64,000 nucleotides of DNA from an uncultured Nitrospiraceae bacterium (GCA_963705105.1 CAVPIW010000009.1:32001-96000); one strand, 5' to 3'. Numbered from the stretch's first letter, positions 1 through 64,000 are shown. Program-made: numbers and translations. Notes: generated from the sequence alone by a model not told the origin.

Positions 1-820
1 GGTACCGGGCTCAGACCCGGCCAACACGTTTGTCTGCGTCCAGAGCGTTGTCGTGGATGGGGATGGTTTTCTCTGGATACTCGACGCAGCCAACCCCAAA
101 TTCAAGGGGGTGGTGGCAGGCGGTCCTAAACTTCTGAAAGTCGATCTCGCCGGGAACCGCATCATCCGGACCGTCCGTTTCACGGAACCGGTCATCCAGG
201 CCGGGAGCTATCTGAACGACATGCGCATCGACACCCGACGACAGATCGCCTACCTCACCGACTCCGGTAGCGGTGCCATCGTGGTGACAGACCTCGCCAC
301 CGGTGCAAGCCGGCGGCTCCTTACGAACCATCCATCCACCCGCGCGGAGGCGGTAACCCTGACCATCGAAGACCGGCCGTGGATGAGGCCCGACGGCACT
401 GTTCCACAAGTGCATGCAGACGGCATCGCCCTTGATGCTGCGGGTGAATATCTTTACTACCAGGCCCTCACCGGCCGCACACTCTATCGCATCGAAACCC
501 GCTGGCTGCGCGATTCCCGCTTGTCAGAGCAGGAAGTGGCAGCAAAGGTGGAATCCATGGGGCAGACCGGCGCTGCGGACGGCCTGCTTTTCGGCCCTGA
601 CAACCGAATCTATATTTCGTCCCTGGAAGAAAACGCCATAAAGGCTGTCACCCCCGGCGGCAAGGCCGAAATCGTGGTGCAGAGCCCGGCACTGGCCTGG
701 CCGGACAGTTTTGCCCTCGGTCCCGACGGGAGTATCTACGTCACGACTTCCCAGATCCACCGGGGCCCGAATCCACCGGAACCTTACAAAATTTTCAAGT
801 TGGAGAAATACTTTCGATAG
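1..820 (+). CDS. Major royal jelly protein / SMP-30-gluconolactonase-like beta-propeller protein (5' truncated by window)
   Basis: Frame is open from base 2 (VPGSDPANTFVCVQSVVVDGDGFLWILD). Motifs YLND, AYLTDSG, ADGIAL and WPDSF are typical of bacterial MRJP/yellow proteins. Confidence 0.75.
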   Translation, partial: VPGSDPANTFVCVQSVVVDGDGFLWILDAANPKFKGVVAGGPKLLKVDLAGNRIIRTVRFTEPVIQAGSYLNDMRIDTRRQIAYLTDSGSGAIVVTDLATGASRRLLTNHPSTRAEAVTLTIEDRPWMRPDGTVPQVHADGIALDAAGEYLYYQALTGRTLYRIETRWLRDSRLSEQEVAAKVESMGQTGAADGLLFGPDNRIYISSLEENAIKAVTPGGKAEIVVQSPALAWPDSFALGPDGSIYVTTSQIHRGPNPPEPYKIFKLEKYFR

Positions 821-902
821 TGGAATGAGCTGACGACTTTCAGAAGTGACGATCACAGGAAGGCGGCCGACTGGTCGTCTCAAAAAAATTTATGGTATTC
901 AA

Positions 903-968
903 GTTCAACTGCTCCGGGCGTGCGCGGGGCCGCGTTCTGCGGCCTCCTGCACCAAGCCCTTGTCGGGC
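903..968 (-). other. attC site (degenerate R'' GCCCGAC ... R' GTTGAAC)
   Basis: Starts right after the isochorismatase stop and has a central GGCCGC/GCGGCC stem. R'' is one mismatch from the complement of this cassette's start GTTGGGC. Confidence 0.65.
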
Positions 969-1484
969 CTATATTGCATCTTTTGAAGGCACAAGAGATA
1001 CACGGGTTGAGACCGCATGTAAGGCAATTTTGTGCAGCATTTCATTCACTGTGGTGCAGCAATCCGGCAGAATGCTTACCTTGTATTTCTCTGCAGACTT
1101 CGAGATGGCCGTGTGCGTCACGCAGTTTTGAGTCATCATTCCGCACACAAGCAGCTCATCGACTCCCAGCCCGGTGAGGATCTCTTCGAGCTTCGTCTTC
1201 ACGAAGCTGTCAGCGTACTCTTTGATCACAATCGGAGCATCGGGAGCAGCTTCAAGAATACGCGAATGAATTTTCGCTCCGTCAGTGCCCTGATTGAAGA
1301 ACGGCGCAATCCCCATCCCGAGATTTGCGATGTGTTGTATGTGGATAATGGGGATGTTTTTAAATTTCGCTGCTTCAATCGCCTGTTCAATGTTGCTGAG
1401 CGTGACATCAGTATTCCAAAGTGGGAACTTTCCTCCGGGGAAATAATCATTCTGCAGGTCAATTAGCAGCAGCGCCTTCTTCAT
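969..1484 (-). CDS. Isochorismatase-family cysteine hydrolase (gene cassette)
   Basis: MKKALLLIDLQNDYF...IKEYADSF...GMMTQNCV carries the D-K-C triad. GGAGA RBS precedes ATG 1484. Confidence 0.9.
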   Translation of the reverse strand: MKKALLLIDLQNDYFPGGKFPLWNTDVTLSNIEQAIEAAKFKNIPIIHIQHIANLGMGIAPFFNQGTDGAKIHSRILEAAPDAPIVIKEYADSFVKTKLEEILTGLGVDELLVCGMMTQNCVTHTAISKSAEKYKVSILPDCCTTVNEMLHKIALHAVSTRVSLVPSKDAI

Positions 1485-1508
1485 GGATTCTCCTTTGCCT
1501 TTTGTTGT

Positions 1509-1569
1509 GCCCAACGGCAGCCATGTGCGGATAGAGCGCAGCGACAGCCGAACCATCGTCTTGTTGCCG
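1509..1569 (-). other. attC site (R'' CGGCAAC ... R' GTTGGGC)
   Basis: Imperfect palindrome between two short co-oriented ORFs with AAC/GTT core ends. Confidence 0.65.
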
Positions 1570-1580
1570 AGTCCTCCGCC

Positions 1581-1941
1581 TCAGTGGTTGAAGGCGTACT
1601 TCAGCGACAGCCTCCGGCCGTGACCGCCGACGGTTCATAGATGATCTTTGCCTCGTCGGAATACCAGTCCCCGTCCCATCGGAATTGAACCTTCCCTGAC
1701 AGACGCTCTCGCTTATATGGCTCTCCATTGAGGACCAGAGTGATGGTTGCATCCCTTCGAGTTCGCCCTGGCCAACAATAGACAACGAATAGACAGGGCC
1801 ACCCCCAGGGGCATTTCTTAAAGTAATGGTCTCGGGCCTCGTGACGTCCTTTACGTCATAAGTCATCCTCGTGAAGCCACACGAGCAAAGACTGCAAATG
1901 ATCATCCCGGTGAGCAGGACGATCGTGTATTTTTTCGTCAT
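1581..1941 (-). pseudogene. Frameshifted lipoprotein cassette gene
   Basis: Lipobox signal (MTKKYTIVLLTGMIICSLCSC). Restoring two single bases (near 1753 and 1611) gives a continuous ...GELEGDATITLVLNGEPYK...DWYSDEAKIIYEP...LSLKYAFNH* ending just before the attC. Confidence 0.55.
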
Positions 1942-1946
1942 GTTAT

Positions 1947-2036
1947 CGCCAACGAGACGGCTCACTTGCCGTGGCAACCGGCTTTACTGAAAAATGATCA
2001 AGGCTATTCCGGGTCAAGTGAAGCCAGTTGTTCGCC
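1947..2036 (-). other. attC site (R'' GGCGAAC ... R' GTTGGCG), best preserved
   Basis: GGCTTCACTTGACC pairs with GGCAAGTGAGCC with extrahelical bases. It overlaps the 3' end of the upstream cassette ORF. Confidence 0.8.
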
Positions 2037-2336
2037 GTTTTTTTCATTTGTGTCTGTTATGTGCCTACCAAGTCTTTCATAGTATATTGCAGAAAGCACT
2101 GTGAAAATCACAGCATCAAAGATAGTTGTTTCATCTCCCGAAGGTGCGTGATATTCCTTAACAACGTAAATAAAGATACCGACCGGGATTACGATTATAA
2201 TGTGTCGTACAGCGACGACCCAACCCAAGACTATGAATTTTTGAATAATGTCGTATCCGCTATTGCCGCCATTCTTTCTATAGACGTATAAGACGCCAAG
2301 AAGTGTCACTATCACATGTAATATTGTCTCTATTAT

Positions 2337-3648
2337 GGTTCATCCGACAAGAGCGTACTTTGACTGATGAAGAGCCATGATCTTAAGTTTGAAGAACTCG
2401 ATATCTCTGAAGCCGTATGCCTGTCTTTTCATTGTCACAATCTTGTTGTTTGTGCCCTCCAGAGGGCCAGTTGAAATGGGATGATCATACCATGCCAGAA
2501 TCCCCCAGCGATGGGCATGGAGCGTCTCCGCAAATGACTGCAGCATCCGTATTCCTGATGCCTTGGCCCGCGCAATCCAGTCATCCAGAAAGCGCTCTGC
2601 CGATCCTTTGCCCGGGTAGTTCCAAAGCGTTCGCAAGTCTTCTTTCATGTAATAGACCGTTGCCAGAGGGGCGTTCATCTGCAATGCTTCCTGAAGCCTT
2701 TGCTGTTCGTTCTTTTCTGCGTCGAGGTTTTCGGGGTTCTTCAGCAGGAGCCAGCGGGTCCCCTTCAGCACAATCCTGTCTGACTGGCTGGTGAGCTTAT
2801 GGTACAGGTCACGACGATAATCGGAGAGCTTGTCGTTGAACAACTTGACGATATGAAAACGGTCAAAGACAACGGCTGCCTCCGGCACGTTGTCAGACAC
2901 AGCAGCGATGTATGCAGGGGACATGTCGATCGCCACGGCCTGTATTGTGGCGCCCGAGCGCAACAGCCTTCTCCAAAAAGGCTTCAACGCATCAGTCCCC
3001 TTGCCGTCGCCAACATGGACCACAGCTCCACTATCAAGATCCAAGACGACCGTCACATACCTGTGCCCTTTGCCGATGGAAATCTCGTCGATGGCGAGGC
3101 GCCTCAGATGACCCAGTTTCGGTCGGGAGAACTTTCTGTGGAGGGACCGCTTCTGGATGTCTTTGATCACGTCCCAGCTGACGCCCACATGTCGCGCAAC
3201 GTCCTGGATCGTCATGCGCCGGGAAAGCTCCAATGCATACCGTTCAAAGGCCCTCGTATAGCGGACTCGGTCCTCGGCAAACTTCAGTCTCACCTGACGC
3301 ACCACAGCGCACACCAGGCACCATACCCTCTGCACGGCAATACGCATAAACGCTCTCTTGCGACCGATCGGCACCGTCTGCAGCGCTCGCATAGTGACTC
3401 CCTTACAGACGATATCCCGCCCGTTGCACTCAGGGCACCGCAGGGTCAATCGATCTTGTGTGATCGTGAAAATAATCGCCCCTTCCTGATATCTGGTCGA
3501 TTGATACCGGTATCCTCGTATACCAAATGCGTGATACAATAAGCTTGTCGACATGTTGTTGCCTCCTTCTGAGAATCCTTGGTCGGAATCTCTTAGAGTA
3601 ACAACATGTCGCATTTTTTCAATCAAGTACGCTTAAACCGGAAGAACC
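2337..3648 (-). mobile_element. ISL3-family insertion sequence (1312 bp)
   Basis: Ends are GGTTCATCCG / GGTTCTTCCG. 8-bp TSD TCTATTAT at 2329-2336 and 3649-3656. Confidence 0.93.
2340..3554 (-). CDS. ISL3-family transposase
   Basis: Zinc finger CPEC...CLVC and motifs IDE, IDM, FDRFH, GPLEGTNNKI, RQAYGFRD. GGAGG RBS precedes ATG 3554. Confidence 0.95.
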   Translation of the reverse strand: MSTSLLYHAFGIRGYRYQSTRYQEGAIIFTITQDRLTLRCPECNGRDIVCKGVTMRALQTVPIGRKRAFMRIAVQRVWCLVCAVVRQVRLKFAEDRVRYTRAFERYALELSRRMTIQDVARHVGVSWDVIKDIQKRSLHRKFSRPKLGHLRRLAIDEISIGKGHRYVTVVLDLDSGAVVHVGDGKGTDALKPFWRRLLRSGATIQAVAIDMSPAYIAAVSDNVPEAAVVFDRFHIVKLFNDKLSDYRRDLYHKLTSQSDRIVLKGTRWLLLKNPENLDAEKNEQQRLQEALQMNAPLATVYYMKEDLRTLWNYPGKGSAERFLDDWIARAKASGIRMLQSFAETLHAHRWGILAWYDHPISTGPLEGTNNKIVTMKRQAYGFRDIEFFKLKIMALHQSKYALVG

Positions 3649-3853
3649 TCTATTATGTCCCATTTATTCATTTCGGATGCGGCAGGCAGAGAGAGAGCAA
3701 TGGCTTCAAACGCACAAAAAAAAGAAGGTAAGGCAAAGCCTCACGATCGGAGACAGATCGCTTCTTCAGACGATCCTTCAGTGGTTGATATCTAATCCAA
3801 TACATAGCGGCGTTCCTCTACAATTGTCTTTATTTCAGTATTTATTATTTTTC

Positions 3854-3916
3854 GGCGAAGTCTTGAGGTCAAGGGAGACGGGGCATTTCCCGCCGATCAT
3901 GTAGTTTTCGTTCTAT
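3854..3916 (-). other. Degenerate attC-like boundary (R'' ATAGAAC ... cTTCGCC)
   Basis: cTTCGCC matches the complement of R'' GGCGAAC of the downstream cassette's attC. The internal stem is weak. Confidence 0.4.
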
Positions 3917-4074
3917 TCCTTCATTTTTGCAATAGGCTGAGTTTCACCGAGATGCTCCGGAGTATAATATTCACCCAGATCGACCCCAAGTGCTTTAGAC
4001 TGGTCAAAATGTTTAGCACCTCCTGCTTCTTACCTGTGGCCTGATAAGCTCTTGCCCTTATGCACAGTGCCTTA

Positions 4075-4133
4075 CCGCGACGGGTACCCACCAGCAGCGA
4101 TAGTGGGCGGTCCGGTTCACGCGGGGGTTAGGC
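4075..4133 (-). other. Truncated attC (R'' GCCTAAC half only)
   Basis: GCCTAACCCCCGCGTGAACCGGACC follows the DUF6855-like stop. The R' half is missing and is replaced by an ORF-like remnant. Confidence 0.55.
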
Positions 4134-4151
4134 CTCACTGCACCTCGCAGG

Positions 4152-4562
4152 TCACTTGGCCCGCATGCGGTTGTTCTTGGCGTTGTGCTCCAGCTCGCAG
4201 AGCCCCAGCTCTTCCATCAGTGGCGGGACATAGACACCGAACCTTCCGCGAAGCCCCTTCTTCAGCCCATACCAGCCGCCCACTGGATTGCTAGGCGACC
4301 TTCCCCAGGCCTCCACCGTGCCTTCCTTCGCTGGCTTCTGCTCATCCGCACCGCCAAGCTCGACCCAATCCCCTGCCTTCTTGAGCATCGCGTGCAGGTC
4401 ATCCACACAACGCGCGTCGTAGTGCAGCACCGTGCTGCCGACCGTGCAGACCAGGATCTTCTTACCGTCCTTCTCGTCGACGTGCATCGTGAACTCAGCA
4501 GTCCCAGGCGGGGTCTTCAGCTTCCACGGGTTGTCCTTTGCTCGATTCAGAGCTGTCATCAT
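4152..4562 (-). CDS. DUF6855-like hypothetical protein (cassette, copy 1)
   Basis: DNPWKLKTPPG...LGGADEQKPAKEGTVEAWGRS...GWYGLKKGLRGRFG, recognised from memory as the DUF6855 pattern. Confidence 0.7.
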   Translation of the reverse strand: MMTALNRAKDNPWKLKTPPGTAEFTMHVDEKDGKKILVCTVGSTVLHYDARCVDDLHAMLKKAGDWVELGGADEQKPAKEGTVEAWGRSPSNPVGGWYGLKKGLRGRFGVYVPPLMEELGLCELEHNAKNNRMRAK

Positions 4563-4609
4563 GGGGCTCCTTTCGTTGCGCCGAAACTGCGCGGCTGGTT
4601 CGTCGTGAG

Positions 4610-4665
4610 GCCAAAAAGCTCACCCGCCTGCGCTTGAGCAGGTCGGGTGCAGCGACGGGTTATGC
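4610..4665 (-). other. attC site of the TA cassette (R'' GCATAAC; R' damaged), copy 1; second copy at 6138-6193
   Basis: GCATAAC overlaps the toxin stop. GCTGCACCCGACCTG pairs with CAGGCGGGTGAGC. R' reads TTTTTGGCCTC instead of GTTAGGCCTC. Confidence 0.75.
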
Positions 4666-4956
4666 CTTAATTTCATCAACCGGCAAGATCTGCTTTCCGT
4701 GCCTAACAGTAAGCACTGAAATCCTCTTCTCTTCAAGCCGGTAAATCAGTCGGTAGTTTCCGAATGTCATCTCTCTTATGGCTTTGTTTTCGGTTTCAGG
4801 TACGACCCTGCCGCTTTCAGGGAAGTCCTTTAGGTCTTCCACCTTCCGAAAAACCGTGTCTACCCACTTTTCTGCAGCAGTGGGATTCTCTTGGGCGATG
4901 TATGCGGCTATCTCTGAGACCCTGTCTATTGCGAGAGGAGACCAGATAATTTTCAT
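4660..4956 (-). CDS. Type II toxin, RelE/ParE family (copy 1)
   Basis: MKIIWSPLAIDRVSEIAAYIAQENPTAA...FPESGRVVPE...NYRLIYR. ATGA overlap with the antitoxin. Confidence 0.9.
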   Translation of the reverse strand: MKIIWSPLAIDRVSEIAAYIAQENPTAAEKWVDTVFRKVEDLKDFPESGRVVPETENKAIREMTFGNYRLIYRLEEKRISVLTVRHGKQILPVDEIKA

Positions 4957-5234
4957 TTCCTGATCCGGTTTAATACAGTTCTTTTCGCCTGGCCATGGTC
5001 CGCTCCCTGGCCAGCCTCAATCTGACCGATGGATGTCTGTATGTCCTGGAGCAACTCTATTCTCTCCTGCATTGCCTCATATTCGCCTGCATCGAGCAGA
5101 ACGGCCACTCCTTTGCCATGTTGTGTGATGATCAAGGGACGTTTTGTGTCGTGTATTTGTTTAAGGAAGGAGGCAATACCGGTGCGAAACTCCGACATTG
5201 ATCTGATATCTTCGTTGACTCTAACTCTTTTCAT
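4953..5234 (-). CDS. Type II antitoxin, Phd/YefM family (copy 1)
   Basis: SEFRTGIASFLKQIHDTKRPLIITQHGKGVAVLL. GAGGTG RBS precedes ATG 5234. Confidence 0.9.
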   Translation of the reverse strand: MKRVRVNEDIRSMSEFRTGIASFLKQIHDTKRPLIITQHGKGVAVLLDAGEYEAMQERIELLQDIQTSIGQIEAGQGADHGQAKRTVLNRIRK

Positions 5235-5250
5235 ATGACACCTCACATAA

Positions 5251-5289
5251 ATAATGTACATTATAACGTACTTTAAATATGTCAGTCAA
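5251..5289 (-). promoter_or_regulatory. Sigma70 promoter of the TA cassette with a palindromic operator (second copy 6779-6817)
   Basis: TTGACT-N18-TATAAT. Perfect 14-bp palindrome ATAATGTACATTAT (5251-5264) overlaps the -10. Confidence 0.75.
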
Positions 5290-5302
5290 TATTCTTTTCA
5301 GG

Positions 5303-5392
5303 GCATACCATATATTTTAGCTGCCGACTGTCTTTTTTCAATCATAACGGACAAACGGGGGTTAGTCGAGCAAAATAACGGAAAAAACGGCG
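5303..5392 (-). other. attI-like site (duplicated copy; the copy next to intI is 6831-6920)
   Basis: GGTATGC is one mismatch from GTTATGC, the complement of the first cassette's R'' GCATAAC. Two ATAACGGA-N-AAACGG direct repeats lie upstream. Confidence 0.55.
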
Positions 5393-5419
5393 GTTTTCGG
5401 CCGTAAGAAGCTGTGTTAT

Positions 5420-5622
5420 CCTTATCGTTGCACTACACTCCCGGGAAAGGCGGGGCGTATGCGCCGAAAACCTTGCTGCGGCGACACCATAACCCTCACA
5501 GAAGACAACCGTTCAAGCCAATGCAAAGAGTGGAGTCCTGAAAGATAAACCTGACGAGGCTTATCGTCGCCTTCAGCAAGGCTTTGAGGCGCTTCGCCCC
5601 GCCTTTCTGTGCAACTATAGAG
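5420..5622 (+). mobile_element. Palindromic MITE-like repeat, subtype A, TSD TTAT
   Basis: ttat-CCTTATCGTTGCA...GAAAGGCGGGGCG...CGCCCCGCCTTTC...TGCAACTATAGAG-ttat. Confidence 0.85.
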
Positions 5623-5679
5623 TTATATTGCCGGTAACGATGTTATGCAGCCACTGGTACAAAAATGAGAATGCGTTAT

Positions 5680-6090
5680 TCACTTGGCCCGCATGCGGTT
5701 GTTCTTGGCGTTGTGCTCCAGCTCGCAGAGCCCCAGCTCTTCCATCAGTGGCGGGACATAGACACCGAACCTTCCGCGAAGCCCCTTCTTCAGCCCATAC
5801 CAGCCGCCCACTGGATTGCTAGGCGACCTTCCCCAGGCCTCCACCGTGCCTTCCTTCGCTGGCTTCTGCTCATCCGCACCGCCAAGCTCGACCCAATCCC
5901 CTGCCTTCTTGAGCATCGCGTGCAGGTCATCCACACAACGCGCGTCGTAGTGCAGCACCGTGCTGCCGACCGTGCAGACCAGGATCTTCTTACCGTCCTT
6001 CTCGTCGACGTGCATCGTGAACTCAGCAGTCCCAGGCGGGGTCTTCAGCTTCCACGGGTTGTCTTTTGCTCGATTCAGAGCTGTCATCAC
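5680..6090 (-). CDS. DUF6855-like hypothetical protein (copy 2, lacks its attC)
   Basis: Same protein as 4152-4562, with the first codon changed ATG to GTG. Confidence 0.7.
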   Translation of the reverse strand: MMTALNRAKDNPWKLKTPPGTAEFTMHVDEKDGKKILVCTVGSTVLHYDARCVDDLHAMLKKAGDWVELGGADEQKPAKEGTVEAWGRSPSNPVGGWYGLKKGLRGRFGVYVPPLMEELGLCELEHNAKNNRMRAK

Positions 6091-6187
6091 GGGGTTCCTT
6101 TCGTTGCGCCGAAACTGCGCGGCTGGTTCGTCGTGAGGCCAAAAAGCTCACCCGCCTGCGCTTGAGCAGGTCGGGTGCAGCGACGGG

Positions 6188-6484
6188 TTATGCCTTAATT
6201 TCATCAACCGGCAAGATCTGCTTTCCGTGCCTAACAGTAAGCACTGAAATCCTCTTCTCTTCAGGCCGGTAAATCAGTCGGTAGTTTCCGAATGTCATCT
6301 CTCTTATGGCTTTGTTTTCGGTTTCAGGTACGACCCTGCCGCTTTCAGGGAAGTCCTTTAGGTCTTCCACCTTCCGAAAAACCGTGTCTACCCACTTTTC
6401 TGCAGCAGTGGGATTCTCTTGGGCGATGTATGCGGCTATCTCTGAGACCCTGTCTATTGCGAGAGGAGACCAGATAATTTTCAT
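6188..6484 (-). CDS. Type II toxin, RelE/ParE family (copy 2, L to P variant)
   Basis: Identical to copy 1 except YRLEE to YRPEE. Confidence 0.9.
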   Translation of the reverse strand: MKIIWSPLAIDRVSEIAAYIAQENPTAAEKWVDTVFRKVEDLKDFPESGRVVPETENKAIREMTFGNYRLIYRPEEKRISVLTVRHGKQILPVDEIKA

Positions 6485-6762
6485 TTCCTGATCCGGTTTA
6501 ATACAGTTCTTTTCGCCTGGCCATGGTCCGCTCCCTGGCCAGCCTCAATCTGACCGATGGATGTCTGTATGTCCTGGAGCAACTCTATTCTCTCCTGCAT
6601 TGCCTCATATTCGCCTGCATCGAGCAGAACGGCCACTCCTTTGCCATGTTGTGTGATGATCAAGGGACGTTTTGTGTCGTGTATTTGTTTAAGGAAGGAA
6701 GCAATACCGGTGCGAAACTCCGACATTGATCTGATATCTTCGTTGACTCTAACTCTTTTCAT
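6481..6762 (-). CDS. Type II antitoxin, Phd/YefM family (copy 2)
   Basis: Same protein as copy 1. Confidence 0.9.
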   Translation of the reverse strand: MKRVRVNEDIRSMSEFRTGIASFLKQIHDTKRPLIITQHGKGVAVLLDAGEYEAMQERIELLQDIQTSIGQIEAGQGADHGQAKRTVLNRIRK

Positions 6763-6947
6763 ATGACACCTCACATAAATAATGTACATTATAACGTACT
6801 TGAAATATGTCAGTCAATATTCTTTTCAGGGCATACCATATATTTTAGCTGCCGACTGTCTTTTTTCAATCATAACGGACAAACGGGGGTTAGTCGAGCA
6901 AAATAACGGAAAAAACGGCGGTTTTCGGCCGTAAGAAGCTGTGTTAT

Positions 6948-7150
6948 CCTTATCGTTGCACTACACTCCCGGGAAAGGCGGGGCGTATGCGCCGAAAACC
7001 TTGCTGCGGCGACACCATAACCCTCACAGAAGACAACCGTTCAAGCCAATGCAAAGAGTGGAGTCCTGAAAGATAAACCTGACGAGGCTTATCGTCGCCT
7101 TCAGCAAGGCTTTGAGGCGCTTCGCCCCGCCTTTCTGTGCAACTATAGAG
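6948..7150 (+). mobile_element. MITE-like repeat, subtype A (duplicate of 5420-5622), between attI and the intI stub
   Basis: Same sequence and TTAT TSD as 5420-5622. Confidence 0.85.
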
Positions 7151-7200
7151 TTATATTGCCGGTAACGATGTTATGCAGCCACTGGTACAAAAATGAGAAT

Positions 7201-7296
7201 GCGTTATTCAAGGACTTCCAGGAGTTCCTCTCAAGAAAGCACCCTGTCCCCGAGAAGCGGTTACCCTATTATCTCCGGTGGTTGAGTCGCTTTCGT
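7201..7296 (+). pseudogene. 5' remnant of an integron integrase (N-terminal extension only)
   Basis: LFKDFQEFLSRKHPVPEKRLPYYLRWLSRF resembles from memory the N-termini of long IntI proteins of Nitrospirota/Deltaproteobacteria. It is divergent from the cassette array and no tyrosine-recombinase core follows. Confidence 0.55.
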
Positions 7297-7386
7297 GACA
7301 GGATTGACCAATCGCTACTCTTTGCGCAAGACGAACTTGGGCCGTGTTCCTTTCACCGACACTCACCCGGCAGTCCTTCTCAATGC

Positions 7387-8010
7387 TTACCCTTCCCGGT
7401 ACATCCTGATGAGGTGTGCCAGGGCCTTGCCGAATTCCAGCTTTTCAGGCGTGCGGCCGTGCGTGAGATATATCCGCATGATGTCGACCTTGTTCGCCTT
7501 CTGATCGCCGGCATCCTTCACGGTGGTCTCGTCGATGCACCCGCGCTGTCCATCACACCGCACCTCGATAACCATCACGTCAACGCTCGTGTTCTGGTAC
7601 ACACTTCCCGGGTCGAGGTCCCTGACATGCACCCTGTAGCTGCGCCTGTCCTTTTTGTCGGCTCCTCCGGACAGGGAGACGTCGTACGACAATATGCCAT
7701 CCGCGCCGACGGCAAATTTGTCCGTCTCCATGTTCACATCGCCGGACCAGTTGCCGCTGCCATGCCTGCTCATGATGTCGGAGAGGAACGACAGGGTCTC
7801 AATTTTGGATTCGCCTCCAGAGAATAATGCAGATGTCTTCGCCCTCGGCTGACCACCCAAAGCAGCTCCCGACGACGGCTGCCCGTCCTCTTTCTGAGCC
7901 TGGGATGACGCAGCCGGCCCCTGAGGCGGAGTTTCCGCCTTCTGACAGGACAAAAGAAACCCGCCTATGACAAGAACAATTGCAGTGAAACGGAAAAGCG
8001 ACGATTTCAT
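7387..8010 (-). CDS. Hypothetical lipoprotein
   Basis: MKSSLFRFTAIVLVIGGFLLSC lipobox, GGAGG RBS and a Pro/Gln-rich linker. Confidence 0.7.
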   Translation of the reverse strand: MKSSLFRFTAIVLVIGGFLLSCQKAETPPQGPAASSQAQKEDGQPSSGAALGGQPRAKTSALFSGGESKIETLSFLSDIMSRHGSGNWSGDVNMETDKFAVGADGILSYDVSLSGGADKKDRRSYRVHVRDLDPGSVYQNTSVDVMVIEVRCDGQRGCIDETTVKDAGDQKANKVDIMRIYLTHGRTPEKLEFGKALAHLIRMYREG

Positions 8011-8119
8011 GGGAACCTCCTCTTTCGCAACCGGTCCGTACGCCTGAAGACAGATCGGGCGACAGCATGCTACCAATTTTATCGTGATTATCCTGACTGT
8101 CTGAAACAACGGAAAGTTC

Positions 8120-8397
8120 CCGCGCATACGCCCGCCGGAAAGGTGGGGTAAATGCGCCGAAAAGCATCGGTGCTGCGAAACCTTTGCCGTCCCTTGCAGA
8201 GCATGGAAGCACGACTATTGATGATACAAAGGATGAAATCTTCAAAACCCAATAATAAACAATCATGCTCGCTATCAGCGAGGCTTTGAGGCGCTTTGCC
8301 CCGCTTTTCCGTGCATCCGCCAAAATTATCATCATCATCGCATTGGAAAGGCTTTGAACCATATCGGCCTTCACGGCAGAGTAACGCAACTGTAAGG
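8120..8397 (+). mobile_element. MITE-like repeat, subtype B plus a subtype C fragment
   Basis: GGAAAGGTGGGGTAAATGCGCCGAAAAGCATCGGTGCTGCG...GCTTTGAGGCGCTTTGCCCCGC, then CATTGGAAAGGCTTTGAACCATATC and the end GCAACTGTAAGG. The left boundary is approximate. Confidence 0.75.
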
Positions 8398-8401
8398 TAA
8401 T

Positions 8402-9415
8402 TCAAAGGGGCAGGTATGCCTTGGGGTTGAGATCGGCGGGAGCGTAATCGCCCCTCACGGCATGGTGATAGCCCGCCGCGGCGATCATCGCTGCGTTGTC
8501 GGTGCAAAAGGGCAGGGACGGCAGGTAGAGTTCGATGCCGCGTTCATCGGCCATCTCCTGCATTTTCCTCCTCAGGGCGCTGTTTGCCGCCACGCCTCCC
8601 GAAAGGGTCACTCTGCCGATGCCCTTCCTGACGATGGCCCATTCGACCTTGCGGACGAGGACATCGACGACGGAGGACTGGAACGAGGCGGCAATGTCAG
8701 CAATGACATCACCATCCGGTTGTGCGCCGTGATCCGTCAGGCCCAGTTCCCTGAGTTTCACCTTGACGGCCGTCTTCAGGCCGCTGAAACTGAAGTCAAA
8801 CGATTCCGGCACATAGGCCCGGGGAAATTTGAAGGCCCCGGGGTTTCCCCTCCCGGCGAGCCTGTCGATGACGGGACCTCCCGGATACCCGATGCCGAGG
8901 AGCTTCGCGACCTTGTCATAGGCCTCCCCTGCCGCGTCGTCACGGGTCCTGCCGAGTTCTTCGTAAGCGCCGAACCCCCTGACGATATGGAGACTCGTAT
9001 GGCCTCCCGAGGCGATGAGGGAGAGGAAGGGAAAGTCGGGCTTCCGTTCTTCGAGGAAAACGGAGAAGATATGCCCTTCGAGGTGGTTGACGGCGACGAG
9101 GGGAATGCCCCTGACATATCCGACGGCCTTGGCAAAGCCGCACCCGACGAGCAGCGATCCGATCAGGCCGGGCCCGTGACACACGGCGACGGCGTCAATC
9201 CCGTCGAGGCTCTGCCCGGAAGCACTGAGAGCCTCGGTGACGACGGGCCAGATCATCTCGATGTGGCGTCTCGACGCGAGCTCGGGGACGATGCCGCCGT
9301 ACTTCGCGTGGATGGCGGTCTGTGAGGAGACGATGTTGGAGAGAATCAGATGGCCGTCTGCGACGACGGCCGCAGAGGTGTCGTCACAGGACGTATCGAT
9401 GCCGAGAATAAACAT
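8402..9415 (-). CDS. tsaD: tRNA threonylcarbamoyladenosine biosynthesis protein TsaD
   Basis: LGIDTSCDDT, GGIVPELASRRH, NHLEGH, SGGHT, DDAAGEAYDK, TDNAAMIA. Confidence 0.97.
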   Translation of the reverse strand: MFILGIDTSCDDTSAAVVADGHLILSNIVSSQTAIHAKYGGIVPELASRRHIEMIWPVVTEALSASGQSLDGIDAVAVCHGPGLIGSLLVGCGFAKAVGYVRGIPLVAVNHLEGHIFSVFLEERKPDFPFLSLIASGGHTSLHIVRGFGAYEELGRTRDDAAGEAYDKVAKLLGIGYPGGPVIDRLAGRGNPGAFKFPRAYVPESFDFSFSGLKTAVKVKLRELGLTDHGAQPDGDVIADIAASFQSSVVDVLVRKVEWAIVRKGIGRVTLSGGVAANSALRRKMQEMADERGIELYLPSLPFCTDNAAMIAAAGYHHAVRGDYAPADLNPKAYLPL

Positions 9416-9467
9416 ACGGGTTTCAGGTCTCAGGACAAAGGACTCAGGACTGAGGCGGCAGTCTCAA

Positions 9468-9822
9468 CCCTGCAGTTGCATGAAAAGGCGGGGCAAAGCG
9501 CCTCAAGGCCTCGCTGATCGCGACAATGATTATTGCAGGGTCTGCTCCCCGAGCAGACCGCTTCCTCGTCTTCATTCCATGCACTGTTCTGCCGGGAAGG
9601 CAAATATGGTACAAAGCCTTTCCAACGCGATGATGAGACATCTCAAGGTGTTCAGCGCCTGTTGCCTGACGGGCTTTTGTCATCAACAGACACGGCATAG
9701 GGTGGTCTGGGGACAAACAAGGTATCTCAGCGGAAAGGCTTTTCACCACATCAGCCTTCCCGTCGGGCGTTCTTATGATGGCGCCTTCGCCCCGCCTTTC
9801 GGTCGGGCGCATGCAACATCAC
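9468..9822 (-). mobile_element. MITE-like repeat, subtype C (long)
   Basis: CCCTGCAGTTGCATGAAAAGGCGGGGC...CGCCCCGCCTTTC...ATGCAAC. The interior matches 27268-27554 in reverse orientation. Confidence 0.85.
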
Positions 9823-9827
9823 GCCTT

Positions 9828-10913
9828 CTACATGCCTCCGTAGGAATGGAGACCGCTCAGGAGCAGGTTGACGCCGAGATAGGTGAAAATAGTGCAGGCG
9901 AAACCGATGACGGCCACGAAGGCGATCTTCGCGCCTCTCCATCCCCTGAGGAAACGGGCATGGAGATAAAAGGCATAGACGAACCAGGTGATGAGGGACC
10001 ATGTCTCTTTCGGGTCCCAGCCCCAGTACTTTCCCCAGGCCTGGTCCGCCCAGATTGCCCCGAAGATGAGGCCGCCGAGGGTAAAGACGGGAAAACCGAT
10101 GGCAATGCTCTTGTACGTGAGTTCCTCGAGCATGTCGCCGGAGAGTGAAAACGACGAGATCAGCTTCTTCAGCAGGTATCCGAACCTCCAGAAGACAAAG
10201 AGGAGCCCCGCCGCCGCCAGGGTGCTGAGGGCGACAACAATGCCGGAATCGCTCCGGAACGTCGCCTTGAAAAGGTAGCTCTTGATGAAGGCCTCGGGCC
10301 TCGAGGCGACGACCTTGAAGGCGAGGAGGTCGATGACCATGGCGACGAGGATGATGGCGAAGAGCCCCAGCGTGATGGTCCAGAAGGCATAGGACGCACC
10401 CTTCCGGTCCTCGGAGGTGACGGCGAGATACATGATCGCCGTCGAGAAGGAAATGGCGAAAGTCGCGTAGGCCAGGAAGCTCATCGTCACGTGCGCCAGG
10501 AGCCAGTTGCTCTGGAGAGCGGGGATGAGGGGGTGGATGTCCTTGGACATGCCCGAAATATCGATAAAGGCGAGGGCCATGCCTGCGATAGGCGTGATGA
10601 AGGCGCCGAAAGAGCGGTTCTTGTACATGAACTCGATGATGAGGTACCCCAGCATGAGGCACCAGACGAAAAAGATGAGCGACTCGTAGAGGTTCGTCAG
10701 GGGTATGGACCTGAGCACCCCCATCCTGCCGATATCGTAGAACTCCTTCCAGCGCATGAAAAAGGCGACCGTATGAGAGACGAAGCCGATGACGGTCAGC
10801 GAGGTCGCAACGATGCCGACGGTCGAATTCCTGATGACGAGATAGGAGATGTACGCCACCATGGCGAGTATATATGCAATGCTTGAGATGCCGAAGAATT
10901 GGGAACTGTCCAT
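9828..10913 (-). CDS. ccsA: Cytochrome c biogenesis system II protein CcsA/ResC (WWD domain)
   Basis: PALQSNWLLAHV, GAIWADQAWGKYWGWDPKETWS, GLHSY. Confidence 0.93.
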   Translation of the reverse strand: MDSSQFFGISSIAYILAMVAYISYLVIRNSTVGIVATSLTVIGFVSHTVAFFMRWKEFYDIGRMGVLRSIPLTNLYESLIFFVWCLMLGYLIIEFMYKNRSFGAFITPIAGMALAFIDISGMSKDIHPLIPALQSNWLLAHVTMSFLAYATFAISFSTAIMYLAVTSEDRKGASYAFWTITLGLFAIILVAMVIDLLAFKVVASRPEAFIKSYLFKATFRSDSGIVVALSTLAAAGLLFVFWRFGYLLKKLISSFSLSGDMLEELTYKSIAIGFPVFTLGGLIFGAIWADQAWGKYWGWDPKETWSLITWFVYAFYLHARFLRGWRGAKIAFVAVIGFACTIFTYLGVNLLLSGLHSYGGM

Positions 10914-10959
10914 TTATGCCCTCCCTGGAATTCTGCCCTGCCGTTTGCGCCGTCTCATG

Positions 10960-12384
10960 CTATTTCTGTCCGGCTGCGTCCTTCATGATCGAGTCTATCT
11001 TCTGCTCGAAGGATATCCTATTCTTCGTAACCGATCCCGCGAGGTTGACCTTCGTCCCTCCCTTTTCCTCCCGGAGCATCACCCAGACCCTCTCGTGCCT
11101 CATGAAGAAGCAGGCGTACAATCCCACTGACATGAGCAGGCAACCGAGATAGACGAGCCAGACGCCGGGGTCCTTCCGCACCTGCAGTCCCGTGTACTGG
11201 GCGCCCCAGAGGTCCCTGAATTCGACGGTCCCGTCCTGGACGGTCCAGGTCTGCGGATACCTCCGGAGAATCCACTGGCTGTATTTGGGCTTCCCCTGTT
11301 CGGAAAATTCGACAAAGACGGCGGGGTTGTTCATCATTTCGGCATACGTGAAAGGCCTGCCCGCTTCGTCGATCCCGAGGGCGGGTGTGAAGTCCGCCAC
11401 CTTTCCCGCCACCTCGGTGCCGGGTATCGTGAAGGATTCTCCGAACTTGAGCTGCACGTCTTCCCTCTTGCCGCCTTTCGACGTCACGGAGAACCGGAAG
11501 AGCGAGTCGCGGTTGGGATTGAAACCGTAGCTCGACTGGTAGAATGTGATGCCGCGGTACGTGAGGGGGGTGTTGACCTCGATCTCCTGTTTCATCACTT
11601 CCCGGCCGTTCTCGATGATGGTCAGTATGCTCATGTACGTTTTCGGCGTATCGGAGCCCTCGTAAAAACTGACGTCGAAGTCGTCGCACCGGACCATGAA
11701 GCCCAGGGGGACTTCCTTCCCGGGCCCCTCATAGGCGACGGCGGATATCATACCCTCCAGCAGGTTCAGACGGGCGTTGAAGCCGAAGAAGATGCCCACG
11801 ACGGCCCCGATCAGGATCAGCAGGACGCTCAGGTGCGTGACGTAGACGCCGAGCCTGCTGTACCGGAACCGCTCCGCATAGAGCTGAAGCGTTCCTCCTT
11901 CCTGGTGTAACGCCGGCTTGTACCCACCCTTCTTCAGGGCCGCCTCGACCTTCTCCCTCGCCTGATCGGCCTTGCCCTTTATGACGGCCTCTCTCCGGAG
12001 CCGCAAGCCCTTCAGCCTTTCCTCGGTGATCGGCTGGACCGGATCCTTCACCAGCTTCCAGATTTTCGGGAGCCTCTCGAGGCTGCAGACGATGAGGTTC
12101 ATCGCAAAGAGGAAAAGGAGAGAGATGAACCACCAGGAGTGGTACATGTCCGTGAACCCCAGGGCATCGACGACGCGGAAGATGGAGGGGGCCGACGATT
12201 CGCCGAAGAGCTTCGCCAGGAGCTTCAGGTTCCTCTGGGGGTCCGCCTGCTGCTCGATGACCGTCCCGACGATCGAACTGAGCGAAATGACCGTGAAGAC
12301 GACGATCGCGAGGGTTATCGAGGAGAAAAAATTCCAGATCCTGTCTATGATGGACACCTGCTGTACGGTCGTATCCTGCCCCAC
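10960..12384 (-). CDS. resB: Cytochrome c biogenesis protein ResB/Ccs1
   Basis: SIVGTVIEQ, DMYHSWWF, NLIVCS, YVTHLS, VNTPL..GITFYQSSY, YTGLQVRKDPG. Confidence 0.93.
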   Translation of the reverse strand: MGQDTTVQQVSIIDRIWNFFSSITLAIVVFTVISLSSIVGTVIEQQADPQRNLKLLAKLFGESSAPSIFRVVDALGFTDMYHSWWFISLLFLFAMNLIVCSLERLPKIWKLVKDPVQPITEERLKGLRLRREAVIKGKADQAREKVEAALKKGGYKPALHQEGGTLQLYAERFRYSRLGVYVTHLSVLLILIGAVVGIFFGFNARLNLLEGMISAVAYEGPGKEVPLGFMVRCDDFDVSFYEGSDTPKTYMSILTIIENGREVMKQEIEVNTPLTYRGITFYQSSYGFNPNRDSLFRFSVTSKGGKREDVQLKFGESFTIPGTEVAGKVADFTPALGIDEAGRPFTYAEMMNNPAVFVEFSEQGKPKYSQWILRRYPQTWTVQDGTVEFRDLWGAQYTGLQVRKDPGVWLVYLGCLLMSVGLYACFFMRHERVWVMLREEKGGTKVNLAGSVTKNRISFEQKIDSIMKDAAGQK

Positions 12385-12563
12385 ACCGCTCTCCTCTTTA
12401 ACATCATTAATGGATTTATTTAAAAAATTTATTTTACTGAATCACCGGCCAGAAAAGCAACGATCTTCGGAGTGTCGCGTCTCAGACCGCTTCGAAGATT
12501 TCCGGGAGGCGAGGGCCGACTGATGCCGATTTTGTGAGTCAGGCCCCGGCGGCGGGGAGCGTC

Positions 12564-13223
12564 TCAGGAGTGGTTGATCTTGATGATCCCCTTTTGTATG
12601 GCGAACTTGATCAGCGCCGCACGGGAATGAATGGCCAGTTTCTCCGACAGATTCGTCTGGTGGGTGATGACGGTTTTGACGCTTATATTCAGGCAGGTCG
12701 CTATTTCCTTGTGGCTGAGCCCCTCGGCGAGCAGCTTGAGCACCTGTTTTTCCCGGTCCGTCAGCCGGTCGTACGGGTCTTCCACTGTTATCTTCTTTTT
12801 GTCGAGATACCCGTCGATGACACTTGATGCGATGGTCGGATAGAGATAGCATTCCCCCCGGGCCACAGCCTTTATCGCGGCAATAAGATCGGTCCCGACG
12901 GCATGTTTCAGGATATATCCCGATACTCCCGCTTTCAGGAGACGGGAGACATACTCCTTGTCGTCGTACTGACTGAGAATCAGCACGCGTGTCTTCGGGG
13001 AGAGTTTCTTGATCTCAACCGTCGCCTCGATCCCCCCAAGGCCCGGCATGGCGATATCCATAAGCACGATATCAGGATCCAGGCGCAGGGTCTTTTCAAC
13101 CGCCTCCTTTCCGTTCGATGCCTCACCGACAACCTCGATCGTATCGTAACAACGGATCAGCGCCGATATGCCCTCTCTGACCAGGGCATGATCGTCGGCA
13201 ATCAGGATCTTTATCTTCGACAT
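12564..13223 (-). CDS. NarL/LuxR-family response regulator
   Basis: REC domain (ADDH, LMDIAMPG) plus LuxR HTH (LTDREKQVLKLLAEG). Confidence 0.95.
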   Translation of the reverse strand: MSKIKILIADDHALVREGISALIRCYDTIEVVGEASNGKEAVEKTLRLDPDIVLMDIAMPGLGGIEATVEIKKLSPKTRVLILSQYDDKEYVSRLLKAGVSGYILKHAVGTDLIAAIKAVARGECYLYPTIASSVIDGYLDKKKITVEDPYDRLTDREKQVLKLLAEGLSHKEIATCLNISVKTVITHQTNLSEKLAIHSRAALIKFAIQKGIIKINHS

Positions 13224-13277
13224 ATTGACCTCGGGCAATCCTCGCGTTGACTGTGTACGGAATTCTCCTGCTCCCCC

Positions 13278-15098
13278 CTAAACCGGGACGTATGCACTGA
13301 TCTGTGTTCCTCCTCCGGGGGTCGAGCAGATCGTCAGCCGTCCGTCGAGAAGGGAGATGCGCTCCTTCATCCCGATGAGGCCGAAGCCGGAATCGAGCGC
13401 CGAGAGCACCTTTTTGGCGTCGAACCCGACACCGTCGTCCTCGATTTCGACTTCGATATAGGACCCCCTGAAAATGAGCGACACGAACACGTTTTCGGCG
13501 TGGGCATACTTGCTTATATTGATGACCGCCTCCTGGATGACCCTGAAGAGGATCAACTCGATCTCCCTGCAGTTGAAGATCCCCAGGTCCTCGTCCCGCA
13601 GGTTGCAGCTTCCCTGCAGCCTGAAATGGCAATTCACGCCCCTTTCGCCGAGATGACGGTCCATGACCCATCGGATGGCAGACTCGAGACCGAGATCGTC
13701 GAGAACGGGAGGACGGAGATCCTTGATCATCTGGTGAAGACCATGGAGGGTCGCTGTGCAGTATTCTCTCACTCTCCTGATATCCCCGCTCATTTCCAGG
13801 TTTCCGCTCAGAGACAGGCTGAGTGTGTCGAGGCTGATCAAGATCGCATTGAGGGCCTGACTCGTCTCGTCGTGCAATTCCCTGGCTATCCGCTTCCGCT
13901 CCTCCTCCTGGGCGCTGATTACCTTCAAAAGGAGAAGCGACAGCTTTTCCCTGCTTTCCTGAAGGTCCTGAGTCCGCTCCGTGACCCTGTTTTCGAGGTC
14001 CGCGGCGTGTTTTATAATGCTCTCGCGCGAGCCGAGGAGTTTCGTCCTCATGTCCTCGAAGCTCCGCGCAAGCGTCCCGATTTCGTCGGAACTTCTGACG
14101 GCGACGGGTTCGGCGAGATTTCCCTTACCGATCCTCTGGGCCGCTTCGCTGAGGGCATGAATCGGTTTCACGATGCTTCTGCTGAGCCCCACCCAGAGGA
14201 GAAAGGCCGTAAGAACGGAAATCAGGATCATCGCAAAAAATCCCTTTTTCAGCATCGCCGTCGGCTGAAAGACCCTTTCCTCGGCCTCCCTGATCGCAAC
14301 ACCCCAGGGAGCAGTGGCAAGGGGGGCGAAAGCGAGGACGTCCCGGGTCCTTTGACGCATCTCCTGCCGTCCTTCGGCGTGACAGCGGTGGCAGGTGTTG
14401 ACGGAGCTCTTCTTTCGCGCAATGAGACTGCTCAGAAAATGATTGTGGTCGCTGCTCGTCAGGATCCTTTTTGAATCGTTCGATGCGATGACGATACCCT
14501 GCCCGTCCACAAGTTCCAGGTTCATATCGGTCTCTTCGGGGATCGCTTTCATGACGCGGCTGAAGACATAGTCTGCGGGATTGATTTCACCGGCCGCCGC
14601 TCCGACGACCTCGCCGTTGCCGTCCTTCAGGGGGACGAGGACGAATATGACCTTTCTCTTCGTCCGTTCGATCGTAAACACGTCGGAAATGACGGGTTTT
14701 CTTTCCGCGAGGGTCTTGCCCACATGGGGAATGGAGAGCAGGTTCACCTGGATGCCGTCACGGTGCGGATAGGACACAAGGACATTTCCGCCCCTGTCGA
14801 GCAGGTAGACCCCGTCGGTAAAGATGGAATACTCGTAGGCGGCCTTCAGGGCCCTCTTTTCCGGTTCCCAGTCCCCGTCATGGAAATCTATCCTGCTGGC
14901 GAGAGAAATGTCATACAGACGTGTAATGTTGTTTTCAAGAATGTAATCGATGTGCTTTCCGAGGATGTCCGCCAGTGCAAGACGGCTCTCCATGGAGCGG
15001 TTGATGCTGTCCTCGACGCTCAGGTAGCTGAGCACCCCGAGGCTGACGAGTATGATCACCATGCTCAGGATGACGGCAAAGATGATTCGTCTATGCAT
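13278..15098 (-). CDS. Cache-HAMP-HisKA_3 sensor histidine kinase with a periplasmic CxxCH motif
   Basis: Two TM segments flank a Cache-like domain containing CHRCH. Then HAMP, EERKRIARELHD and DDGVGF. Confidence 0.92.
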   Translation of the reverse strand: MHRRIIFAVILSMVIILVSLGVLSYLSVEDSINRSMESRLALADILGKHIDYILENNITRLYDISLASRIDFHDGDWEPEKRALKAAYEYSIFTDGVYLLDRGGNVLVSYPHRDGIQVNLLSIPHVGKTLAERKPVISDVFTIERTKRKVIFVLVPLKDGNGEVVGAAAGEINPADYVFSRVMKAIPEETDMNLELVDGQGIVIASNDSKRILTSSDHNHFLSSLIARKKSSVNTCHRCHAEGRQEMRQRTRDVLAFAPLATAPWGVAIREAEERVFQPTAMLKKGFFAMILISVLTAFLLWVGLSRSIVKPIHALSEAAQRIGKGNLAEPVAVRSSDEIGTLARSFEDMRTKLLGSRESIIKHAADLENRVTERTQDLQESREKLSLLLLKVISAQEEERKRIARELHDETSQALNAILISLDTLSLSLSGNLEMSGDIRRVREYCTATLHGLHQMIKDLRPPVLDDLGLESAIRWVMDRHLGERGVNCHFRLQGSCNLRDEDLGIFNCREIELILFRVIQEAVINISKYAHAENVFVSLIFRGSYIEVEIEDDGVGFDAKKVLSALDSGFGLIGMKERISLLDGRLTICSTPGGGTQISAYVPV

Positions 15099-15278
15099 GG
15101 TTCATGGGCGGACTTTCGATTTGTTTCACCGGGCTTCAGATCTCTTTTGTATTATATCATTCCTCCGAAAAGGCAGTCAGCAGTCTTCACCCTGCAGCTG
15201 CTTGAAACGGCTGGACAAAGATACTGTCCTTTGCTTTTTTCGGCTGCCGACCGGGAACTGCTGACTGCTGTCAGCCCA

Positions 15279-16046
15279 TCACGGCGCCAGCATGGTGCCG
15301 TCTCCTTCATGGATCCGGGAAATGGTCTCACTTTCGGTGCTGATGAGCTCATCGACGCTGACGCCCTCTCTCCTGGCAAGCTCAATCGGGTGCTCCCTGA
15401 TCATCCGTTCGCGCGACAGATAGCCGGTGAAAATGGATGCATCGAGGGGAAAAACCTCGGGGCTGAAAATGGAGTCATAAATGTGCCATATGGCGATGAT
15501 GAGGAAAAGAAGCATTGATTCATTCGTGTGCAGGGCCTTGGCCGCCGGAATGATTTCGCCCGGCAGATACCGCGCGACAAACGCCGGAAACCAGAGCACG
15601 AGTCCCGACAGGATCATGATGACTCCTCCGCTGAGAATGCCCCAGTATTCGAACTTCTGCTTGTATGAATACCTGTCGCAAAGCGCATACCGTTGCTCCA
15701 TGCCTATGTAATACCTGATGTTCCGGACCGCGTCACTGAAATCCTTCCTGCTGATCATCATCGTGGGCTGCCACCTGCCGAAGACGAGACCACAGAAGGC
15801 AACGGCGATATGAACGATGATCTCGGCGGAAAACATCAGCCCCGTGAAGCGGTGGATCAGGCGGATCATATCGATGCCGCCCGCCTTCATGATGATCCAG
15901 ACCGACGCGTCGAGCTCATGAAATTTTTGTGACAGGCCCGTCACGATGAGGACGCCTGCAGTCATCATAAGTATGGCGTGCTCGGCGATCCTCAGGGGAT
16001 GAAACCGTCTCACCCGGCTGTTCCTGTTTTTTGCTGCGGTGCCCAT
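15279..16046 (-). CDS. Di-heme cytochrome b membrane subunit (FdnI/CbcL b-domain-like)
   Basis: RIAEH, LIHR, RYSYKQKFEYWG, ALHTNE, WHIY. Confidence 0.85.
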   Translation of the reverse strand: MGTAAKNRNSRVRRFHPLRIAEHAILMMTAGVLIVTGLSQKFHELDASVWIIMKAGGIDMIRLIHRFTGLMFSAEIIVHIAVAFCGLVFGRWQPTMMISRKDFSDAVRNIRYYIGMEQRYALCDRYSYKQKFEYWGILSGGVIMILSGLVLWFPAFVARYLPGEIIPAAKALHTNESMLLFLIIAIWHIYDSIFSPEVFPLDASIFTGYLSRERMIREHPIELARREGVSVDELISTESETISRIHEGDGTMLAP

Positions 16047-16059
16047 AAATGTCTCCTTT

Positions 16060-17493
16060 TCATCTGTTGACGGCATAACGCCATATATGGAGCAGGATCT
16101 GCAGGAGCATGCCCACGACCATCACGGGGATGAGGAACCGGTAGACCGCGTTGATGACAAACACGAGCGGGGCATGCCGCAGATCGGGCTTGTAATGGGA
16201 GAGCCAGGCATCGGGGAAGTTTTCGGCAGCGTCGGCATGACACTTCCTGCAACTCTTGACGAGGTTCTGCCGCATGACATTTGCGTTCGGCTCCACAGAG
16301 CTCGTGATGTTATGCGTGCCGTGGCAATCGGTGCAGACGGCGATCGCACGGCCCCTCTGGTCGAACTGTTCCTTCTGTTTCTTGTAGAAACTGAGCGTGA
16401 TGCCATGAAAATCAGACAGGTACGTTTTGACGACATCAGTCGACAGGCCGTACTTGCCCACGATCGATTCGTCGGAGTGACAACGGCCGCACATCTCGAC
16501 GATCCGCTCATGATATTCGAGCGTCAGAGGGCTTTTCACAGCATGGGCGCGGTGACAGTCCCTGCAGACGGGCACATCCCTGTTGCCCTCCTGAAACAGC
16601 GCCTTTCCATGCACGCTTTTGGCATACGTGTCATACACTGCTTGGTGGCAGGTCCCGCACTTCTTTGCACTTGCGGTCCTGTCCCTGCCCACGGGAAGAA
16701 TGGCATGGGAGCCATGACAGTCGACGCAGACCGGCGCACGCATGTTCCCGCGGCTGAGGGCGGAGAAGTGGATGCTTTCGAGGGTCTTCGTGTATTTGTC
16801 GAAATGGCAGCGCCTGCAGCTCTCCGACAGAGCGACGGTGAAGTCCTTTCGCGTCCTGAAATTCCGTTTCGGGTGCTCCTCCGAGGAAAAACCGAAGTGG
16901 CAGTCCGAACATCCCAGTTTTCCGTGAACGGATGCCTGGTGCTGAGCCACGTTCACCTGAACACTCATCGAACCGCCGTCCGCAAAGGCCATGCGGATGT
17001 CGCGCTGGTGGCAGCCCATGCAGTACTCACGGTCACTCCGGATGACCCGGCCGCCGCGTGCAGGTTTCATGGCATGGGGCTCGTGGCAGTGCGTGCAGGC
17101 CATCGGGCCTGATGCACCCTCGCGGGCGAAGAGCGTCTCGTGCTGGGGCTTTTCGCGGAGGGTCTCCTCGGTATGACAGCGCCGGCAGACCTGCGAGGAT
17201 TTTACGGCATACTGTTCCCTGCTCTTGAATTGCCTCTTCGGATGGTTTTCGGAGGAAAACTCGTAGTGGCAGTCGGAACAGGCGAGTTCGCGGTGGACGG
17301 AATACTGATATTTTTTCGCATCGATATATGTCGAGACCCAATCGTTGTTCTGAAATTTTACGATCCCCCCCCGCTTCCCGTGACACTCGAGACACGCCAG
17401 CGATGCCTCAGGAACCTTTGCGGCACCCTCACAGACCGTCAGGAAGACAAGACAGAAAGCGAGCGTGACAAGACCCCATTTCCGTCCATTCAT
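16060..17493 (-). CDS. Multiheme cytochrome c (13 CxxCH) with C-terminal membrane anchor
   Basis: Signal peptide, 13 counted CxxCH motifs, repeated SVH motifs and a C-terminal TM helix. Confidence 0.92.
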   Translation of the reverse strand: MNGRKWGLVTLAFCLVFLTVCEGAAKVPEASLACLECHGKRGGIVKFQNNDWVSTYIDAKKYQYSVHRELACSDCHYEFSSENHPKRQFKSREQYAVKSSQVCRRCHTEETLREKPQHETLFAREGASGPMACTHCHEPHAMKPARGGRVIRSDREYCMGCHQRDIRMAFADGGSMSVQVNVAQHQASVHGKLGCSDCHFGFSSEEHPKRNFRTRKDFTVALSESCRRCHFDKYTKTLESIHFSALSRGNMRAPVCVDCHGSHAILPVGRDRTASAKKCGTCHQAVYDTYAKSVHGKALFQEGNRDVPVCRDCHRAHAVKSPLTLEYHERIVEMCGRCHSDESIVGKYGLSTDVVKTYLSDFHGITLSFYKKQKEQFDQRGRAIAVCTDCHGTHNITSSVEPNANVMRQNLVKSCRKCHADAAENFPDAWLSHYKPDLRHAPLVFVINAVYRFLIPVMVVGMLLQILLHIWRYAVNR

Positions 17494-17511
17494 GGGACAC
17501 CCCCGCTCCCC

Positions 17512-18741
17512 TCACTCCTCGGGTTCCCGCAGAACCGGCATCCTGTTCAGTATCCACCGGAACACGAGAATGTGTATCGTCGTGAGCGTGAGAGCCATGA
17601 CAGACTCCCGCCACGGCGGGATAATGTGATGGAGGTGATCGGGCAGAAACCAGTTAAATGTGATGACCGACAGGTTAAGCCTGTTCAGGATGACCCCCAC
17701 AAGGGCCATGACGGCGGCAAACCGGACGATGCGGGCACTCTTCTGCTTGACGCCATGGGTCATGATAATTCCCGGCAGGAGAATGAAACCCAGTATCTCG
17801 ACAAGGAACCAGTAACCGTAAGGAGAGGCCAGAAGCGCCCAATTGTCGTCATGGGCGACGCCGATGACCCGAAGGGCAAAGAGCACGTACATGGCGACAC
17901 ATGCGGCCTTCCCCATCCCGACGGTCAGGCCGTCGAGGTCGCCGAGGAAATGATGATCGGCCCTGTGCGGTAAAAACCGGGCGCACAGGGTGCTCACGAC
18001 GATGACCATGCACAGTCCCGCGTAGATGCTCGACATGAAATGAAACACGGGGATGAAGGCGGAATACCAGAGCGGATGGATCTTTCCAGGCGCGAGGAGA
18101 AAGAGGGCGCCCAGGGCCGACTGGTGAAGCGTCGAGAGCATGACGCCCGCGACGGTCATGCCGATTGTGATCATGAGCGCCCATTTCCGCGCCCGCCTCG
18201 CCCGGACCCATTCGAAGATGGCGGGGCTGAACTCGAGCAACTGAACGGTGAGATAGAGGGCCACATGCCAGGCGACAAGGAAAAGCACGGACAGCGGCCC
18301 GTACGTCACCGTCATGGGATAGTAAATCCTCCACGGCCTGCCCAGGTCCGTCAGGAGGTAGATGACGGCGAAGAGATACCCGAGAAAACCCGTGAGCACG
18401 GCGAGCCTCACGAGGGGGTGATATTTTTCGAATCCAAAGATGTACACGGCCGTCGCCAGCACGTATCCCGTCGCCGAGAGCGGGACGGCCGAAAAGAGTC
18501 CGAAGCCGAGAAGCAAACCCCAGGGGTAATCGTTCGAGGCGTGTGTCGCGAAGGCGAGGCCTTCGGCAAAGCGGATAACGATGACCGGTATGCCAACCGC
18601 GAGGATGGCGGCTGCGATCAGATTGAAAGGTGTAATCAGGTTTCTTGAGTATTCCGACCAGGACATGCCCATGAGCAGCCTGTCCATGAACCAGGACCGG
18701 AAATTCTCTCCCGTCCTGACGACAGAGTCATCCCTATTCAT
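17512..18741 (-). CDS. NrfD/PsrC-family membrane subunit (HmcC/HybB-like)
   Basis: YPWGL, DLGRPWR, LSTLHQSALG, KIHPLWYS, NR near the C-terminus. Confidence 0.9.
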   Translation of the reverse strand: MNRDDSVVRTGENFRSWFMDRLLMGMSWSEYSRNLITPFNLIAAAILAVGIPVIVIRFAEGLAFATHASNDYPWGLLLGFGLFSAVPLSATGYVLATAVYIFGFEKYHPLVRLAVLTGFLGYLFAVIYLLTDLGRPWRIYYPMTVTYGPLSVLFLVAWHVALYLTVQLLEFSPAIFEWVRARRARKWALMITIGMTVAGVMLSTLHQSALGALFLLAPGKIHPLWYSAFIPVFHFMSSIYAGLCMVIVVSTLCARFLPHRADHHFLGDLDGLTVGMGKAACVAMYVLFALRVIGVAHDDNWALLASPYGYWFLVEILGFILLPGIIMTHGVKQKSARIVRFAAVMALVGVILNRLNLSVITFNWFLPDHLHHIIPPWRESVMALTLTTIHILVFRWILNRMPVLREPEE

Positions 18742-19732
18742 GTTTGTCCTCCTCTCTGTGTCCTCCCGGCTTTCCTCCGCCCTCTTCATCCCTGTTTTTC
18801 GTCGCTGCGTAGCAGAGCCCGAGTAGTGCGGGCCAGATGGTCAGCACAAGGGGGACGGCGGAGAGAAACCCCTTGGTGTTCTCGACGAGCGGGTCCTTCT
18901 GCGTGTACTTCGGAAAGCCGAGATTTTCGAAAGGCACTCCCCCGATATACATCCAGCTTGTGCCGCCGAATTCGTGCTCCCCGAAGATGTGATGAACATA
19001 ACGGTCGGGGTGCTTCATGATCTTTTCCCGGCCCAGAGCGATCAGGTCCCTCCTTCTGCCGAATGTGACCGCACCGGTCGGACAGGCCTCGGCGCAGGCC
19101 GTCGGTCTGCCCTTCGAGATCCTGTGGTGGCACATGGTGCACTTGACGATCTTCGGCTCCAGGGCGCTTTCGTAATCGTAGGCCGGGACATAAAAGGGGC
19201 ATGCGACCATGCAATACCGGCAGCCGAAGCATTTGTCAGGATCATACAGGACGGCGCCTTCCTTTGTCTTCGTGTACGCGTGGAGCGGGCAGGCCGAGAA
19301 GCAGGCCGGCTCGTTGCAGTGATTGCACTGGACCTTCCGGTAGATGAACTCGTCTTTTTTCTTCGGATCGGGAAACCTGTTCACGACCGTGTACGCTGAA
19401 GCGGTCGGTCTCCGCTGTTCCGAAAACACTCCCTTGCTGTCAAAGGGCATATCAGGCCTCGGGAGCCCGTTTTCCTCATTGCACGCCTTTTCGCAGCTCC
19501 TGCACCCCACGCAGAGCGTCAGGTCCGTGAGCAGGCCGTAGCTGTTCGGCCAGCCCTCCAGTTCCCTGGCGCGGACATCGCGGGAACTGCCGATCAGGGC
19601 TGTTCCGCCGACCGTCGCCAGAGCTCCCAGGAAATGTCTCCTGCTGATCATGGCGCCTCCTGACTTTCCGCCGTCGTCCCGACGGGGAAGGTCTTCACCT
19701 TCAAATGGTTTATTCCCTCTCTTTGCGGACAT
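18734..19732 (-). CDS. Tat-exported 4Fe-4S dicluster protein (HmcB/HybA-like)
   Basis: SRRHFL Tat motif, CVGCRSCEKAC, CNHCNEPACFSACP, CFGCRYCMVACP, KCTMC, EFGGTS and a C-terminal TM. Confidence 0.92.
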   Translation of the reverse strand: MSAKRGNKPFEGEDLPRRDDGGKSGGAMISRRHFLGALATVGGTALIGSSRDVRARELEGWPNSYGLLTDLTLCVGCRSCEKACNEENGLPRPDMPFDSKGVFSEQRRPTASAYTVVNRFPDPKKKDEFIYRKVQCNHCNEPACFSACPLHAYTKTKEGAVLYDPDKCFGCRYCMVACPFYVPAYDYESALEPKIVKCTMCHHRISKGRPTACAEACPTGAVTFGRRRDLIALGREKIMKHPDRYVHHIFGEHEFGGTSWMYIGGVPFENLGFPKYTQKDPLVENTKGFLSAVPLVLTIWPALLGLCYAATKNRDEEGGGKPGGHREEDKHE

Positions 19733-19772
19733 GAAATCCTCCTCACTCCTCTTCTGCTCGTTCCATACATAT

Positions 19773-20264
19773 TCATTTCCGGACGCTTGCCTGCTGCTTC
19801 CCATGCTGGGCCTGCCAGTGGCACAGCTCGGTGCATCCCTTCGGGTCCTGCCCGACATTCGCTATACCCCTGTGACATTGGAGGCAGGCCCTGTGGTAGG
19901 CGACCTTCAGGCCCGGCATGCTGGGGTGTTCGGGGTTAAAAGTCCCGTGGCACTTCCCGCAGGGCAGAAAGCCTTTTTCCGCCGTCTGCCTGAAATCCCT
20001 GACGCCGAGGGTGTGGCATTCCCTACAAACCGGAGTTTCGTAGTTCCCGTGCTCGTGGTGACACATCGAGCACCGTCCCGCCACCGATACATGTTTTTCG
20101 TGATGAAAGATCACACCGCCGTATCGGTCGGCGAGACTGTCGATGAGCACGACTCTCGGCGCCCCTTTTTTGGTCCTCTCGACCGTCCCCGTTTCGGCGA
20201 CGACGGACGAGAGGGTTGCCGTGTAAATCCCGATGATGATCAGTATCATGAACGCGTGTTTCAT
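19773..20264 (-). CDS. Class III (c3-type) cytochrome c
   Basis: Signal peptide, FHHEKH, CSMCH, CRECH, CGKCH, AYHRACLQCH and CTELCH. Confidence 0.88.
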   Translation of the reverse strand: MKHAFMILIIIGIYTATLSSVVAETGTVERTKKGAPRVVLIDSLADRYGGVIFHHEKHVSVAGRCSMCHHEHGNYETPVCRECHTLGVRDFRQTAEKGFLPCGKCHGTFNPEHPSMPGLKVAYHRACLQCHRGIANVGQDPKGCTELCHWQAQHGKQQASVRK

Positions 20265-20292
20265 ACGCCACTCCTCCTTCGGTTACCGGGTG

Positions 20293-20700
20293 TCACTCCT
20301 TCTTGTCCTCGCCGGTATCGTCCTTCTTCTCCTCTTCCTGCTTCTTGCCGGAGAAGTATGCCTCGGAAGGTCTCCATCCGAATGAGGCATGGTGCGTGAA
20401 GAGCCTGGCGACGCCGCTGACCAGCGCCGGCACAATGGCGAAGAGGAAACCGAAGGGCAGCATGACGATGTACAGCAGCCCGATGAAGGGCGCCGCCAGG
20501 ACCCGCCCGACCGTCTTCATCGTCGAATCGGTCCCCGCCTTCCTGAGATGCTCCAGGTCCTCTCCGCCCTCTTCGATGAGTTTCTTGAAGGGCTTCGGCT
20601 TCAGGATCTCATTGTAGATAATGTAGCCGGCGATGAAGAATACGGCCAGAAAATACTCGACTCCCTTGACATGGGTGAGAAAATCTACGACTGTGTTCAT
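20293..20700 (-). CDS. Small membrane protein (FGWRP motif), paralog 1
   Basis: GGAGG RBS, TM segments and PFIGLLYIVMLPF...SFGWRPSEAYFSGKK. Confidence 0.8.
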   Translation of the reverse strand: MNTVVDFLTHVKGVEYFLAVFFIAGYIIYNEILKPKPFKKLIEEGGEDLEHLRKAGTDSTMKTVGRVLAAPFIGLLYIVMLPFGFLFAIVPALVSGVARLFTHHASFGWRPSEAYFSGKKQEEEKKDDTGEDKKE

Positions 20701-20745
20701 TGTGTCCTCCTTTTCCGGTCATCCTGCGTGCATGCAGGACCGTCT

Positions 20746-21093
20746 TCACTTCTTGTCCGGACCGTCTTCCTTTTTCTTCTTCCCCGCGAGATAGGACTCG
20801 CTGGGTCTCCATCCGAACGATACGAGATTCTTGATCAGACTGACACCCAGCCCGACTCCCTTCCGGGCGATCGCCGCCATGATGGTCGCGATGCCGATAA
20901 AGGGAAGGCAGATCACATAGGCGAGTCCGATGAAGGGACCCATGATCACCATGACAGCCGGTGATAAACGGTAATAACTCGATTTGTCGTCACCCGGCAG
21001 AGTGCCGTCACGGTCCACATCGAGCCTCATCCCGTCGGCTGCGCTCCAGTACGTCCCTCTTCCTACCTTCTGTCCTCCATGAAAGATCAACAT
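20746..21093 (-). CDS. Small membrane protein (FGWRP motif), paralog 2
   Basis: GGAGG RBS and PFIGLAYVICLPF...SFGWRPSESYLAGKK. Confidence 0.8.
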   Translation of the reverse strand: MLIFHGGQKVGRGTYWSAADGMRLDVDRDGTLPGDDKSSYYRLSPAVMVIMGPFIGLAYVICLPFIGIATIMAAIARKGVGLGVSLIKNLVSFGWRPSESYLAGKKKKEDGPDKK

Positions 21094-21297
21094 TGGTGTT
21101 CACCTCCTTTTATGGAACCCTCTTCGATCTTCATGATTTAAGTCTAACGGACATTCGGTCAAAATATAATGAGAAGAACCTCTTACGGGAGTCGGAAAAA
21201 GTTCTTAGACGGCGGGGTTTTTTTGCTTGAGTTGAATGGAGAGGAAGGCCCGATCCGGCCTGAGGACTCAGCACTTCTCAGGAGAAGGCGGGGCTGG

Positions 21298-21825
21298 TTA
21301 TCTGATCATGCTCTCGGCTATGCGGATGACCTCTGCGGGCGTCGACCGCATGCTGACACGCATATGGTATGGCCCTTCACGCCATTCCACGCGGCTGCAG
21401 ATCCCCGTTCCCCCGCATTCCCCGGTCTCGAGGAGCGCGTCTTTCTCCCGCAACTTGTAGGAAAGGCGCTCTTTCACGGGCCGGATTCTTATCTTTTCGG
21501 AAGGAGGAAAATCAGCGGAGGCGGCTTGCGTAATCACGACAGCGGTTTCACCCTGCAGCTCGTTTCTGAATTCCAGCACGACGGCTACATAGGGCCTGGT
21601 CTGAGCCATTATTTCGGTGGGCGGCCAGGACAGGTTCTGTGGTATATAAGCGGGCACGTGGAGGTCCCTGATCTTTAATTTTTCTCTCATCTCCTCGATC
21701 GTCCCGTACCTCTTCATCGACCCTTCCTGCAGCACCTGGGGCAGCCAGTTGGTGATCGAGAGGAATATGACGACAAACGCCACACCGAAAAGAAAGAGGA
21801 GAGTCCCTATGAGATTCCTTTTCAT
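21298..21825 (-). CDS. Hypothetical membrane-anchored protein
   Basis: MKRNLIGTLLFLFGVAFVVIFL N-terminal TM in an ORF co-oriented with its neighbours. Confidence 0.7.
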   Translation of the reverse strand: MKRNLIGTLLFLFGVAFVVIFLSITNWLPQVLQEGSMKRYGTIEEMREKLKIRDLHVPAYIPQNLSWPPTEIMAQTRPYVAVVLEFRNELQGETAVVITQAASADFPPSEKIRIRPVKERLSYKLREKDALLETGECGGTGICSRVEWREGPYHMRVSMRSTPAEVIRIAESMIR

Positions 21826-21892
21826 ATGCTTCCGTCCGCAACTGGTACAAAAGGTACCCCGCCGCATAAAGCGATGTCAAGAAGGGCCGGGA

Positions 21893-22882
21893 TCATACGA
21901 CGAAAAAATTCAGCACCACAACTGCCAGGAGCGTCAGCACCCAGGGGTACCATGCCCCCTCCTCTCTTCCCGCCCGGTCGTCTCCGAGCCTGCTGATCCT
22001 GCTCTCGATCTGCAGGTTGTGGCTGTATTGGATAAGTTTCTCTCCCGAGTCGACCTTGTTGCCTTCTTTGCCCGTTTCACCACCCGGCATGTGGTAGAAC
22101 TTCTTCAGCACCCCGGCGAGCGCCTCAGGCTTCCCGGTGACGGCGACGGCGGCATCGTCGCAGATTTTTTCCTCAAGTTGGACGATTCTCCTGAATTCGA
22201 GCAGGACGACGGGATTGAAAAACATGAGGACGCGCAGGAAGAACACGACCATAAGAACGGGCCGCTTGTTCCGGTCTATATGGGCGAGTTCATGCACGAG
22301 GGCAGCCTTGAGCTGGTCCTCTGTCAAATCATGCACAAGCCCTGACGAGATAACGACCGCCGTCTCCCCTTTTGTGTTCGAATAGAGAAACATCTCGTCG
22401 CTTTCGACGACATGTACAGCGGGCAGAGGTCCGGGAAGGGCAGTGCGTACCCGCTGCAACAGCTGATCGTCCGCCCCGTTCGGCGACGTGGAAGGCGGGG
22501 CCGATCCGCCGGCGTGCTTCACGATCGGGATGAGCTCCTGAAAGACGAAGACCGCTGTGGTGATGGCGAGAACGGCGAGCAGGAGCGTTGCTGCGAGGGG
22601 CACGGCGCCCCACAGATCGATTGTCAGCCAGCGGTTGCTGTCAAAGAGGGCGTTAATCCTGAACGACACGGAACCCCTCGACGGGAACAGTGCCTGATAG
22701 AGCGGGAAAGAGAGGACCGGGAGGGTTATGACGAGCAGGGCGAAGCGCTGACGGGCAAGGGGGTTCTCGATCGCCCAGACCCTGATGGCCATCTCTGCAA
22801 GGAGGAGAGCAACGAGAGAGTGGCAGCATGCCTGGACTATGAACATGCCCGGATAGGATGCGAAAAAGCTCGACAGGCTCAT
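21893..22882 (-). CDS. M56/M48 (BlaR1-like) membrane metallopeptidase
   Basis: HELAH zinc motif, FFNP, EKICDD and multiple TMs. Confidence 0.85.
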   Translation of the reverse strand: MSLSSFFASYPGMFIVQACCHSLVALLLAEMAIRVWAIENPLARQRFALLVITLPVLSFPLYQALFPSRGSVSFRINALFDSNRWLTIDLWGAVPLAATLLLAVLAITTAVFVFQELIPIVKHAGGSAPPSTSPNGADDQLLQRVRTALPGPLPAVHVVESDEMFLYSNTKGETAVVISSGLVHDLTEDQLKAALVHELAHIDRNKRPVLMVVFFLRVLMFFNPVVLLEFRRIVQLEEKICDDAAVAVTGKPEALAGVLKKFYHMPGGETGKEGNKVDSGEKLIQYSHNLQIESRISRLGDDRAGREEGAWYPWVLTLLAVVVLNFFVV

Positions 22883-22913
22883 CGGTTTTCGGTGCCGGGC
22901 AGGTGAGCGCCGG

Positions 22914-24686
22914 TTAGCCCATGGACAGGGTCACCGGCAGCTCTATCGTGCAGACCGTTCCCTCGCCGGGACTGGTCGTCACATCCATAGGCATCCCCAT
23001 CATCGCCGAAAGTTCGCGGGCAATGACGATGCCGGCAGGTTCATGATCCGAATTGCCCCCTCCGCCCGCATCTGCAACGATCACTTCGGCGGACTCCCTT
23101 CCGTCCCGGACGAGCAGTGTCGCGAGGCAGGTGACCGTGCCGGCGGCGGCGGACAGGGCGGCGCTTCTCAGCAGGCTGACGATGATCCTCCTCAGGCATT
23201 CCTTGTCAGCCTCAATGTTGCGGTCGTGAAAGACCTCGTGGCAATCCACGATGAGATCCCCTTCCCCGGCGTCCATGGCTCCCCGGAGGGCCTCCTCGAT
23301 TTCGGACAGGAGGATGCAGAGATTGAACTGGCCGGGAGCAATCGATGCCTCGCCTCTCTTCAGCCTGACGAGGAAGGACAGGTCATCGAGGACTTGGCGG
23401 AGACCGGCGGCAGCCTCACGGGCCCGGAGAAGCGGCACCGTGTCCTTCGCCGCTATGCCCTTTTTCTCAAATGCCGCGGAAATACCGACAGCGATGTCAT
23501 CAAGAAAAGGCGCCGCAAGAGCGGGGAGATGCTCGATGGGCTGCTGCACCGTCAGATCCTGAACGATCCCTTCCGTCCCGGCCTCCTCTGCACGCTTCTC
23601 TGCTGACGCCCCGAGAGACCTGATGGCCGACCGCAGGGCCAGCATCTCTCCCTTGTATGTCTCCTGGAAGTCCGTCATTTTGCCGCCTTCCGTGGCGATC
23701 CAGAGCGCCGATTGCAGCTCCGCGGCAGGTCTCGTGATGAGACGACCTGAACGCGCTGCAAGGACGACGAGGAAAAGCAGCAAAAGCATGCCGAAGCCAC
23801 CATAGGCGATGACGACCGGCAACGGCGGCAGGGCGATGCCGGAGGGTCCCGCATTGTAGATGAGATGAAAGGGCGCGTTCCGGAGGTTCAGCGAGGCGAA
23901 GGTGCTGTCGTCCTTCCTGTAGGGAACTCCGTCCCTGTTATGGGGTTCCAGCAGGCGTATACTCTTCGCGGGAATACCCTCACGCGTCATGATGACGGCA
24001 TAGGTCCTGTCGGTGAGCACGACGCCCTCCTGACCGGTCCTTCCCTCGAAACCGAGAAGCCCTTTCAGGTCGCCCGGATCGGCAAGGGTATAGAGGAGAG
24101 CGACCCGCTCATGGGTCGCATTGAGGATCGGCGTGACGAGAAGGATCCCGTAGTCCGCATCGCCGAACTGCTCCATGCCCAGCACCTCCGTCGTTTTCAG
24201 CTCCTCCGTTTCCTTCCTGAAGAAGGGCTTTTCAGACCAGTCGTCGCCGGCGAAGTCGGGATTGCTGCTCGACAGCACCCTGCCGTCCTTCGAAAGGAGG
24301 ACAAAAAGGCGGTACCTCCCCGACGATGCCTTGTCCCGCAGGCATTCCGTGATGATGAGCTGAGACAACGAGAGCCCGCCCCGGCGGTTGACTCCAGGAC
24401 TGTTCACTTGCCCGGACGGTGTGCCGAGGAGCATGAGGAGGTTTCCCCTGAGGACGCTCATGCGGGAAAAATTCTCGATGTCGTTTTTCAGAAAGGCGAA
24501 CCACGAATCGACGGCAAGCCTCTTTTCGAAGATCACCCTGCCGGCCCGGACGTCCGACTCATGGGCCGGATACAGGCTGGTCCAGGCGACGTAGGCTATC
24601 CCGCAGGAGAGGTAGAGAAGAAAAAGGATGCCCAGGGGGATGACGGCCAGCCGGGAGCCGAGGCGACTGAAAAAACCCGTCTTCAT
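22914..24686 (-). CDS. Cache-domain sensor protein with degenerate histidine-kinase module
   Basis: TM-Cache-TM-HAMP-like, then HATPase-like remnants (VADAGGG, PGEGTVCTIELP). No canonical H-box His is visible. Confidence 0.65.
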   Translation of the reverse strand: MKTGFFSRLGSRLAVIPLGILFLLYLSCGIAYVAWTSLYPAHESDVRAGRVIFEKRLAVDSWFAFLKNDIENFSRMSVLRGNLLMLLGTPSGQVNSPGVNRRGGLSLSQLIITECLRDKASSGRYRLFVLLSKDGRVLSSSNPDFAGDDWSEKPFFRKETEELKTTEVLGMEQFGDADYGILLVTPILNATHERVALLYTLADPGDLKGLLGFEGRTGQEGVVLTDRTYAVIMTREGIPAKSIRLLEPHNRDGVPYRKDDSTFASLNLRNAPFHLIYNAGPSGIALPPLPVVIAYGGFGMLLLLFLVVLAARSGRLITRPAAELQSALWIATEGGKMTDFQETYKGEMLALRSAIRSLGASAEKRAEEAGTEGIVQDLTVQQPIEHLPALAAPFLDDIAVGISAAFEKKGIAAKDTVPLLRAREAAAGLRQVLDDLSFLVRLKRGEASIAPGQFNLCILLSEIEEALRGAMDAGEGDLIVDCHEVFHDRNIEADKECLRRIIVSLLRSAALSAAAGTVTCLATLLVRDGRESAEVIVADAGGGGNSDHEPAGIVIARELSAMMGMPMDVTTSPGEGTVCTIELPVTLSMG

Positions 24687-26227
24687 GCGCCCCTGCCCCG
24701 GCGATCGAGGGTCCGCACCGTTTTCAGGAGGGCCTCGGCCTTTCTCAGGGTCTCATAGTACTCCCGCTCGGGATCGGAATCGGCGACGATGCCCGCGCCG
24801 ACCTGGACGTAGGCGAAGCCGTCCCGGACCATGAAAGTCCTGATGATGATGTTCAGATCCATGTCGCCGGAGAAGCCGACATATCCGAGTGAACCGGTGT
24901 AAACGCCACGCCGGACGGGCTCGAGCTCATCGATGATCTCCATGCACCGTACCTTCGGCACGCCCGTGATCGTGCCTCCCGGAAAGGTGGCCCTGATGAG
25001 GTCGTAACAGGTCTTCCCCTCCCGGAGCTCCCCCCTGACGTTGGAAACGATATGGATCACGTGCGAATAATCCTCGGTGATCATAAGCTCATCGACGAAA
25101 ACGGTCCCGAAGGCGGAGACCCTGCCGATGTCGTTCCGCTCCAGATCGATGAGCATGATGTGCTCGGCCCGCTCTTTCTCGTTGAGGAGGAGCTCGGACC
25201 TCATGAATTCGTCCTCCGAGACATCCCGGCCCCTCGGCCGCGTTCCCGCAATGGGCCGCGTGTCGATGACCCCCTTCCGGAGCCTTACGAGACGCTCCGG
25301 AGAGGAGCTCACGATCCGGTAATCGCCGAAGTCGACATACCCGGCAAAGGGTGACGGGTTGACAGTCCTCAGGACCCGGTAGATTTCCCAGGGATCCAGC
25401 GACCCGATCGAGACGGCGATGCGCTGGGACAGGTTCGCCTGGAAGATGTCGCCGGCGGCGATATACTCCTTGGCCCGCCTGACCATATCCATGTAATGCT
25501 CTTTCTTCATCTCGTAGATGATGTCGAGAGCCTGCCCCGTGGGAGTTTCAGGGGAAAGGGCGCCGTCCTCTTCGGCGGACAGGACAACCGTGCAGATATC
25601 ATGGAGCGCCTCCTCTGCCTCGTCATACGCTGCAGCCCAGTCGATGGTCGTGATGTCACGGAACCCCAGGTCCGTCTGCCGTGCGCCGGGCGCGACGATG
25701 ATCCAGGCCCTGTGCTGCATGTGGTCGAAGGCGATGACCTTGTCGACGAGGAGAAAGTGCGCGTCCGGCGTGCCGAGATCGTCCAGGGAGTTCGCCGGGA
25801 TGTCCTCTATGTAGCGGACGAAATCGTAGGAGAGCATGCCGATGGCGCCGCCCTGGAAGGGAGGAAGATCGGGCGACGGCTTCTGGGGATAGACACTCAG
25901 CAACTCGCCGAGACGGTCGAGGGGATCTCTGAAGGAGACGGTCTCCCTTCCGCCGGGCAGGGAGATCGTCCTGACTTCCCCACCCTTGACGCGGAATTCC
26001 ATGTAGGGATCGAAGGCAATAATGGAATGGACGGCGATCTTGTCGTTTCCCTTGAGGCTCTCGAAGATGACGGACCTGTCCGCAGATCCCCTTGAGCGGA
26101 CGATGGACCGGTAGAGCAGGTGAGGATCACAATACGGAATTTCAGCGGCCAGGGGAGGAACCCGTCCCGCTTTCACATCCTCAAGGAAAAGCCGCTTCTT
26201 TGCGTTTCCCTCAATGGGACGGTTCAT
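24683..26227 (-). CDS. Aminodeoxychorismate/anthranilate synthase component I (PabB/TrpE family)
   Basis: GDIFQANLSQR, SSPERL, RPIAGTRPRG, AEHIMLIDLERND, FPGGTITGVPK, GAGIVADS. Confidence 0.92.
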   Translation of the reverse strand: MNRPIEGNAKKRLFLEDVKAGRVPPLAAEIPYCDPHLLYRSIVRSRGSADRSVIFESLKGNDKIAVHSIIAFDPYMEFRVKGGEVRTISLPGGRETVSFRDPLDRLGELLSVYPQKPSPDLPPFQGGAIGMLSYDFVRYIEDIPANSLDDLGTPDAHFLLVDKVIAFDHMQHRAWIIVAPGARQTDLGFRDITTIDWAAAYDEAEEALHDICTVVLSAEEDGALSPETPTGQALDIIYEMKKEHYMDMVRRAKEYIAAGDIFQANLSQRIAVSIGSLDPWEIYRVLRTVNPSPFAGYVDFGDYRIVSSSPERLVRLRKGVIDTRPIAGTRPRGRDVSEDEFMRSELLLNEKERAEHIMLIDLERNDIGRVSAFGTVFVDELMITEDYSHVIHIVSNVRGELREGKTCYDLIRATFPGGTITGVPKVRCMEIIDELEPVRRGVYTGSLGYVGFSGDMDLNIIIRTFMVRDGFAYVQVGAGIVADSDPEREYYETLRKAEALLKTVRTLDRRGRGA

Positions 26228-26232
26228 GCCGC

Positions 26233-26781
26233 TCAGAGCCTCGGGAGGGTGATGCCGCGCTGGGCCTGATACTTTCCCGCCTTGTCGCGGTAAGAGATCC
26301 CGCAGACCTCCGACGCCTGGAGAAAGATGAGCTGGGCGATGCCCTCGTTGGCGTAGATCCTGGCCGGCAGGGGCGTGGTATTGGAGATCTCGACGGTCAC
26401 GTGACCCTCCCACTCCGGCTCAAGGGGCGTCACGGTGACGACGATGCCGCACCGCGCATAGGTCGATTTCCCGAGACAGATGACGAGCACATCCCGGGGG
26501 ATCCTGAAATACTCGATCGAGCTGGCAAGGGCGAAGGAGTTGGGGGGGATGAGGCAGACAGGCCCCTTGTGGTCGACGAAGCTCCGGGGATCGAAGCCCT
26601 TGGGATCCACGACGGTGCTGTTGATGTTCGTGAATATCTTGAACTCGTCACCGATCCTCATATCAAATCCGTAGGAGCTTACACCGTAGGATATGACACC
26701 TTCCCGCACCTGGCTCTCCTGAAAGGGCTCGATCATCCCCTTCCTGGCCATCTCCGTGATCCACCGGTCGTTTTTTACCAT
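26233..26781 (-). CDS. dcd: dCTP deaminase
   Basis: [35 protein letters not shown]. Confidence 0.97.
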
Positions 26782-26801
26782 ACTATCCTCATCAGTTATT
26801 A

Positions 26802-26855
26802 AGGCACTAAGTCAGTAGTCACTAGTCATTAGTCACTAAGTCATTCAGTCAACAG
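26802..26855. repeat. Degenerate short tandem repeat (AGTCAYT-like units)
   Basis: AAGTCAGT AGTCACT AGTCATT AGTCACT AAGTCATT CAGTCAAC in the dcd-hypC intergenic region. Confidence 0.7.
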
Positions 26856-26896
26856 CCGGAACCGTGCCACAAATACCCGGGAGACATCGCTGAATC

Positions 26897-27139
26897 TCAT
26901 TCCAAGGAACCGTCATCGTCGTACGCAGCGGCCATCTGCCGGAGCAGTTTGAGCGTCTCCTGGGCCGCTTCCTCGTCGAGGCTATGAATGGCGAAACCGG
27001 CGTGGACGAGCACGTAATCGCCGATCTTCGGCTCCTCCGGCAGCAGGAGCAGGCTCACCTTCTTCCTGGCCCCCGAAATGTCGACGGTGGCGACAAGGTC
27101 TTCGATCTCGATGATCCGTGACGGGATGGCAAGGCACAT
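26897..27139 (-). CDS. hypC: Hydrogenase maturation chaperone HypC
   Basis: MCLAIP...GDYVLVHAGFAI. Confidence 0.96.
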   Translation of the reverse strand: MCLAIPSRIIEIEDLVATVDISGARKKVSLLLLPEEPKIGDYVLVHAGFAIHSLDEEAAQETLKLLRQMAAAYDDDGSLE

Positions 27140-27247
27140 GGGCGGTTCCTTCCTCTTCTCCGGTGTGATAATACCTGAAATCCTACTATTTTCGCACGTC
27201 CGTCCTCGTGCCTGTCAATACCCCGGCCATTGGCGGCAATGAATAAG

Positions 27248-27865
27248 CCTATCAGCGTCAACTCCCTCCGGAAAGGCGGGGCGTATGCGCCATTCAAACA
27301 GCAGACATCTGATCAAAACCGCCCTGACGGGAAGGCTGATGTGGTGAAAAGCCTTTCCGCTAAGATACCTTGTTCATCCCCAGACCACACCTTGCCGTGT
27401 CGATCGATACCACAAGCCCGTCAGGCAACAGGCGCGGAACACCCGGAGATGTCTCATCATCGCATTGGAAAGGCCTTGAACCATATCTGCCTTCCCGGAG
27501 GGGGAGCAGACATCAGCAGGGCTTTGAGACGCTTCGCTCCGCCTTTCCACCGAGACGCGAACGCCTTCCGGAAAGGCGGGGTGGATGCGCCATTCCAACA
27601 GCAGACATCTGATCAAAACCGCCCTGACGGGAAGGCTGATGTGGTGAAAAGCCTTTCCGCTAAGATACCTTGTTCATCCCCAGACCACACCTTGCCGTGT
27701 CGATGGATACCACAAGCCCGTCAGGCAACAGGCGCGGAACACCCGGAGATGTCTCATCATCGCATTGGAAAGGCCTTGAACCATATCTGCCTTCCCGGAG
27801 GGGGAGCAGACATCAGCAGGGCTTTGAGACGCTTCGCCCCGCCTTTCCACCGAGGATTGAACGGG
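27248..27865 (+). mobile_element. MITE-like repeat, subtype C, with internal 300-bp tandem duplication
   Basis: Units start at 27268 and 27568, are near identical, and each has the GAAAGGCGGGG...CCGCCTTTC arms. Outer flanks are TAAG/TCAG. Confidence 0.88.
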
Positions 27866-28333
27866 TCAGCCTTTTCCCCGGCGTTCCCGGAAAAACCGCG
27901 TCAGCAGGGACGCGCATTCCTCACCGAGCACTCCCCTCTCGACAGCGACCTGGTGGTTCAGTCGAGGATCGGAGAGGATCCGGTAGAGGCTCACGACAGC
28001 TCCACCCTTCGGGTCGTCGCAGCCGTAGACCAACCTGCCGAGCCGCGCGTTGACCATCGTGCCGGCGCACATGACACAGGGTTCCTTCGTCACATAGACC
28101 GTGGCCCCGGTGAGCCTCCATGTGCCGAGGGACAACGCTGCCGAGCGCATGACGAGGACCTCCGCGTGGGCCGTCGGGTCGGAGGTCTTCTCTCTCTGGT
28201 TATGAGACGATGCGACGACGACACCATTCATGACAAGAACGGCCCCGACAGGGACGTCACCGTTCCGCAGCGCCTCTTCGGCCTCGCGGAGGGCGAGCGT
28301 CATGAATGCTTCGTCAGAAGCCAGTCCACCCAC
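27866..28333 (-). CDS. tadA: tRNA adenosine(34) deaminase
   Basis: VPVGAV, DPTAHAE, EPCVMC, LNH, FFRERR. Confidence 0.95.
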   Translation of the reverse strand: MGGLASDEAFMTLALREAEEALRNGDVPVGAVLVMNGVVVASSHNQREKTSDPTAHAEVLVMRSAALSLGTWRLTGATVYVTKEPCVMCAGTMVNARLGRLVYGCDDPKGGAVVSLYRILSDPRLNHQVAVERGVLGEECASLLTRFFRERRGKG

Positions 28334-28944
28334 CGGTCGACGCCCTCTCCGGTCCTGCAGGAGACCTCGAAAATCGCAGCGGAGGGATTCAGTGAAAGAA
28401 CGTCACTCCTGATCTTTCCGACATCCACGTCGATATAGGGCATCAGGTCGATCTTGTTCAGGATGACGGCCGACGACTCCTGGAACATGCGGGGATATTT
28501 GAGGGGTTTGTCGTGCCCCTCCGTCAGGCTCAGGATCATCGCCTTCATGTCTTCACCAACGGCGAATTCGGCGGGGCAGACCAGGTTGCCCACATTCTCG
28601 ATGAAGAGCAGGTCCAGTTCCCGCAGGGGCAGGTCCGGAAGCACGGCGTAGATCATGTTCGCATCGAGATGGCAGGCGCCGCCGGTGTTGATCTGGACGA
28701 CGGGCACACCGAGCCGCTCTATCCGCAGCGCGTCATCGGTGCCGGTGATATCGCCCTCTATGACGCCGACCCTCCTCCTGTCCCTCAATCCGCCGATCGT
28801 CCGCTCCAGGAGTGATGTCTTGCCCGCGCCGGGCGAACTCATAAGATTGATCACGCAGACCCCGGATTCCCTGAAGAGCCTCCTGTTTTCCCCGGCGATC
28901 CTCTCGTTCGCATCGAGAATCCGGCTTGCAAGGCTGACCTTCAT
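28300..28944 (-). CDS. hypB: Hydrogenase nickel incorporation GTPase HypB
   Basis: SSPGAGKT, TGGACHLDA, ENVGNLVCPA, DKPLKYP, NKID. Confidence 0.97.
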   Translation of the reverse strand: MKVSLASRILDANERIAGENRRLFRESGVCVINLMSSPGAGKTSLLERTIGGLRDRRRVGVIEGDITGTDDALRIERLGVPVVQINTGGACHLDANMIYAVLPDLPLRELDLLFIENVGNLVCPAEFAVGEDMKAMILSLTEGHDKPLKYPRMFQESSAVILNKIDLMPYIDVDVGKIRSDVLSLNPSAAIFEVSCRTGEGVDRWVDWLLTKHS

Positions 28945-29288
28945 TCATCGACCTCCATTTCCACGATATCGAGCTCCCGGCCCGTCAGAATGTCGTAGGA
29001 CGTGCCCTCACAAAGCGGACACTGCAGAATATATTTTTCTTCTACGGTGAAACGGCCGCCGCAGGCCCGGCATGCGCCGGTCAGGGGGACCTCGTCGATC
29101 AGGAGCGCCGCGCCCCGGGCGATCGTCTGCTCCTTGAGGGCGTCGAAGGCAAAAAGGAGAGCCTCTGGCAACACGCCAGAGGCCCTGCCGATCCTGACTG
29201 TAATGCTCTCTATCCTCTGAAATCCCCTCTCCCTGCACTCCCGGACGGCCGTGTCGAGGAGGCTTTCAGCAATGGAGACCTCATGCAC
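28941..29288 (-). CDS. hypA: Hydrogenase maturation nickel chaperone HypA
   Basis: MHEVSIA...CRAC...CPLC...GREL. Confidence 0.96.
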   Translation of the reverse strand: MHEVSIAESLLDTAVRECRERGFQRIESITVRIGRASGVLPEALLFAFDALKEQTIARGAALLIDEVPLTGACRACGGRFTVEEKYILQCPLCEGTSYDILTGRELDIVEMEVDE

Positions 29289-29290
29289 CG

Positions 29291-29593
29291 TTACTTCTGG
29301 ACTTCCTTTTCGTAAGCCTGTTTGCCGGCGTCGAGGGCCGAGGTGAGCGCCGACTTCTGCTCTTCCAGGACTTCCTTGCCCTTGTCGATCGTCTGGGACA
29401 CCTTTTCCTTCGCCTGGCTCACGTACCCCGTCGTCTTCTCGGTCACATCGTCCGCCAGTTCACGTATCTTTTTCCGTGTCTCGGGGCCCGACTGCGGCGC
29501 GAGCAGGAATGCCAGACCGGCGCCGACGAGTCCGCCCAGCAGGAACGAGAGCAACACCGAGCCTGCGTTGAAACCACCTTCTTCGTGATGCAT
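29291..29593 (-). CDS. YtxH-domain protein
   Basis: FLLGGLVGAGLAFLLAPQSGPETRKKI. Confidence 0.9.
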   Translation of the reverse strand: MHHEEGGFNAGSVLLSFLLGGLVGAGLAFLLAPQSGPETRKKIRELADDVTEKTTGYVSQAKEKVSQTIDKGKEVLEEQKSALTSALDAGKQAYEKEVQK

Positions 29594-29597
29594 GCTA

Positions 29598-30005
29598 TCA
29601 CCTCCTGTGCTTGATTTGTTTCATGAACACGTCGACGGCCGTCCCGACACCGGCTTTCAGACCCAGCACCCGGAGGGACAGGCCTTCCCTCACCTCCGTG
29701 ACGAGAAGACTGAGGGCGTTCACGTTCGTCACGATGTCCGAGAGCGCCGACGAGAGGTTTCTCGCCTCGCCGGAGACCGTCGCGACATCATCGCTGATCC
29801 TTTTGATGTTTTTAAGCGCCTGCTCCGCCTCGACGAGGGCGGGGGTCATCTTCTCTTCCGCAGCTTTCAAAAAATCCTTTGCGCCGGCGACGACCTTCCT
29901 CACTTCGAGGGCTACAAAAATAAGGAAAAAGATTGCCGCAAGCAGAACGATAATCATGACGAAAAGGCCGCCGGTCAGGATGACGAGAAAGGGCTGGCTG
30001 ATCAT
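29598..30005 (-). CDS. DUF948/YoxC-like membrane coiled-coil protein
   Basis: N-terminal TM plus coiled coil, adjacent to YtxH as is typical. GGAGG RBS. Confidence 0.75.
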   Translation of the reverse strand: MISQPFLVILTGGLFVMIIVLLAAIFFLIFVALEVRKVVAGAKDFLKAAEEKMTPALVEAEQALKNIKRISDDVATVSGEARNLSSALSDIVTNVNALSLLVTEVREGLSLRVLGLKAGVGTAVDVFMKQIKHRR

Positions 30006-30031
30006 GTCTCCTCCTTCTTGTATTAAGTATA

Positions 30032-30622
30032 TCACATCCGCTCCCCTTGCCCGCCGCGGCGGGCCGTCTCCCTGAAAACGTGGAAAATACGATGGATGAC
30101 CGTCAGATGGCTCAGGACCAGGAGAATGACGAGGACCGGGATGATCCATCCGCTCATGCATCCCGCCGCTATGAGGACCACCCGCTCAGGACGCTCCATG
30201 AGCCCGACGTGACAGGAGATGCCGAGCCCCTCTGCCCTCGCCCTGACATAGCTGATCAGCAGGGCGCCCACAAGGCAGCCGAGGGTCAGGATCAGGCCGG
30301 CCTGGTCCTGCATCCTGAAGAAGTACCAGGCAAGGGCGATGAAGATGCACGAATCGGAGTACCTGTCGAGTGTCGAATCGAGAAAGGCCCCGAACTTCGT
30401 CCGCTGCTCGTTTATCCGCGCAACGATGCCGTCGAGGATGTCGAAGAGCCCCCCGAGGAGGATGAGAAGACCGCCTGCCATGATATGAAAGGGCAGGACC
30501 ACGGAGGCGGCAAGGGTGATGACAAAGCCGATGACGGAGATGACGTTCGGACTGAGCGGTATCTTTCGTGCGATCGGGGCAAGCGGTTTATCGAGAAAAT
30601 GTCCGAGTTTCGCACTCAGCAA
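30032..30622 (-). CDS. CDP-alcohol phosphatidyltransferase (putative phosphatidylinositol-phosphate synthase)
   Basis: DILDGIVAR...FGAFLDSTLDRYSD, SYVRARAEGLG, GLMERPER. Abuts ino1. Confidence 0.9.
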   Translation of the reverse strand: MLSAKLGHFLDKPLAPIARKIPLSPNVISVIGFVITLAASVVLPFHIMAGGLLILLGGLFDILDGIVARINEQRTKFGAFLDSTLDRYSDSCIFIALAWYFFRMQDQAGLILTLGCLVGALLISYVRARAEGLGISCHVGLMERPERVVLIAAGCMSGWIIPVLVILLVLSHLTVIHRIFHVFRETARRGGQGERM

Positions 30623-31726
30623 CTACCTCTCCCTGGAGCCGGCGATGAACTCCTCGACCCTGCTGTGGGCCTCTTCGTCTGTGCACTGCGTTTTCGGGTG
30701 TTTCATAAAGTATGCCGACGGTGACAGGAGAAGGCCCTCCGTCCCCCTGTCGCGCGCGATCCTGCAGCACCGGATGGCGTCGATGACGACACCGGCGCTG
30801 TTCGGTGAATCCTCGACGGAGAGCCTGAGCTCAAAGTGCATCGGCATGTTGCCGAAACCGGCCCCTTCGATGCGGATGAAGCAGACCTTGTTGTCATTGA
30901 GCCAGGGGACATAGTCCGACGGGCCGATATGTATGTTTTCATTCATGAGCTGGTGGGTGATCTGGGAGTGAACGGCTTCTGTCTTCGATATCTTCTTGGA
31001 TTTCAGCCTCTGGTTGTTGAGCATGTTCAGGAAATCCGTGTTTCCTCCCACATTGAGCTGGTAGGTATGGTTCACTGTGACTCCGCGGTCCATGAAGAGC
31101 TTCGCCAGGGTCCGGTGTATGATCGTCGCGCCGATCTGGGACTTCACGTCATCGCCGATGAGCTGGAGCCCCTTTTCTTCGAAGCGGCGGATCCATTCGT
31201 CGTCGGAGGCGATGAAGACGGGGATGCAGTTGATGAAGGCCACGCCCGCTTCAAGACACGCATTGGCATAAAACCGCGTCGCCTGCTCGGACCCGACGGG
31301 CAGGTAGTTCAGGAGCATCTCGGCGCCGCTGTCCCGCAGCACCTGCGCCACGTCGCAGGGTTTCTCCTTCGCCTCGATGAACCTCCTGTCTTCAGGATAA
31401 TCCGCCATGTGCGGCGAAATGCCGTCGAGCACCTCACCCATCATGACCGTCACGGGATAGTCGGGCAGGCCGGGGAAAAAGACCTTGGTGCAGTTCGGCT
31501 TCGAAAAGACCGCCTCCCGTAAAGGTCTCCCCACCTTCCTGGCGTCCACGTCGAATGCCGCGACGACCTCTATGTCTTCAGGCCTGTATCCGCCGAGATC
31601 GTAGTGCATGAGACCGGGAGGCCGGTCGTTCCGGCCCGTCTGCCGCGACCGGTAGTATTCGATGCCCTGGATCAGAGAACTGGCGCAATTCCCGATACCG
31701 GCTATCGCAATGCGTATGGCGCCCAT
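30623..31726 (-). CDS. ino1: myo-inositol-1-phosphate synthase
   Basis: [47 protein letters not shown]. Confidence 0.95.
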
Positions 31727-31779
31727 CGTTGCATTATCTCCTTGTCACCTTCGTTATATCCGCTCTATCACTGCATGAA

Positions 31780-31989
31780 CCTTATCGATGCAATACACTC
31801 CCGGGAAGGGAGGGGTGTATGCGCCGAAAACCTTGCTGCGGCGACACCGTAACCCTCACGGAAGACAACCTTTCAAGCCAATGGTCGATCAAACAAAAAG
31901 CAGAATCCTGAAAAACAAACCTAACGAGGCTTATCGTCGCCTTCAGCAAGGCTTTGAGGCGCTTCGCCCCTCCCTTCTATGCAACAAGG
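31780..31989 (+). mobile_element. MITE-like repeat, subtype A, TSD TGAA, with compensatory stem changes
   Basis: tgaa-CCTTATCGATGCA...GAAGGGAGGGG...CCCCTCCCTTC...TGCAACAAGG-tgaa. Confidence 0.88.
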
Positions 31990-32143
31990 TGAAGAGGCTG
32001 TGCGAAACGCCTCAAAGTCTTTCCGGATGCGGACTGATCTTCTCGTCTATCCGCATGTCCGCCCGTTTCGATCGGTACTTAAATAGCATGTTATAAATGA
32101 AGTGGTATCTTTCTGTCAAGCAAACGGGCCGCCGCCGGGTCGT

Positions 32144-32938
32144 TCAGACAGGGACCCGGAGCGCCCTCCCGGGCTCGCGGAGGGACGGGACGGCCGCTGT
32201 AAAATCCGATGATTTCAGAGGCTTCGAGAGGACCGCCCGCAGATGCCTGTCGACGAGGCCTCTCATCTCGTCAAGGATCGGGGCCGGCACACGAACCCGC
32301 GACACCGCTTCCACAGGCCAGGAGATCAGGCCCCGGTATACCTTCAGTGTTCTGTCGGAAAAAGAAACGGCCTCCCCGTCGCCGGCCGGGCATTTTCCGC
32401 ACAGCACCGAGCCGTGGGTGGGGAAAAAGCGGTACATTTCCCTCCTCTCGCTGCTCCCGCAGCGGCCGCAACTGTCAAGCCTCGGCTGATAGCCGCTCAG
32501 AGCGAGAAACCGTATCTTGCAGTAGAGCGGGGGAAGCCTGTTGCCCTTGTCCTCGTCGACGGCCCGGAGTGTGGCGAGGAGGAGCGTGAAGAAGCTGTCG
32601 TTCCGCTCCCTTTCCGGCAACAGGCGGAGGTTCATTTCGAGGAGTTCCGACACTGCGAGAAAGCAGTGGTAGTTATCCCGGATCGCCTGAAAGGACTCGC
32701 CGATATCCGACTGCGTCAGCCTCGGCAGAGGACTCTGCTCCCTGCCGATGAAGGAAATGCGGGCGCAGGTGAGCGGTTCGAGGCTGCTCCCGAACCTGCT
32801 CTTCGTCTTTCTCGGGCTCTTGGCGAAAACACTGAGCAGACCGCAGTCGCGCGTGAGATAGGTGACGATCAGATCGGCCTCGCCGAAAGGAGAGCTCCTC
32901 AGGACGATCCCCTCGGTCCGGACCGGACGGGCAGTCAT
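32144..32938 (-). CDS. recO: DNA repair protein RecO
   Basis: TEGIVLR...GEADLIVTYLT...SRFGSSLEP plus a CGRC/CGKC zinc finger. Confidence 0.93.
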   Translation of the reverse strand: MTARPVRTEGIVLRSSPFGEADLIVTYLTRDCGLLSVFAKSPRKTKSRFGSSLEPLTCARISFIGREQSPLPRLTQSDIGESFQAIRDNYHCFLAVSELLEMNLRLLPERERNDSFFTLLLATLRAVDEDKGNRLPPLYCKIRFLALSGYQPRLDSCGRCGSSERREMYRFFPTHGSVLCGKCPAGDGEAVSFSDRTLKVYRGLISWPVEAVSRVRVPAPILDEMRGLVDRHLRAVLSKPLKSSDFTAAVPSLREPGRALRVPV

Positions 32939-32953
32939 GGGACGGGAACGCCG

Positions 32954-33409
32954 CTACATGACATTCCCGAAATCTTCGGGCTTGAGGTTCTTAAGCCACT
33001 CCTCAAGCTCGTCGGCCCGCCTGACTTCAAGGACGGTGTCCTTGACGAATATGGGGGCCTGCACCCTGAGGGCGACGGCGACGGCGTCGGAAGGTCTGGA
33101 ATCTATGGTAATCTCGCGTTCTCCGTTATTTGCATGGATGAGGGCGTAGTAAGTGTTGTCGACGATCTCGGTGATGACGATCCGTGTCACCTTTGCCTGG
33201 AGGCCCTCAAAGACGTTTTTCACGAGGTCATGGGTCAAAGGCCTCGGTGTGATCACCTTGCCGAGGGCGAGCGCTATGGCATCCGCCTCGGGCTTGCCGA
33301 TCCAAATGGGAAGCGTTTCATTCCCGTCCACCTGCTGCAGAAGCAGGATATACATGCTGCTCCTCGGATCGAAGAGGAGACCCTCAACCTTCATCTGTAT
33401 CAACATCAC
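32954..33409 (-). CDS. Bifunctional nuclease family protein (DUF151)
   Basis: LPIWIG..EA..I, PRPLTHDL, IDSRPSDA. Confidence 0.92.
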   Translation of the reverse strand: MMLIQMKVEGLLFDPRSSMYILLLQQVDGNETLPIWIGKPEADAIALALGKVITPRPLTHDLVKNVFEGLQAKVTRIVITEIVDNTYYALIHANNGEREITIDSRPSDAVAVALRVQAPIFVKDTVLEVRRADELEEWLKNLKPEDFGNVM

Positions 33410-34332
33410 GCAAACCCCAGTTCCTTTAGAAATTGATTGTTACTTCTCCAGTCTTTTCGCATCTTGACCCAGAGAGAGAGGTGGACCTTCGCCCCCAGCA
33501 ATCCTTCGATCTCCTCGCGGGCGCTCGTCCCGATCGCCTTCAGGCGCGATCCGCCTTTGCCTATTATTATACCCTTTTGCCCTTCCCTTTCGATATAGAT
33601 ATTCGCGCCGATGAGGATGATCCCGTCCTCCCTCTCCTGCCAGGTCATGATCTCCGTCGCAATGGCGAAGGGGACCTCCTTTTCCGTCAGCTCCATCGCC
33701 TTTTCGCGGATAATCTCAGCCACCATGAACCGTTCGAGCTGGTCCGTGACGAGATCGTCGGGATAGTAGCGCGGCCCCTCGGGGAGGTATGAGACGATCG
33801 TGCCGACGAGCAGGTCGACGCCGTCTCCTGTCAGGGCCGAAAGGGGGATGATCTCCCTGAAGGCATAGAGCTTCCGGTAGGCTTCAATGACGGGAAGCAG
33901 CCTTGGCTTTTTCACCGTGTCCGCCTTGTTGATGACGAGGAAGACAGGCGAGGCGACGTCCCTGAGGAGGTCCAGGATGAGGCGATTTCCGGCTCCGGGC
34001 ATGACGGGCTCGACGAGAAAGAGGACCACGTCAACGTTTTTCATTGACTCCCGGGCCTCCTTCACCATGATCTCGCCGAGGCGGTGCAGGGGCCGGTGGA
34101 TGCCCGGCGTGTCGACAAAGATGATCTGGGCCTCCGGCAACGTCCTGATCCCGGTGATCCTCTTCCTCGTCGTCTGGGGCTTCGCGGTGACGATGGCGAT
34201 CTTCTCGCCCAGTATGGCGTTGAGCAGGGTCGATTTCCCGACGTTCGGCCTCCCGATGAGGCAGGCATAGCCGCTCCGGAAGGCCGTTTCGCCGCTGTTC
34301 GGATGATCCGATGTTTTACCTTGCGGTTGCAT
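33406..34332 (-). CDS. era: GTPase Era (start codon lies inside the MITE end)
   Basis: GRPNVGKSTL, PQTTR, DTPG, NKAD and KH GIIIGKGG. The only in-frame starts upstream of G1 are ATG 34332 and TTG 34347, both in the repeat. Confidence 0.95.
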   Translation of the reverse strand: MQPQGKTSDHPNSGETAFRSGYACLIGRPNVGKSTLLNAILGEKIAIVTAKPQTTRKRITGIRTLPEAQIIFVDTPGIHRPLHRLGEIMVKEARESMKNVDVVLFLVEPVMPGAGNRLILDLLRDVASPVFLVINKADTVKKPRLLPVIEAYRKLYAFREIIPLSALTGDGVDLLVGTIVSYLPEGPRYYPDDLVTDQLERFMVAEIIREKAMELTEKEVPFAIATEIMTWQEREDGIILIGANIYIEREGQKGIIIGKGGSRLKAIGTSAREEIEGLLGAKVHLSLWVKMRKDWRSNNQFLKELGFA

Positions 34333-34625
34333 GAAAAGGCGGGGCAAAGCGCCTCAAAGCCTCGCTGATAGCGACATTGCTTATTTCAGTCTCGGTTCTC
34401 ATCGTTCATAATCGTACGCTGTTCTGCCGTGAAGGCAGATATGGTTCAAAACCTTTCCAATGCGATGATCTTAGCGGAAAGGCTTTTCACCACATCAGCC
34501 TTCCCGCCCGCGTGTTCGTTCCTGCTATCCACTAATGACTCAATGACTGAGTGTCTTAATGACTTAATGACTGTTATGATGGCGCCTTCGCCCCGCCTTT
34601 CCCGACTGCTTAAGCAACGATGAGG
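34319..34625 (-). mobile_element. MITE-like repeat, subtype C (internally deleted, with octamer repeat cargo)
   Basis: CCTTGCGGTTGCATGAAAAGGCGGGGC...CGCCCCGCCTTTC...GCAACGATGAGG. Contains AATGACT repeats at about 34531-34572. Confidence 0.85.
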
Positions 34626-34644
34626 TGCCGGAGTCTTCATAATG

Positions 34645-35841
34645 TCAGGAGAGACGCTCCCGTGCAGCCTTGATCCGCTCGACGCCCTTTTCGATGTTCT
34701 CCATCGATGTCGCATAGGAAAGCCTGATATAACGGTCGTCGCCGAAGGCCTCTCCATGGACGAGGGCCACCTGGGCCTCTTCGAGGAGGTACAGGGCGAA
34801 ATCGAGGGAGGAATTGATCGTCCTGTCGCCCGCTTTCTTTCCGTACAGGGCCGACACGTCCGGGAAGGCGTAGAAGGCGCCGTTGGGCTTGAGACAGCGC
34901 ACGCCGTCGATGGCGTTGAGCCTGTCGACGAGGTACGATCTCCTGCGGTCGAACTCGGCTCTCATGGTGCCGATGAAATCCTGGGGGCCTCTCAGTGCCG
35001 CCACGGCCGCCTTCTGGCTGATCGATGTGGGGTTCGACGTGGACTGGCTCTGGATGTTGGTCATCGCCTTGATGACGTCCTTCGGCCCCGCCGCATACCC
35101 CATCCTCCAGCCCGTCATGGCATGAGACTTCGACAGGCCGTTCACCACGATCGTGAGGTCCCTGATTTCCTTTCCCAGTGACGCGATGCTGATATGTTCG
35201 GTGCCGTCGTACACGAGTTTCTCATAGATCTCGTCCGAGACGATCACGATATTGTGCTTCACGGCGATCCGGGCGATCGCTTCGAGGGTCTTCCTGTCAT
35301 AGGCGAGGCCCGTCGGGTTCGACGGCGAATTGAGGATGAGGGCCTTCGTCTTCTTGGTGATCGCCGCTTCGAGCGCCTCAGGCCTGATCATAAAGTTGTC
35401 GGACTCGCTCGTCGCGACGATGACGGGTATTCCGTCATTCAGGAGCACCTGGTCGGGATAGGACACCCAGTAGGGGGCGGGGATGATGACTTCGTCCCCC
35501 GGGCCGAAGAGGGCCTGGGCGATGTTGTAGAGGCTGTGCTTCGCCCCGCAGGAGACGAGTATTTCCTCCCTCGCGTATTCGAGGCCGTTGTCGGTTTTGA
35601 ATTTATCGATAACCGCATCCTTCAGTTCGTCGATGCCGCCGACAGGGGTGTACTTCGTGAACCCCTCCCGGATTGCCTTTATGGCCGCCTCTTTTATGTG
35701 ATCGGGTGTATCGTAGTCCGGCTCTCCAACGCCGAAATTGACGACATCAACCCCCTGGGCCTTCATTGCTTTCGCTTTCGCATCCATGGCGAGCGTCGGC
35801 GACGGCTTGATCTTCTTTGCCCTTTCCGATAGCATGGACAT
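34645..35841 (-). CDS. aspC: PLP-dependent aspartate aminotransferase (class I/II)
   Basis: GEPDYDTP, TKYT, NSPSNPTG, SDEIY, SKSHAMTGWRMGY, GAFY, RLSYA. Confidence 0.92.
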   Translation of the reverse strand: MSMLSERAKKIKPSPTLAMDAKAKAMKAQGVDVVNFGVGEPDYDTPDHIKEAAIKAIREGFTKYTPVGGIDELKDAVIDKFKTDNGLEYAREEILVSCGAKHSLYNIAQALFGPGDEVIIPAPYWVSYPDQVLLNDGIPVIVATSESDNFMIRPEALEAAITKKTKALILNSPSNPTGLAYDRKTLEAIARIAVKHNIVIVSDEIYEKLVYDGTEHISIASLGKEIRDLTIVVNGLSKSHAMTGWRMGYAAGPKDVIKAMTNIQSQSTSNPTSISQKAAVAALRGPQDFIGTMRAEFDRRRSYLVDRLNAIDGVRCLKPNGAFYAFPDVSALYGKKAGDRTINSSLDFALYLLEEAQVALVHGEAFGDDRYIRLSYATSMENIEKGVERIKAARERLS

Positions 35842-35887
35842 GTCCTCCTCGCGTCAATGATTTTTCACTGAGACAGTGCAACCATCA

Positions 35888-36385
35888 TTATAACCCATTC
35901 CCCGACCTCCTCGCCCTGATTTTCTCGAGGGTCTCCCGGAAGTTCTCGTCTGCAGGCTTCAGTTCCGTCGCCTTCAGAGCCAGGGTCTCCGCCTCTGCGA
36001 GGTTTTCACCTTTGGTATAAAAAAGCCAGGCGAGGTTGTTGTATGCATCGGCGAGGGCAGGCCTCTCCCGGATGGCGCGGCGGTAATACGTCTCGGCGTC
36101 ATCCAGATCGCCCTTCTGAAAGGCGACGTTGCCCATGTAGAGAAAGGCCTCGGGCAGCTTCTTCGAGGCCCGGCGGTACTCCTCGAAGGCGGGATCGAGC
36201 TCGCCCTTCCTCTCATAGGCAAGGCCGAGGCTGATGTGCTCCTCCGGCGTGAGAGGGTCCTCGAGCACGATGATCCGGGGAAGGGAACAGGAGACCAGGG
36301 CACAGAAGCAAAGGAGAATCAGCATTAACCTTGAAGTTGCACGAAAAGGCGGGGGAAAGCGCCCCGCAGACATGTTCCCGATCAT
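35888..36385 (-). CDS. TPR-repeat lipoprotein
   Basis: LVSC lipobox and TPR motifs (HISLGLAY, YMGNVAF, AYNNLAW). ATGA coupling with the upstream gene. Confidence 0.85.
   Translation of the reverse strand: MIGNMSAGRFPPPFRATSRLMLILLCFCALVSCSLPRIIVLEDPLTPEEHISLGLAYERKGELDPAFEEYRRASKKLPEAFLYMGNVAFQKGDLDDAETYYRRAIRERPALADAYNNLAWLFYTKGENLAEAETLALKATELKPADENFRETLEKIRARRSGNGL
36329..36363 (-). repeat. MITE terminal remnant inside the TPR gene 5' end
   Basis: CCTTGAAGTTGCACGAAAAGGCGGGGGAAAGCGCC encodes GRFPPPFRATSR. Confidence 0.7.
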
Positions 36386-37041
36386 TGAGGTCTCACCCAA
36401 AGGGTCCAGTAATCCGTCTTTTTCCACATGCCGAGGAACTCCCCTCTCTCCATATGGGCAGCCTCGTCCAGGCCGGAATGGACCATGACACCGCGGTCAT
36501 CTATGCCAAAGACGACCATGTAGTGGTGGATCCGGTAAACCGAAATCCCCCGGTCGACGAGGACGATGACGGGAAAGCGGCCGCTGATCTTCTCCCGGAG
36601 ATCGTCCCAACTCCCCCGGTAATAATCAGCCTTCAGTCCCTTCTTCCGCGCATAGATCATGAGGTCGACGTTGAGCGTGCCCCTTGCCGCGGGGCTGAAG
36701 ATGTCCGCGGCGACGGATTCGGGAGAGACAGCGACACGCCAGAACTGCAGCACGCTCGCGAGGGACGCAGGCCCGCATTGGTACTCCTCCTGGGGGAAGA
36801 AGGGGACCCCCTGGATGATGATCATCGGCGACGGAGCCTCTTGAGAAGGTTTCTGCTCCGGCAGGGCGGCGCATCCCCAGGCCGCCAGGAGCAGCAAGGC
36901 CGGAATGAACCATGCGATTGCACGAAAAGGCAAGGCAAAGCGCCTCAATGCCTTTCTGATCGCTACGCTGCAGCCGGGGGGGCAGATATGGTTCAAAGCC
37001 TTTCCGGAAGTTCTATGCGACGGTATGATGAAGGTACGCAT
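36382..37041 (-). CDS. C39-like cysteine peptidase lipoprotein (PA2778 family); start uncertain
   Basis: VPFFPQEEYQCGPASLA, PVIVLVD, HYMVV and lipobox AWGC. The N-terminus overlaps a MITE remnant. Confidence 0.85.
   Translation of the reverse strand: MRTFIIPSHRTSGKALNHICPPGCSVAIRKALRRFALPFRAIAWFIPALLLLAAWGCAALPEQKPSQEAPSPMIIIQGVPFFPQEEYQCGPASLASVLQFWRVAVSPESVAADIFSPAARGTLNVDLMIYARKKGLKADYYRGSWDDLREKISGRFPVIVLVDRGISVYRIHHYMVVFGIDDRGVMVHSGLDEAAHMERGEFLGMWKKTDYWTLWVRPQ
36910..37028 (-). mobile_element. Degenerate MITE subtype C remnant in the C39 gene 5' region
   Basis: CCATGCGATTGCACGAAAAGGCAAGGCAAAGCGCCTCAA...GGCAGATATGGTTCAAAGCCTTTCC. Confidence 0.75.
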
Positions 37042-37076
37042 TTTCGTGATGGTGACGGCTGTTTGGATATTCAGGA

Positions 37077-37120
37077 CCGCAGGGCCGCCGGATTCCGTCT
37101 TATGTCCGGCGGCCCTGCGG
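37077..37120. terminator. Strong GC hairpin (16-bp stem) without a U-tract; terminator or mRNA stabiliser
   Basis: CCGCAGGGCCGCCGGA-N12-TCCGGCGGCCCTGCGG. Confidence 0.55.
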
Positions 37121-37147
37121 CTGTCGTGACCGGGAGGATTTCAACAT

Positions 37148-37537
37148 CTATTTGACGATTATCCTGTGTCCCGTCAACTGTATGATGACAATGATGAGAA
37201 TGATGATGACGAGGATGGCGATGATCACCCCTGCGGCATCACCCCCGACCTGCAGGTCGTCGATTTTGAGGGCAAGCTGATGAATCTGCTGGTCGTCAAG
37301 CTGCTCCAGTCTGCCGGCGATCTCCTCCTGCGTGAATCCGAGTTTTTCCATCCGTTCCCTGACGACCTTCATCTCCAGGATCTGCCGGATCTTATCAAGA
37401 TCGGCATGCCTGTCGACGCTTGTCAGGGCGGCCAGGTCGGACGGGGAGAAGCCCGCATCGACCTTCGGGGCAACGGCAAGAAGGGCCATAATCAGAACGA
37501 GATACCACGTGATGTGCTTCATAAAGGGAATCCTCAT
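37148..37537 (-). CDS. PA2779-family protein
   Basis: Signal peptide, EEIAGRLEQLDDQQIHQLA and VGG followed by a hydrophobic C-terminal tail. Next to a PA2778-like peptidase. Confidence 0.8.
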   Translation of the reverse strand: MRIPFMKHITWYLVLIMALLAVAPKVDAGFSPSDLAALTSVDRHADLDKIRQILEMKVVRERMEKLGFTQEEIAGRLEQLDDQQIHQLALKIDDLQVGGDAAGVIIAILVIIILIIVIIQLTGHRIIVK

Positions 37538-37578
37538 GCTCCGTATCACCTCCTTTCTCTTCGATCGGGAATAGTAAA

Positions 37579-37774
37579 CCTTATCGCTGCAATACACTCC
37601 CGGGAAAGGCGGGGCGTATGCGCCGAAAACCTTGCTGCGGCGACACCTGTATCGAGACTGAAGACGAGGCATAAGCCAATGTCAGGAGAATTGGGCATCT
37701 TTTCCGACACGGACACGCACTACTGACACTGTTTTCAGGGTGCTTCGCCCCGCCTTTCAATGCAACTAACACGG
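37579..37774 (+). mobile_element. MITE-like repeat, subtype A, TSD TAAA
   Basis: taaa-CCTTATCGCTGCAATACACTCCCGGGAAAGGCGGGGCG...CGCCCCGCCTTTCAATGCAACTAACACGG-taaa. Confidence 0.88.
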
Positions 37775-37784
37775 TAAACGCTCG

Positions 37785-38978
37785 TTACCGGTGCTTGTTC
37801 TGTTCAGCCCCTGGTGATGCCTCCGCTGCGGCACCGCATGTCCCGTCCTGCCCGGCACGATAGCGCTTCCGGGCCCTGCTGCCGATCGATGTGAGCACCT
37901 CGTAGGGGATGGTCCGCGCCCTCGCGGCGAGACCTGCGGCGTCGACGGCCTCCTCTCCCCCGTGACCGAGAAGGATGACATCGTCCCCCTCTTCCACGTC
38001 ATCGCAGCCGGTCAGGTCGATCATGGTCAGGTCCATGCAGACCCTCCCGACGACGGGATATCTCCTGCCCCTCACGACGACCTCGGCATTGTTCGAAAAG
38101 CAGCGGCCGTACCCGTCGGCATATCCGGCGGACATGACGCCGATGAGACTGGGCCTCGCCGTGACAAAGGTCCTGCCATAGCTGACGGGTGTGCCGGCGG
38201 GAAGCCTTCTGAGGGCCACAAGCCTCGCCTTCACTGTCATCACAGGTCTGAGAGTGTATGAAAAGTTTCCCTTGTGGCTTTCCGGCAGGGACAATGATCT
38301 CTCCACCGGTGAATACCCGTAGAGCATGAGCCCCGGCCGCACGGCATCAAAGTGGGATTCGGGGAGCGTCATGACGGCGGCGCTGTTGGCGATATGGTAA
38401 AGGGGGACTTCAATGCCCATGGCGGCGAGTCTCTGCCTGAGAGTCGCGAAGGTCGTGATCTGATGGTGTGCAAAAGAGACATCGAGCAGGTCGGCCTCGG
38501 AAAAGTGGCTCATGATCCCCCCGATGCGGATGCCTCTCAATGCGGCGATCCCTGCAATTTCAGAGTCCACATCTCCCGTCAGCCCCATCCGTCCCATGCC
38601 CGTATCGATCTTGACATGAATCGTGAGTGTCCGCCCCCGGCGTTCGGCTTCGTCGGAAAGGGCGGAGGCGGCTCTCCTGTCGCTCACAACGGGAATAAGA
38701 CCGTAACGGAAGACGTCCCTGAGATCGGGATCGAAAAAAACGATGACCGGCGCCGTTATGCCGGCGTCGCGCAGCTCCCTTGCCTCCTCGGTGAAAGCGA
38801 CACCGAGATACTCGACACGGAGCCTGGCGAGTTCACGGGAGACAGCGACAGCGCCGTGACCGTATGCATCGGCCTTAACGACGCCGATGACGGGTCGATG
38901 GGCCGCCAGGGCCCTGACCACCCCGAGATTCCGGGACAGCGCGTCAAGATCTATCTCTGCGACGGTTCCTCTATGCAT
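37785..38978 (-). CDS. alr: Alanine racemase
   Basis: VVKADAYGHG, HVKIDTGMGR, ANSAA, VRPG, GYADG, GRVCMD. Confidence 0.96.
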   Translation of the reverse strand: MHRGTVAEIDLDALSRNLGVVRALAAHRPVIGVVKADAYGHGAVAVSRELARLRVEYLGVAFTEEARELRDAGITAPVIVFFDPDLRDVFRYGLIPVVSDRRAASALSDEAERRGRTLTIHVKIDTGMGRMGLTGDVDSEIAGIAALRGIRIGGIMSHFSEADLLDVSFAHHQITTFATLRQRLAAMGIEVPLYHIANSAAVMTLPESHFDAVRPGLMLYGYSPVERSLSLPESHKGNFSYTLRPVMTVKARLVALRRLPAGTPVSYGRTFVTARPSLIGVMSAGYADGYGRCFSNNAEVVVRGRRYPVVGRVCMDLTMIDLTGCDDVEEGDDVILLGHGGEEAVDAAGLAARARTIPYEVLTSIGSRARKRYRAGQDGTCGAAAEASPGAEQNKHR

Positions 38979-39021
38979 CGATGGCTCGTGATGAACTTCG
39001 CCGTGCAATCACGGGAGAGGG

Positions 39022-39255
39022 TCAGGCCTTCTTGCCGCCCCCTTCACCTTCCTGTTTCTCCGGTTCGCCCTCCTTGCCTTCAGGGGCAGGCTTCTTGGGC
39101 GTTACATCGATCTCATCGGGTTCATTCGTCGCTTTTTTAAAATTCCTGATCGCCTCGCCGACGCCTTTTCCGATCTGCGGCAGGCGCGTGGCTCCGAAAA
39201 GCACGATGACGATGATCAGAATGATGATCAATTCCTGCATCCCGAGTCCGAACAT
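39022..39255 (-). CDS. tatA: Twin-arginine translocase TatA/E
   Basis: [29 protein letters not shown]. Confidence 0.95.
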
Positions 39256-39302
39256 AGAATCCTCCGCGTTGTTGGTAACGACCGAAGCCGGTGTATGACC
39301 CT

Positions 39303-39920
39303 TTATCCCCTGCCCCTTTGAAGGGTCCGCATGATTTCCTCAAGGTCCTCAGGGGTGTTGATATTCAGGAACGAACGGCCGAAGGGGTCCTTCGCCCTCA
39401 CCTTCTCCTCATCAACGAAGCGAGACTTTATCTCTGCCAGGAACCTCTTCATCGTCGTCTTTTCCCCGCCGATCGCCTCTTCGAGAAAAGGCAAAGCACT
39501 CCACGAGTATACACCAAAGAGGGGTTGCGGTTCACCATGGCAGACGGGGACGGTCGCATCGGGCGATGTCGTCTCCCGTGCCGCCTCATGTTCAGCGCGG
39601 ACGAGAGATATGACGCCGGCGTTTACAAGGGGCATATCGCAGGCCAGGACGAAGACATCGCCTCCGGCGTTCAGCAGCGCCGAATAGATGCCGGACATGG
39701 GCCCCCTCGACGGAAGCACATCGCCGATGAGGGGAACACCGAGATGGAAGTAGGCCTCAGGCATGTTCGTGCTGATCATGACCAGCGGGAACAGGCCGGA
39801 CAGGATACCGAGGGTCCTTTCAATGATCGTCGTCCCCTCGATTTGGATGAAAGACTTGAGGGCGGGAAACCGCCTGTTGCTTCCCCCGGCGAGAATGACG
39901 CCGGCAGCAACACCCGTCAC
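39303..39920 (-). CDS. mobA: Molybdenum cofactor guanylyltransferase
   Basis: [28 protein letters not shown]. Confidence 0.92.
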
Positions 39921-40741
39921 CGGACGGTGATCCCCGCATAGCCGACGACATGCTCATAATCGCCGCTCACCTCCGCCGATGTGGCGTATTTCACGAGCCG
40001 CGCTCCGCTCGCACCGAGCGCCCTGGCCGCAAAAAGCATGATGGTGGCGGGCATAACGCCGCACATCGATATCCTTTCCCGCTTCACCGTCCCGTAGAGG
40101 CCTTCGGGATCGAGGGCGAGGACCCTCTCGATTGCAAGCCCGTCGAGTCTCCGGGCCACCGTGTCGGGGACATAATGGCTCATGTCGGAACTCACTGCGA
40201 TCACGGCGGGGTATCCCGACCCTCTTATCGCCGCCGCAATGCTCTCTCCCACGGCCTGGCACATCTCCAGGCTGATCTGCATAACCGTGATGGGTACAAT
40301 CTTGACCGTGCTTGAAAAGTATGCGATGAAGGGGAGCTGGAGCTCAAGGGAGTGTTCATAGACGTGGGCCTGCACGTCATCGGAAACGATTCGCCCGGCG
40401 CCGGTGACCCTTTCCGCAAGGGCCTCGTCGATCTCGAATGACGCCGCCGGGATCTCCCACCGGCCCGACTTCATGATGGAGACGTCCGAACCCAGTCCCG
40501 TGTGGTTCGGACCGAGAAGCACGAAGGTCTGGGGAAACTCGATGGCGGAATACACGGCTCCGGCGACATGACCGGAATACATCAGTCCGGCGTGGGGAGA
40601 GACAAGGGCGATCACCTTCTCCCTGGCAGCCGTCTCAACGACATAATCGCCGACTTCCGACCGGAGCCCCTGGGCTGTGCCCGAATAAAACTGCCCTGCC
40701 ACGGCAGGACGACGGACGAGTGTGCGCGATGACCGCTCCAT
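39917..40741 (-). CDS. AmmeMemoRadiSam system protein B (MEMO1 family)
   Basis: RRPAVAGQFY, PHAG, GPNH, EHSLE, SSDMSHY, SMCG, VGYA. Confidence 0.93.
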   Translation of the reverse strand: MERSSRTLVRRPAVAGQFYSGTAQGLRSEVGDYVVETAAREKVIALVSPHAGLMYSGHVAGAVYSAIEFPQTFVLLGPNHTGLGSDVSIMKSGRWEIPAASFEIDEALAERVTGAGRIVSDDVQAHVYEHSLELQLPFIAYFSSTVKIVPITVMQISLEMCQAVGESIAAAIRGSGYPAVIAVSSDMSHYVPDTVARRLDGLAIERVLALDPEGLYGTVKRERISMCGVMPATIMLFAARALGASGARLVKYATSAEVSGDYEHVVGYAGITVR

Positions 40742-42111
40742 CAGTACACCTCCTCCTCATATTCATAAGAGAGGTTCGTGAAATCGACAAACCTCGTGCT
40801 GTCGGCGAGAAAGGTAAGCTGAAAGACACCGGTCGGCCCGTTCCTCTGTTTCGCCACGATCACCTCGGCCTTCCCCTTGTTCGCCGGATTATTCTTGTTG
40901 TAAACCTCATCCCTGTATAAGAAAAGGATGACATCGGCATCCTGCTCGATTGCGCCCGACTCCCTGAGATCGGCAAGGGTCGGCTTTTTTTCGCCCCTCT
41001 GCTCCACGGCCCTGTTGAGCTGGCTCAGGGCGATGACGGGGATCTTGAGCTCCTTCGCGAGGGCCTTCAGGGACCGCGAAATCTCCGATATCTCCTGCTC
41101 CCTTCGCTCGAAGTTCCCCCTGCTGCGCATGAGCTGGAGGTAATCGACGACGACGAGACTGAGGCCGCCGTGCTCCATCTTGAGTCTCCTCGCTTTTGCG
41201 CGGATCTCGAGCACGGTGATGGCCGACGAGTCATCGATGAAAATCGGCGCTTCGGCGAGACGCCCCGCGGCATTCGTCAGTTTCGGCCATTCCTCACGGC
41301 TGATGAATCCCTTTCTCACCCGTGACGAATCGACGAGGCTCTCGGCGCAGAGCATCCTCAGGGCAAGCTGTTCTTTCGCCATCTCGAGACTGAAGACGGC
41401 AACGGGCTCTTTGAGACTGATGCCGACATGCTGCGCGATGTTGAGGGCGAATGCCGTCTTCCCCATGCCGGGCCTGCCGCCGATGACGATGAGATCGCCG
41501 GGCTGAAACCCCGATGTCATCTCGTCGAGGTCCTTGAAACCCGAGGGAATGCCCGTGATCGCCTCCTTGCGGTCGAAGAGGTGCTCGATCATCTTGAACG
41601 TATCTTTGATGACATCCTTCATGCTCGCGAACGATGTCTTGGTCCTCTTGTCGGCGATGTCGAAGATCAGCCTTTCGGCATGATCGACCATCTCGTCGGC
41701 GTCGAGACCTTCCTCGTACACCTTCGTCGATATCTGCGTCGACGCCCTGATGAGGGACCTCAGGAGGGCCTTTTCCCGGACAATCTTGGCGTGGTAGGTA
41801 ATGTGCGCCGACGTGGGGACGGCGTTTGCAAGGAGGGAGAGGTAGGGCAGACCGCCGATCTCTTCAATCCCGTTGTCGCGCCTCAGGTAATCGCTGAGGG
41901 TCACGACGTCCATCGGCTCGTTGCGGTCGAAGAGGCCGAGCATGGCCCGGTAAATACGGCGGTGAGATTCCCTGTAAAAGTCCTCCGGTGAGAGGATCTC
42001 GATGGCTTTCGGCAGCGATTCGTTGTCGAGCAGGAGGGCGCCGAGCACCGACTGCTCCGCCTCGATGTTCTGCGGAGGGAGCCTGTCTATTGCGACATCG
42101 CCGTCTCTCAC
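40741..42111 (-). CDS. dnaB: Replicative DNA helicase
   Basis: PPQNIEAEQSVLG, GRPGMGKT, DYLQL, LSQLNR, DLRESGAIEQDAD. No intein is evident. Confidence 0.98.
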   Translation of the reverse strand: MRDGDVAIDRLPPQNIEAEQSVLGALLLDNESLPKAIEILSPEDFYRESHRRIYRAMLGLFDRNEPMDVVTLSDYLRRDNGIEEIGGLPYLSLLANAVPTSAHITYHAKIVREKALLRSLIRASTQISTKVYEEGLDADEMVDHAERLIFDIADKRTKTSFASMKDVIKDTFKMIEHLFDRKEAITGIPSGFKDLDEMTSGFQPGDLIVIGGRPGMGKTAFALNIAQHVGISLKEPVAVFSLEMAKEQLALRMLCAESLVDSSRVRKGFISREEWPKLTNAAGRLAEAPIFIDDSSAITVLEIRAKARRLKMEHGGLSLVVVDYLQLMRSRGNFERREQEISEISRSLKALAKELKIPVIALSQLNRAVEQRGEKKPTLADLRESGAIEQDADVILFLYRDEVYNKNNPANKGKAEVIVAKQRNGPTGVFQLTFLADSTRFVDFTNLSYEYEEEVY

Positions 42112-42155
42112 GTGATACGAACCCAGGGCCCTCCCGCAGGGCGGAGGAAAAACAG

Positions 42156-42608
42156 TTACTCCGCCTGCTCGGGGACGACGCTGACGGTGATTTCGGACGC
42201 CACGTCCCTGTGAATCTTGACGGTCACCGTATAGGTGCCGAGCCTCTTGATAGGCTCTTCGAGATCGATTTTCCTGCGGTCGACCTCGATCCCCTGCTTC
42301 TGGAGGGCCTCGGCGATGTCCATGACCGTGACGGAACCGAAGAGCTTCTCCTCGTCGCCTGCCTTCGCAGGAATCGTGACGGCCAGACCGGAGAGCCTGG
42401 ATGCCACTTCTTCGGCACCGGCCCTGACCTTGCGCGCCTTTTCCTGTATGATCCTCTTCTCGTGCTCGAGAGCCTTCAGGTTTCTCGGGTTCGCCTCGAC
42501 GGCAAACCCCTTCGGGATGAGGAAATTCCGTGCGAATCCGTCCTTGACGGACACCATCTCCCCGATCTGACCCAGACTCTTGACATCCTCTTTCAGAATA
42601 ACCTTCAT
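42156..42608 (-). CDS. rplI: 50S ribosomal protein L9
   Basis: [30 protein letters not shown]. Confidence 0.97.
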
Positions 42609-42722
42609 GCGACAGTTCTCCTCTCCATAAACATTTCTCAATCGTATCGGATTAGTATAAACGATTTCGATTCATTTCCTCCATGGCACGGAAGGAACAT
42701 CATATGCGACAAATACAGATTA

Positions 42723-42920
42723 GCCACAGAGAGCACAGAGGACACAGAGAAAAGCCTGGTTTGACGGTAAACGGCAAACAGGAGAAATTGGGGATCGTTG
42801 TGATCAGGAATTGTATGGGTAGCCGCAGGCTTCAGCCTGCGCTTGAAGCATATGTAAAAGCCTCCTCTCCGGTCTCGTTGCAGGAACGTCTTTCTCTGTG
42901 TTCTCCGTGACCTCTGTGGC
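42723..42920. repeat. Inverted repeat built of CACAGAG units enclosing a GTAG-type REP hairpin (42819-42841)
   Basis: GCCACAGAGAGCACAGAGGACACAGAGAAA ... TTTCTCTGTGTTCTCCGTGACCTCTGTGGC, with inner GTAGCCGCAGGCTTCAGCCTGCG. Confidence 0.75.
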
Positions 42921-42994
42921 AGAGTTGCCGTTTTTGTTTTGCGCGAGACCTCCTGAAATATATTCCTTCACTCACACTCACACCATCACTCACA

Positions 42995-43360
42995 CTAACT
43001 CTTCAGGTGCTCATGCAGGAAGGATCCGGGGATCATCCCGGCGGGAGCGGATAACAGCAGAAGCCTCTCGAAGGCCCGCTGACGGTCACGGCGGAACTCC
43101 TGTCCGCGGGCTGACTTGAGGACGACGAAATCCAGGTAGACGAACCACTCCCTGTCAGCGGCACGGAGAAAGCCGCCGCGGTAGCCCCCGGGGGAAGGCG
43201 TCGGTGGCTCCCCCTCCCAATGCTCAAGGGCATCCCAGACGGAAAGGAAACGGGGAACGATTCCCCGCATGATGACCCATTTCGGGTCCGGCCGGCTCGT
43301 GAAGAGTCTGACTCCTCCGACCCAGTCTTCACGCACGTCATTTTGTCTTGAGATGTTCAT
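42995..43360 (-). CDS. Hypothetical protein
   Basis: ORF of about 120 aa with plausible composition between repeat patches. No recognised motif. Confidence 0.5.
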   Translation of the reverse strand: MNISRQNDVREDWVGGVRLFTSRPDPKWVIMRGIVPRFLSVWDALEHWEGEPPTPSPGGYRGGFLRAADREWFVYLDFVVLKSARGQEFRRDRQRAFERLLLLSAPAGMIPGSFLHEHLKS

Positions 43361-43424
43361 ACACAACCGTCATGCAGATGTTCTTTCTTTGCGCTCTTTG
43401 CGGCTTTGCGCGAGTCTGACTTGA

Positions 43425-43641
43425 CCTTGTCGTTGCATACGCTTTTTGGAAAGGCGGGGCTGGGGTGAATGCGCCGAAAACCTTGCTGCGCGACTCCTGT
43501 ATCAGAACGACAGACGGTCTATACACCAATGATCGATGACACGAAGAGTGGAATCCTGAATGACGAACCTGACGAGGCTCATCGTCGTCTTCAGCAAGGC
43601 TTTGAGGCGCTTCGCCCCGCCTTTTATACGCAACTGTAAGG
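43425..43641 (+). mobile_element. MITE-like repeat, subtype A, TSD TTGA
   Basis: ttga-CCTTGTCGTTGCA...GAAAGGCGGGGC...CGCCCCGCCTTTT...GCAACTGTAAGG-ttga. Confidence 0.88.
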
Positions 43642-43731
43642 TTGAGATATATTCCCGATACCGGCACGATCAATACACCGCATTCCTTTCACTCACACTC
43701 ACACTGACACTCGCACTGCATTTCCGGCGAG

Positions 43732-44367
43732 TCACGATCCGGGTTGCCCGGCCGGCAGAGTGTTGAGTGCCCTGGCCATGTCATCAGCCAGACGGTCCAA
43801 AGCCCTGCTCATGGCGGCAACGAGAGACTCATAGCCATCTCCCGACGTCTGTTCGACATAGGATGCCTCGCGGACAAGAAGCACGGCGGAGTCCTTTTCG
43901 TCAAACAGCGTCCATAAAGCCCTCAGCATCACTTTCCCTCCGGTCTCCCCTTCGAACTCCTCCACAAGCACGGCGATGCGATAGGAGACGGGGATCTGGA
44001 ACGAGGCAACGGGCCTCCATGGTATGACGGTGAAGCGATCAGCGGGGACCCGGGCCGAGATGTGCTGGGCAAGAAAACGGGGCACGGCGCTTCTCAGCGG
44101 TCCGGCCCATCGTTCGAACTCGGCAATATAAATTTCGTTCCCGGCACCGCGGGTGACGATCTGGGGCCTGTCGAGATAGTCGGGGATGTTGACCGGGCCG
44201 ACGGCGATGACAGAAGCGATCCCTTCCGCCACCCTCTGCTCCGATGCGGGAGTCCCTGATACCCCCAGTGTGTAAAAACGTGACGACTGGGTGCTCCCGC
44301 ACCCCATAATCGAAACGATCAGACTACCCAGCAGGACGATCATAGTCAGAGCACGACCATGTCTCAT
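43732..44367 (-). CDS. PqiC-family (ABC transport auxiliary) lipoprotein
   Basis: Lipobox MGC, VGPVNIPDYLDRPQIV, RWAGPL. Confidence 0.9.
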   Translation of the reverse strand: MRHGRALTMIVLLGSLIVSIMGCGSTQSSRFYTLGVSGTPASEQRVAEGIASVIAVGPVNIPDYLDRPQIVTRGAGNEIYIAEFERWAGPLRSAVPRFLAQHISARVPADRFTVIPWRPVASFQIPVSYRIAVLVEEFEGETGGKVMLRALWTLFDEKDSAVLLVREASYVEQTSGDGYESLVAAMSRALDRLADDMARALNTLPAGQPGS

Positions 44368-45377
44368 TTCTTCACTCCTCCCCCTGCTCTTTTGCCTCTG
44401 ATCGGTGAGTCGGGATACCTTTCCAGCAGGTCGGCAAGATCCCGCAAGGATTGTGAGAGCGCGCTGATTTCCTCGAGAGTTTCGCTGATCCGGAACCAGA
44501 GGCCGTCCGTTTTCTGCAACGTCAACTGCGCCCTTTCCGCCGTCCTGCGCACCTCATCCAGGGAAGAACGTGCCGATGCCAGTGTCTCCTTCATGCCCGC
44601 TGCGATCTCACCGGAAGCCCCTTCATTCATGGCTATCGTCTTTTCAGCCTGCACCAGCGTGGACCGCGCAGTCCTGAGGGTTTCCTGGACACTTGCGGAA
44701 ATCGGTTTCACCTCGGCGTCTGCGTCTTGTGCGAGCTTATCAGCGCTCTTCAGGGCGTTGTCCAGAGACTTCAGGCTCGCCTGCAGGTCCGGGGAATTGA
44801 CCAGTTTATCCATGCCGTTGGCTATGCTCTCAAGCTTCTTGCCGATCTCCTGCCACGGTATCTCCTCAAGAGTCTTTCTGAGGCGTTCAAAATCCGTCGG
44901 TATGGTCGGCACTTCGGGGTGGCTCTTGTCGAGTCCGTAGAGTTTTCCTTTCTGCTCCGGCGGGTACATGTCGACGGCCACGATGAGCAGTCCTGTCACG
45001 AAGCTCTGGAGCTGAAGCTGTGCCCTGAGTCCCTGTTCTATGAGTCCGGACAGTTCTTCTCCCTCACCGATCTCTACACTATCTCCGAAGACCGAAACGG
45101 ATTCCGGGTCCATCTCCGTAATCACACGGACGAGAAACTCCTTCTTCTTCGCTATGTAGATAAGGTCGACGGCGGCGACCTGCCCGATCTTGACGCCGCG
45201 AAAGACGACGGGAGCGCCCACATTGAGGCCCTTTGCCGAGCCCTCGAAGAACATCACGTGTTTGTTGACCTTCTTGAAGAACTTGCCCGAGCCGAAGACC
45301 ATCAGGCCTGCGACGACAAGGGCGATCGCGCCTATGACAAAAACTCCGATGAGGGTCTTGTTCGCCTGCTTACTCAT
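44364..45377 (-). CDS. MlaD/MCE family protein
   Basis: FEGSAKGLNVGAPVVFRGVKIGQV, QSFVTG, a coiled-coil tail and PDSPIRG. Confidence 0.92.
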   Translation of the reverse strand: MSKQANKTLIGVFVIGAIALVVAGLMVFGSGKFFKKVNKHVMFFEGSAKGLNVGAPVVFRGVKIGQVAAVDLIYIAKKKEFLVRVITEMDPESVSVFGDSVEIGEGEELSGLIEQGLRAQLQLQSFVTGLLIVAVDMYPPEQKGKLYGLDKSHPEVPTIPTDFERLRKTLEEIPWQEIGKKLESIANGMDKLVNSPDLQASLKSLDNALKSADKLAQDADAEVKPISASVQETLRTARSTLVQAEKTIAMNEGASGEIAAGMKETLASARSSLDEVRRTAERAQLTLQKTDGLWFRISETLEEISALSQSLRDLADLLERYPDSPIRGKRAGGGVKK

Positions 45378-45407
45378 ACGTCGCTCCTTCCGCCCGCTCT
45401 CTTCACA

Positions 45408-46172
45408 TTATGCCACATGTTTTCCCCTGGTGAGAAAACGTACGATCGTTGGGTCCGTCGACTCCGCAAGGAGTTTCCCGGGATTCCCACTTGCGATCAT
45501 CGTCTTCGTCTCGGCGTCGAGGAAGACGGAGTTGTTGCCGATGGCGAATATACTCGGAAGCTCGTGGGTTACGATAACGACCGTCGCGCCCAGGCTGTCC
45601 CGAATCTCGAGGATGAGGTCATCGAGCAGTTGTGAGCTGATCGGGTCGAGCCCTGCCGATGGTTCATCGAAAAACAGGATCTCCGGATCGAGGGCCATGG
45701 CCCGGGCAAGGCCGGCCCGCTTCCTCATGCCGCCGCTGATCTCAGACGGATAATAACCCTCGAACCCCGCCAGACCGACGAGGGAGAGCTTCAACGAGAC
45801 GATCTCCCCGATCTGCCGCGTGTTCAGGACCGTGAATTCATGAAGGGGAAGAGCCACGTTTTCCGCCAGCGTGAGGGAGCTCCAGAGGGCGCCGCTCTGG
45901 TAGAGGATCCCGAAGCTCCTCATGATGAGCTCCTGCTCCTCCGGCCCGGCGTCCCAGTAGCTCACGCCGTTGTAAAGGACCCGGCCCTTCGCGGGCCTCA
46001 CGAGACCCACCATGTTTCTGAGGAGTGTGCTTTTTCCGCACCCGCTGCCGCCCATGATGATGAAGATGTCACCCCTGCAGACGGTGAATGTGAGGTCGCG
46101 CTGGATCACCCTGTCCCCGTAGGCCATGGTCAGGTCCTCCACGACGATGTGCGGCTCCGGACTTCCTGTCAT
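45408..46172 (-). CDS. MlaF-like ABC transporter ATPase
   Basis: GGSGCGKS, ISGGMRKRAGLARA, FDEPSAGLDP. Confidence 0.93.
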   Translation of the reverse strand: MTGSPEPHIVVEDLTMAYGDRVIQRDLTFTVCRGDIFIIMGGSGCGKSTLLRNMVGLVRPAKGRVLYNGVSYWDAGPEEQELIMRSFGILYQSGALWSSLTLAENVALPLHEFTVLNTRQIGEIVSLKLSLVGLAGFEGYYPSEISGGMRKRAGLARAMALDPEILFFDEPSAGLDPISSQLLDDLILEIRDSLGATVVIVTHELPSIFAIGNNSVFLDAETKTMIASGNPGKLLAESTDPTIVRFLTRGKHVA

Positions 46173-46190
46173 GCCCTTATCCGCATGGTG

Positions 46191-46615
46191 CCGTCACCTA
46201 TGCAATAGGACCTCCGGAAAGGCGGGGTAAATGCGCCGAAAAGCCTCGGTGCTGCGAAACCTTTGCCTTCCCGGAAAGACCATTTCAGGCCGACGATCGA
46301 TGACACAAAGGATGAATGCCCGATAAACCGATAATAAACCTTGTAGTTGTATAGAAAGGCGGGGCGAAACGCCTCAAAGCCTTGCTGAAGGCGACGATAC
46401 GCCTCGTCAGGTTTGTGTTTCAGGATTCCACTCTTTGTGTCATCGACTATGGAAGTATAGTTCATCATGCGTTTTGATATAGGAGTCGCCGCAGCAAGGT
46501 TTTCGGCGCATACACCCCGCCTTTCCCGGGAGTGTATTGCAACGATAAGGCAAACAATCATACCCTCTATCAGCGAGGCTTTGAGGCGTTTTGCCCCGCC
46601 TTTGCATGCAACGGG
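46191..46615 (+). mobile_element. MITE subtype B carrying a nested inverted subtype A copy (46339-46550)
   Basis: The outer element matches 8120-8318. The insert CCTTGTAGTTG...GCAACGATAAGG is flanked by TAAA/CAAA at the site that reads ATAATAAACAATCAT in the empty copy. Confidence 0.85.
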
Positions 46616-46620
46616 AATGT

Positions 46621-47778
46621 TCATATCCCGAGGACATGGCAGACCACCGTAATGACGGCCGTCGCCACGACGATGCTCACTATGCCCGTCACGACGGCGG
46701 ATGTGGCGGCTTCGCCGACGGCAGACGCGCTCCTTCCGCACTGCATGCCCCTGAGACAGCCCGAAAGGGCGACGAGGACCCCGAAGACGGCGGCGCTGAA
46801 GAGGCCGACCCAGAAATCGTTCACCTTCACCGACTCCTGCGTCTTCAGATAGTACTCCATGAAGTTCAGATCGAGCATGAAGACGCCGATGACGACGCCC
46901 CCCAGGACACCCAGCAGGTCCGCATAGAGACTCAGAAGAGGCATCATGAGGGACAGGGCGAGCATCCTCGGCAGCACGAGGAATTCCACGGGAGAGATGC
47001 CGAGCGTCCTGAGCGCATCGATCTCCTCATTCACCTGCATCGTGCCCAGTTGGGCGGCAAAGGAGGCTCCTGTCCTGCCTGCCATGATGATGCCGGTCAT
47101 GACCGCGGCGAGGGCGCGGACCATACCGATGCCCACGAGGCTTGCCACGTAGATCTGAGCGCCGAAGATCTTGAGCTGAATGGCGCCGATAAAGGCGAGG
47201 ATGAGGCCGACGAGGAAGCTGATGAGCGAGACGATGGGAAGGGCCTGGGCGCCGCATTCCTGGATGATGACGAAGAGGTCGGATCGCCTGAACCGTGCCT
47301 TCCCTGCGAAGAGGCGAAGGAGGGCGAGCATGGCCTCCCCGAGAAAGGCCACCGTCTCCGTGACGCCCCGCTGGAACGACAGGGCTGATTCGCCTGCCTC
47401 TTCAAAGAAGGAGAAACGGGCCGCCTCCTTGCGTGTGCCCGCCCTTTCCGGGACGGCCGTCGCAAGCCGGAAGAGCCGTCGTGCGCCTTCCGGCAGGCCC
47501 TCCTGATCCATGGGAATGTTCATCTGTGCGCACTCGGCGGACATCTTCAACAGAAAGGTGAGGAGGCTGCTGTCCCAGCGGGCAAGCTCCGAGGAATCGA
47601 AGGCCACCCGTCTGACGGCAGTGAGGGATGACAGGTCCCTGAGGGTGTCATCGACTGGGGGCAAAGGGAGCGCCATTGTCCATTCGCCGCTCAGACGGAC
47701 CACGGCGGATTCATCGGCCCCCGGGACGACCCGCGCCTGCGGCGGCTGCACGTCTGCATGCAACGGTTCCAGCATCAA
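46621..47778 (-). CDS. MlaE-family permease with N-terminal STAS domain
   Basis: WDSS, GRTGASFAAQLGTMQVNEEIDAL, VLPR, VGEAATSAVV. Confidence 0.92.
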   Translation of the reverse strand: MMLEPLHADVQPPQARVVPGADESAVVRLSGEWTMALPLPPVDDTLRDLSSLTAVRRVAFDSSELARWDSSLLTFLLKMSAECAQMNIPMDQEGLPEGARRLFRLATAVPERAGTRKEAARFSFFEEAGESALSFQRGVTETVAFLGEAMLALLRLFAGKARFRRSDLFVIIQECGAQALPIVSLISFLVGLILAFIGAIQLKIFGAQIYVASLVGIGMVRALAAVMTGIIMAGRTGASFAAQLGTMQVNEEIDALRTLGISPVEFLVLPRMLALSLMMPLLSLYADLLGVLGGVVIGVFMLDLNFMEYYLKTQESVKVNDFWVGLFSAAVFGVLVALSGCLRGMQCGRSASAVGEAATSAVVTGIVSIVVATAVITVVCHVLGI

Positions 47779-47806
47779 CGATAACTCCCGTTTTGTCTGT
47801 CTTTTT

Positions 47807-48005
47807 CCTTATCGCTGTGAACGCCCAACCGGAAGGCGTGGCTGGGGTGAATGCGCCGAAAACCTTGATGCGGCGCCACCATAACCGTCACAGAAGGCAA
47901 TGTTTCAAGCCGATGTCAACGAAAAAAGTGATCCTGATTACAACATGACAATGCACATCCTGTCTTTCAGAGCGCTTCGCCCCGCCTTTTTCATGCAGCA
48001 ACAGG
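47807..48005 (+). mobile_element. MITE-like repeat, subtype A variant, TSD TTTT
   Basis: tttt-CCTTATCGCTG...GCGCCGAAAACCTTGATGCGGCG...CGCCCCGCCTTT...GCAACAGG-tttt. Confidence 0.82.
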
Positions 48006-48070
48006 TTTTTTCAAAATCATACCCGAAAAGGACGGGGTCGTCAAGAGAAATGACGGACAGAGAGCGGGTG

Positions 48071-48862
48071 TCACTCTGCCGGCTGCGCCGGTGAAACAGC
48101 GGGCCCTGCGGGGAAGGCCTCCCGGATGTCCGGCGTTTCCGAGACCTCCTCGTACTCGGGGACGACGATGCCGCGGCGGACCATGATGCTGTAAATGATG
48201 CGGGACCGGTTTTCGACGTACCGCTGGTTACCGACGGGCGAGTATTTCCGCGGATTCGGCAGGACCGACGCCAGGCGGGCCGCCTCGGCAGGACCGAGGG
48301 CCGACGCGGGCTTCCCGTAATACTTCCGCGATGCCTCTTCAATGCCGAATATGCCCTCCCCCCACTCGGCGACATTCAGATAAATTTCGAGGATGCGCTT
48401 CTTCGACAGGTCTCTCTCGAGGCGCCAGGTATAAATCGCCTCACGAACCTTGCGAACCGGGTTTTTCGAGGGTGTCAGAAAGAGGTTCTTCGCAAGCTGC
48501 TGGCTTATGGTGCTGCCGCCGAATTTGAGCTTTCTCTCCTTCAGGTCCCGCTCCAGGGCCTTCTGGATCGCCTCGAAATCGAACCCCTCGTGCTTCCAGA
48601 ATTTGTCGTCCTCGGCGATGAGGACGGCCCTGGAAAGATAAGGGGAGACGCGGGAGAGGGGCACCCAGGTCTGCCTGATCCGGATCTTCTTCCCCTGCCC
48701 GCGCCATTCCCGTTCCCGGTATTCCATGAAGGAGGTCCTCCCCGGGTTTTCCTTCTCGTACTTACCGACACCGGGATAGACGAGGGGATATGCGATATAC
48801 GCCGTCAGTCCAAGAACGATGACGGCTGCAAGAAGGGCAGGCCAGCGTCTCCCTTTTTTCAT
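48071..48862 (-). CDS. mtgA: Monofunctional biosynthetic peptidoglycan transglycosylase
   Basis: AEDDKFWKHEGFD, GGSTISQQLAKNLFL, RKVRE, KKRILEIYLN, LPNP. Confidence 0.94.
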   Translation of the reverse strand: MKKGRRWPALLAAVIVLGLTAYIAYPLVYPGVGKYEKENPGRTSFMEYREREWRGQGKKIRIRQTWVPLSRVSPYLSRAVLIAEDDKFWKHEGFDFEAIQKALERDLKERKLKFGGSTISQQLAKNLFLTPSKNPVRKVREAIYTWRLERDLSKKRILEIYLNVAEWGEGIFGIEEASRKYYGKPASALGPAEAARLASVLPNPRKYSPVGNQRYVENRSRIIYSIMVRRGIVVPEYEEVSETPDIREAFPAGPAVSPAQPAE

Positions 48863-49025
48863 ATGCTCCAGCCTCTTTTCAAAATACTGATTGCATGATA
48901 GAATAGTTGACTTTGGTTCTGCAAGGGCGCCAATCTTCCGCGGGCTCTTCCTCCTTCTTCACCGATGCCTCGGAATACGGAACGCGGCTCACGCGAACGC
49001 TTAGAAAAAAAGCCAGGAGTGAATC

Positions 49026-50582
49026 ATGCAAAACATCGGCATCAATCCAAGCAACCACGGACTGGAGCACCACGGTCTCAGGAATATAGGCACCGCCTAT
49101 TGGAACCTCGGCGTTGCCTCCCTCGTTGAGCATGCCGTAAAGCGCGACGAGGGCATCCTCGCCTCGGGAGGCGCCCTCGTCGTGCGCACGGGCAAATACA
49201 CGGGCCGCTCCCCCCATGATAAATTCATCGTCCGTGATCCCGAAATGGAAGACCGCATCAACTGGGGCACTGTGAACCAGTCGATCGACCCCGACAGGTT
49301 CGAGGCGCTCCTGCAGAGGGTCCTCGCCTTTTACCAGGGCAGGGACGTCTTCGTCCAGGACTGCTATGTCGGCGCCGACAGGCGGCACAGCGTACCGATC
49401 CGTGCCGTCACCCAGTATGCCTGGCACAGTATCTTCGCCCGGCAGGTCTTCATCCGTCCCGACCGCTCCGAAACGAACGACCATGTTCCCGCGTTCGTCA
49501 TCCTCTCGGCGCCGGGATTCAAGGCCGACCCGGTCGCGGACGGCACGCGTTCCGAGGCTTTCATCATCGTCAGCTTCTCGAAGCGTCTTGTCCTCATCGG
49601 GGGATCGGAGTATGCCGGCGAGATGAAAAAGTCCATCTTCTCGATCCTGAATTACCTGCTGCCCGAACGGGGCATCCTTTCGATGCACTGCGCGGCGAAC
49701 ATGGGGACCGAAGGCGATACTGCCCTCTTCTTCGGCCTGAGCGGCACGGGAAAGACGTCCCTCTCGGCCGACCCGGAACGCTATCTCATCGGTGACGACG
49801 AGCACGGGTGGAGCGACAAGGGCATCTTCAATTTTGAAGGGGGCTGCTACGCCAAATGCATCCGCCTGTCAAAGGAGAACGAGCCCCAGATATGGAACGC
49901 CATCCGTTTCAGTTCGGTCCTCGAAAACGTCGTCGTCGATCCCGAAACGAGGATCATGAATTACAACGACGACAGCCACACCGAGAACACCCGAGCCGCC
50001 TACCCCCTCCACTTCATCGACAACGCCGTCATTCCGAGCATCGGCGTTCACCCGAACCATATCTTCTTCCTCACCTGCGACGCCTTCGGAGTTCTGCCTC
50101 CCATTTCCCGTCTTTCCCATGAACAGGCGATGCAGCAGTTCCTCCTTGGCTATACCGCAAAGGTGGCAGGCACCGAGACAGGCATCACCCAGCCCCAGGT
50201 GACCTTCAGCACCTGCTTCGGCGCGCCCTTCCTGCCTCTGCCGCCGAAAGTCTATGCGGACCTCCTGGGGAAGAAGCTGAAACGCCACGGCTCCCAGGTC
50301 TGGCTCGTCAACACGGGATGGAGCGGCGGCCCCTTCGGCATCGGCAGCAGGATCAGCATCCCCTATACACGGGCGATGGTCCGGGCCGCCCTGAAAGGGT
50401 CATTGAACGGTGTCGATTACCGGATGGATCCGATTTTCAAGCTCGAAGCCCCGCGCACCTGTCCCGGCGTCCCCGCGGTGGTGCTTGATACCAGGAGAAC
50501 ATGGAAAGACAAAAAGGCCTACGACGCCCAGGCCCGGCATCTCGCCGCCATGTGGGAGGAGCAGTTTCACAAGGCGAAGTAA
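49026..50582 (+). CDS. pckA: Phosphoenolpyruvate carboxykinase (ATP)
   Basis: [46 protein letters not shown]. Confidence 0.97.
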
Positions 50583-50598
50583 CTCCGACCGGCCTGGT

Positions 50599-51366
50599 AT
50601 GCGGACGATCAGAATCACCCTGCAGTATGATGGGACCGCCTACCGGGGCTGGCAGAGGCAGCTCAGCGACGACACAATACAAGCCCGTATCGAGGACTGC
50701 ATCGCGAAGATAACGGGAGAGTCCGCAAACGTCATGGGCGCCGGTCGGACCGACGCGGGCGTTCATGCCCTCGGCCAGGTCGCGTCGTTCAGAACCTCCT
50801 CGGCGCTGCCTTCTTCGACTCTCGCCCGTGCGATGAACGCCCGTCTTCCCGCCGATATACGGATCACCGAAGCCGGGGAGGCCCGCATTGATTTCCATGC
50901 CCGCCATGATGCCAGTGGCAAGACGTACCGCTACATTATCTCAAACGGGCGGGTCCTCTCTCCCTTCCTCCACCGCTACGCCTGGATGGTCCCCTGCCCC
51001 CTTGACGCCGCCTCCATGGCATCAGCAGCGGAGGTCCTGACGGGACGGCATGATTTCAGCTCCTTCCGGGGCGCCGGCTGCAGCTCCCGGAATCCGGTGA
51101 GGACCCTCAGCACGCTGAAGGTCGAACGGACCGACGGCGTCTCCTGTTTCGGTTTTCCGGTCGACGGCGTCTTTTACACGGTCACGGCAGAGGCGGAGGC
51201 ATTCATGCGGCACATGGTGAGAAACATCGTGGGGACCCTTGTCGAGGCGGGCAGGGGGAAAATAACGGTGCAGGATGTGGGGGGAATTTTAGAGGGGAGA
51301 GACCGGCGGCTTGCCGGTCCGACGGCTCCGCCCCAGGGTCTGTTCCTTGATCGTGTTCACTATTGA
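50599..51366 (+). CDS. truA: tRNA pseudouridine(38-40) synthase
   Basis: YDGTAYRGWQ, GAGRTDAGVHA, HDFSSF, HMVRNIVG, TAPPQGL. Confidence 0.96.
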   Translation: MRTIRITLQYDGTAYRGWQRQLSDDTIQARIEDCIAKITGESANVMGAGRTDAGVHALGQVASFRTSSALPSSTLARAMNARLPADIRITEAGEARIDFHARHDASGKTYRYIISNGRVLSPFLHRYAWMVPCPLDAASMASAAEVLTGRHDFSSFRGAGCSSRNPVRTLSTLKVERTDGVSCFGFPVDGVFYTVTAEAEAFMRHMVRNIVGTLVEAGRGKITVQDVGGILEGRDRRLAGPTAPPQGLFLDRVHY

Positions 51367-51377
51367 ACGGCGCTCTT

Positions 51378-51803
51378 TTAAAAAGACTCCCTTTCAAACT
51401 TGTCCATGAGTTCCTTCTTTTCCTGGCAATCACGGCATAAAATCGCGAAGGGGATCACCTTCAGCCGTTCTTCACTGATCGTATCTCCGCAATCCTCGCA
51501 GATACCGTAGGTCCCTTCGTCGATCTTCTTGAGGGCCGCGTCGATCTTGATGAGGGTCTCGCGGTGCGTGCTGAGCTGTTTCAGGCTGATGTCCTCGGAG
51601 AGGTCGACGACGGAGAGGTCCCCGTCATCCATGACGGTCTCCACAAGCTGCCTCTTTTCTCCGGAGATGTACTTCTTGATCTCCGCCTTGGAGTCTTTGA
51701 CGATCTTCTCACGCCGCTCTATGAGGGCCCTGCGCAGCCTTTCTCTTCTCTGCCTTTCCTCGTCTTCGGCTTTCTTTATATTTTTCTTGGAACGCTCTGC
51801 CAT
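51378..51803 (-). CDS. TraR/DksA family C4 zinc-finger regulator
   Basis: Coiled coil with DDGD tip and YGICEDC...CRDC. Confidence 0.9.
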   Translation of the reverse strand: MAERSKKNIKKAEDEERQRRERLRRALIERREKIVKDSKAEIKKYISGEKRQLVETVMDDGDLSVVDLSEDISLKQLSTHRETLIKIDAALKKIDEGTYGICEDCGDTISEERLKVIPFAILCRDCQEKKELMDKFERESF

Positions 51804-51872
51804 GACTCCTCCTCACCCGTCAACAGGTATGGTGCGGTCCCGGAATGCTCCGGCCCCGTATCAGCGCGACCG

Positions 51873-52034
51873 TCAGGCCGGGGACGCTTCCTCTGCGGGC
51901 GCCCCTGCCGCAATCTCTTCTTTGAAGACCTCCGTAATGCTCCTCACCTTGATGCCTGCCTGTTCCAGGGCTTTCTGTATATCCACCGCCTTTGCGTCGG
52001 TCACTTTCACGACGAAGTTACTGTTCTTTGCCAT
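51873..52034 (-). CDS. Small 53-aa protein not in the ORF track
   Basis: MAKNSNFVVKVTDAKAVDIQKALEQAGIKVRSITEVFKEEIAAGAPAEEASPA. GGAGG RBS lies within the frr 3' end and the ATG is 3 bp after the frr stop. Confidence 0.7.
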   Translation of the reverse strand: MAKNSNFVVKVTDAKAVDIQKALEQAGIKVRSITEVFKEEIAAGAPAEEASPA

Positions 52035-52037
52035 CGA

Positions 52038-52604
52038 TCAAACCTCCATGATCTCCTTTTCCTTATGCTGAAGGGTCTCTTCCACTTTCACGATGAACGA
52101 GTCCGTCACTTTCTGTATCTCGTCCTGAACCTTCTTCACCTCGTCCTCGCTGATGCTCTGTTCCTTCTCGGCTTTTTTCAGTTCTTCGATGACGTCCCGC
52201 CTGATGTTCCGGACGGCGACCCGCGCTTCTTCCGACCTCTTCTTCACGATCTTGACGAGCTGCTTTCTCCTCTCCTCCGTCAGGGGTGGGATGTTGAGCC
52301 TGATCGTCTTGCCGTCATTGCCTGGATTGATGCCGAGGTCGGACTTTTGGATCGCCTTCTCTATGACCGGTATGAGCTTCGGTTCCCAGGGCTGGATCGT
52401 GATCTGCCTGCTCTGCGGTATGCCCAGCGTCGCCACCTGCGGCAGCGGTGTCGGCGTGCCGTAATAATCGACGATGATGCCGTCCAGAAGGGCCAGGGAC
52501 GCCCTGCCGGTCCTGATCCCCGAGAAATCCTTCTTCAGTGATTCGATCGCAGCGTTCATCCTGTCGTTCGTCTTTTTCCTGTATTCCTGTTTCAATTCCT
52601 GCAT
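52038..52604 (-). CDS. frr: Ribosome recycling factor
   Basis: [31 protein letters not shown]. Confidence 0.97.
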
Positions 52605-52628
52605 ATCCGTTCTCCCTCTTTCAAGGAT

Positions 52629-53426
<798 letters not shown>

Positions 53427-53457
53427 TCAGCTCATCGCCCGGGCCGACCGGGATTGA

Positions 53458-54078
53458 TCACTCTTCCCGGGGCTCTGTTGTTTCTAACTTTTCGCCCAAC
53501 TGGAAGCGGACGAACCGCCTGATGACGATGTTCTCTCCCAGCTTCGCTATCTTCTCCGTGATGAGATCCTTGATCTTCTGCTTCTGCTCGGGGTCCTTGA
53601 CAAAGACCTGATCGAGGAGGCAGGTGTCGCTGAAATACTTGTCCAGCTTGCCCTCGACGATCTTTTCGACCACCTGGGCGGGCTTGTTCGTCACCTGCGA
53701 CCGGTATATCTCTTTCTCCTTCTCGATGATGTCGCCGGGCACGTCTTCCCTCGAAACATAGAGGGGGCTGGACGCCGCGATATGCATGGCCACATCCTTG
53801 ACGAGCTCCTTGAAATCGGGGGTGCGGGCGACGAAATCGGTCTCGCAGTTCACCTCGATGAGGACGCCGATCTTGTCCATATGGATATACGAACCGACAT
53901 TGCCCTCCGATGCGGTCCTGCTCGCCTTTTTCGCGGCCGTCGCCAGACCCTTCTGCCTCAGCACGGTGACCGCCTTCTCCAAGTCCCCGCTGCTTTCGGA
54001 CAGGGCGCGCTTGCAGTCCATGAGGCCGGCGCCGGTCTTCTCCCGCAGTTCCTTTACCATGTCAGCCGATATCGTCAT
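53458..54078 (-). CDS. tsf: Elongation factor Ts (short form)
   Basis: [35 protein letters not shown]. Confidence 0.97.
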
Positions 54079-54845
54079 TGAGTAATCTCCTCTTTCATCT
54101 CATCCCCGGCCGCCTTCACCTCCGCCGCGACCTTCTCCAGCTCCGCCTCCCTGCTCTTTTCGAGGAGGCTCCTGCCCTCTCGTATCGCCTCGGACATCTT
54201 TGCGGACAGCAGCTTGATCGCCCGGATGGCGTCGTCATTTCCGGGAATAACATAATCCACCTCGTCAGGGTCGCAGTTCGTGTCGACAACGGCGACGATC
54301 GGTATTGACAGCCGGCGCGCCTCAGCAATTGCGATGCGCTCCTTCTTCGGGTCGATCACGAAAAGCGCCCCTGGCAGCGTCCCCATATCCTTTATGCCGA
54401 TGAGGTTCTTGTCCAGTTTCAGCCGCTCCTTTTCGAGCTTCGCAACTTCTTTCTTTGTGAGGACCGAGTACGTCCCGTCTTCCTTCATCGTCTCGATTTT
54501 TTTCAGTCTCTCGATGCTCTTCCTGACCGTCGTATAGTTGGTGAGCATGCCGCCGAGCCATCTGCTGTTGACGTAAAAGGAATTCGACTTCTTCGCCTCG
54601 TCGGCGATCGCGTCCTGGGCCTGCTTCTTCGTCCCGACAAAAAGGACCGGCGCTCCCGTCACCGCCACATTCCTGACGAAATTGTATGCATCCTCGATGC
54701 CTTTCACCGTCTTCTGGAGATCGACGATGTGGATGCCGTTCCTCTCGCCGAAGATGTACTTCTTCATCTTCGGATTCCAACGTTTTACCTGATGTCCGAA
54801 ATGGACACCCGACTCGAGCAACTCCTTCATTGTGACAACACCCAT
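54075..54845 (-). CDS. rpsB: 30S ribosomal protein S2
   Basis: [42 protein letters not shown]. Confidence 0.98.
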
Positions 54846-54854
54846 GCTGTACTC

Positions 54855-54935
54855 CTCCTCTGGTTTGCCTCCGCCGTATTCCCCTTCACCCGTCTTCGCG
54901 GGACCACCGGGGAATCGCATTCAGGCGTGTGTTTT
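54855..54935 (-). ncRNA. rpsB leader (t44-like autoregulatory RNA)
   Basis: Located in the rpsB 5' UTR: ACACAC...GGTG...GGAGGC..AACC with internal stem ATTCCCC/GGGGAAT. Confidence 0.6.
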
Positions 54936-54979
54936 TGAATAGAAAAATTAGCATAAAGTATGCTGAATTATCAAGTGAA

Positions 54980-55164
54980 CTCTAGATACGCCCTATCGAA
55001 AGGCGGGGCGTATGCTCCGAAAACCTTGATGCGGCGACACCATAACCGTTACGGAAGGCGACGTTTCAAGCCGATGATCGAAAAAGTGTTTACTGACACT
55101 GACACTCACACTGAAACTGTTTTTCAGAGCGCATACGCCCCGCCTTGTCATGCAACTGGGAAGA
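54980..55164 (+). mobile_element. MITE-like repeat, subtype A variant (flanks TGAA/CGAA)
   Basis: AAGGCGGGGCGTATGC...GCATACGCCCCGCCTT perfect 16-bp arms, with ACTGAC/ACTCAC cargo. Confidence 0.8.
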
Positions 55165-55170
55165 CGAACC

Positions 55171-55845
55171 TCACAGCCGGCTGAATTTATCGAGGTCCTC
55201 GTTCTTCCCGATCAGGACGAGCAGGTCCCCGGCCGATACGGTATCGGTCGCGAGGGGGTTGAGGATCCACCGCTCCTTTTCGACTCCCCTTTCTCCCTCG
55301 GTCCTCTTAATTGCAATAACGCTTACACCATAGTTTCTCCTGAGCTGGCTTTCTCTCAGGGTCTTTCCGGCAAGCATCCCCGGCGCGGGCAGCTCGACGA
55401 TACTGAAATCCGGCGAAAGCTCGAGCTGCTCGACGATGCCCGGCCTGATCAGGCTCTGGGCGATCCTGATCGCCATGTCGCGTTCGGGATAGACGATCCT
55501 GTCGACTTTGAGGTTCTCAAGAACCCTTCCGTGGAGCTGCGTGACGGCTTTTGCCACGATGTTCTTCACGCCAATCTCCTTGAGGATCATGACGACGAGG
55601 ATGCTCGCCTCGATGTTTTCGCCGATGCTCACGACGGCGACATCGACGTTCTGGACGCCCACGGACCGGAGTGCCTTGTCGTCCATGGCATCGAGGACGA
55701 CGGCATAAGTAACGAGGTCGGCAAGGGCCTTCACCCTCTCCTCGTCATTGTCGATGGCAATGACTTCACAGTCCATTTCAGCCAATGTTTTCGCAACGGA
55801 ATATCCGAATCTCCCGAGCCCGATAACGGCATACTGCTTATTCAT
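55171..55845 (-). CDS. ktrA: KtrA/TrkA potassium uptake NAD-binding subunit
   Basis: VIGLGRFG, VYPERDMA and an RCK_C domain. Confidence 0.9.
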   Translation of the reverse strand: MNKQYAVIGLGRFGYSVAKTLAEMDCEVIAIDNDEERVKALADLVTYAVVLDAMDDKALRSVGVQNVDVAVVSIGENIEASILVVMILKEIGVKNIVAKAVTQLHGRVLENLKVDRIVYPERDMAIRIAQSLIRPGIVEQLELSPDFSIVELPAPGMLAGKTLRESQLRRNYGVSVIAIKRTEGERGVEKERWILNPLATDTVSAGDLLVLIGKNEDLDKFSRL

Positions 55846-57182
55846 CCCAGGATAACCCTCCCTTCAGGGTATCTGAATCGTTCCTCTGTTTTTCTGATGA
55901 GGGCGACGCCCACTGTCAGCGGTCCCAGCCTGCCGGCGAACATGGTGAGGCTGATCATGATTTTGCCGAATGGTGTAAAGAGTGCCGAAAGGCTCCTCAC
56001 CCCTCCGTCCCCGATGGAGAGGCCGACCGTTCCAAAGGCGGACGTCACTTCAAATAACGTTGAGAGGTATTTCGTGTCCTCTCCCCTGATAATGTTGAAG
56101 GTGACCACGACGACAAGGATGAAGGCAAGCGTGATGAGTAAAAAAGCCCTTGACACGACATCCTGCGAGATCCTGCGTCTGAACATCACCGTGTCCCTCC
56201 TGCTCCGGAGCGTCGCCCAGAGGGCCATGATCATGACAGCGAAAGTCGATGTCTTCACTCCTCCTCCGGTGCTGCCGGGCGACGCCCCGATGAACATGAG
56301 AATGATTGTCAGGAACAGCGTATCCAGCCGCAGCGTCGAGTAATCGACGGTATTGAACCCGGCAGTCCGCGGGGTGACCGATGCGAAATAGGAGACGAGG
56401 ATCTGTTCCCGGAGGGTCATCTGCCCGAAGGTAAGAGGATTGCCGAGCTCAAAGAGAAAGATGATGACCGCTCCGGCGACGATGAGGATCGCCGTCGTCG
56501 TCAGGACGACCTTTGAATGAAAGGAGAGCTTCAGGACCCTCTTCCGCGCAAAGGCATAGACATCGCTGATGACGATGAACCCGATCCCGCCCAGGATGAT
56601 GAGGCTCGTGATGACGAGGTTGATGATGATGTCCCCCCGGTATTTCATCAGGTTCTCCGAGAAAGTGCTGAAACCGGCGTTGTTGAAGGCGGAGACGGCG
56701 TGGAAAAGGCCGTAGAAAAAGGCTTCACCAAGCGGATAGTCGAGAGAGAAACGAAGGCTCAGCAACAAAGCGCCGGTCAGTTCAAAGAGAACGGTGATGA
56801 GAAGCACCGCTTTGGTGAACCGTACGACACCCTCCAGACTGAGGACATTGAGGGCCTCCTTCATGATGAGGCGCTCGCCGAGCCCGATCCTCTTGCCGAT
56901 CATCAGGGAGATGATCGTCGCCGATGTCATGTATCCGAGACCGCCGAACTGGATGAGGAGCATGATGATAATCTGGCCGGCTGTCGTAAATTCGTTGGGC
57001 GTATCCAGCACGATAAGACCGGTGACGCAGACTGCCGACGTCGATGTAAAGAGGGCGTCGACGAAGGATATGCCCTTCGGGGTCGAAAAGGGGAGCATGA
57101 GAAGCCCCGTTCCCGTGAGGATGATCGCAAGAAACCCGATGACGAGGATCTGGGAGGGATTGAGCTTCTTCGTCAAACCCAT
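55842..57182 (-). CDS. ktrB: KtrB/TrkH potassium uptake membrane subunit
   Basis: SAVCVTGL, SAFNNAGF, PRTAGF, SAFGTVGLS. Confidence 0.92.
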   Translation of the reverse strand: MGLTKKLNPSQILVIGFLAIILTGTGLLMLPFSTPKGISFVDALFTSTSAVCVTGLIVLDTPNEFTTAGQIIIMLLIQFGGLGYMTSATIISLMIGKRIGLGERLIMKEALNVLSLEGVVRFTKAVLLITVLFELTGALLLSLRFSLDYPLGEAFFYGLFHAVSAFNNAGFSTFSENLMKYRGDIIINLVITSLIILGGIGFIVISDVYAFARKRVLKLSFHSKVVLTTTAILIVAGAVIIFLFELGNPLTFGQMTLREQILVSYFASVTPRTAGFNTVDYSTLRLDTLFLTIILMFIGASPGSTGGGVKTSTFAVMIMALWATLRSRRDTVMFRRRISQDVVSRAFLLITLAFILVVVVTFNIIRGEDTKYLSTLFEVTSAFGTVGLSIGDGGVRSLSALFTPFGKIMISLTMFAGRLGPLTVGVALIRKTEERFRYPEGRVILG

Positions 57183-57187
57183 CGTTG

Positions 57188-58041
57188 TCAGTCCGTCGGG
57201 ATGCTGACCATCCCGCGCCTGACGGAGTCGGCGACGCGTGCCACCCTGGCCATCTCCCTGACGTCGTGCACCCTCACGATATGGGCGCCGTTGAAGATCG
57301 AAATCGCGACGGCAGCCGCCGTGCCTTCCAGTCGCTCCGAAGGAGGGGCGTCACCGAGGATCTTTCCGAGGAAGGCCTTCCGCGATACGCCGATGACGAT
57401 GGGGTGTCCCAGTTTGAGAAACTCGCCTAGGTCCCGGATGATCTGCAGGTTATGGTCGAAGGTCTTGCCGAAGCCGATGCCGGGGTCGATCATGACCATG
57501 CCGGGGGGAATGCCTGCCCTCGCGGCGATCGCGATGCTTTCCCTGAGGTATGCGGTGACCTCCGGAATGAGCGCTTCGTAGGTGGGATTCACCTGCATGA
57601 CCTTCGGCTTGCCCCTGATGTGCATGACGATGACGGGCACACCGGCGCGGGCGACGACGTCCGCCATCTCCGGATCGAACCGGAGGCCGCTGATGTCGTT
57701 CACCATGGAGGCGCCGGCGTCGAGGGCCTGCCGCGCCACGTCGGCCTTGCAGGTATCGATCGATACGGGAACGGAGACGGCCCGCGAGACGGCCCTGATG
57801 ACGGGGATGGTGCGCCGGAGCTCCTCGTCCCGACTCACGGGGTCGGACCCGGGCCTTGTCGATTCTCCGCCGATGTCGATGATGTCGGCGCCTTCTTCGG
57901 CGAGCCTCAGGGCATGTGCGACGGCGACTTCGCCGTCAAAGAAGAGGCCGCCGTCGGAGAAGGAGTCGGGGGTGGTGTTCACCACTCCCATGATGTGGGT
58001 CCTGGCTGTGAGGTTAAGGGAAAAGCTCCGCCATGACAGGA

Positions 58042-58045
<4 letters not shown>
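57188..58045 (-). CDS. folP: Dihydropteroate synthase
   Basis: [35 protein letters not shown]. Confidence 0.96.
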
Positions 58046-59853
<1,808 letters not shown>

Positions 59854-59857
59854 AGCC

Positions 59858-60589
59858 TCAGTATTTTAACATATTTTCTTTCAGCATCTCCTGCTGAATT
59901 TTGATGAGATCGAGGTTCCCCTTTTCCGCGAGGGAGAGCATGACGTCGAGCTGGGGCAGTGAGAACGGTGTCGTTTCGGCGGTCCCCTGGATCTCGACGA
60001 AGTGGCCGCTGCCCGTCATGACGACGTTCATGTCCACCTCTGCGGCCGAGTCCTCGGCATAGCAGAGGTCGAGCCGTGGTTCGCCGCTGACGATGCCGAC
60101 ACTGACGGCGGCGAGATGATCACGTATGGGGTTCCTCGCTATCGCGCCCCGCTTCAGCGCCTGGCGGAAAGCGTCGCTGAGGGCGATGAAGGCACCGGTG
60201 ATCGAGGCGGTCCTCGTGCCTCCGTCGGCCTGGATCACGTCGCAGTCGACCCAGGCCGTGCGCTCGCCGAAGGCCGTGAGGTCGACGACGGCCCGGAGCG
60301 CCCTGCCGATGAGCCTCTGGATCTCCTGGGTCCGTCCGCCGAGACGGCCCGACGTCGCCTCCCGCATCGTCCGCGTGTGCGTTGCACGGGGGATCATGCC
60401 GTATTCGGCCGTCACCCAGCCCCTCTTCTGATCTCTCATAAAGAAGGGGACCTTTTCCTCGATCGTCGCCGTACAGATCACCTTCGTGTTGCCGATCTCG
60501 ATCAGCACCGATCCTTCGGCATACTGTATGTAGTTCCTCGTGACCGACACCTTTCTCAGTTCATCGTTCTTTCTTCCGTCAGGCCTCAT
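59858..60589 (-). CDS. rph: Ribonuclease PH
   Basis: [36 protein letters not shown]. Confidence 0.97.
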
Positions 60590-61410
60590 GATCCCTCTTT
60601 TCCTTTCAGTTTGATCGACAGCACGTCTCCCATCCTCTGTTCCAGGAACCGCTCACCGACGACGGCGAATTTTTCAGGCGAGTCGGTGACGAAGAACCTC
60701 CTGGCCGGGCGCTCCTCCGACCGGTTTTCCAACCCCGCCCCGGCGAGCACATCACGGACGACCCGCGCCGTCTCGACGGCTGAATCGATCAGGGCCACAT
60801 CACCCAGCACCTCCTGAATGACCTTCTTCAGCAGGGGGTAGTGCGTGCATCCGAGAACGATGGCATCGATGCCGATCTCCTTCAGATGTGCAAGATAACG
60901 CTCCGCCACCATCGTCGCAATGGGACCGTCCGTCCACCCCTCCTCGACGAGGGGAACGAAAAGAGGGCAGGGCTTTGCAACGACCTCTATGTCCGCGTCG
61001 ATCGCCTGGATCGCCCTGATATAGGCGCCGCTCCTGATCGTCGCCTCGGTGCCGATGACCCCGACCCGCTTGACCTTCGTCCTTGCCGTCGCAGTCTTCG
61101 CGCCCGGCTCGATCACACCGATGACGGGAATGGGGACCCGCTGGCGGATCTCCTGCAGGCAGATGGCCGACACGGTGTTGCAGGCCACAACGAGGAGCTT
61201 GATGTTCTGGCTCAGCAGAAAGTCGGTGCACTCGAACGAATACTGGGTCACCGTGTCCGCCGACCTCGTGCCGTAGGGAACCCGTGCCGTGTCGCCGAAA
61301 TAGACGATGCCCTCGTACGGCAGGATACTGCTCACCTCCTTGAAAACGGTGAGTCCGCCGATACCCGAGTCGAAGATGCCGACGGATTGATCCCTGACAT
61401 CCCGGCCCAC
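60586..61410 (-). CDS. murI: Glutamate racemase
   Basis: [23 protein letters not shown]. Confidence 0.97.
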
Positions 61411-61412
61411 TC

Positions 61413-62018
61413 CTATCCCCCTCCCTGTTTCACCGTCTCACGGAGCGGGTGAAGGGCGAAGAAATGTCCGCCGATGCTTTCGACCTCTTCTCCTTCGATC
61501 AGTATCTTGACGTTTTCCATACCCGTGACATTCGACGCAAGGGTGTCGAGCATCGATTTGAGGAAAAAAAACTCGTCCGCCGCATCACCCCGGAAGTGCC
61601 GCCTTATGTCGTCCGAGAGGTTCACATAGAGCATGCCCTCGCTGTCACGATATATGCCGAGCACCTTCGTGTCCCGCATCCCCTCGCGGAGCCCTTTCAG
61701 GTACTCCGAGAGCACGGCTTCCGCCATCTTGAGAGGATGCTGATGGGCTCTGACGGTCGCGACAGTGGCGGAAACGCCGCCGTCGGCGGGCAGGAATATG
61801 CGCACCGAGACGGTGTCGGCCGCCCCCGGTGCAGGAGCTTTCGCCTGCCCCGCGTCCTCCCCGGGCGCCTTTGAGACAGGGGACTCATCGTCCTGGCCGA
61901 AATAGTACTTCGTCGCCACCCATCCGGCGACGACGGCTGCGACGAGCACAACGGCTGCGATCAGGACAGTCCTGACGCTGATGCCGTTCTTCTGTGGTCC
62001 TTTTCCCGATGTGTTCAT
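61413..62018 (-). CDS. GerMN-domain protein
   Basis: N-terminal TM, LYVNLS, VKILIEG..VESIGGH. Usual amidase-GerMN-murI-rph context. Confidence 0.8.
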   Translation of the reverse strand: MNTSGKGPQKNGISVRTVLIAAVVLVAAVVAGWVATKYYFGQDDESPVSKAPGEDAGQAKAPAPGAADTVSVRIFLPADGGVSATVATVRAHQHPLKMAEAVLSEYLKGLREGMRDTKVLGIYRDSEGMLYVNLSDDIRRHFRGDAADEFFFLKSMLDTLASNVTGMENVKILIEGEEVESIGGHFFALHPLRETVKQGGG

Positions 62019-62066
62019 CGTATCTTTACAATACACGAGGCACCGGAAAAAATCGATCAGGCGGGG

Positions 62067-63113
62067 TCAGAGGGAACTCGCGATCGCCTGTATGAGCCGG
62101 GCTTTCGCCGCCTCGTCATACTTGAAAAGGTCCGGAGAGGGCAGTTCGATGAGAAGGGCCGGGGTCTGCACCCGGCTCAGCATCGGCAGGGGCAGCTTCT
62201 CCTGCCGCACCGTCAGGTTGAGGTCGCGCTTGAGGTTTTGCACGATGTTGCCGGTGACCGTCGTTTCAATCCCCCTGCCCGCGGCCGTCTTCGTCTCCTG
62301 GCGCTCGTTTGCGGCCTCGCCGCCATCGCCTGCAGGCGCCGTAAAGACGACGACATCGCCCCTCCGCGAGAGATGGAGGCTGATGACCATGTCAGGCGCC
62401 GCCCTGCGCACCAACCGGATCCTCTCCTTGAGGGGGAGTCTCTGGTCTCCCTTTCGGGTCAGCTGGACGCGCTTCCCCTTTTTCGTCAGGGCCTGGGAAA
62501 GGTCTTTCGAAAGGGCAAGTACGAGGTTTTTTTCCATGAAACCCTCACCCTGGAGGCCGTGGTCGACCCCCCCGTGGCCGGCGTCGATGACGACAGTTTT
62601 CGGCGAAGGCGGCGCTTCGGGCTGCGGCGGAGCAGCGGCGGGCTTTTCCGGCTGTGCCTGCTGGGGAGGCTGGACGGGCGCCCCGGTATAGACATCGATG
62701 ACGAGCCTCGGCGGCGTCGTCAGTCTCGACACGGAATGGGTGCTCATTTGGTTAAACATGATCGTGCACCTGTCCTCGGAGGCGATGATCGTGACGCCGG
62801 GCCCCATTTCCGTCTGCACATTTTTTCCGAGGGGACCTTTCCTTTCGGTCATGAATTCGACGGGCCGCGGGAAGATGACCTGGAGAACCGGTCCTGTCAT
62901 GCGTTTGACCGACGCCTGCTGTGTCACGCTGTCGGAAGCGATGAAAACAATGCGGACGAAATCCACGTGGCGGCCCGTCCGGACGATGACACGGTTGTCC
63001 TCCTGGGCGGCGGCCCCTCCGGCAAGGAGAGCGAAAATGCAGAGCGATACTTTTACGGCATAAAAAGACGGGGCAAAGTGCCTCAACGCCTTGCCGATAG
63101 CGACATTGATCAT
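62067..63113 (-). CDS. N-acetylmuramoyl-L-alanine amidase (Amidase_3 with AMIN-like N-terminal domain); start inside MITE
   Basis: PPRLVIDV, VIDAGHGG, EK, SLH, LIE. The signal peptide n-region is repeat-derived. Alternative starts run up to 63227. Confidence 0.85.
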   Translation of the reverse strand: MINVAIGKALRHFAPSFYAVKVSLCIFALLAGGAAAQEDNRVIVRTGRHVDFVRIVFIASDSVTQQASVKRMTGPVLQVIFPRPVEFMTERKGPLGKNVQTEMGPGVTIIASEDRCTIMFNQMSTHSVSRLTTPPRLVIDVYTGAPVQPPQQAQPEKPAAAPPQPEAPPSPKTVVIDAGHGGVDHGLQGEGFMEKNLVLALSKDLSQALTKKGKRVQLTRKGDQRLPLKERIRLVRRAAPDMVISLHLSRRGDVVVFTAPAGDGGEAANERQETKTAAGRGIETTVTGNIVQNLKRDLNLTVRQEKLPLPMLSRVQTPALLIELPSPDLFKYDEAAKARLIQAIASSL

Positions 63114-63258
63114 TCTAAGTTCGTGTATCAGGATTTCGTCCTTTGTGGCATCGACCGTCTGCCTGAAATGGTCTTTATGCGAAGGCAAAGGTGTCGCAGC
63201 ACCAGGGCTATCCGGCACCTTCGCCACGCCTTTTGGGAGGGCTTGTGCAACAATGCGG
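63049..63258 (-). mobile_element. Degenerate MITE subtype B overlapping the amidase 5' end
   Basis: AAAAGACGGGGCAAAGTGCCTCAACGCC...GGCAAAGGTGTCGCAGCACC...TGCAACAATGCGG. Matches 46191-46615 and 8120-8318 in reverse. Confidence 0.75.
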
Positions 63259-63380
63259 TTGAAACATCATGAAAAGGCAGGGCTTCGTACCTCAAAATCT
63301 TTTCGGATCAGACATTGATTATTCCGGTTATGCCGGGTGTTCAGAAAGCATACACAATGATTCCGCTATCTTTCAAGCTC

Positions 63381-63542
63381 GATGGATTGGAAAAAAGTCG
63401 TCATCCCCGGCAAAGCCTGTCCCCGCGGATAGTAAGCGGGAAGCAGGTATCCGGACCGCAGGAAAGGGACTCAAAATGCCGCATTCCCGTCTGCACGGGA
63501 ATGACGGACAAGCATCTGTCAGGCTTTCTTGCGAGGTTGTCA
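63381..63542. repeat. Second repeat type: GTCATYCCCG...CGGGAATGAC palindromic element with an ATTCCC-N8-GGGAAT core
   Basis: Core at 63483-63502. Outer imperfect arms GATGGATTGGAAAAAAGTC / GGCTTTCTTGCGAGGTTGTCA. Confidence 0.6.
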
Positions 63543-63545
63543 TGC

Positions 63546-63599
63546 TTGCAAAAGGAGAGCGGATTCGATTACAATTGAAATTGAGACTTAATCTCATTT
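63546..63599 (+). promoter_or_regulatory. feoB promoter with Fur-like box
   Basis: TTGCAA-N18-TACAAT followed by the palindrome AATTGAGACTTAATCTCATTT upstream of a ferrous iron transporter. Confidence 0.65.
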
Positions 63600-63712
63600 G
63601 ATTTTTGAATCGGATCGTAAGGACAGGGCGAAAATGCCACGACAGAAGCCATTGATGGAAAACGAACCATTCCTTCACTCACACTTGCACTCTCACAGGC
63701 ACTGACGCTGCT

Positions 63713-64000
63713 ATGGTGACGGAACAGGCCCAGAAGGCGCAGAAAACGAAGAAGCATGCCCCCAATCTTGAGAAGATCGCCCTCGTCGGCAATCCGAACG
63801 TCGGCAAAAGCGCCATCTTCGGGCTTCTGACGGGCAAATACGTCGCCGTCTCGAACTACCCCGGCACAACCGTCGAGGTGACGCAGGGCAACCTTTCCCT
63901 CGATCACCACCGCATCGTCCTCATCGACACTCCCGGCGTGAACAGCCTCATCCCCATGAGCGAAGACGAGAAAGTGACCCGTGACATCCTCCTCATCCAG
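63713..64000 (+). CDS. feoB: Ferrous iron transport protein B, N-terminal GTPase (3' truncated by window)
   Basis: KIALVGNPNVGKS, VSNYPGTTVE, IDTPG. Missing from the ORF track because there is no stop in the window. Confidence 0.9.
   Translation, partial: MVTEQAQKAQKTKKHAPNLEKIALVGNPNVGKSAIFGLLTGKYVAVSNYPGTTVEVTQGNLSLDHHRIVLIDTPGVNSLIPMSEDEKVTRDILLIQ

Follow-up and report, generated by a model that had tools for sequence, protein, structure and literature searches.

In-frame MITE arms in the leaders of exported proteins of an uncultured Nitrospiraceae bacterium

Three genes for exported proteins in a 64,000-nucleotide stretch of DNA from an uncultured Nitrospiraceae bacterium (GCA_963705105.1 CAVPIW010000009.1:32001-96000; hereafter the window, from whose first letter all positions are counted) encode an in-frame ALRRFAPPF-like peptide that immediately precedes a hydrophobic stretch (h-region). 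All three are on the minus strand. The leader peptides read ...MSAGRFPPPFRATSRL-MLILLCFCALVSC in a TPR lipoprotein, ...KALRRFALPFRAIAW-FIPALLLLAAWGC in a C39-like peptidase, where FIPALLLLAAWGC is the h-region, and ...KALRHFAPSFYAVKV-SLCIFALLAGGAAA in an amidase. An earlier note on this DNA had correctly recognised the three peptides and had ascribed them to the repeated domestication of one MITE arm as the basic n-region of export signals. The locus raises the question of whether the repeat was recruited to this role or is tolerated in it. The features concerned are as follows.

35888..36385, minus strand: TPR lipoprotein gene (TPR families, Pfam)
36329..36366, minus strand: truncated remnant of an arm, some 28-38 nt long, lying past the C39 stop and ahead of the TPR h-region (nhmmer)
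36382..37041, minus strand: C39-like cysteine peptidase lipoprotein gene (Pfam Peptidase_C39_2 and Peptidase_C39)
36910..37028, minus strand: MITE derivative of 119 bp, in frame within the C39 signal-peptide coding region (nhmmer, 51.1 bits)
36917-36966, minus strand: outward arm of the C39 MITE derivative, encoding ...AIRKALRRFALPFRAIAW
62067..63113, minus strand: N-acetylmuramoyl-L-alanine amidase gene with an N-terminal signal peptide (Pfam Amidase_3)
63047..63257, minus strand: full-length MITE copy, without a stop along the 69 codons of its frame 1 (nhmmer, 48.8 bits)
63055-63104, minus strand: outward arm of the amidase MITE, encoding ...MINVAIGKALRHFAPSFYAV directly before the h-region

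The repeat belongs to a lineage-specific MITE with CCTT...AAGG ends, of which it forms the outward-reading arm; the element is about 213 bp long (210-220 bp in 86 of the 95 copies measured). In the printed copies, compared by eye, the left end runs CCTTATCGTTGCA...GAAAGGCGGGG...GCGCC...CCTTGCTG..GGCGAC and the right end repeats this as an imperfect reverse complement, finishing ...TGCAACNNNAAGG, so that the element is bounded by terminal inverted repeats; an inverted pair is also listed within one of the copies in the window. Of 64 full-length copies whose ends are canonical, 42 lie between identical 4-nt flanks, which is indicative of a 4 bp target-site duplication that is A/T-rich and mostly TTTA, TTAA, TAAA or TATA. 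An nhmmer profile built from 13 arm copies of the window and searched against the genome retrieved 444 arms at E<1e-3 and 599 at E<=0.1. An arm 27-mer, allowing at most two mismatches, occurs 262 times in this genome and not once in 150 other genomes of the order, and the reversed 27-mer used as a control gave no matches. The element is far below transposase size and hence has no transposase gene of its own. With its inverted repeats, target duplication, small size, high copy number and lack of a transposase it is a bacterial MITE, as the earlier note had held.

The outward end of the arm is free of stop codons in two of its three frames. Frame 1 reads ..S-K-A-L-R-R-F-A-P-P-F-H-A-T and frame 2 ..Q-G-F-E-A-L-R-P-A-F-S-C-N, while frame 3 has a TGA and, after it, an ATG. 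An SD-like GAGG and a TTG are further features of the arm. Among the 289 ungapped arms ATG occupies model positions 45-47 in 185, and TTG positions 20-22 in 267. The SD motifs of the candidate starts inside the arm are poor or oddly spaced, with AAGG 2 nt before the TTG; the genome's own usage is GGAG/GAGG at a spacing of 4-9 nt, and only a TTG variant, discussed below, is suitably spaced from the GAGG of the arm. A consensus scan for promoter-like sites found none in 36250-37250 and one in 62950-63450, located at 63347-63376 outside the MITE, and none in the arms. The arm core resembles a weak terminator hairpin with a T-run in the outward direction, which would oppose read-through.

The ends of the C39 MITE derivative resemble CCTT...AAGG and are flanked by perfect TTCA copies at 37029-37032 and 36906-36909, 123 nt apart. 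The insert of 119 bp plus one TTCA copy thus amounts to 123 nt or 41 codons, and the native ATG at 37039-37041 is in frame through these 41 codons into the h-region. The native n-region M-R-T is intact, with the MITE derivative sitting between it and the h-region; without the element the gene would encode a 16-residue lipoprotein leader, and with it a signal peptide read from the native ATG would be unusually long at 57 residues. A start inside the arm was considered for this gene and set aside in view of the TTCA duplication and the in-frame native ATG. No ATG, GTG or TTG occurs between the arm and the h-region, and one TTG lies within the h-region. Lipoprotein-type leaders are present in 11 of the 11 orthologous loci read. 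The best metagenome relatives of the gene are only 56-57% identical and consequently hold no readable pre-insertion allele.

The C39 copy is the only one of the 289 ungapped arms with a TTG at model codon 35-37, 9 nt after GAGG. A role for this TTG as a conserved repair mutation is rejected, since the contig of run X4 that spans the locus has CTG instead and most of the contig depth at this position in X2, X3 and X5 likewise shows the CTG letter. In X3, a related strain represented by one contig of 95% identity, 50 letters replace 5 inside the C39 element, a net gain of 45 nt that keeps the frame. The locus-spanning contigs of X3 and X4 are gapless across the C39 arm and gene.

Unlike the C39 gene, the amidase gene does not have a host frame that is open from a native start, as there is a stop at the far end of the MITE: frame 1 of the element is open from 63260 and a TGA lies just upstream. 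A second, eroded arm is found nearby at approximately 63275-63335. The in-frame starts before the h-region all fall within the MITE (ATG 63113, TTG 63086, TTG 63188, GTG 63218 and GTG 63227), with nothing SD-like ahead of the ATG at 63113, and no ATG, GTG or TTG occurs between the arm and the h-region. The closed frame at the far end and the lack of a start between arm and h-region together make it likely that the amidase start lies inside the MITE. In 11 of the 11 orthologs read a hydrophobic leader precedes the conserved (V/I)R(I/V)G.H.DF.RIVF block. Both the C39 and the amidase gene have intact frames and good coding potential. The layout of a signal peptide, namely a positively charged n-region, an h-region and a lipobox Cys or A-x-A site, can be read from the leader sequences, in which the h-region and the Cys or AAA match the positions seen in orthologs. 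Because every C39 and amidase ortholog read carries a signal peptide (11 of 11 for each), the h-regions here are real; the comparison with orthologs that the earlier note proposed has thus borne out the export signals themselves.

The C39 stop codon is at 36382-36384 and the TPR gene follows, with the arm remnant between them. This remnant covers model positions 24-51 of the nhmmer profile (16.2 bits, E 0.024) and is followed by TTAA (36325-36328), which overlaps an ATG at 36323-36325. The copies had been described as among the most eroded, which is correct for this remnant only: the C39 arm (84% to the consensus, 39th percentile, 51.1 bits) and the amidase arm (79%, 26th percentile, 48.8 bits) are mid-range against a median of 48.95 bits for the 444 arms. 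Candidate starts for TPR are an ATG at 36385, which shares an ATGA with the C39 stop, follows GGTGA at a distance of 7 nt and opens a frame that runs through the remnant into TPR; an ATG at 36373; and the ATG at 36325, directly after the remnant, which is the first codon of the h-region. As this last ATG immediately follows the remnant, the TPR case is ambiguous and translation of the remnant is not required. C39 adjoins TPR in all relatives read, and the gene order C39 then TPR together with the motif C-x-[LFM]-P-R-I-I-x-L-D-D-P is kept in 10 of 11; several relatives' TPR genes are without a clear charged n-region or canonical start. In X3 and X5 the match of contigs to the window ends at 36382 and at either 36366 or 36325, from which it follows that the C39-TPR junction varies between strains.

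If the arm had been recruited as an n-region, frame 1 might be expected to be over-represented where arms run into genes. Among the 444 arms, those followed by at least 100 open codons number 41, 51 and 70 in frames 1, 2 and 3, and a coding-potential filter leaves 30, 34 and 47 arm-abutting coding frames (n=111); with a wider arm set the figures are 37, 43 and 56. There is no excess of frame 1 among the filtered coding frames (30/111, binomial p = 0.19, on the low side). An excess of frame 3 was nominal on raw open frames (70/162, chi-square p = 0.018) and was lost after the coding filter (47/111, p = 0.055). The motif search suggested in the earlier note gave 152 six-frame matches of the ALRRFAPPF type, 20 of which lead into 80 or more open codons; of these, 12 are coding, and three of the 12 are leaders without a start of their own. 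The remaining 140 of the 152 have no coding frame after them, and so the anticipated enrichment did not materialise. Most arm-abutting genes have their own start a few codons past the element. A hydropathy rule for h-regions after arms returned 6, 4 and 3 cases in frames 1, 2 and 3 and was discarded as too crude and its cases too few; it also flagged a cytoplasmic CxxCxxCC protein.

Arm-abutting coding frames without a start in their first 12 codons number 79. Among them are genes in which a Pfam domain begins before the first available start, namely those for Era, an RlmB-like and a BioF-like protein in frame 3 and an AlkD-like protein in frame 2, and, with the same pattern in frame 1, a DUF3187 protein, a pseudopilin and a Wza-like exporter. 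Era lies within the window.

33406-34332, minus strand: GTPase Era gene, single-copy, its only available start within the MITE arm (frame 3)
34326..34375, minus strand: arm of a further MITE copy (34318 to ~34626) at Era (nhmmer, 61.5 bits)

Frame 3 of the Era arm holds a TGA and then a TTG at 34345-34347 and an ATG at 34330-34332. No ATG, GTG or TTG occurs for 63 codons past the arm and the GTPase domain extends from residue 23; relatives of Era start M-E-K, 3-5 residues ahead of FRSGY. The arm is therefore likely to provide start codons to the cytoplasmic Era, RlmB-like, BioF-like and AlkD-like proteins, in frames other than frame 1. In total 12 genes, the single-copy Era included, appear to bear element-coded residues or starts. 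Six exported proteins have the frame-1 arm in their leader (C39, TPR, amidase, DUF3187 protein, pseudopilin and Wza-like exporter) and no cytoplasmic protein does, whereas frames 2 and 3 together account for one exported and five cytoplasmic proteins (Fisher p = 0.015, post hoc). The list was compiled partly by eye and overlooks genes in which a start codon happens to fall within the first 12 codons, and as it is incomplete the exported-versus-cytoplasmic split rests on 12 genes picked post hoc. The long basic frame thus persists only on exported proteins (6/6), which fits tolerance and not domestication.

It is proposed that in each of the three genes a MITE inserted within the sequence encoding the signal peptide or just before it, and that its arm is translated as n-region residues which are tolerated and not recruited, an account that we consider probable with some reservation. 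Against it speak the poorly placed SD motifs of the arm, the 57-residue length of the C39 signal peptide, the ATG next to the TPR remnant and the terminator-like arm core. Insertions at TNNA-like sites near gene starts would persist only where the gain or replacement of an N-terminus does no harm. Frame 1 would add from 11 to more than 40 basic, acid-free residues, which suit an n-region and would be cleaved off by signal peptidase; as such residues fit a removable n-region, only exported proteins would retain frame-1 fusions. Where the native start has been cut off, as in the amidase, DUF3187 and pseudopilin genes, initiation may occur within the element, at an ATG or a TTG. The frame-3 ATG or TTG of the arm would add few residues and may be tolerable for cytoplasmic proteins such as Era. 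On this account the six exported proteins probably carry the translated arm as a disposable lengthening of their export signal, a tolerated accident of a kind already described.

Selected domestication, in which the basic ALRRFAPPF peptide was repeatedly recruited as a good n-region and selection kept the fused copies in frame, is quite unlikely. The restriction of frame-1 fusions to exported proteins (6/6), the TTG that sets the C39 copy apart (1/289) 9 nt after the arm GAGG and the 45-nt strain difference that preserves the C39 frame could all be taken in its favour; however, frame 1 is not in excess (30/111, p = 0.19, on the low side), 140 of 152 motif matches lead into no coding frame, cytoplasmic genes appear to use the same arm in other frames and the TTG is strain-specific, being CTG in the locus-spanning contig of X4. 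Moreover, the native start and n-region of C39 are intact upstream and so nothing required replacement, and the element is absent from the 150 other genomes of the order searched, which leaves no long-term conservation to cite. The earlier note's claim that exported proteins carry repeat-coded n-regions accordingly stands in that the frame recurs in six leaders, but the in-frame excess is absent and the step to donation by domestication is not upheld. The original observation is real but was over-read.

The in-frame peptides might conversely be a reading-frame artefact, that is, upstream extensions of open frames into a stop-free repeat that is never translated, with starts located downstream (as at the TPR ATG 36325) or with C39 and amidase as damaged genes or users of non-canonical starts. 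The arm is stop-free in two of three frames and any gene abutting it in those frames reads into it, most arm-abutting genes start a few codons past the element, the TPR ATG is the first codon of the h-region, and in several relatives, too, TPR is without an obvious charged n-region or canonical start. This explanation is nevertheless unlikely, as C39 and amidase offer no ATG, GTG or TTG between arm and h-region (bar the TTG in the C39 h-region), their orthologs all need a signal peptide and both genes are intact in frame with good coding potential; the same reasoning holds for Era, which is single-copy and usually essential. For the TPR copy a translation relay may be envisaged, in which ribosomes terminating on C39 would reinitiate at the ATGA and continue into TPR through a remnant kept in frame for this purpose, as has been proposed for mycobacterial MIRUs. 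The ATG 36385 overlapping the C39 TGA, the GGTGA 7 nt upstream, the frame open through the remnant and the adjacency of C39 and TPR in all relatives read are compatible with it; yet it concerns one case, the junction differs between strains (X3, X5) and the remnant would still be translated within the TPR leader, an overlap with the tolerance account. We regard it as very unlikely.

A more far-reaching reading is that the MITE evolved 'insertion-safe' ends, such that hits on gene starts regenerate a usable N-terminus and allowed the element to reach hundreds of copies. The arm that is stop-free in two frames, its basic acid-free peptide and the SD-like GAGG with TTG/ATG in the third frame would be the basis of this view, which is doubtful. 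If true, the arm would be a portable module of translation start and n-region and not junk, supplying a leader extension to exported proteins and a short tag to cytoplasmic ones. In any event the genome shows cleanly, at several loci, how protein N-termini are reshaped when a mobile repeat multiplies in a burst, and it provides a natural experiment in how much junk a signal-peptide n-region tolerates. For annotation it implies that metagenome-assembled genomes rich in MITEs will often have starts and signal peptides called wrongly.

Fusions of MITEs with ORFs, repeats that donate starts and a MITE-derived part of a signal peptide have all been described already, and the present case adds no new mechanism. 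According to the overviews given in two reviews, intragenic MITE-ORF fusions are known for Rickettsia palindromic elements (RPEs), ERIC, BOX and Anabaena MITEs, and nearly half of RPEs lie in genes (PMC10969869, PMC3184786). As outlined there, RPEs resemble the present element in being small, non-autonomous, open-frame repeats that are inserted in frame and read through (here in C39 and possibly a GT9 heptosyltransferase), a likeness of arrangement. Unlike the RPEs as summarised in these reviews, only a small minority of the copies here lie in genes (about 12 fusions among 444-599 arms), and the fusions cluster at N-termini and signal peptides and not inside folded domains. In the MITE signal-peptide fusion already described, as it is summarised, MITE-coded residues likewise lie within the predicted signal peptide of an exported protein; there a new exported protein was proposed, whereas here the proteins are exported in all relatives and one element, at six loci, only lengthens or replaces the n-region. 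REP2-type repeats, going by the summary account of them, are dispersed and supply the start codon of the abutting gene, as is suggested here for Era, RlmB-like, BioF-like and amidase. They differ in being a dedicated 5' expression cassette, whereas the present element is a MITE with TIR and TSD and no sigma-70-like promoter was found in its arms. Mycobacterial MIRUs are intercistronic repeats with short relay frames. The C39-TPR copy is comparable to these in that a repeat occupies an operon junction and its frame starts in overlap with the upstream stop; unlike the MIRU frame, which ends before the downstream gene, the frame here enters it.

The repeat that adjoins the genes discussed here is a genuine MITE, present in very large numbers. 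Built from 13 copies in the window, a profile of its outward-reading end, the arm, gives 599 matches at E<=0.1 in the 4.23-Mb genome, 444 of them at E<1e-3 and 288 scoring at least 45 bits. With up to two mismatches, a 27-mer of the arm occurs 262 times in this genome and was not found in a sample of 150 others from the same order; the reversed control gave 0. The dominant element begins with CCTTATCGTTGCA and ends with TGCAACNNNAAGG; its inverted arms are imperfect and about 65 nt long, and 86 of 95 copies measure 210-220 bp. The 4-nt flanks are identical in 42 of the 64 full-length copies with canonical ends, and are then mostly TTTA, TTAA, TAAA or TATA.

In the outward-reading arm, frame 1, which is open, encodes (V)AIS(K/E)ALRRFAPPF(H/Y)AT; frame 2 is likewise open (..RLQQGFEALRPAFSCN) and leads back, in the dominant subfamily, to an ATG start about 40 codons upstream; in frame 3 a TGA comes before the ATG of CATGCAAC. 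Among 289 ungapped arms, TTG stands at the Leu of ALRRF in 267 and the frame-3 ATG is present in 185. In one MITE subfamily (..QFQMIMLAISKALRHFVPPFH) frame 1 is open from end to end. As the earlier note had observed, ALRRFAPPF-like peptides lie in frame and directly before hydrophobic stretches in three minus-strand genes, whose frames were read and whose Pfam families were confirmed:

36382..37041, minus strand, C39-like peptidase (lipoprotein), frame MRTFIIPSHRTSGKALNHICPPGCSVAIRKALRRFALPFRAIAWFIPALLLLAAWGC, Pfam Peptidase_C39_2 and Peptidase_C39
35888..36385, minus strand, TPR lipoprotein, frame ...MIGNMSAGRFPPPFRATSRLMLILLCFCALVSC, Pfam TPR repeats
62067..63113, minus strand, amidase, frame ...MINVAIGKALRHFAPSFYAVKVSLCIFALLAGGAAAQED, Pfam Amidase_3

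Orthologs of the C39-like lipoprotein occur at about 50% identity in 26 matching genomes, all of them from other genera, and in all 11 loci read a lipoprotein-type leader directly precedes the conserved VPF(Y/H)xQE.YQCGP block. In the window two copies of TTCA (37029-37032 and 36906-36909), at a spacing of 123 nt, enclose a 119-bp MITE derivative, and the ATG of the gene (37039-37041) is in frame. Removal of the element together with one TTCA copy leaves M-R-T-F followed by IPALLLLAAWGC, an ordinary 16-residue lipoprotein leader. Together these features show that the MITE derivative was inserted in frame between the native n-region and the h-region, without replacing the n-region. The same fusion is present in contigs of other public sequencing runs, the match being free of gaps across 36382-36992 in one contig of run X3 (28 differences) and across 36466-37004 in one of run X4 (17 differences). 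Inside the element, 50 letters replace 5 in the X3 contig, a net 45 nt that keeps the frame. A TTG unique to the C39 copy (1 of 289 arms) is CTG in the X4 contig and so represents a recent, strain-level change.

In 11 of the 11 amidase orthologs read, the conserved (V/I)R(I/V)G.H.DF.RIVF block is preceded by a hydrophobic leader. In the window the h-region directly follows the arm, with no ATG, GTG or TTG between them, and frame 1 of the adjoining MITE is open throughout (69 codons) until it is closed by a TGA at the far end, where a second, eroded arm adjoins. The absence of a start after the arm, taken with this closing TGA, would place the amidase start inside the element, at ATG 63113, at TTG 63086 or further upstream. 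No SD motif is well placed for any of the amidase start candidates, even though starts in this genome do make use of GGAG/GAGG 4-9 nt upstream.

The TPR gene directly follows the C39 gene in all relatives read, and its mature N-terminus is C-x-[LFM]-P-R-I-I-x-L-D-D-P in 10 of 11. Between the C39 stop and the TPR h-region there is only an arm remnant (16.2 bits over model positions 24-51), which ends in AAGG; TTAA follows, and its last A is the first letter of the ATG of MLILLCFCALVSC. The candidate starts are:

36325, ATG, giving an uncharged 12-residue leader
36373, ATG
36385, ATG, in an ATGA overlap with the C39 stop, with GGTGA 7 nt upstream

Charged n-regions in those relatives with clear starts (e.g. 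MKKGIYLL.., MKNLKLRSS..) lead us to lean towards a start upstream of ATG 36325. In contigs from runs X3 and X5 the match to the window breaks off at 36382 on one side and, on the opposite side, at 36366 or 36325, so that the C39-TPR junction differs between strains. In six relatives (loci L002, L005, L006, L007, L011 and L012) an ATG in the TPR frame (M-E/G-K-D/N-x-x-L-D) overlaps the 3' end of the C39 gene; L005 and L011 have no ATG between the C39 stop and the TPR h-region, and L011 has no GTG or TTG there either. Long leaders that reach into the upstream gene may be a feature of this TPR lipoprotein family.

The earlier note had further proposed that the arm was repeatedly domesticated as the n-region of signal peptides, and in-frame enrichment of the arm and its motif was examined. 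Frames that remain open for at least 100 codons past the arm end number 41, 51 and 70 for frames 1, 2 and 3 of the 444 arms, and 30, 34 and 47 once a coding-potential filter is added (at least 0.1 per codon in codon log-odds, with long frames as the training set); for all 599 matches the numbers are 37, 43 and 56. No excess of frame 1 was found among the arm-abutting coding frames, where it is if anything low (binomial p = 0.19). The motif [AS]LR[RH]FA[PL][PS]F has 152 six-frame matches, 20 of them followed by at least 80 open codons; 12 of these look coding, and in all of the 12 except C39, the amidase and a pseudopilin the gene has its own start past the motif.

Fusions of the arm to other genes were sought with Pfam in 79 arm-abutting coding frames that have no ATG, GTG or TTG in the first 12 codons past the arm; the frames given below are those in which a domain begins ahead of the first available start codon. 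Since this overlooks genes with a chance start in those codons, such as C39, the resulting list, which was curated in part by eye, is a lower bound:

Era, frame 3, domain from residue 23, first available start codon 63
RlmB-like methyltransferase, frame 3, domain from 12, first start 19
BioF-like aminotransferase, frame 3, domain from 38, first start 90
AlkD-like repair protein, frame 2, domain from 9, first start 37
DUF3187 protein, frame 1, profile position 23 at residue 28, first start 47
Pseudopilin, frame 1, N_methyl motif at 9, first start 19
Wza-like exporter, frame 1, domain from 22, first start 35, with an ATG of its own ahead of a short arm remnant

The frame-3 ATG also precedes the gene of a di-haem peroxidase that has a signal peptide, but a GTG is present as well. 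The Era gene (window 33406-34375, minus strand) is single-copy, and 63 codons past the MITE arm go by without an ATG, GTG or TTG. Nine of the 16 Era relatives read start with M-E-K or M-Q-S-E-K directly before FRSGY; in the window the sole start available lies within the arm, at 20 or 25 codons further upstream. Judged from the sequence, the likely start of Era is either the arm's own TTG (34347, with GAGG 4 nt upstream) or the ATG at 34332. A GT9 heptosyltransferase elsewhere in this genome (G000 contig C17:40452-41783, locus L193:153-1484) has a 443-codon frame that runs through MITE-like sequence at about residues 166-226 and extends to either side of a low-scoring arm, for 232 codons upstream and 217 downstream. 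Its Pfam match lies only past the insert (profile positions 92-242), and the insert looks RPE-like in being internal and in frame.

Frame-1 fusions are on exported proteins in six of six cases, whereas five of the six frame-2 and frame-3 fusions, counting the GT9 heptosyltransferase, are on cytoplasmic proteins (Fisher p = 0.015, a post hoc test on 12 genes). The simplest reading of this pattern is a filter, not recruitment. The element lands in A/T-rich sites of 4 nt, and in this genome, with its 57% G+C, such sites are common around gene starts. Frame 1 would then add 11 to more than 40 basic, acid-free residues, which the n-region of a signal peptide could absorb and signal peptidase would subsequently remove, while a short frame-3 tag would be harmless on cytoplasmic proteins. 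No sign that the arm improves export emerged from this analysis. What was noted earlier is borne out in part, both as an observation and as an interpretation: the ALRRFAPPF frame does recur in the leaders of exported proteins, and the recruitment of the arm as an n-region is not supported.

In-frame fusions between MITE frames and genes are described for RPEs, ERIC, BOX and Anabaena MITEs in passages of PMC10969869 and PMC3184786, and the latter also describes Neisseria REP2 and similar Borrelia repeats, which carry a promoter and a ribosome-binding site along with the ATG of the gene downstream. Delihas (PMC2229807) describes fusions between MITEs and predicted signal peptides; the term 'Signal peptide' is absent from PMC10969869. 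The MITE-in-leader fusions reported here belong to this already known kind. A full-text literature search found no paper on MITE arms as n-regions; a Microcystis paper among its results is on another subject. The value of the case lies in the multi-locus pattern and in its consequences for annotation.

Genome-wide, the element ends in AAGG plus the 4-nt duplication, and about 41 of 136 arm-abutting coding frames have their first start at codon 3-8 past the arm core, some 15 nt or less from the element end, so that this end may stand in for a displaced ribosome-binding site. Read outward, the arm core (window 36349-36367 and 36931-36947, minus strand) scores as a small G+C hairpin with a T-run behind it, a terminator-like arrangement; the P-P-F of the peptide is encoded by this same T-run. 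Window positions 4152-4451 and 5680-5979, like 5411-5523 and 6939-7051, are 100% identical at a spacing of 1528 nt and represent a tandem duplication of recent date, about 1.5 kb long, with a MITE copy inside it. Two 300-nt units made of MITE modules lie head-to-tail at 27260-27859 and are 96% identical. The genome also encodes BamA-like (POTRA + Omp85) and MlaE proteins. Hexamer runs of the CACTCA/CACTGA type adjoin MITE ends at 42962-43002, 43683-43723, 55084-55124 and 63669-63709, and read as T-L-T-L or H-T-D-T tracts in some frames.
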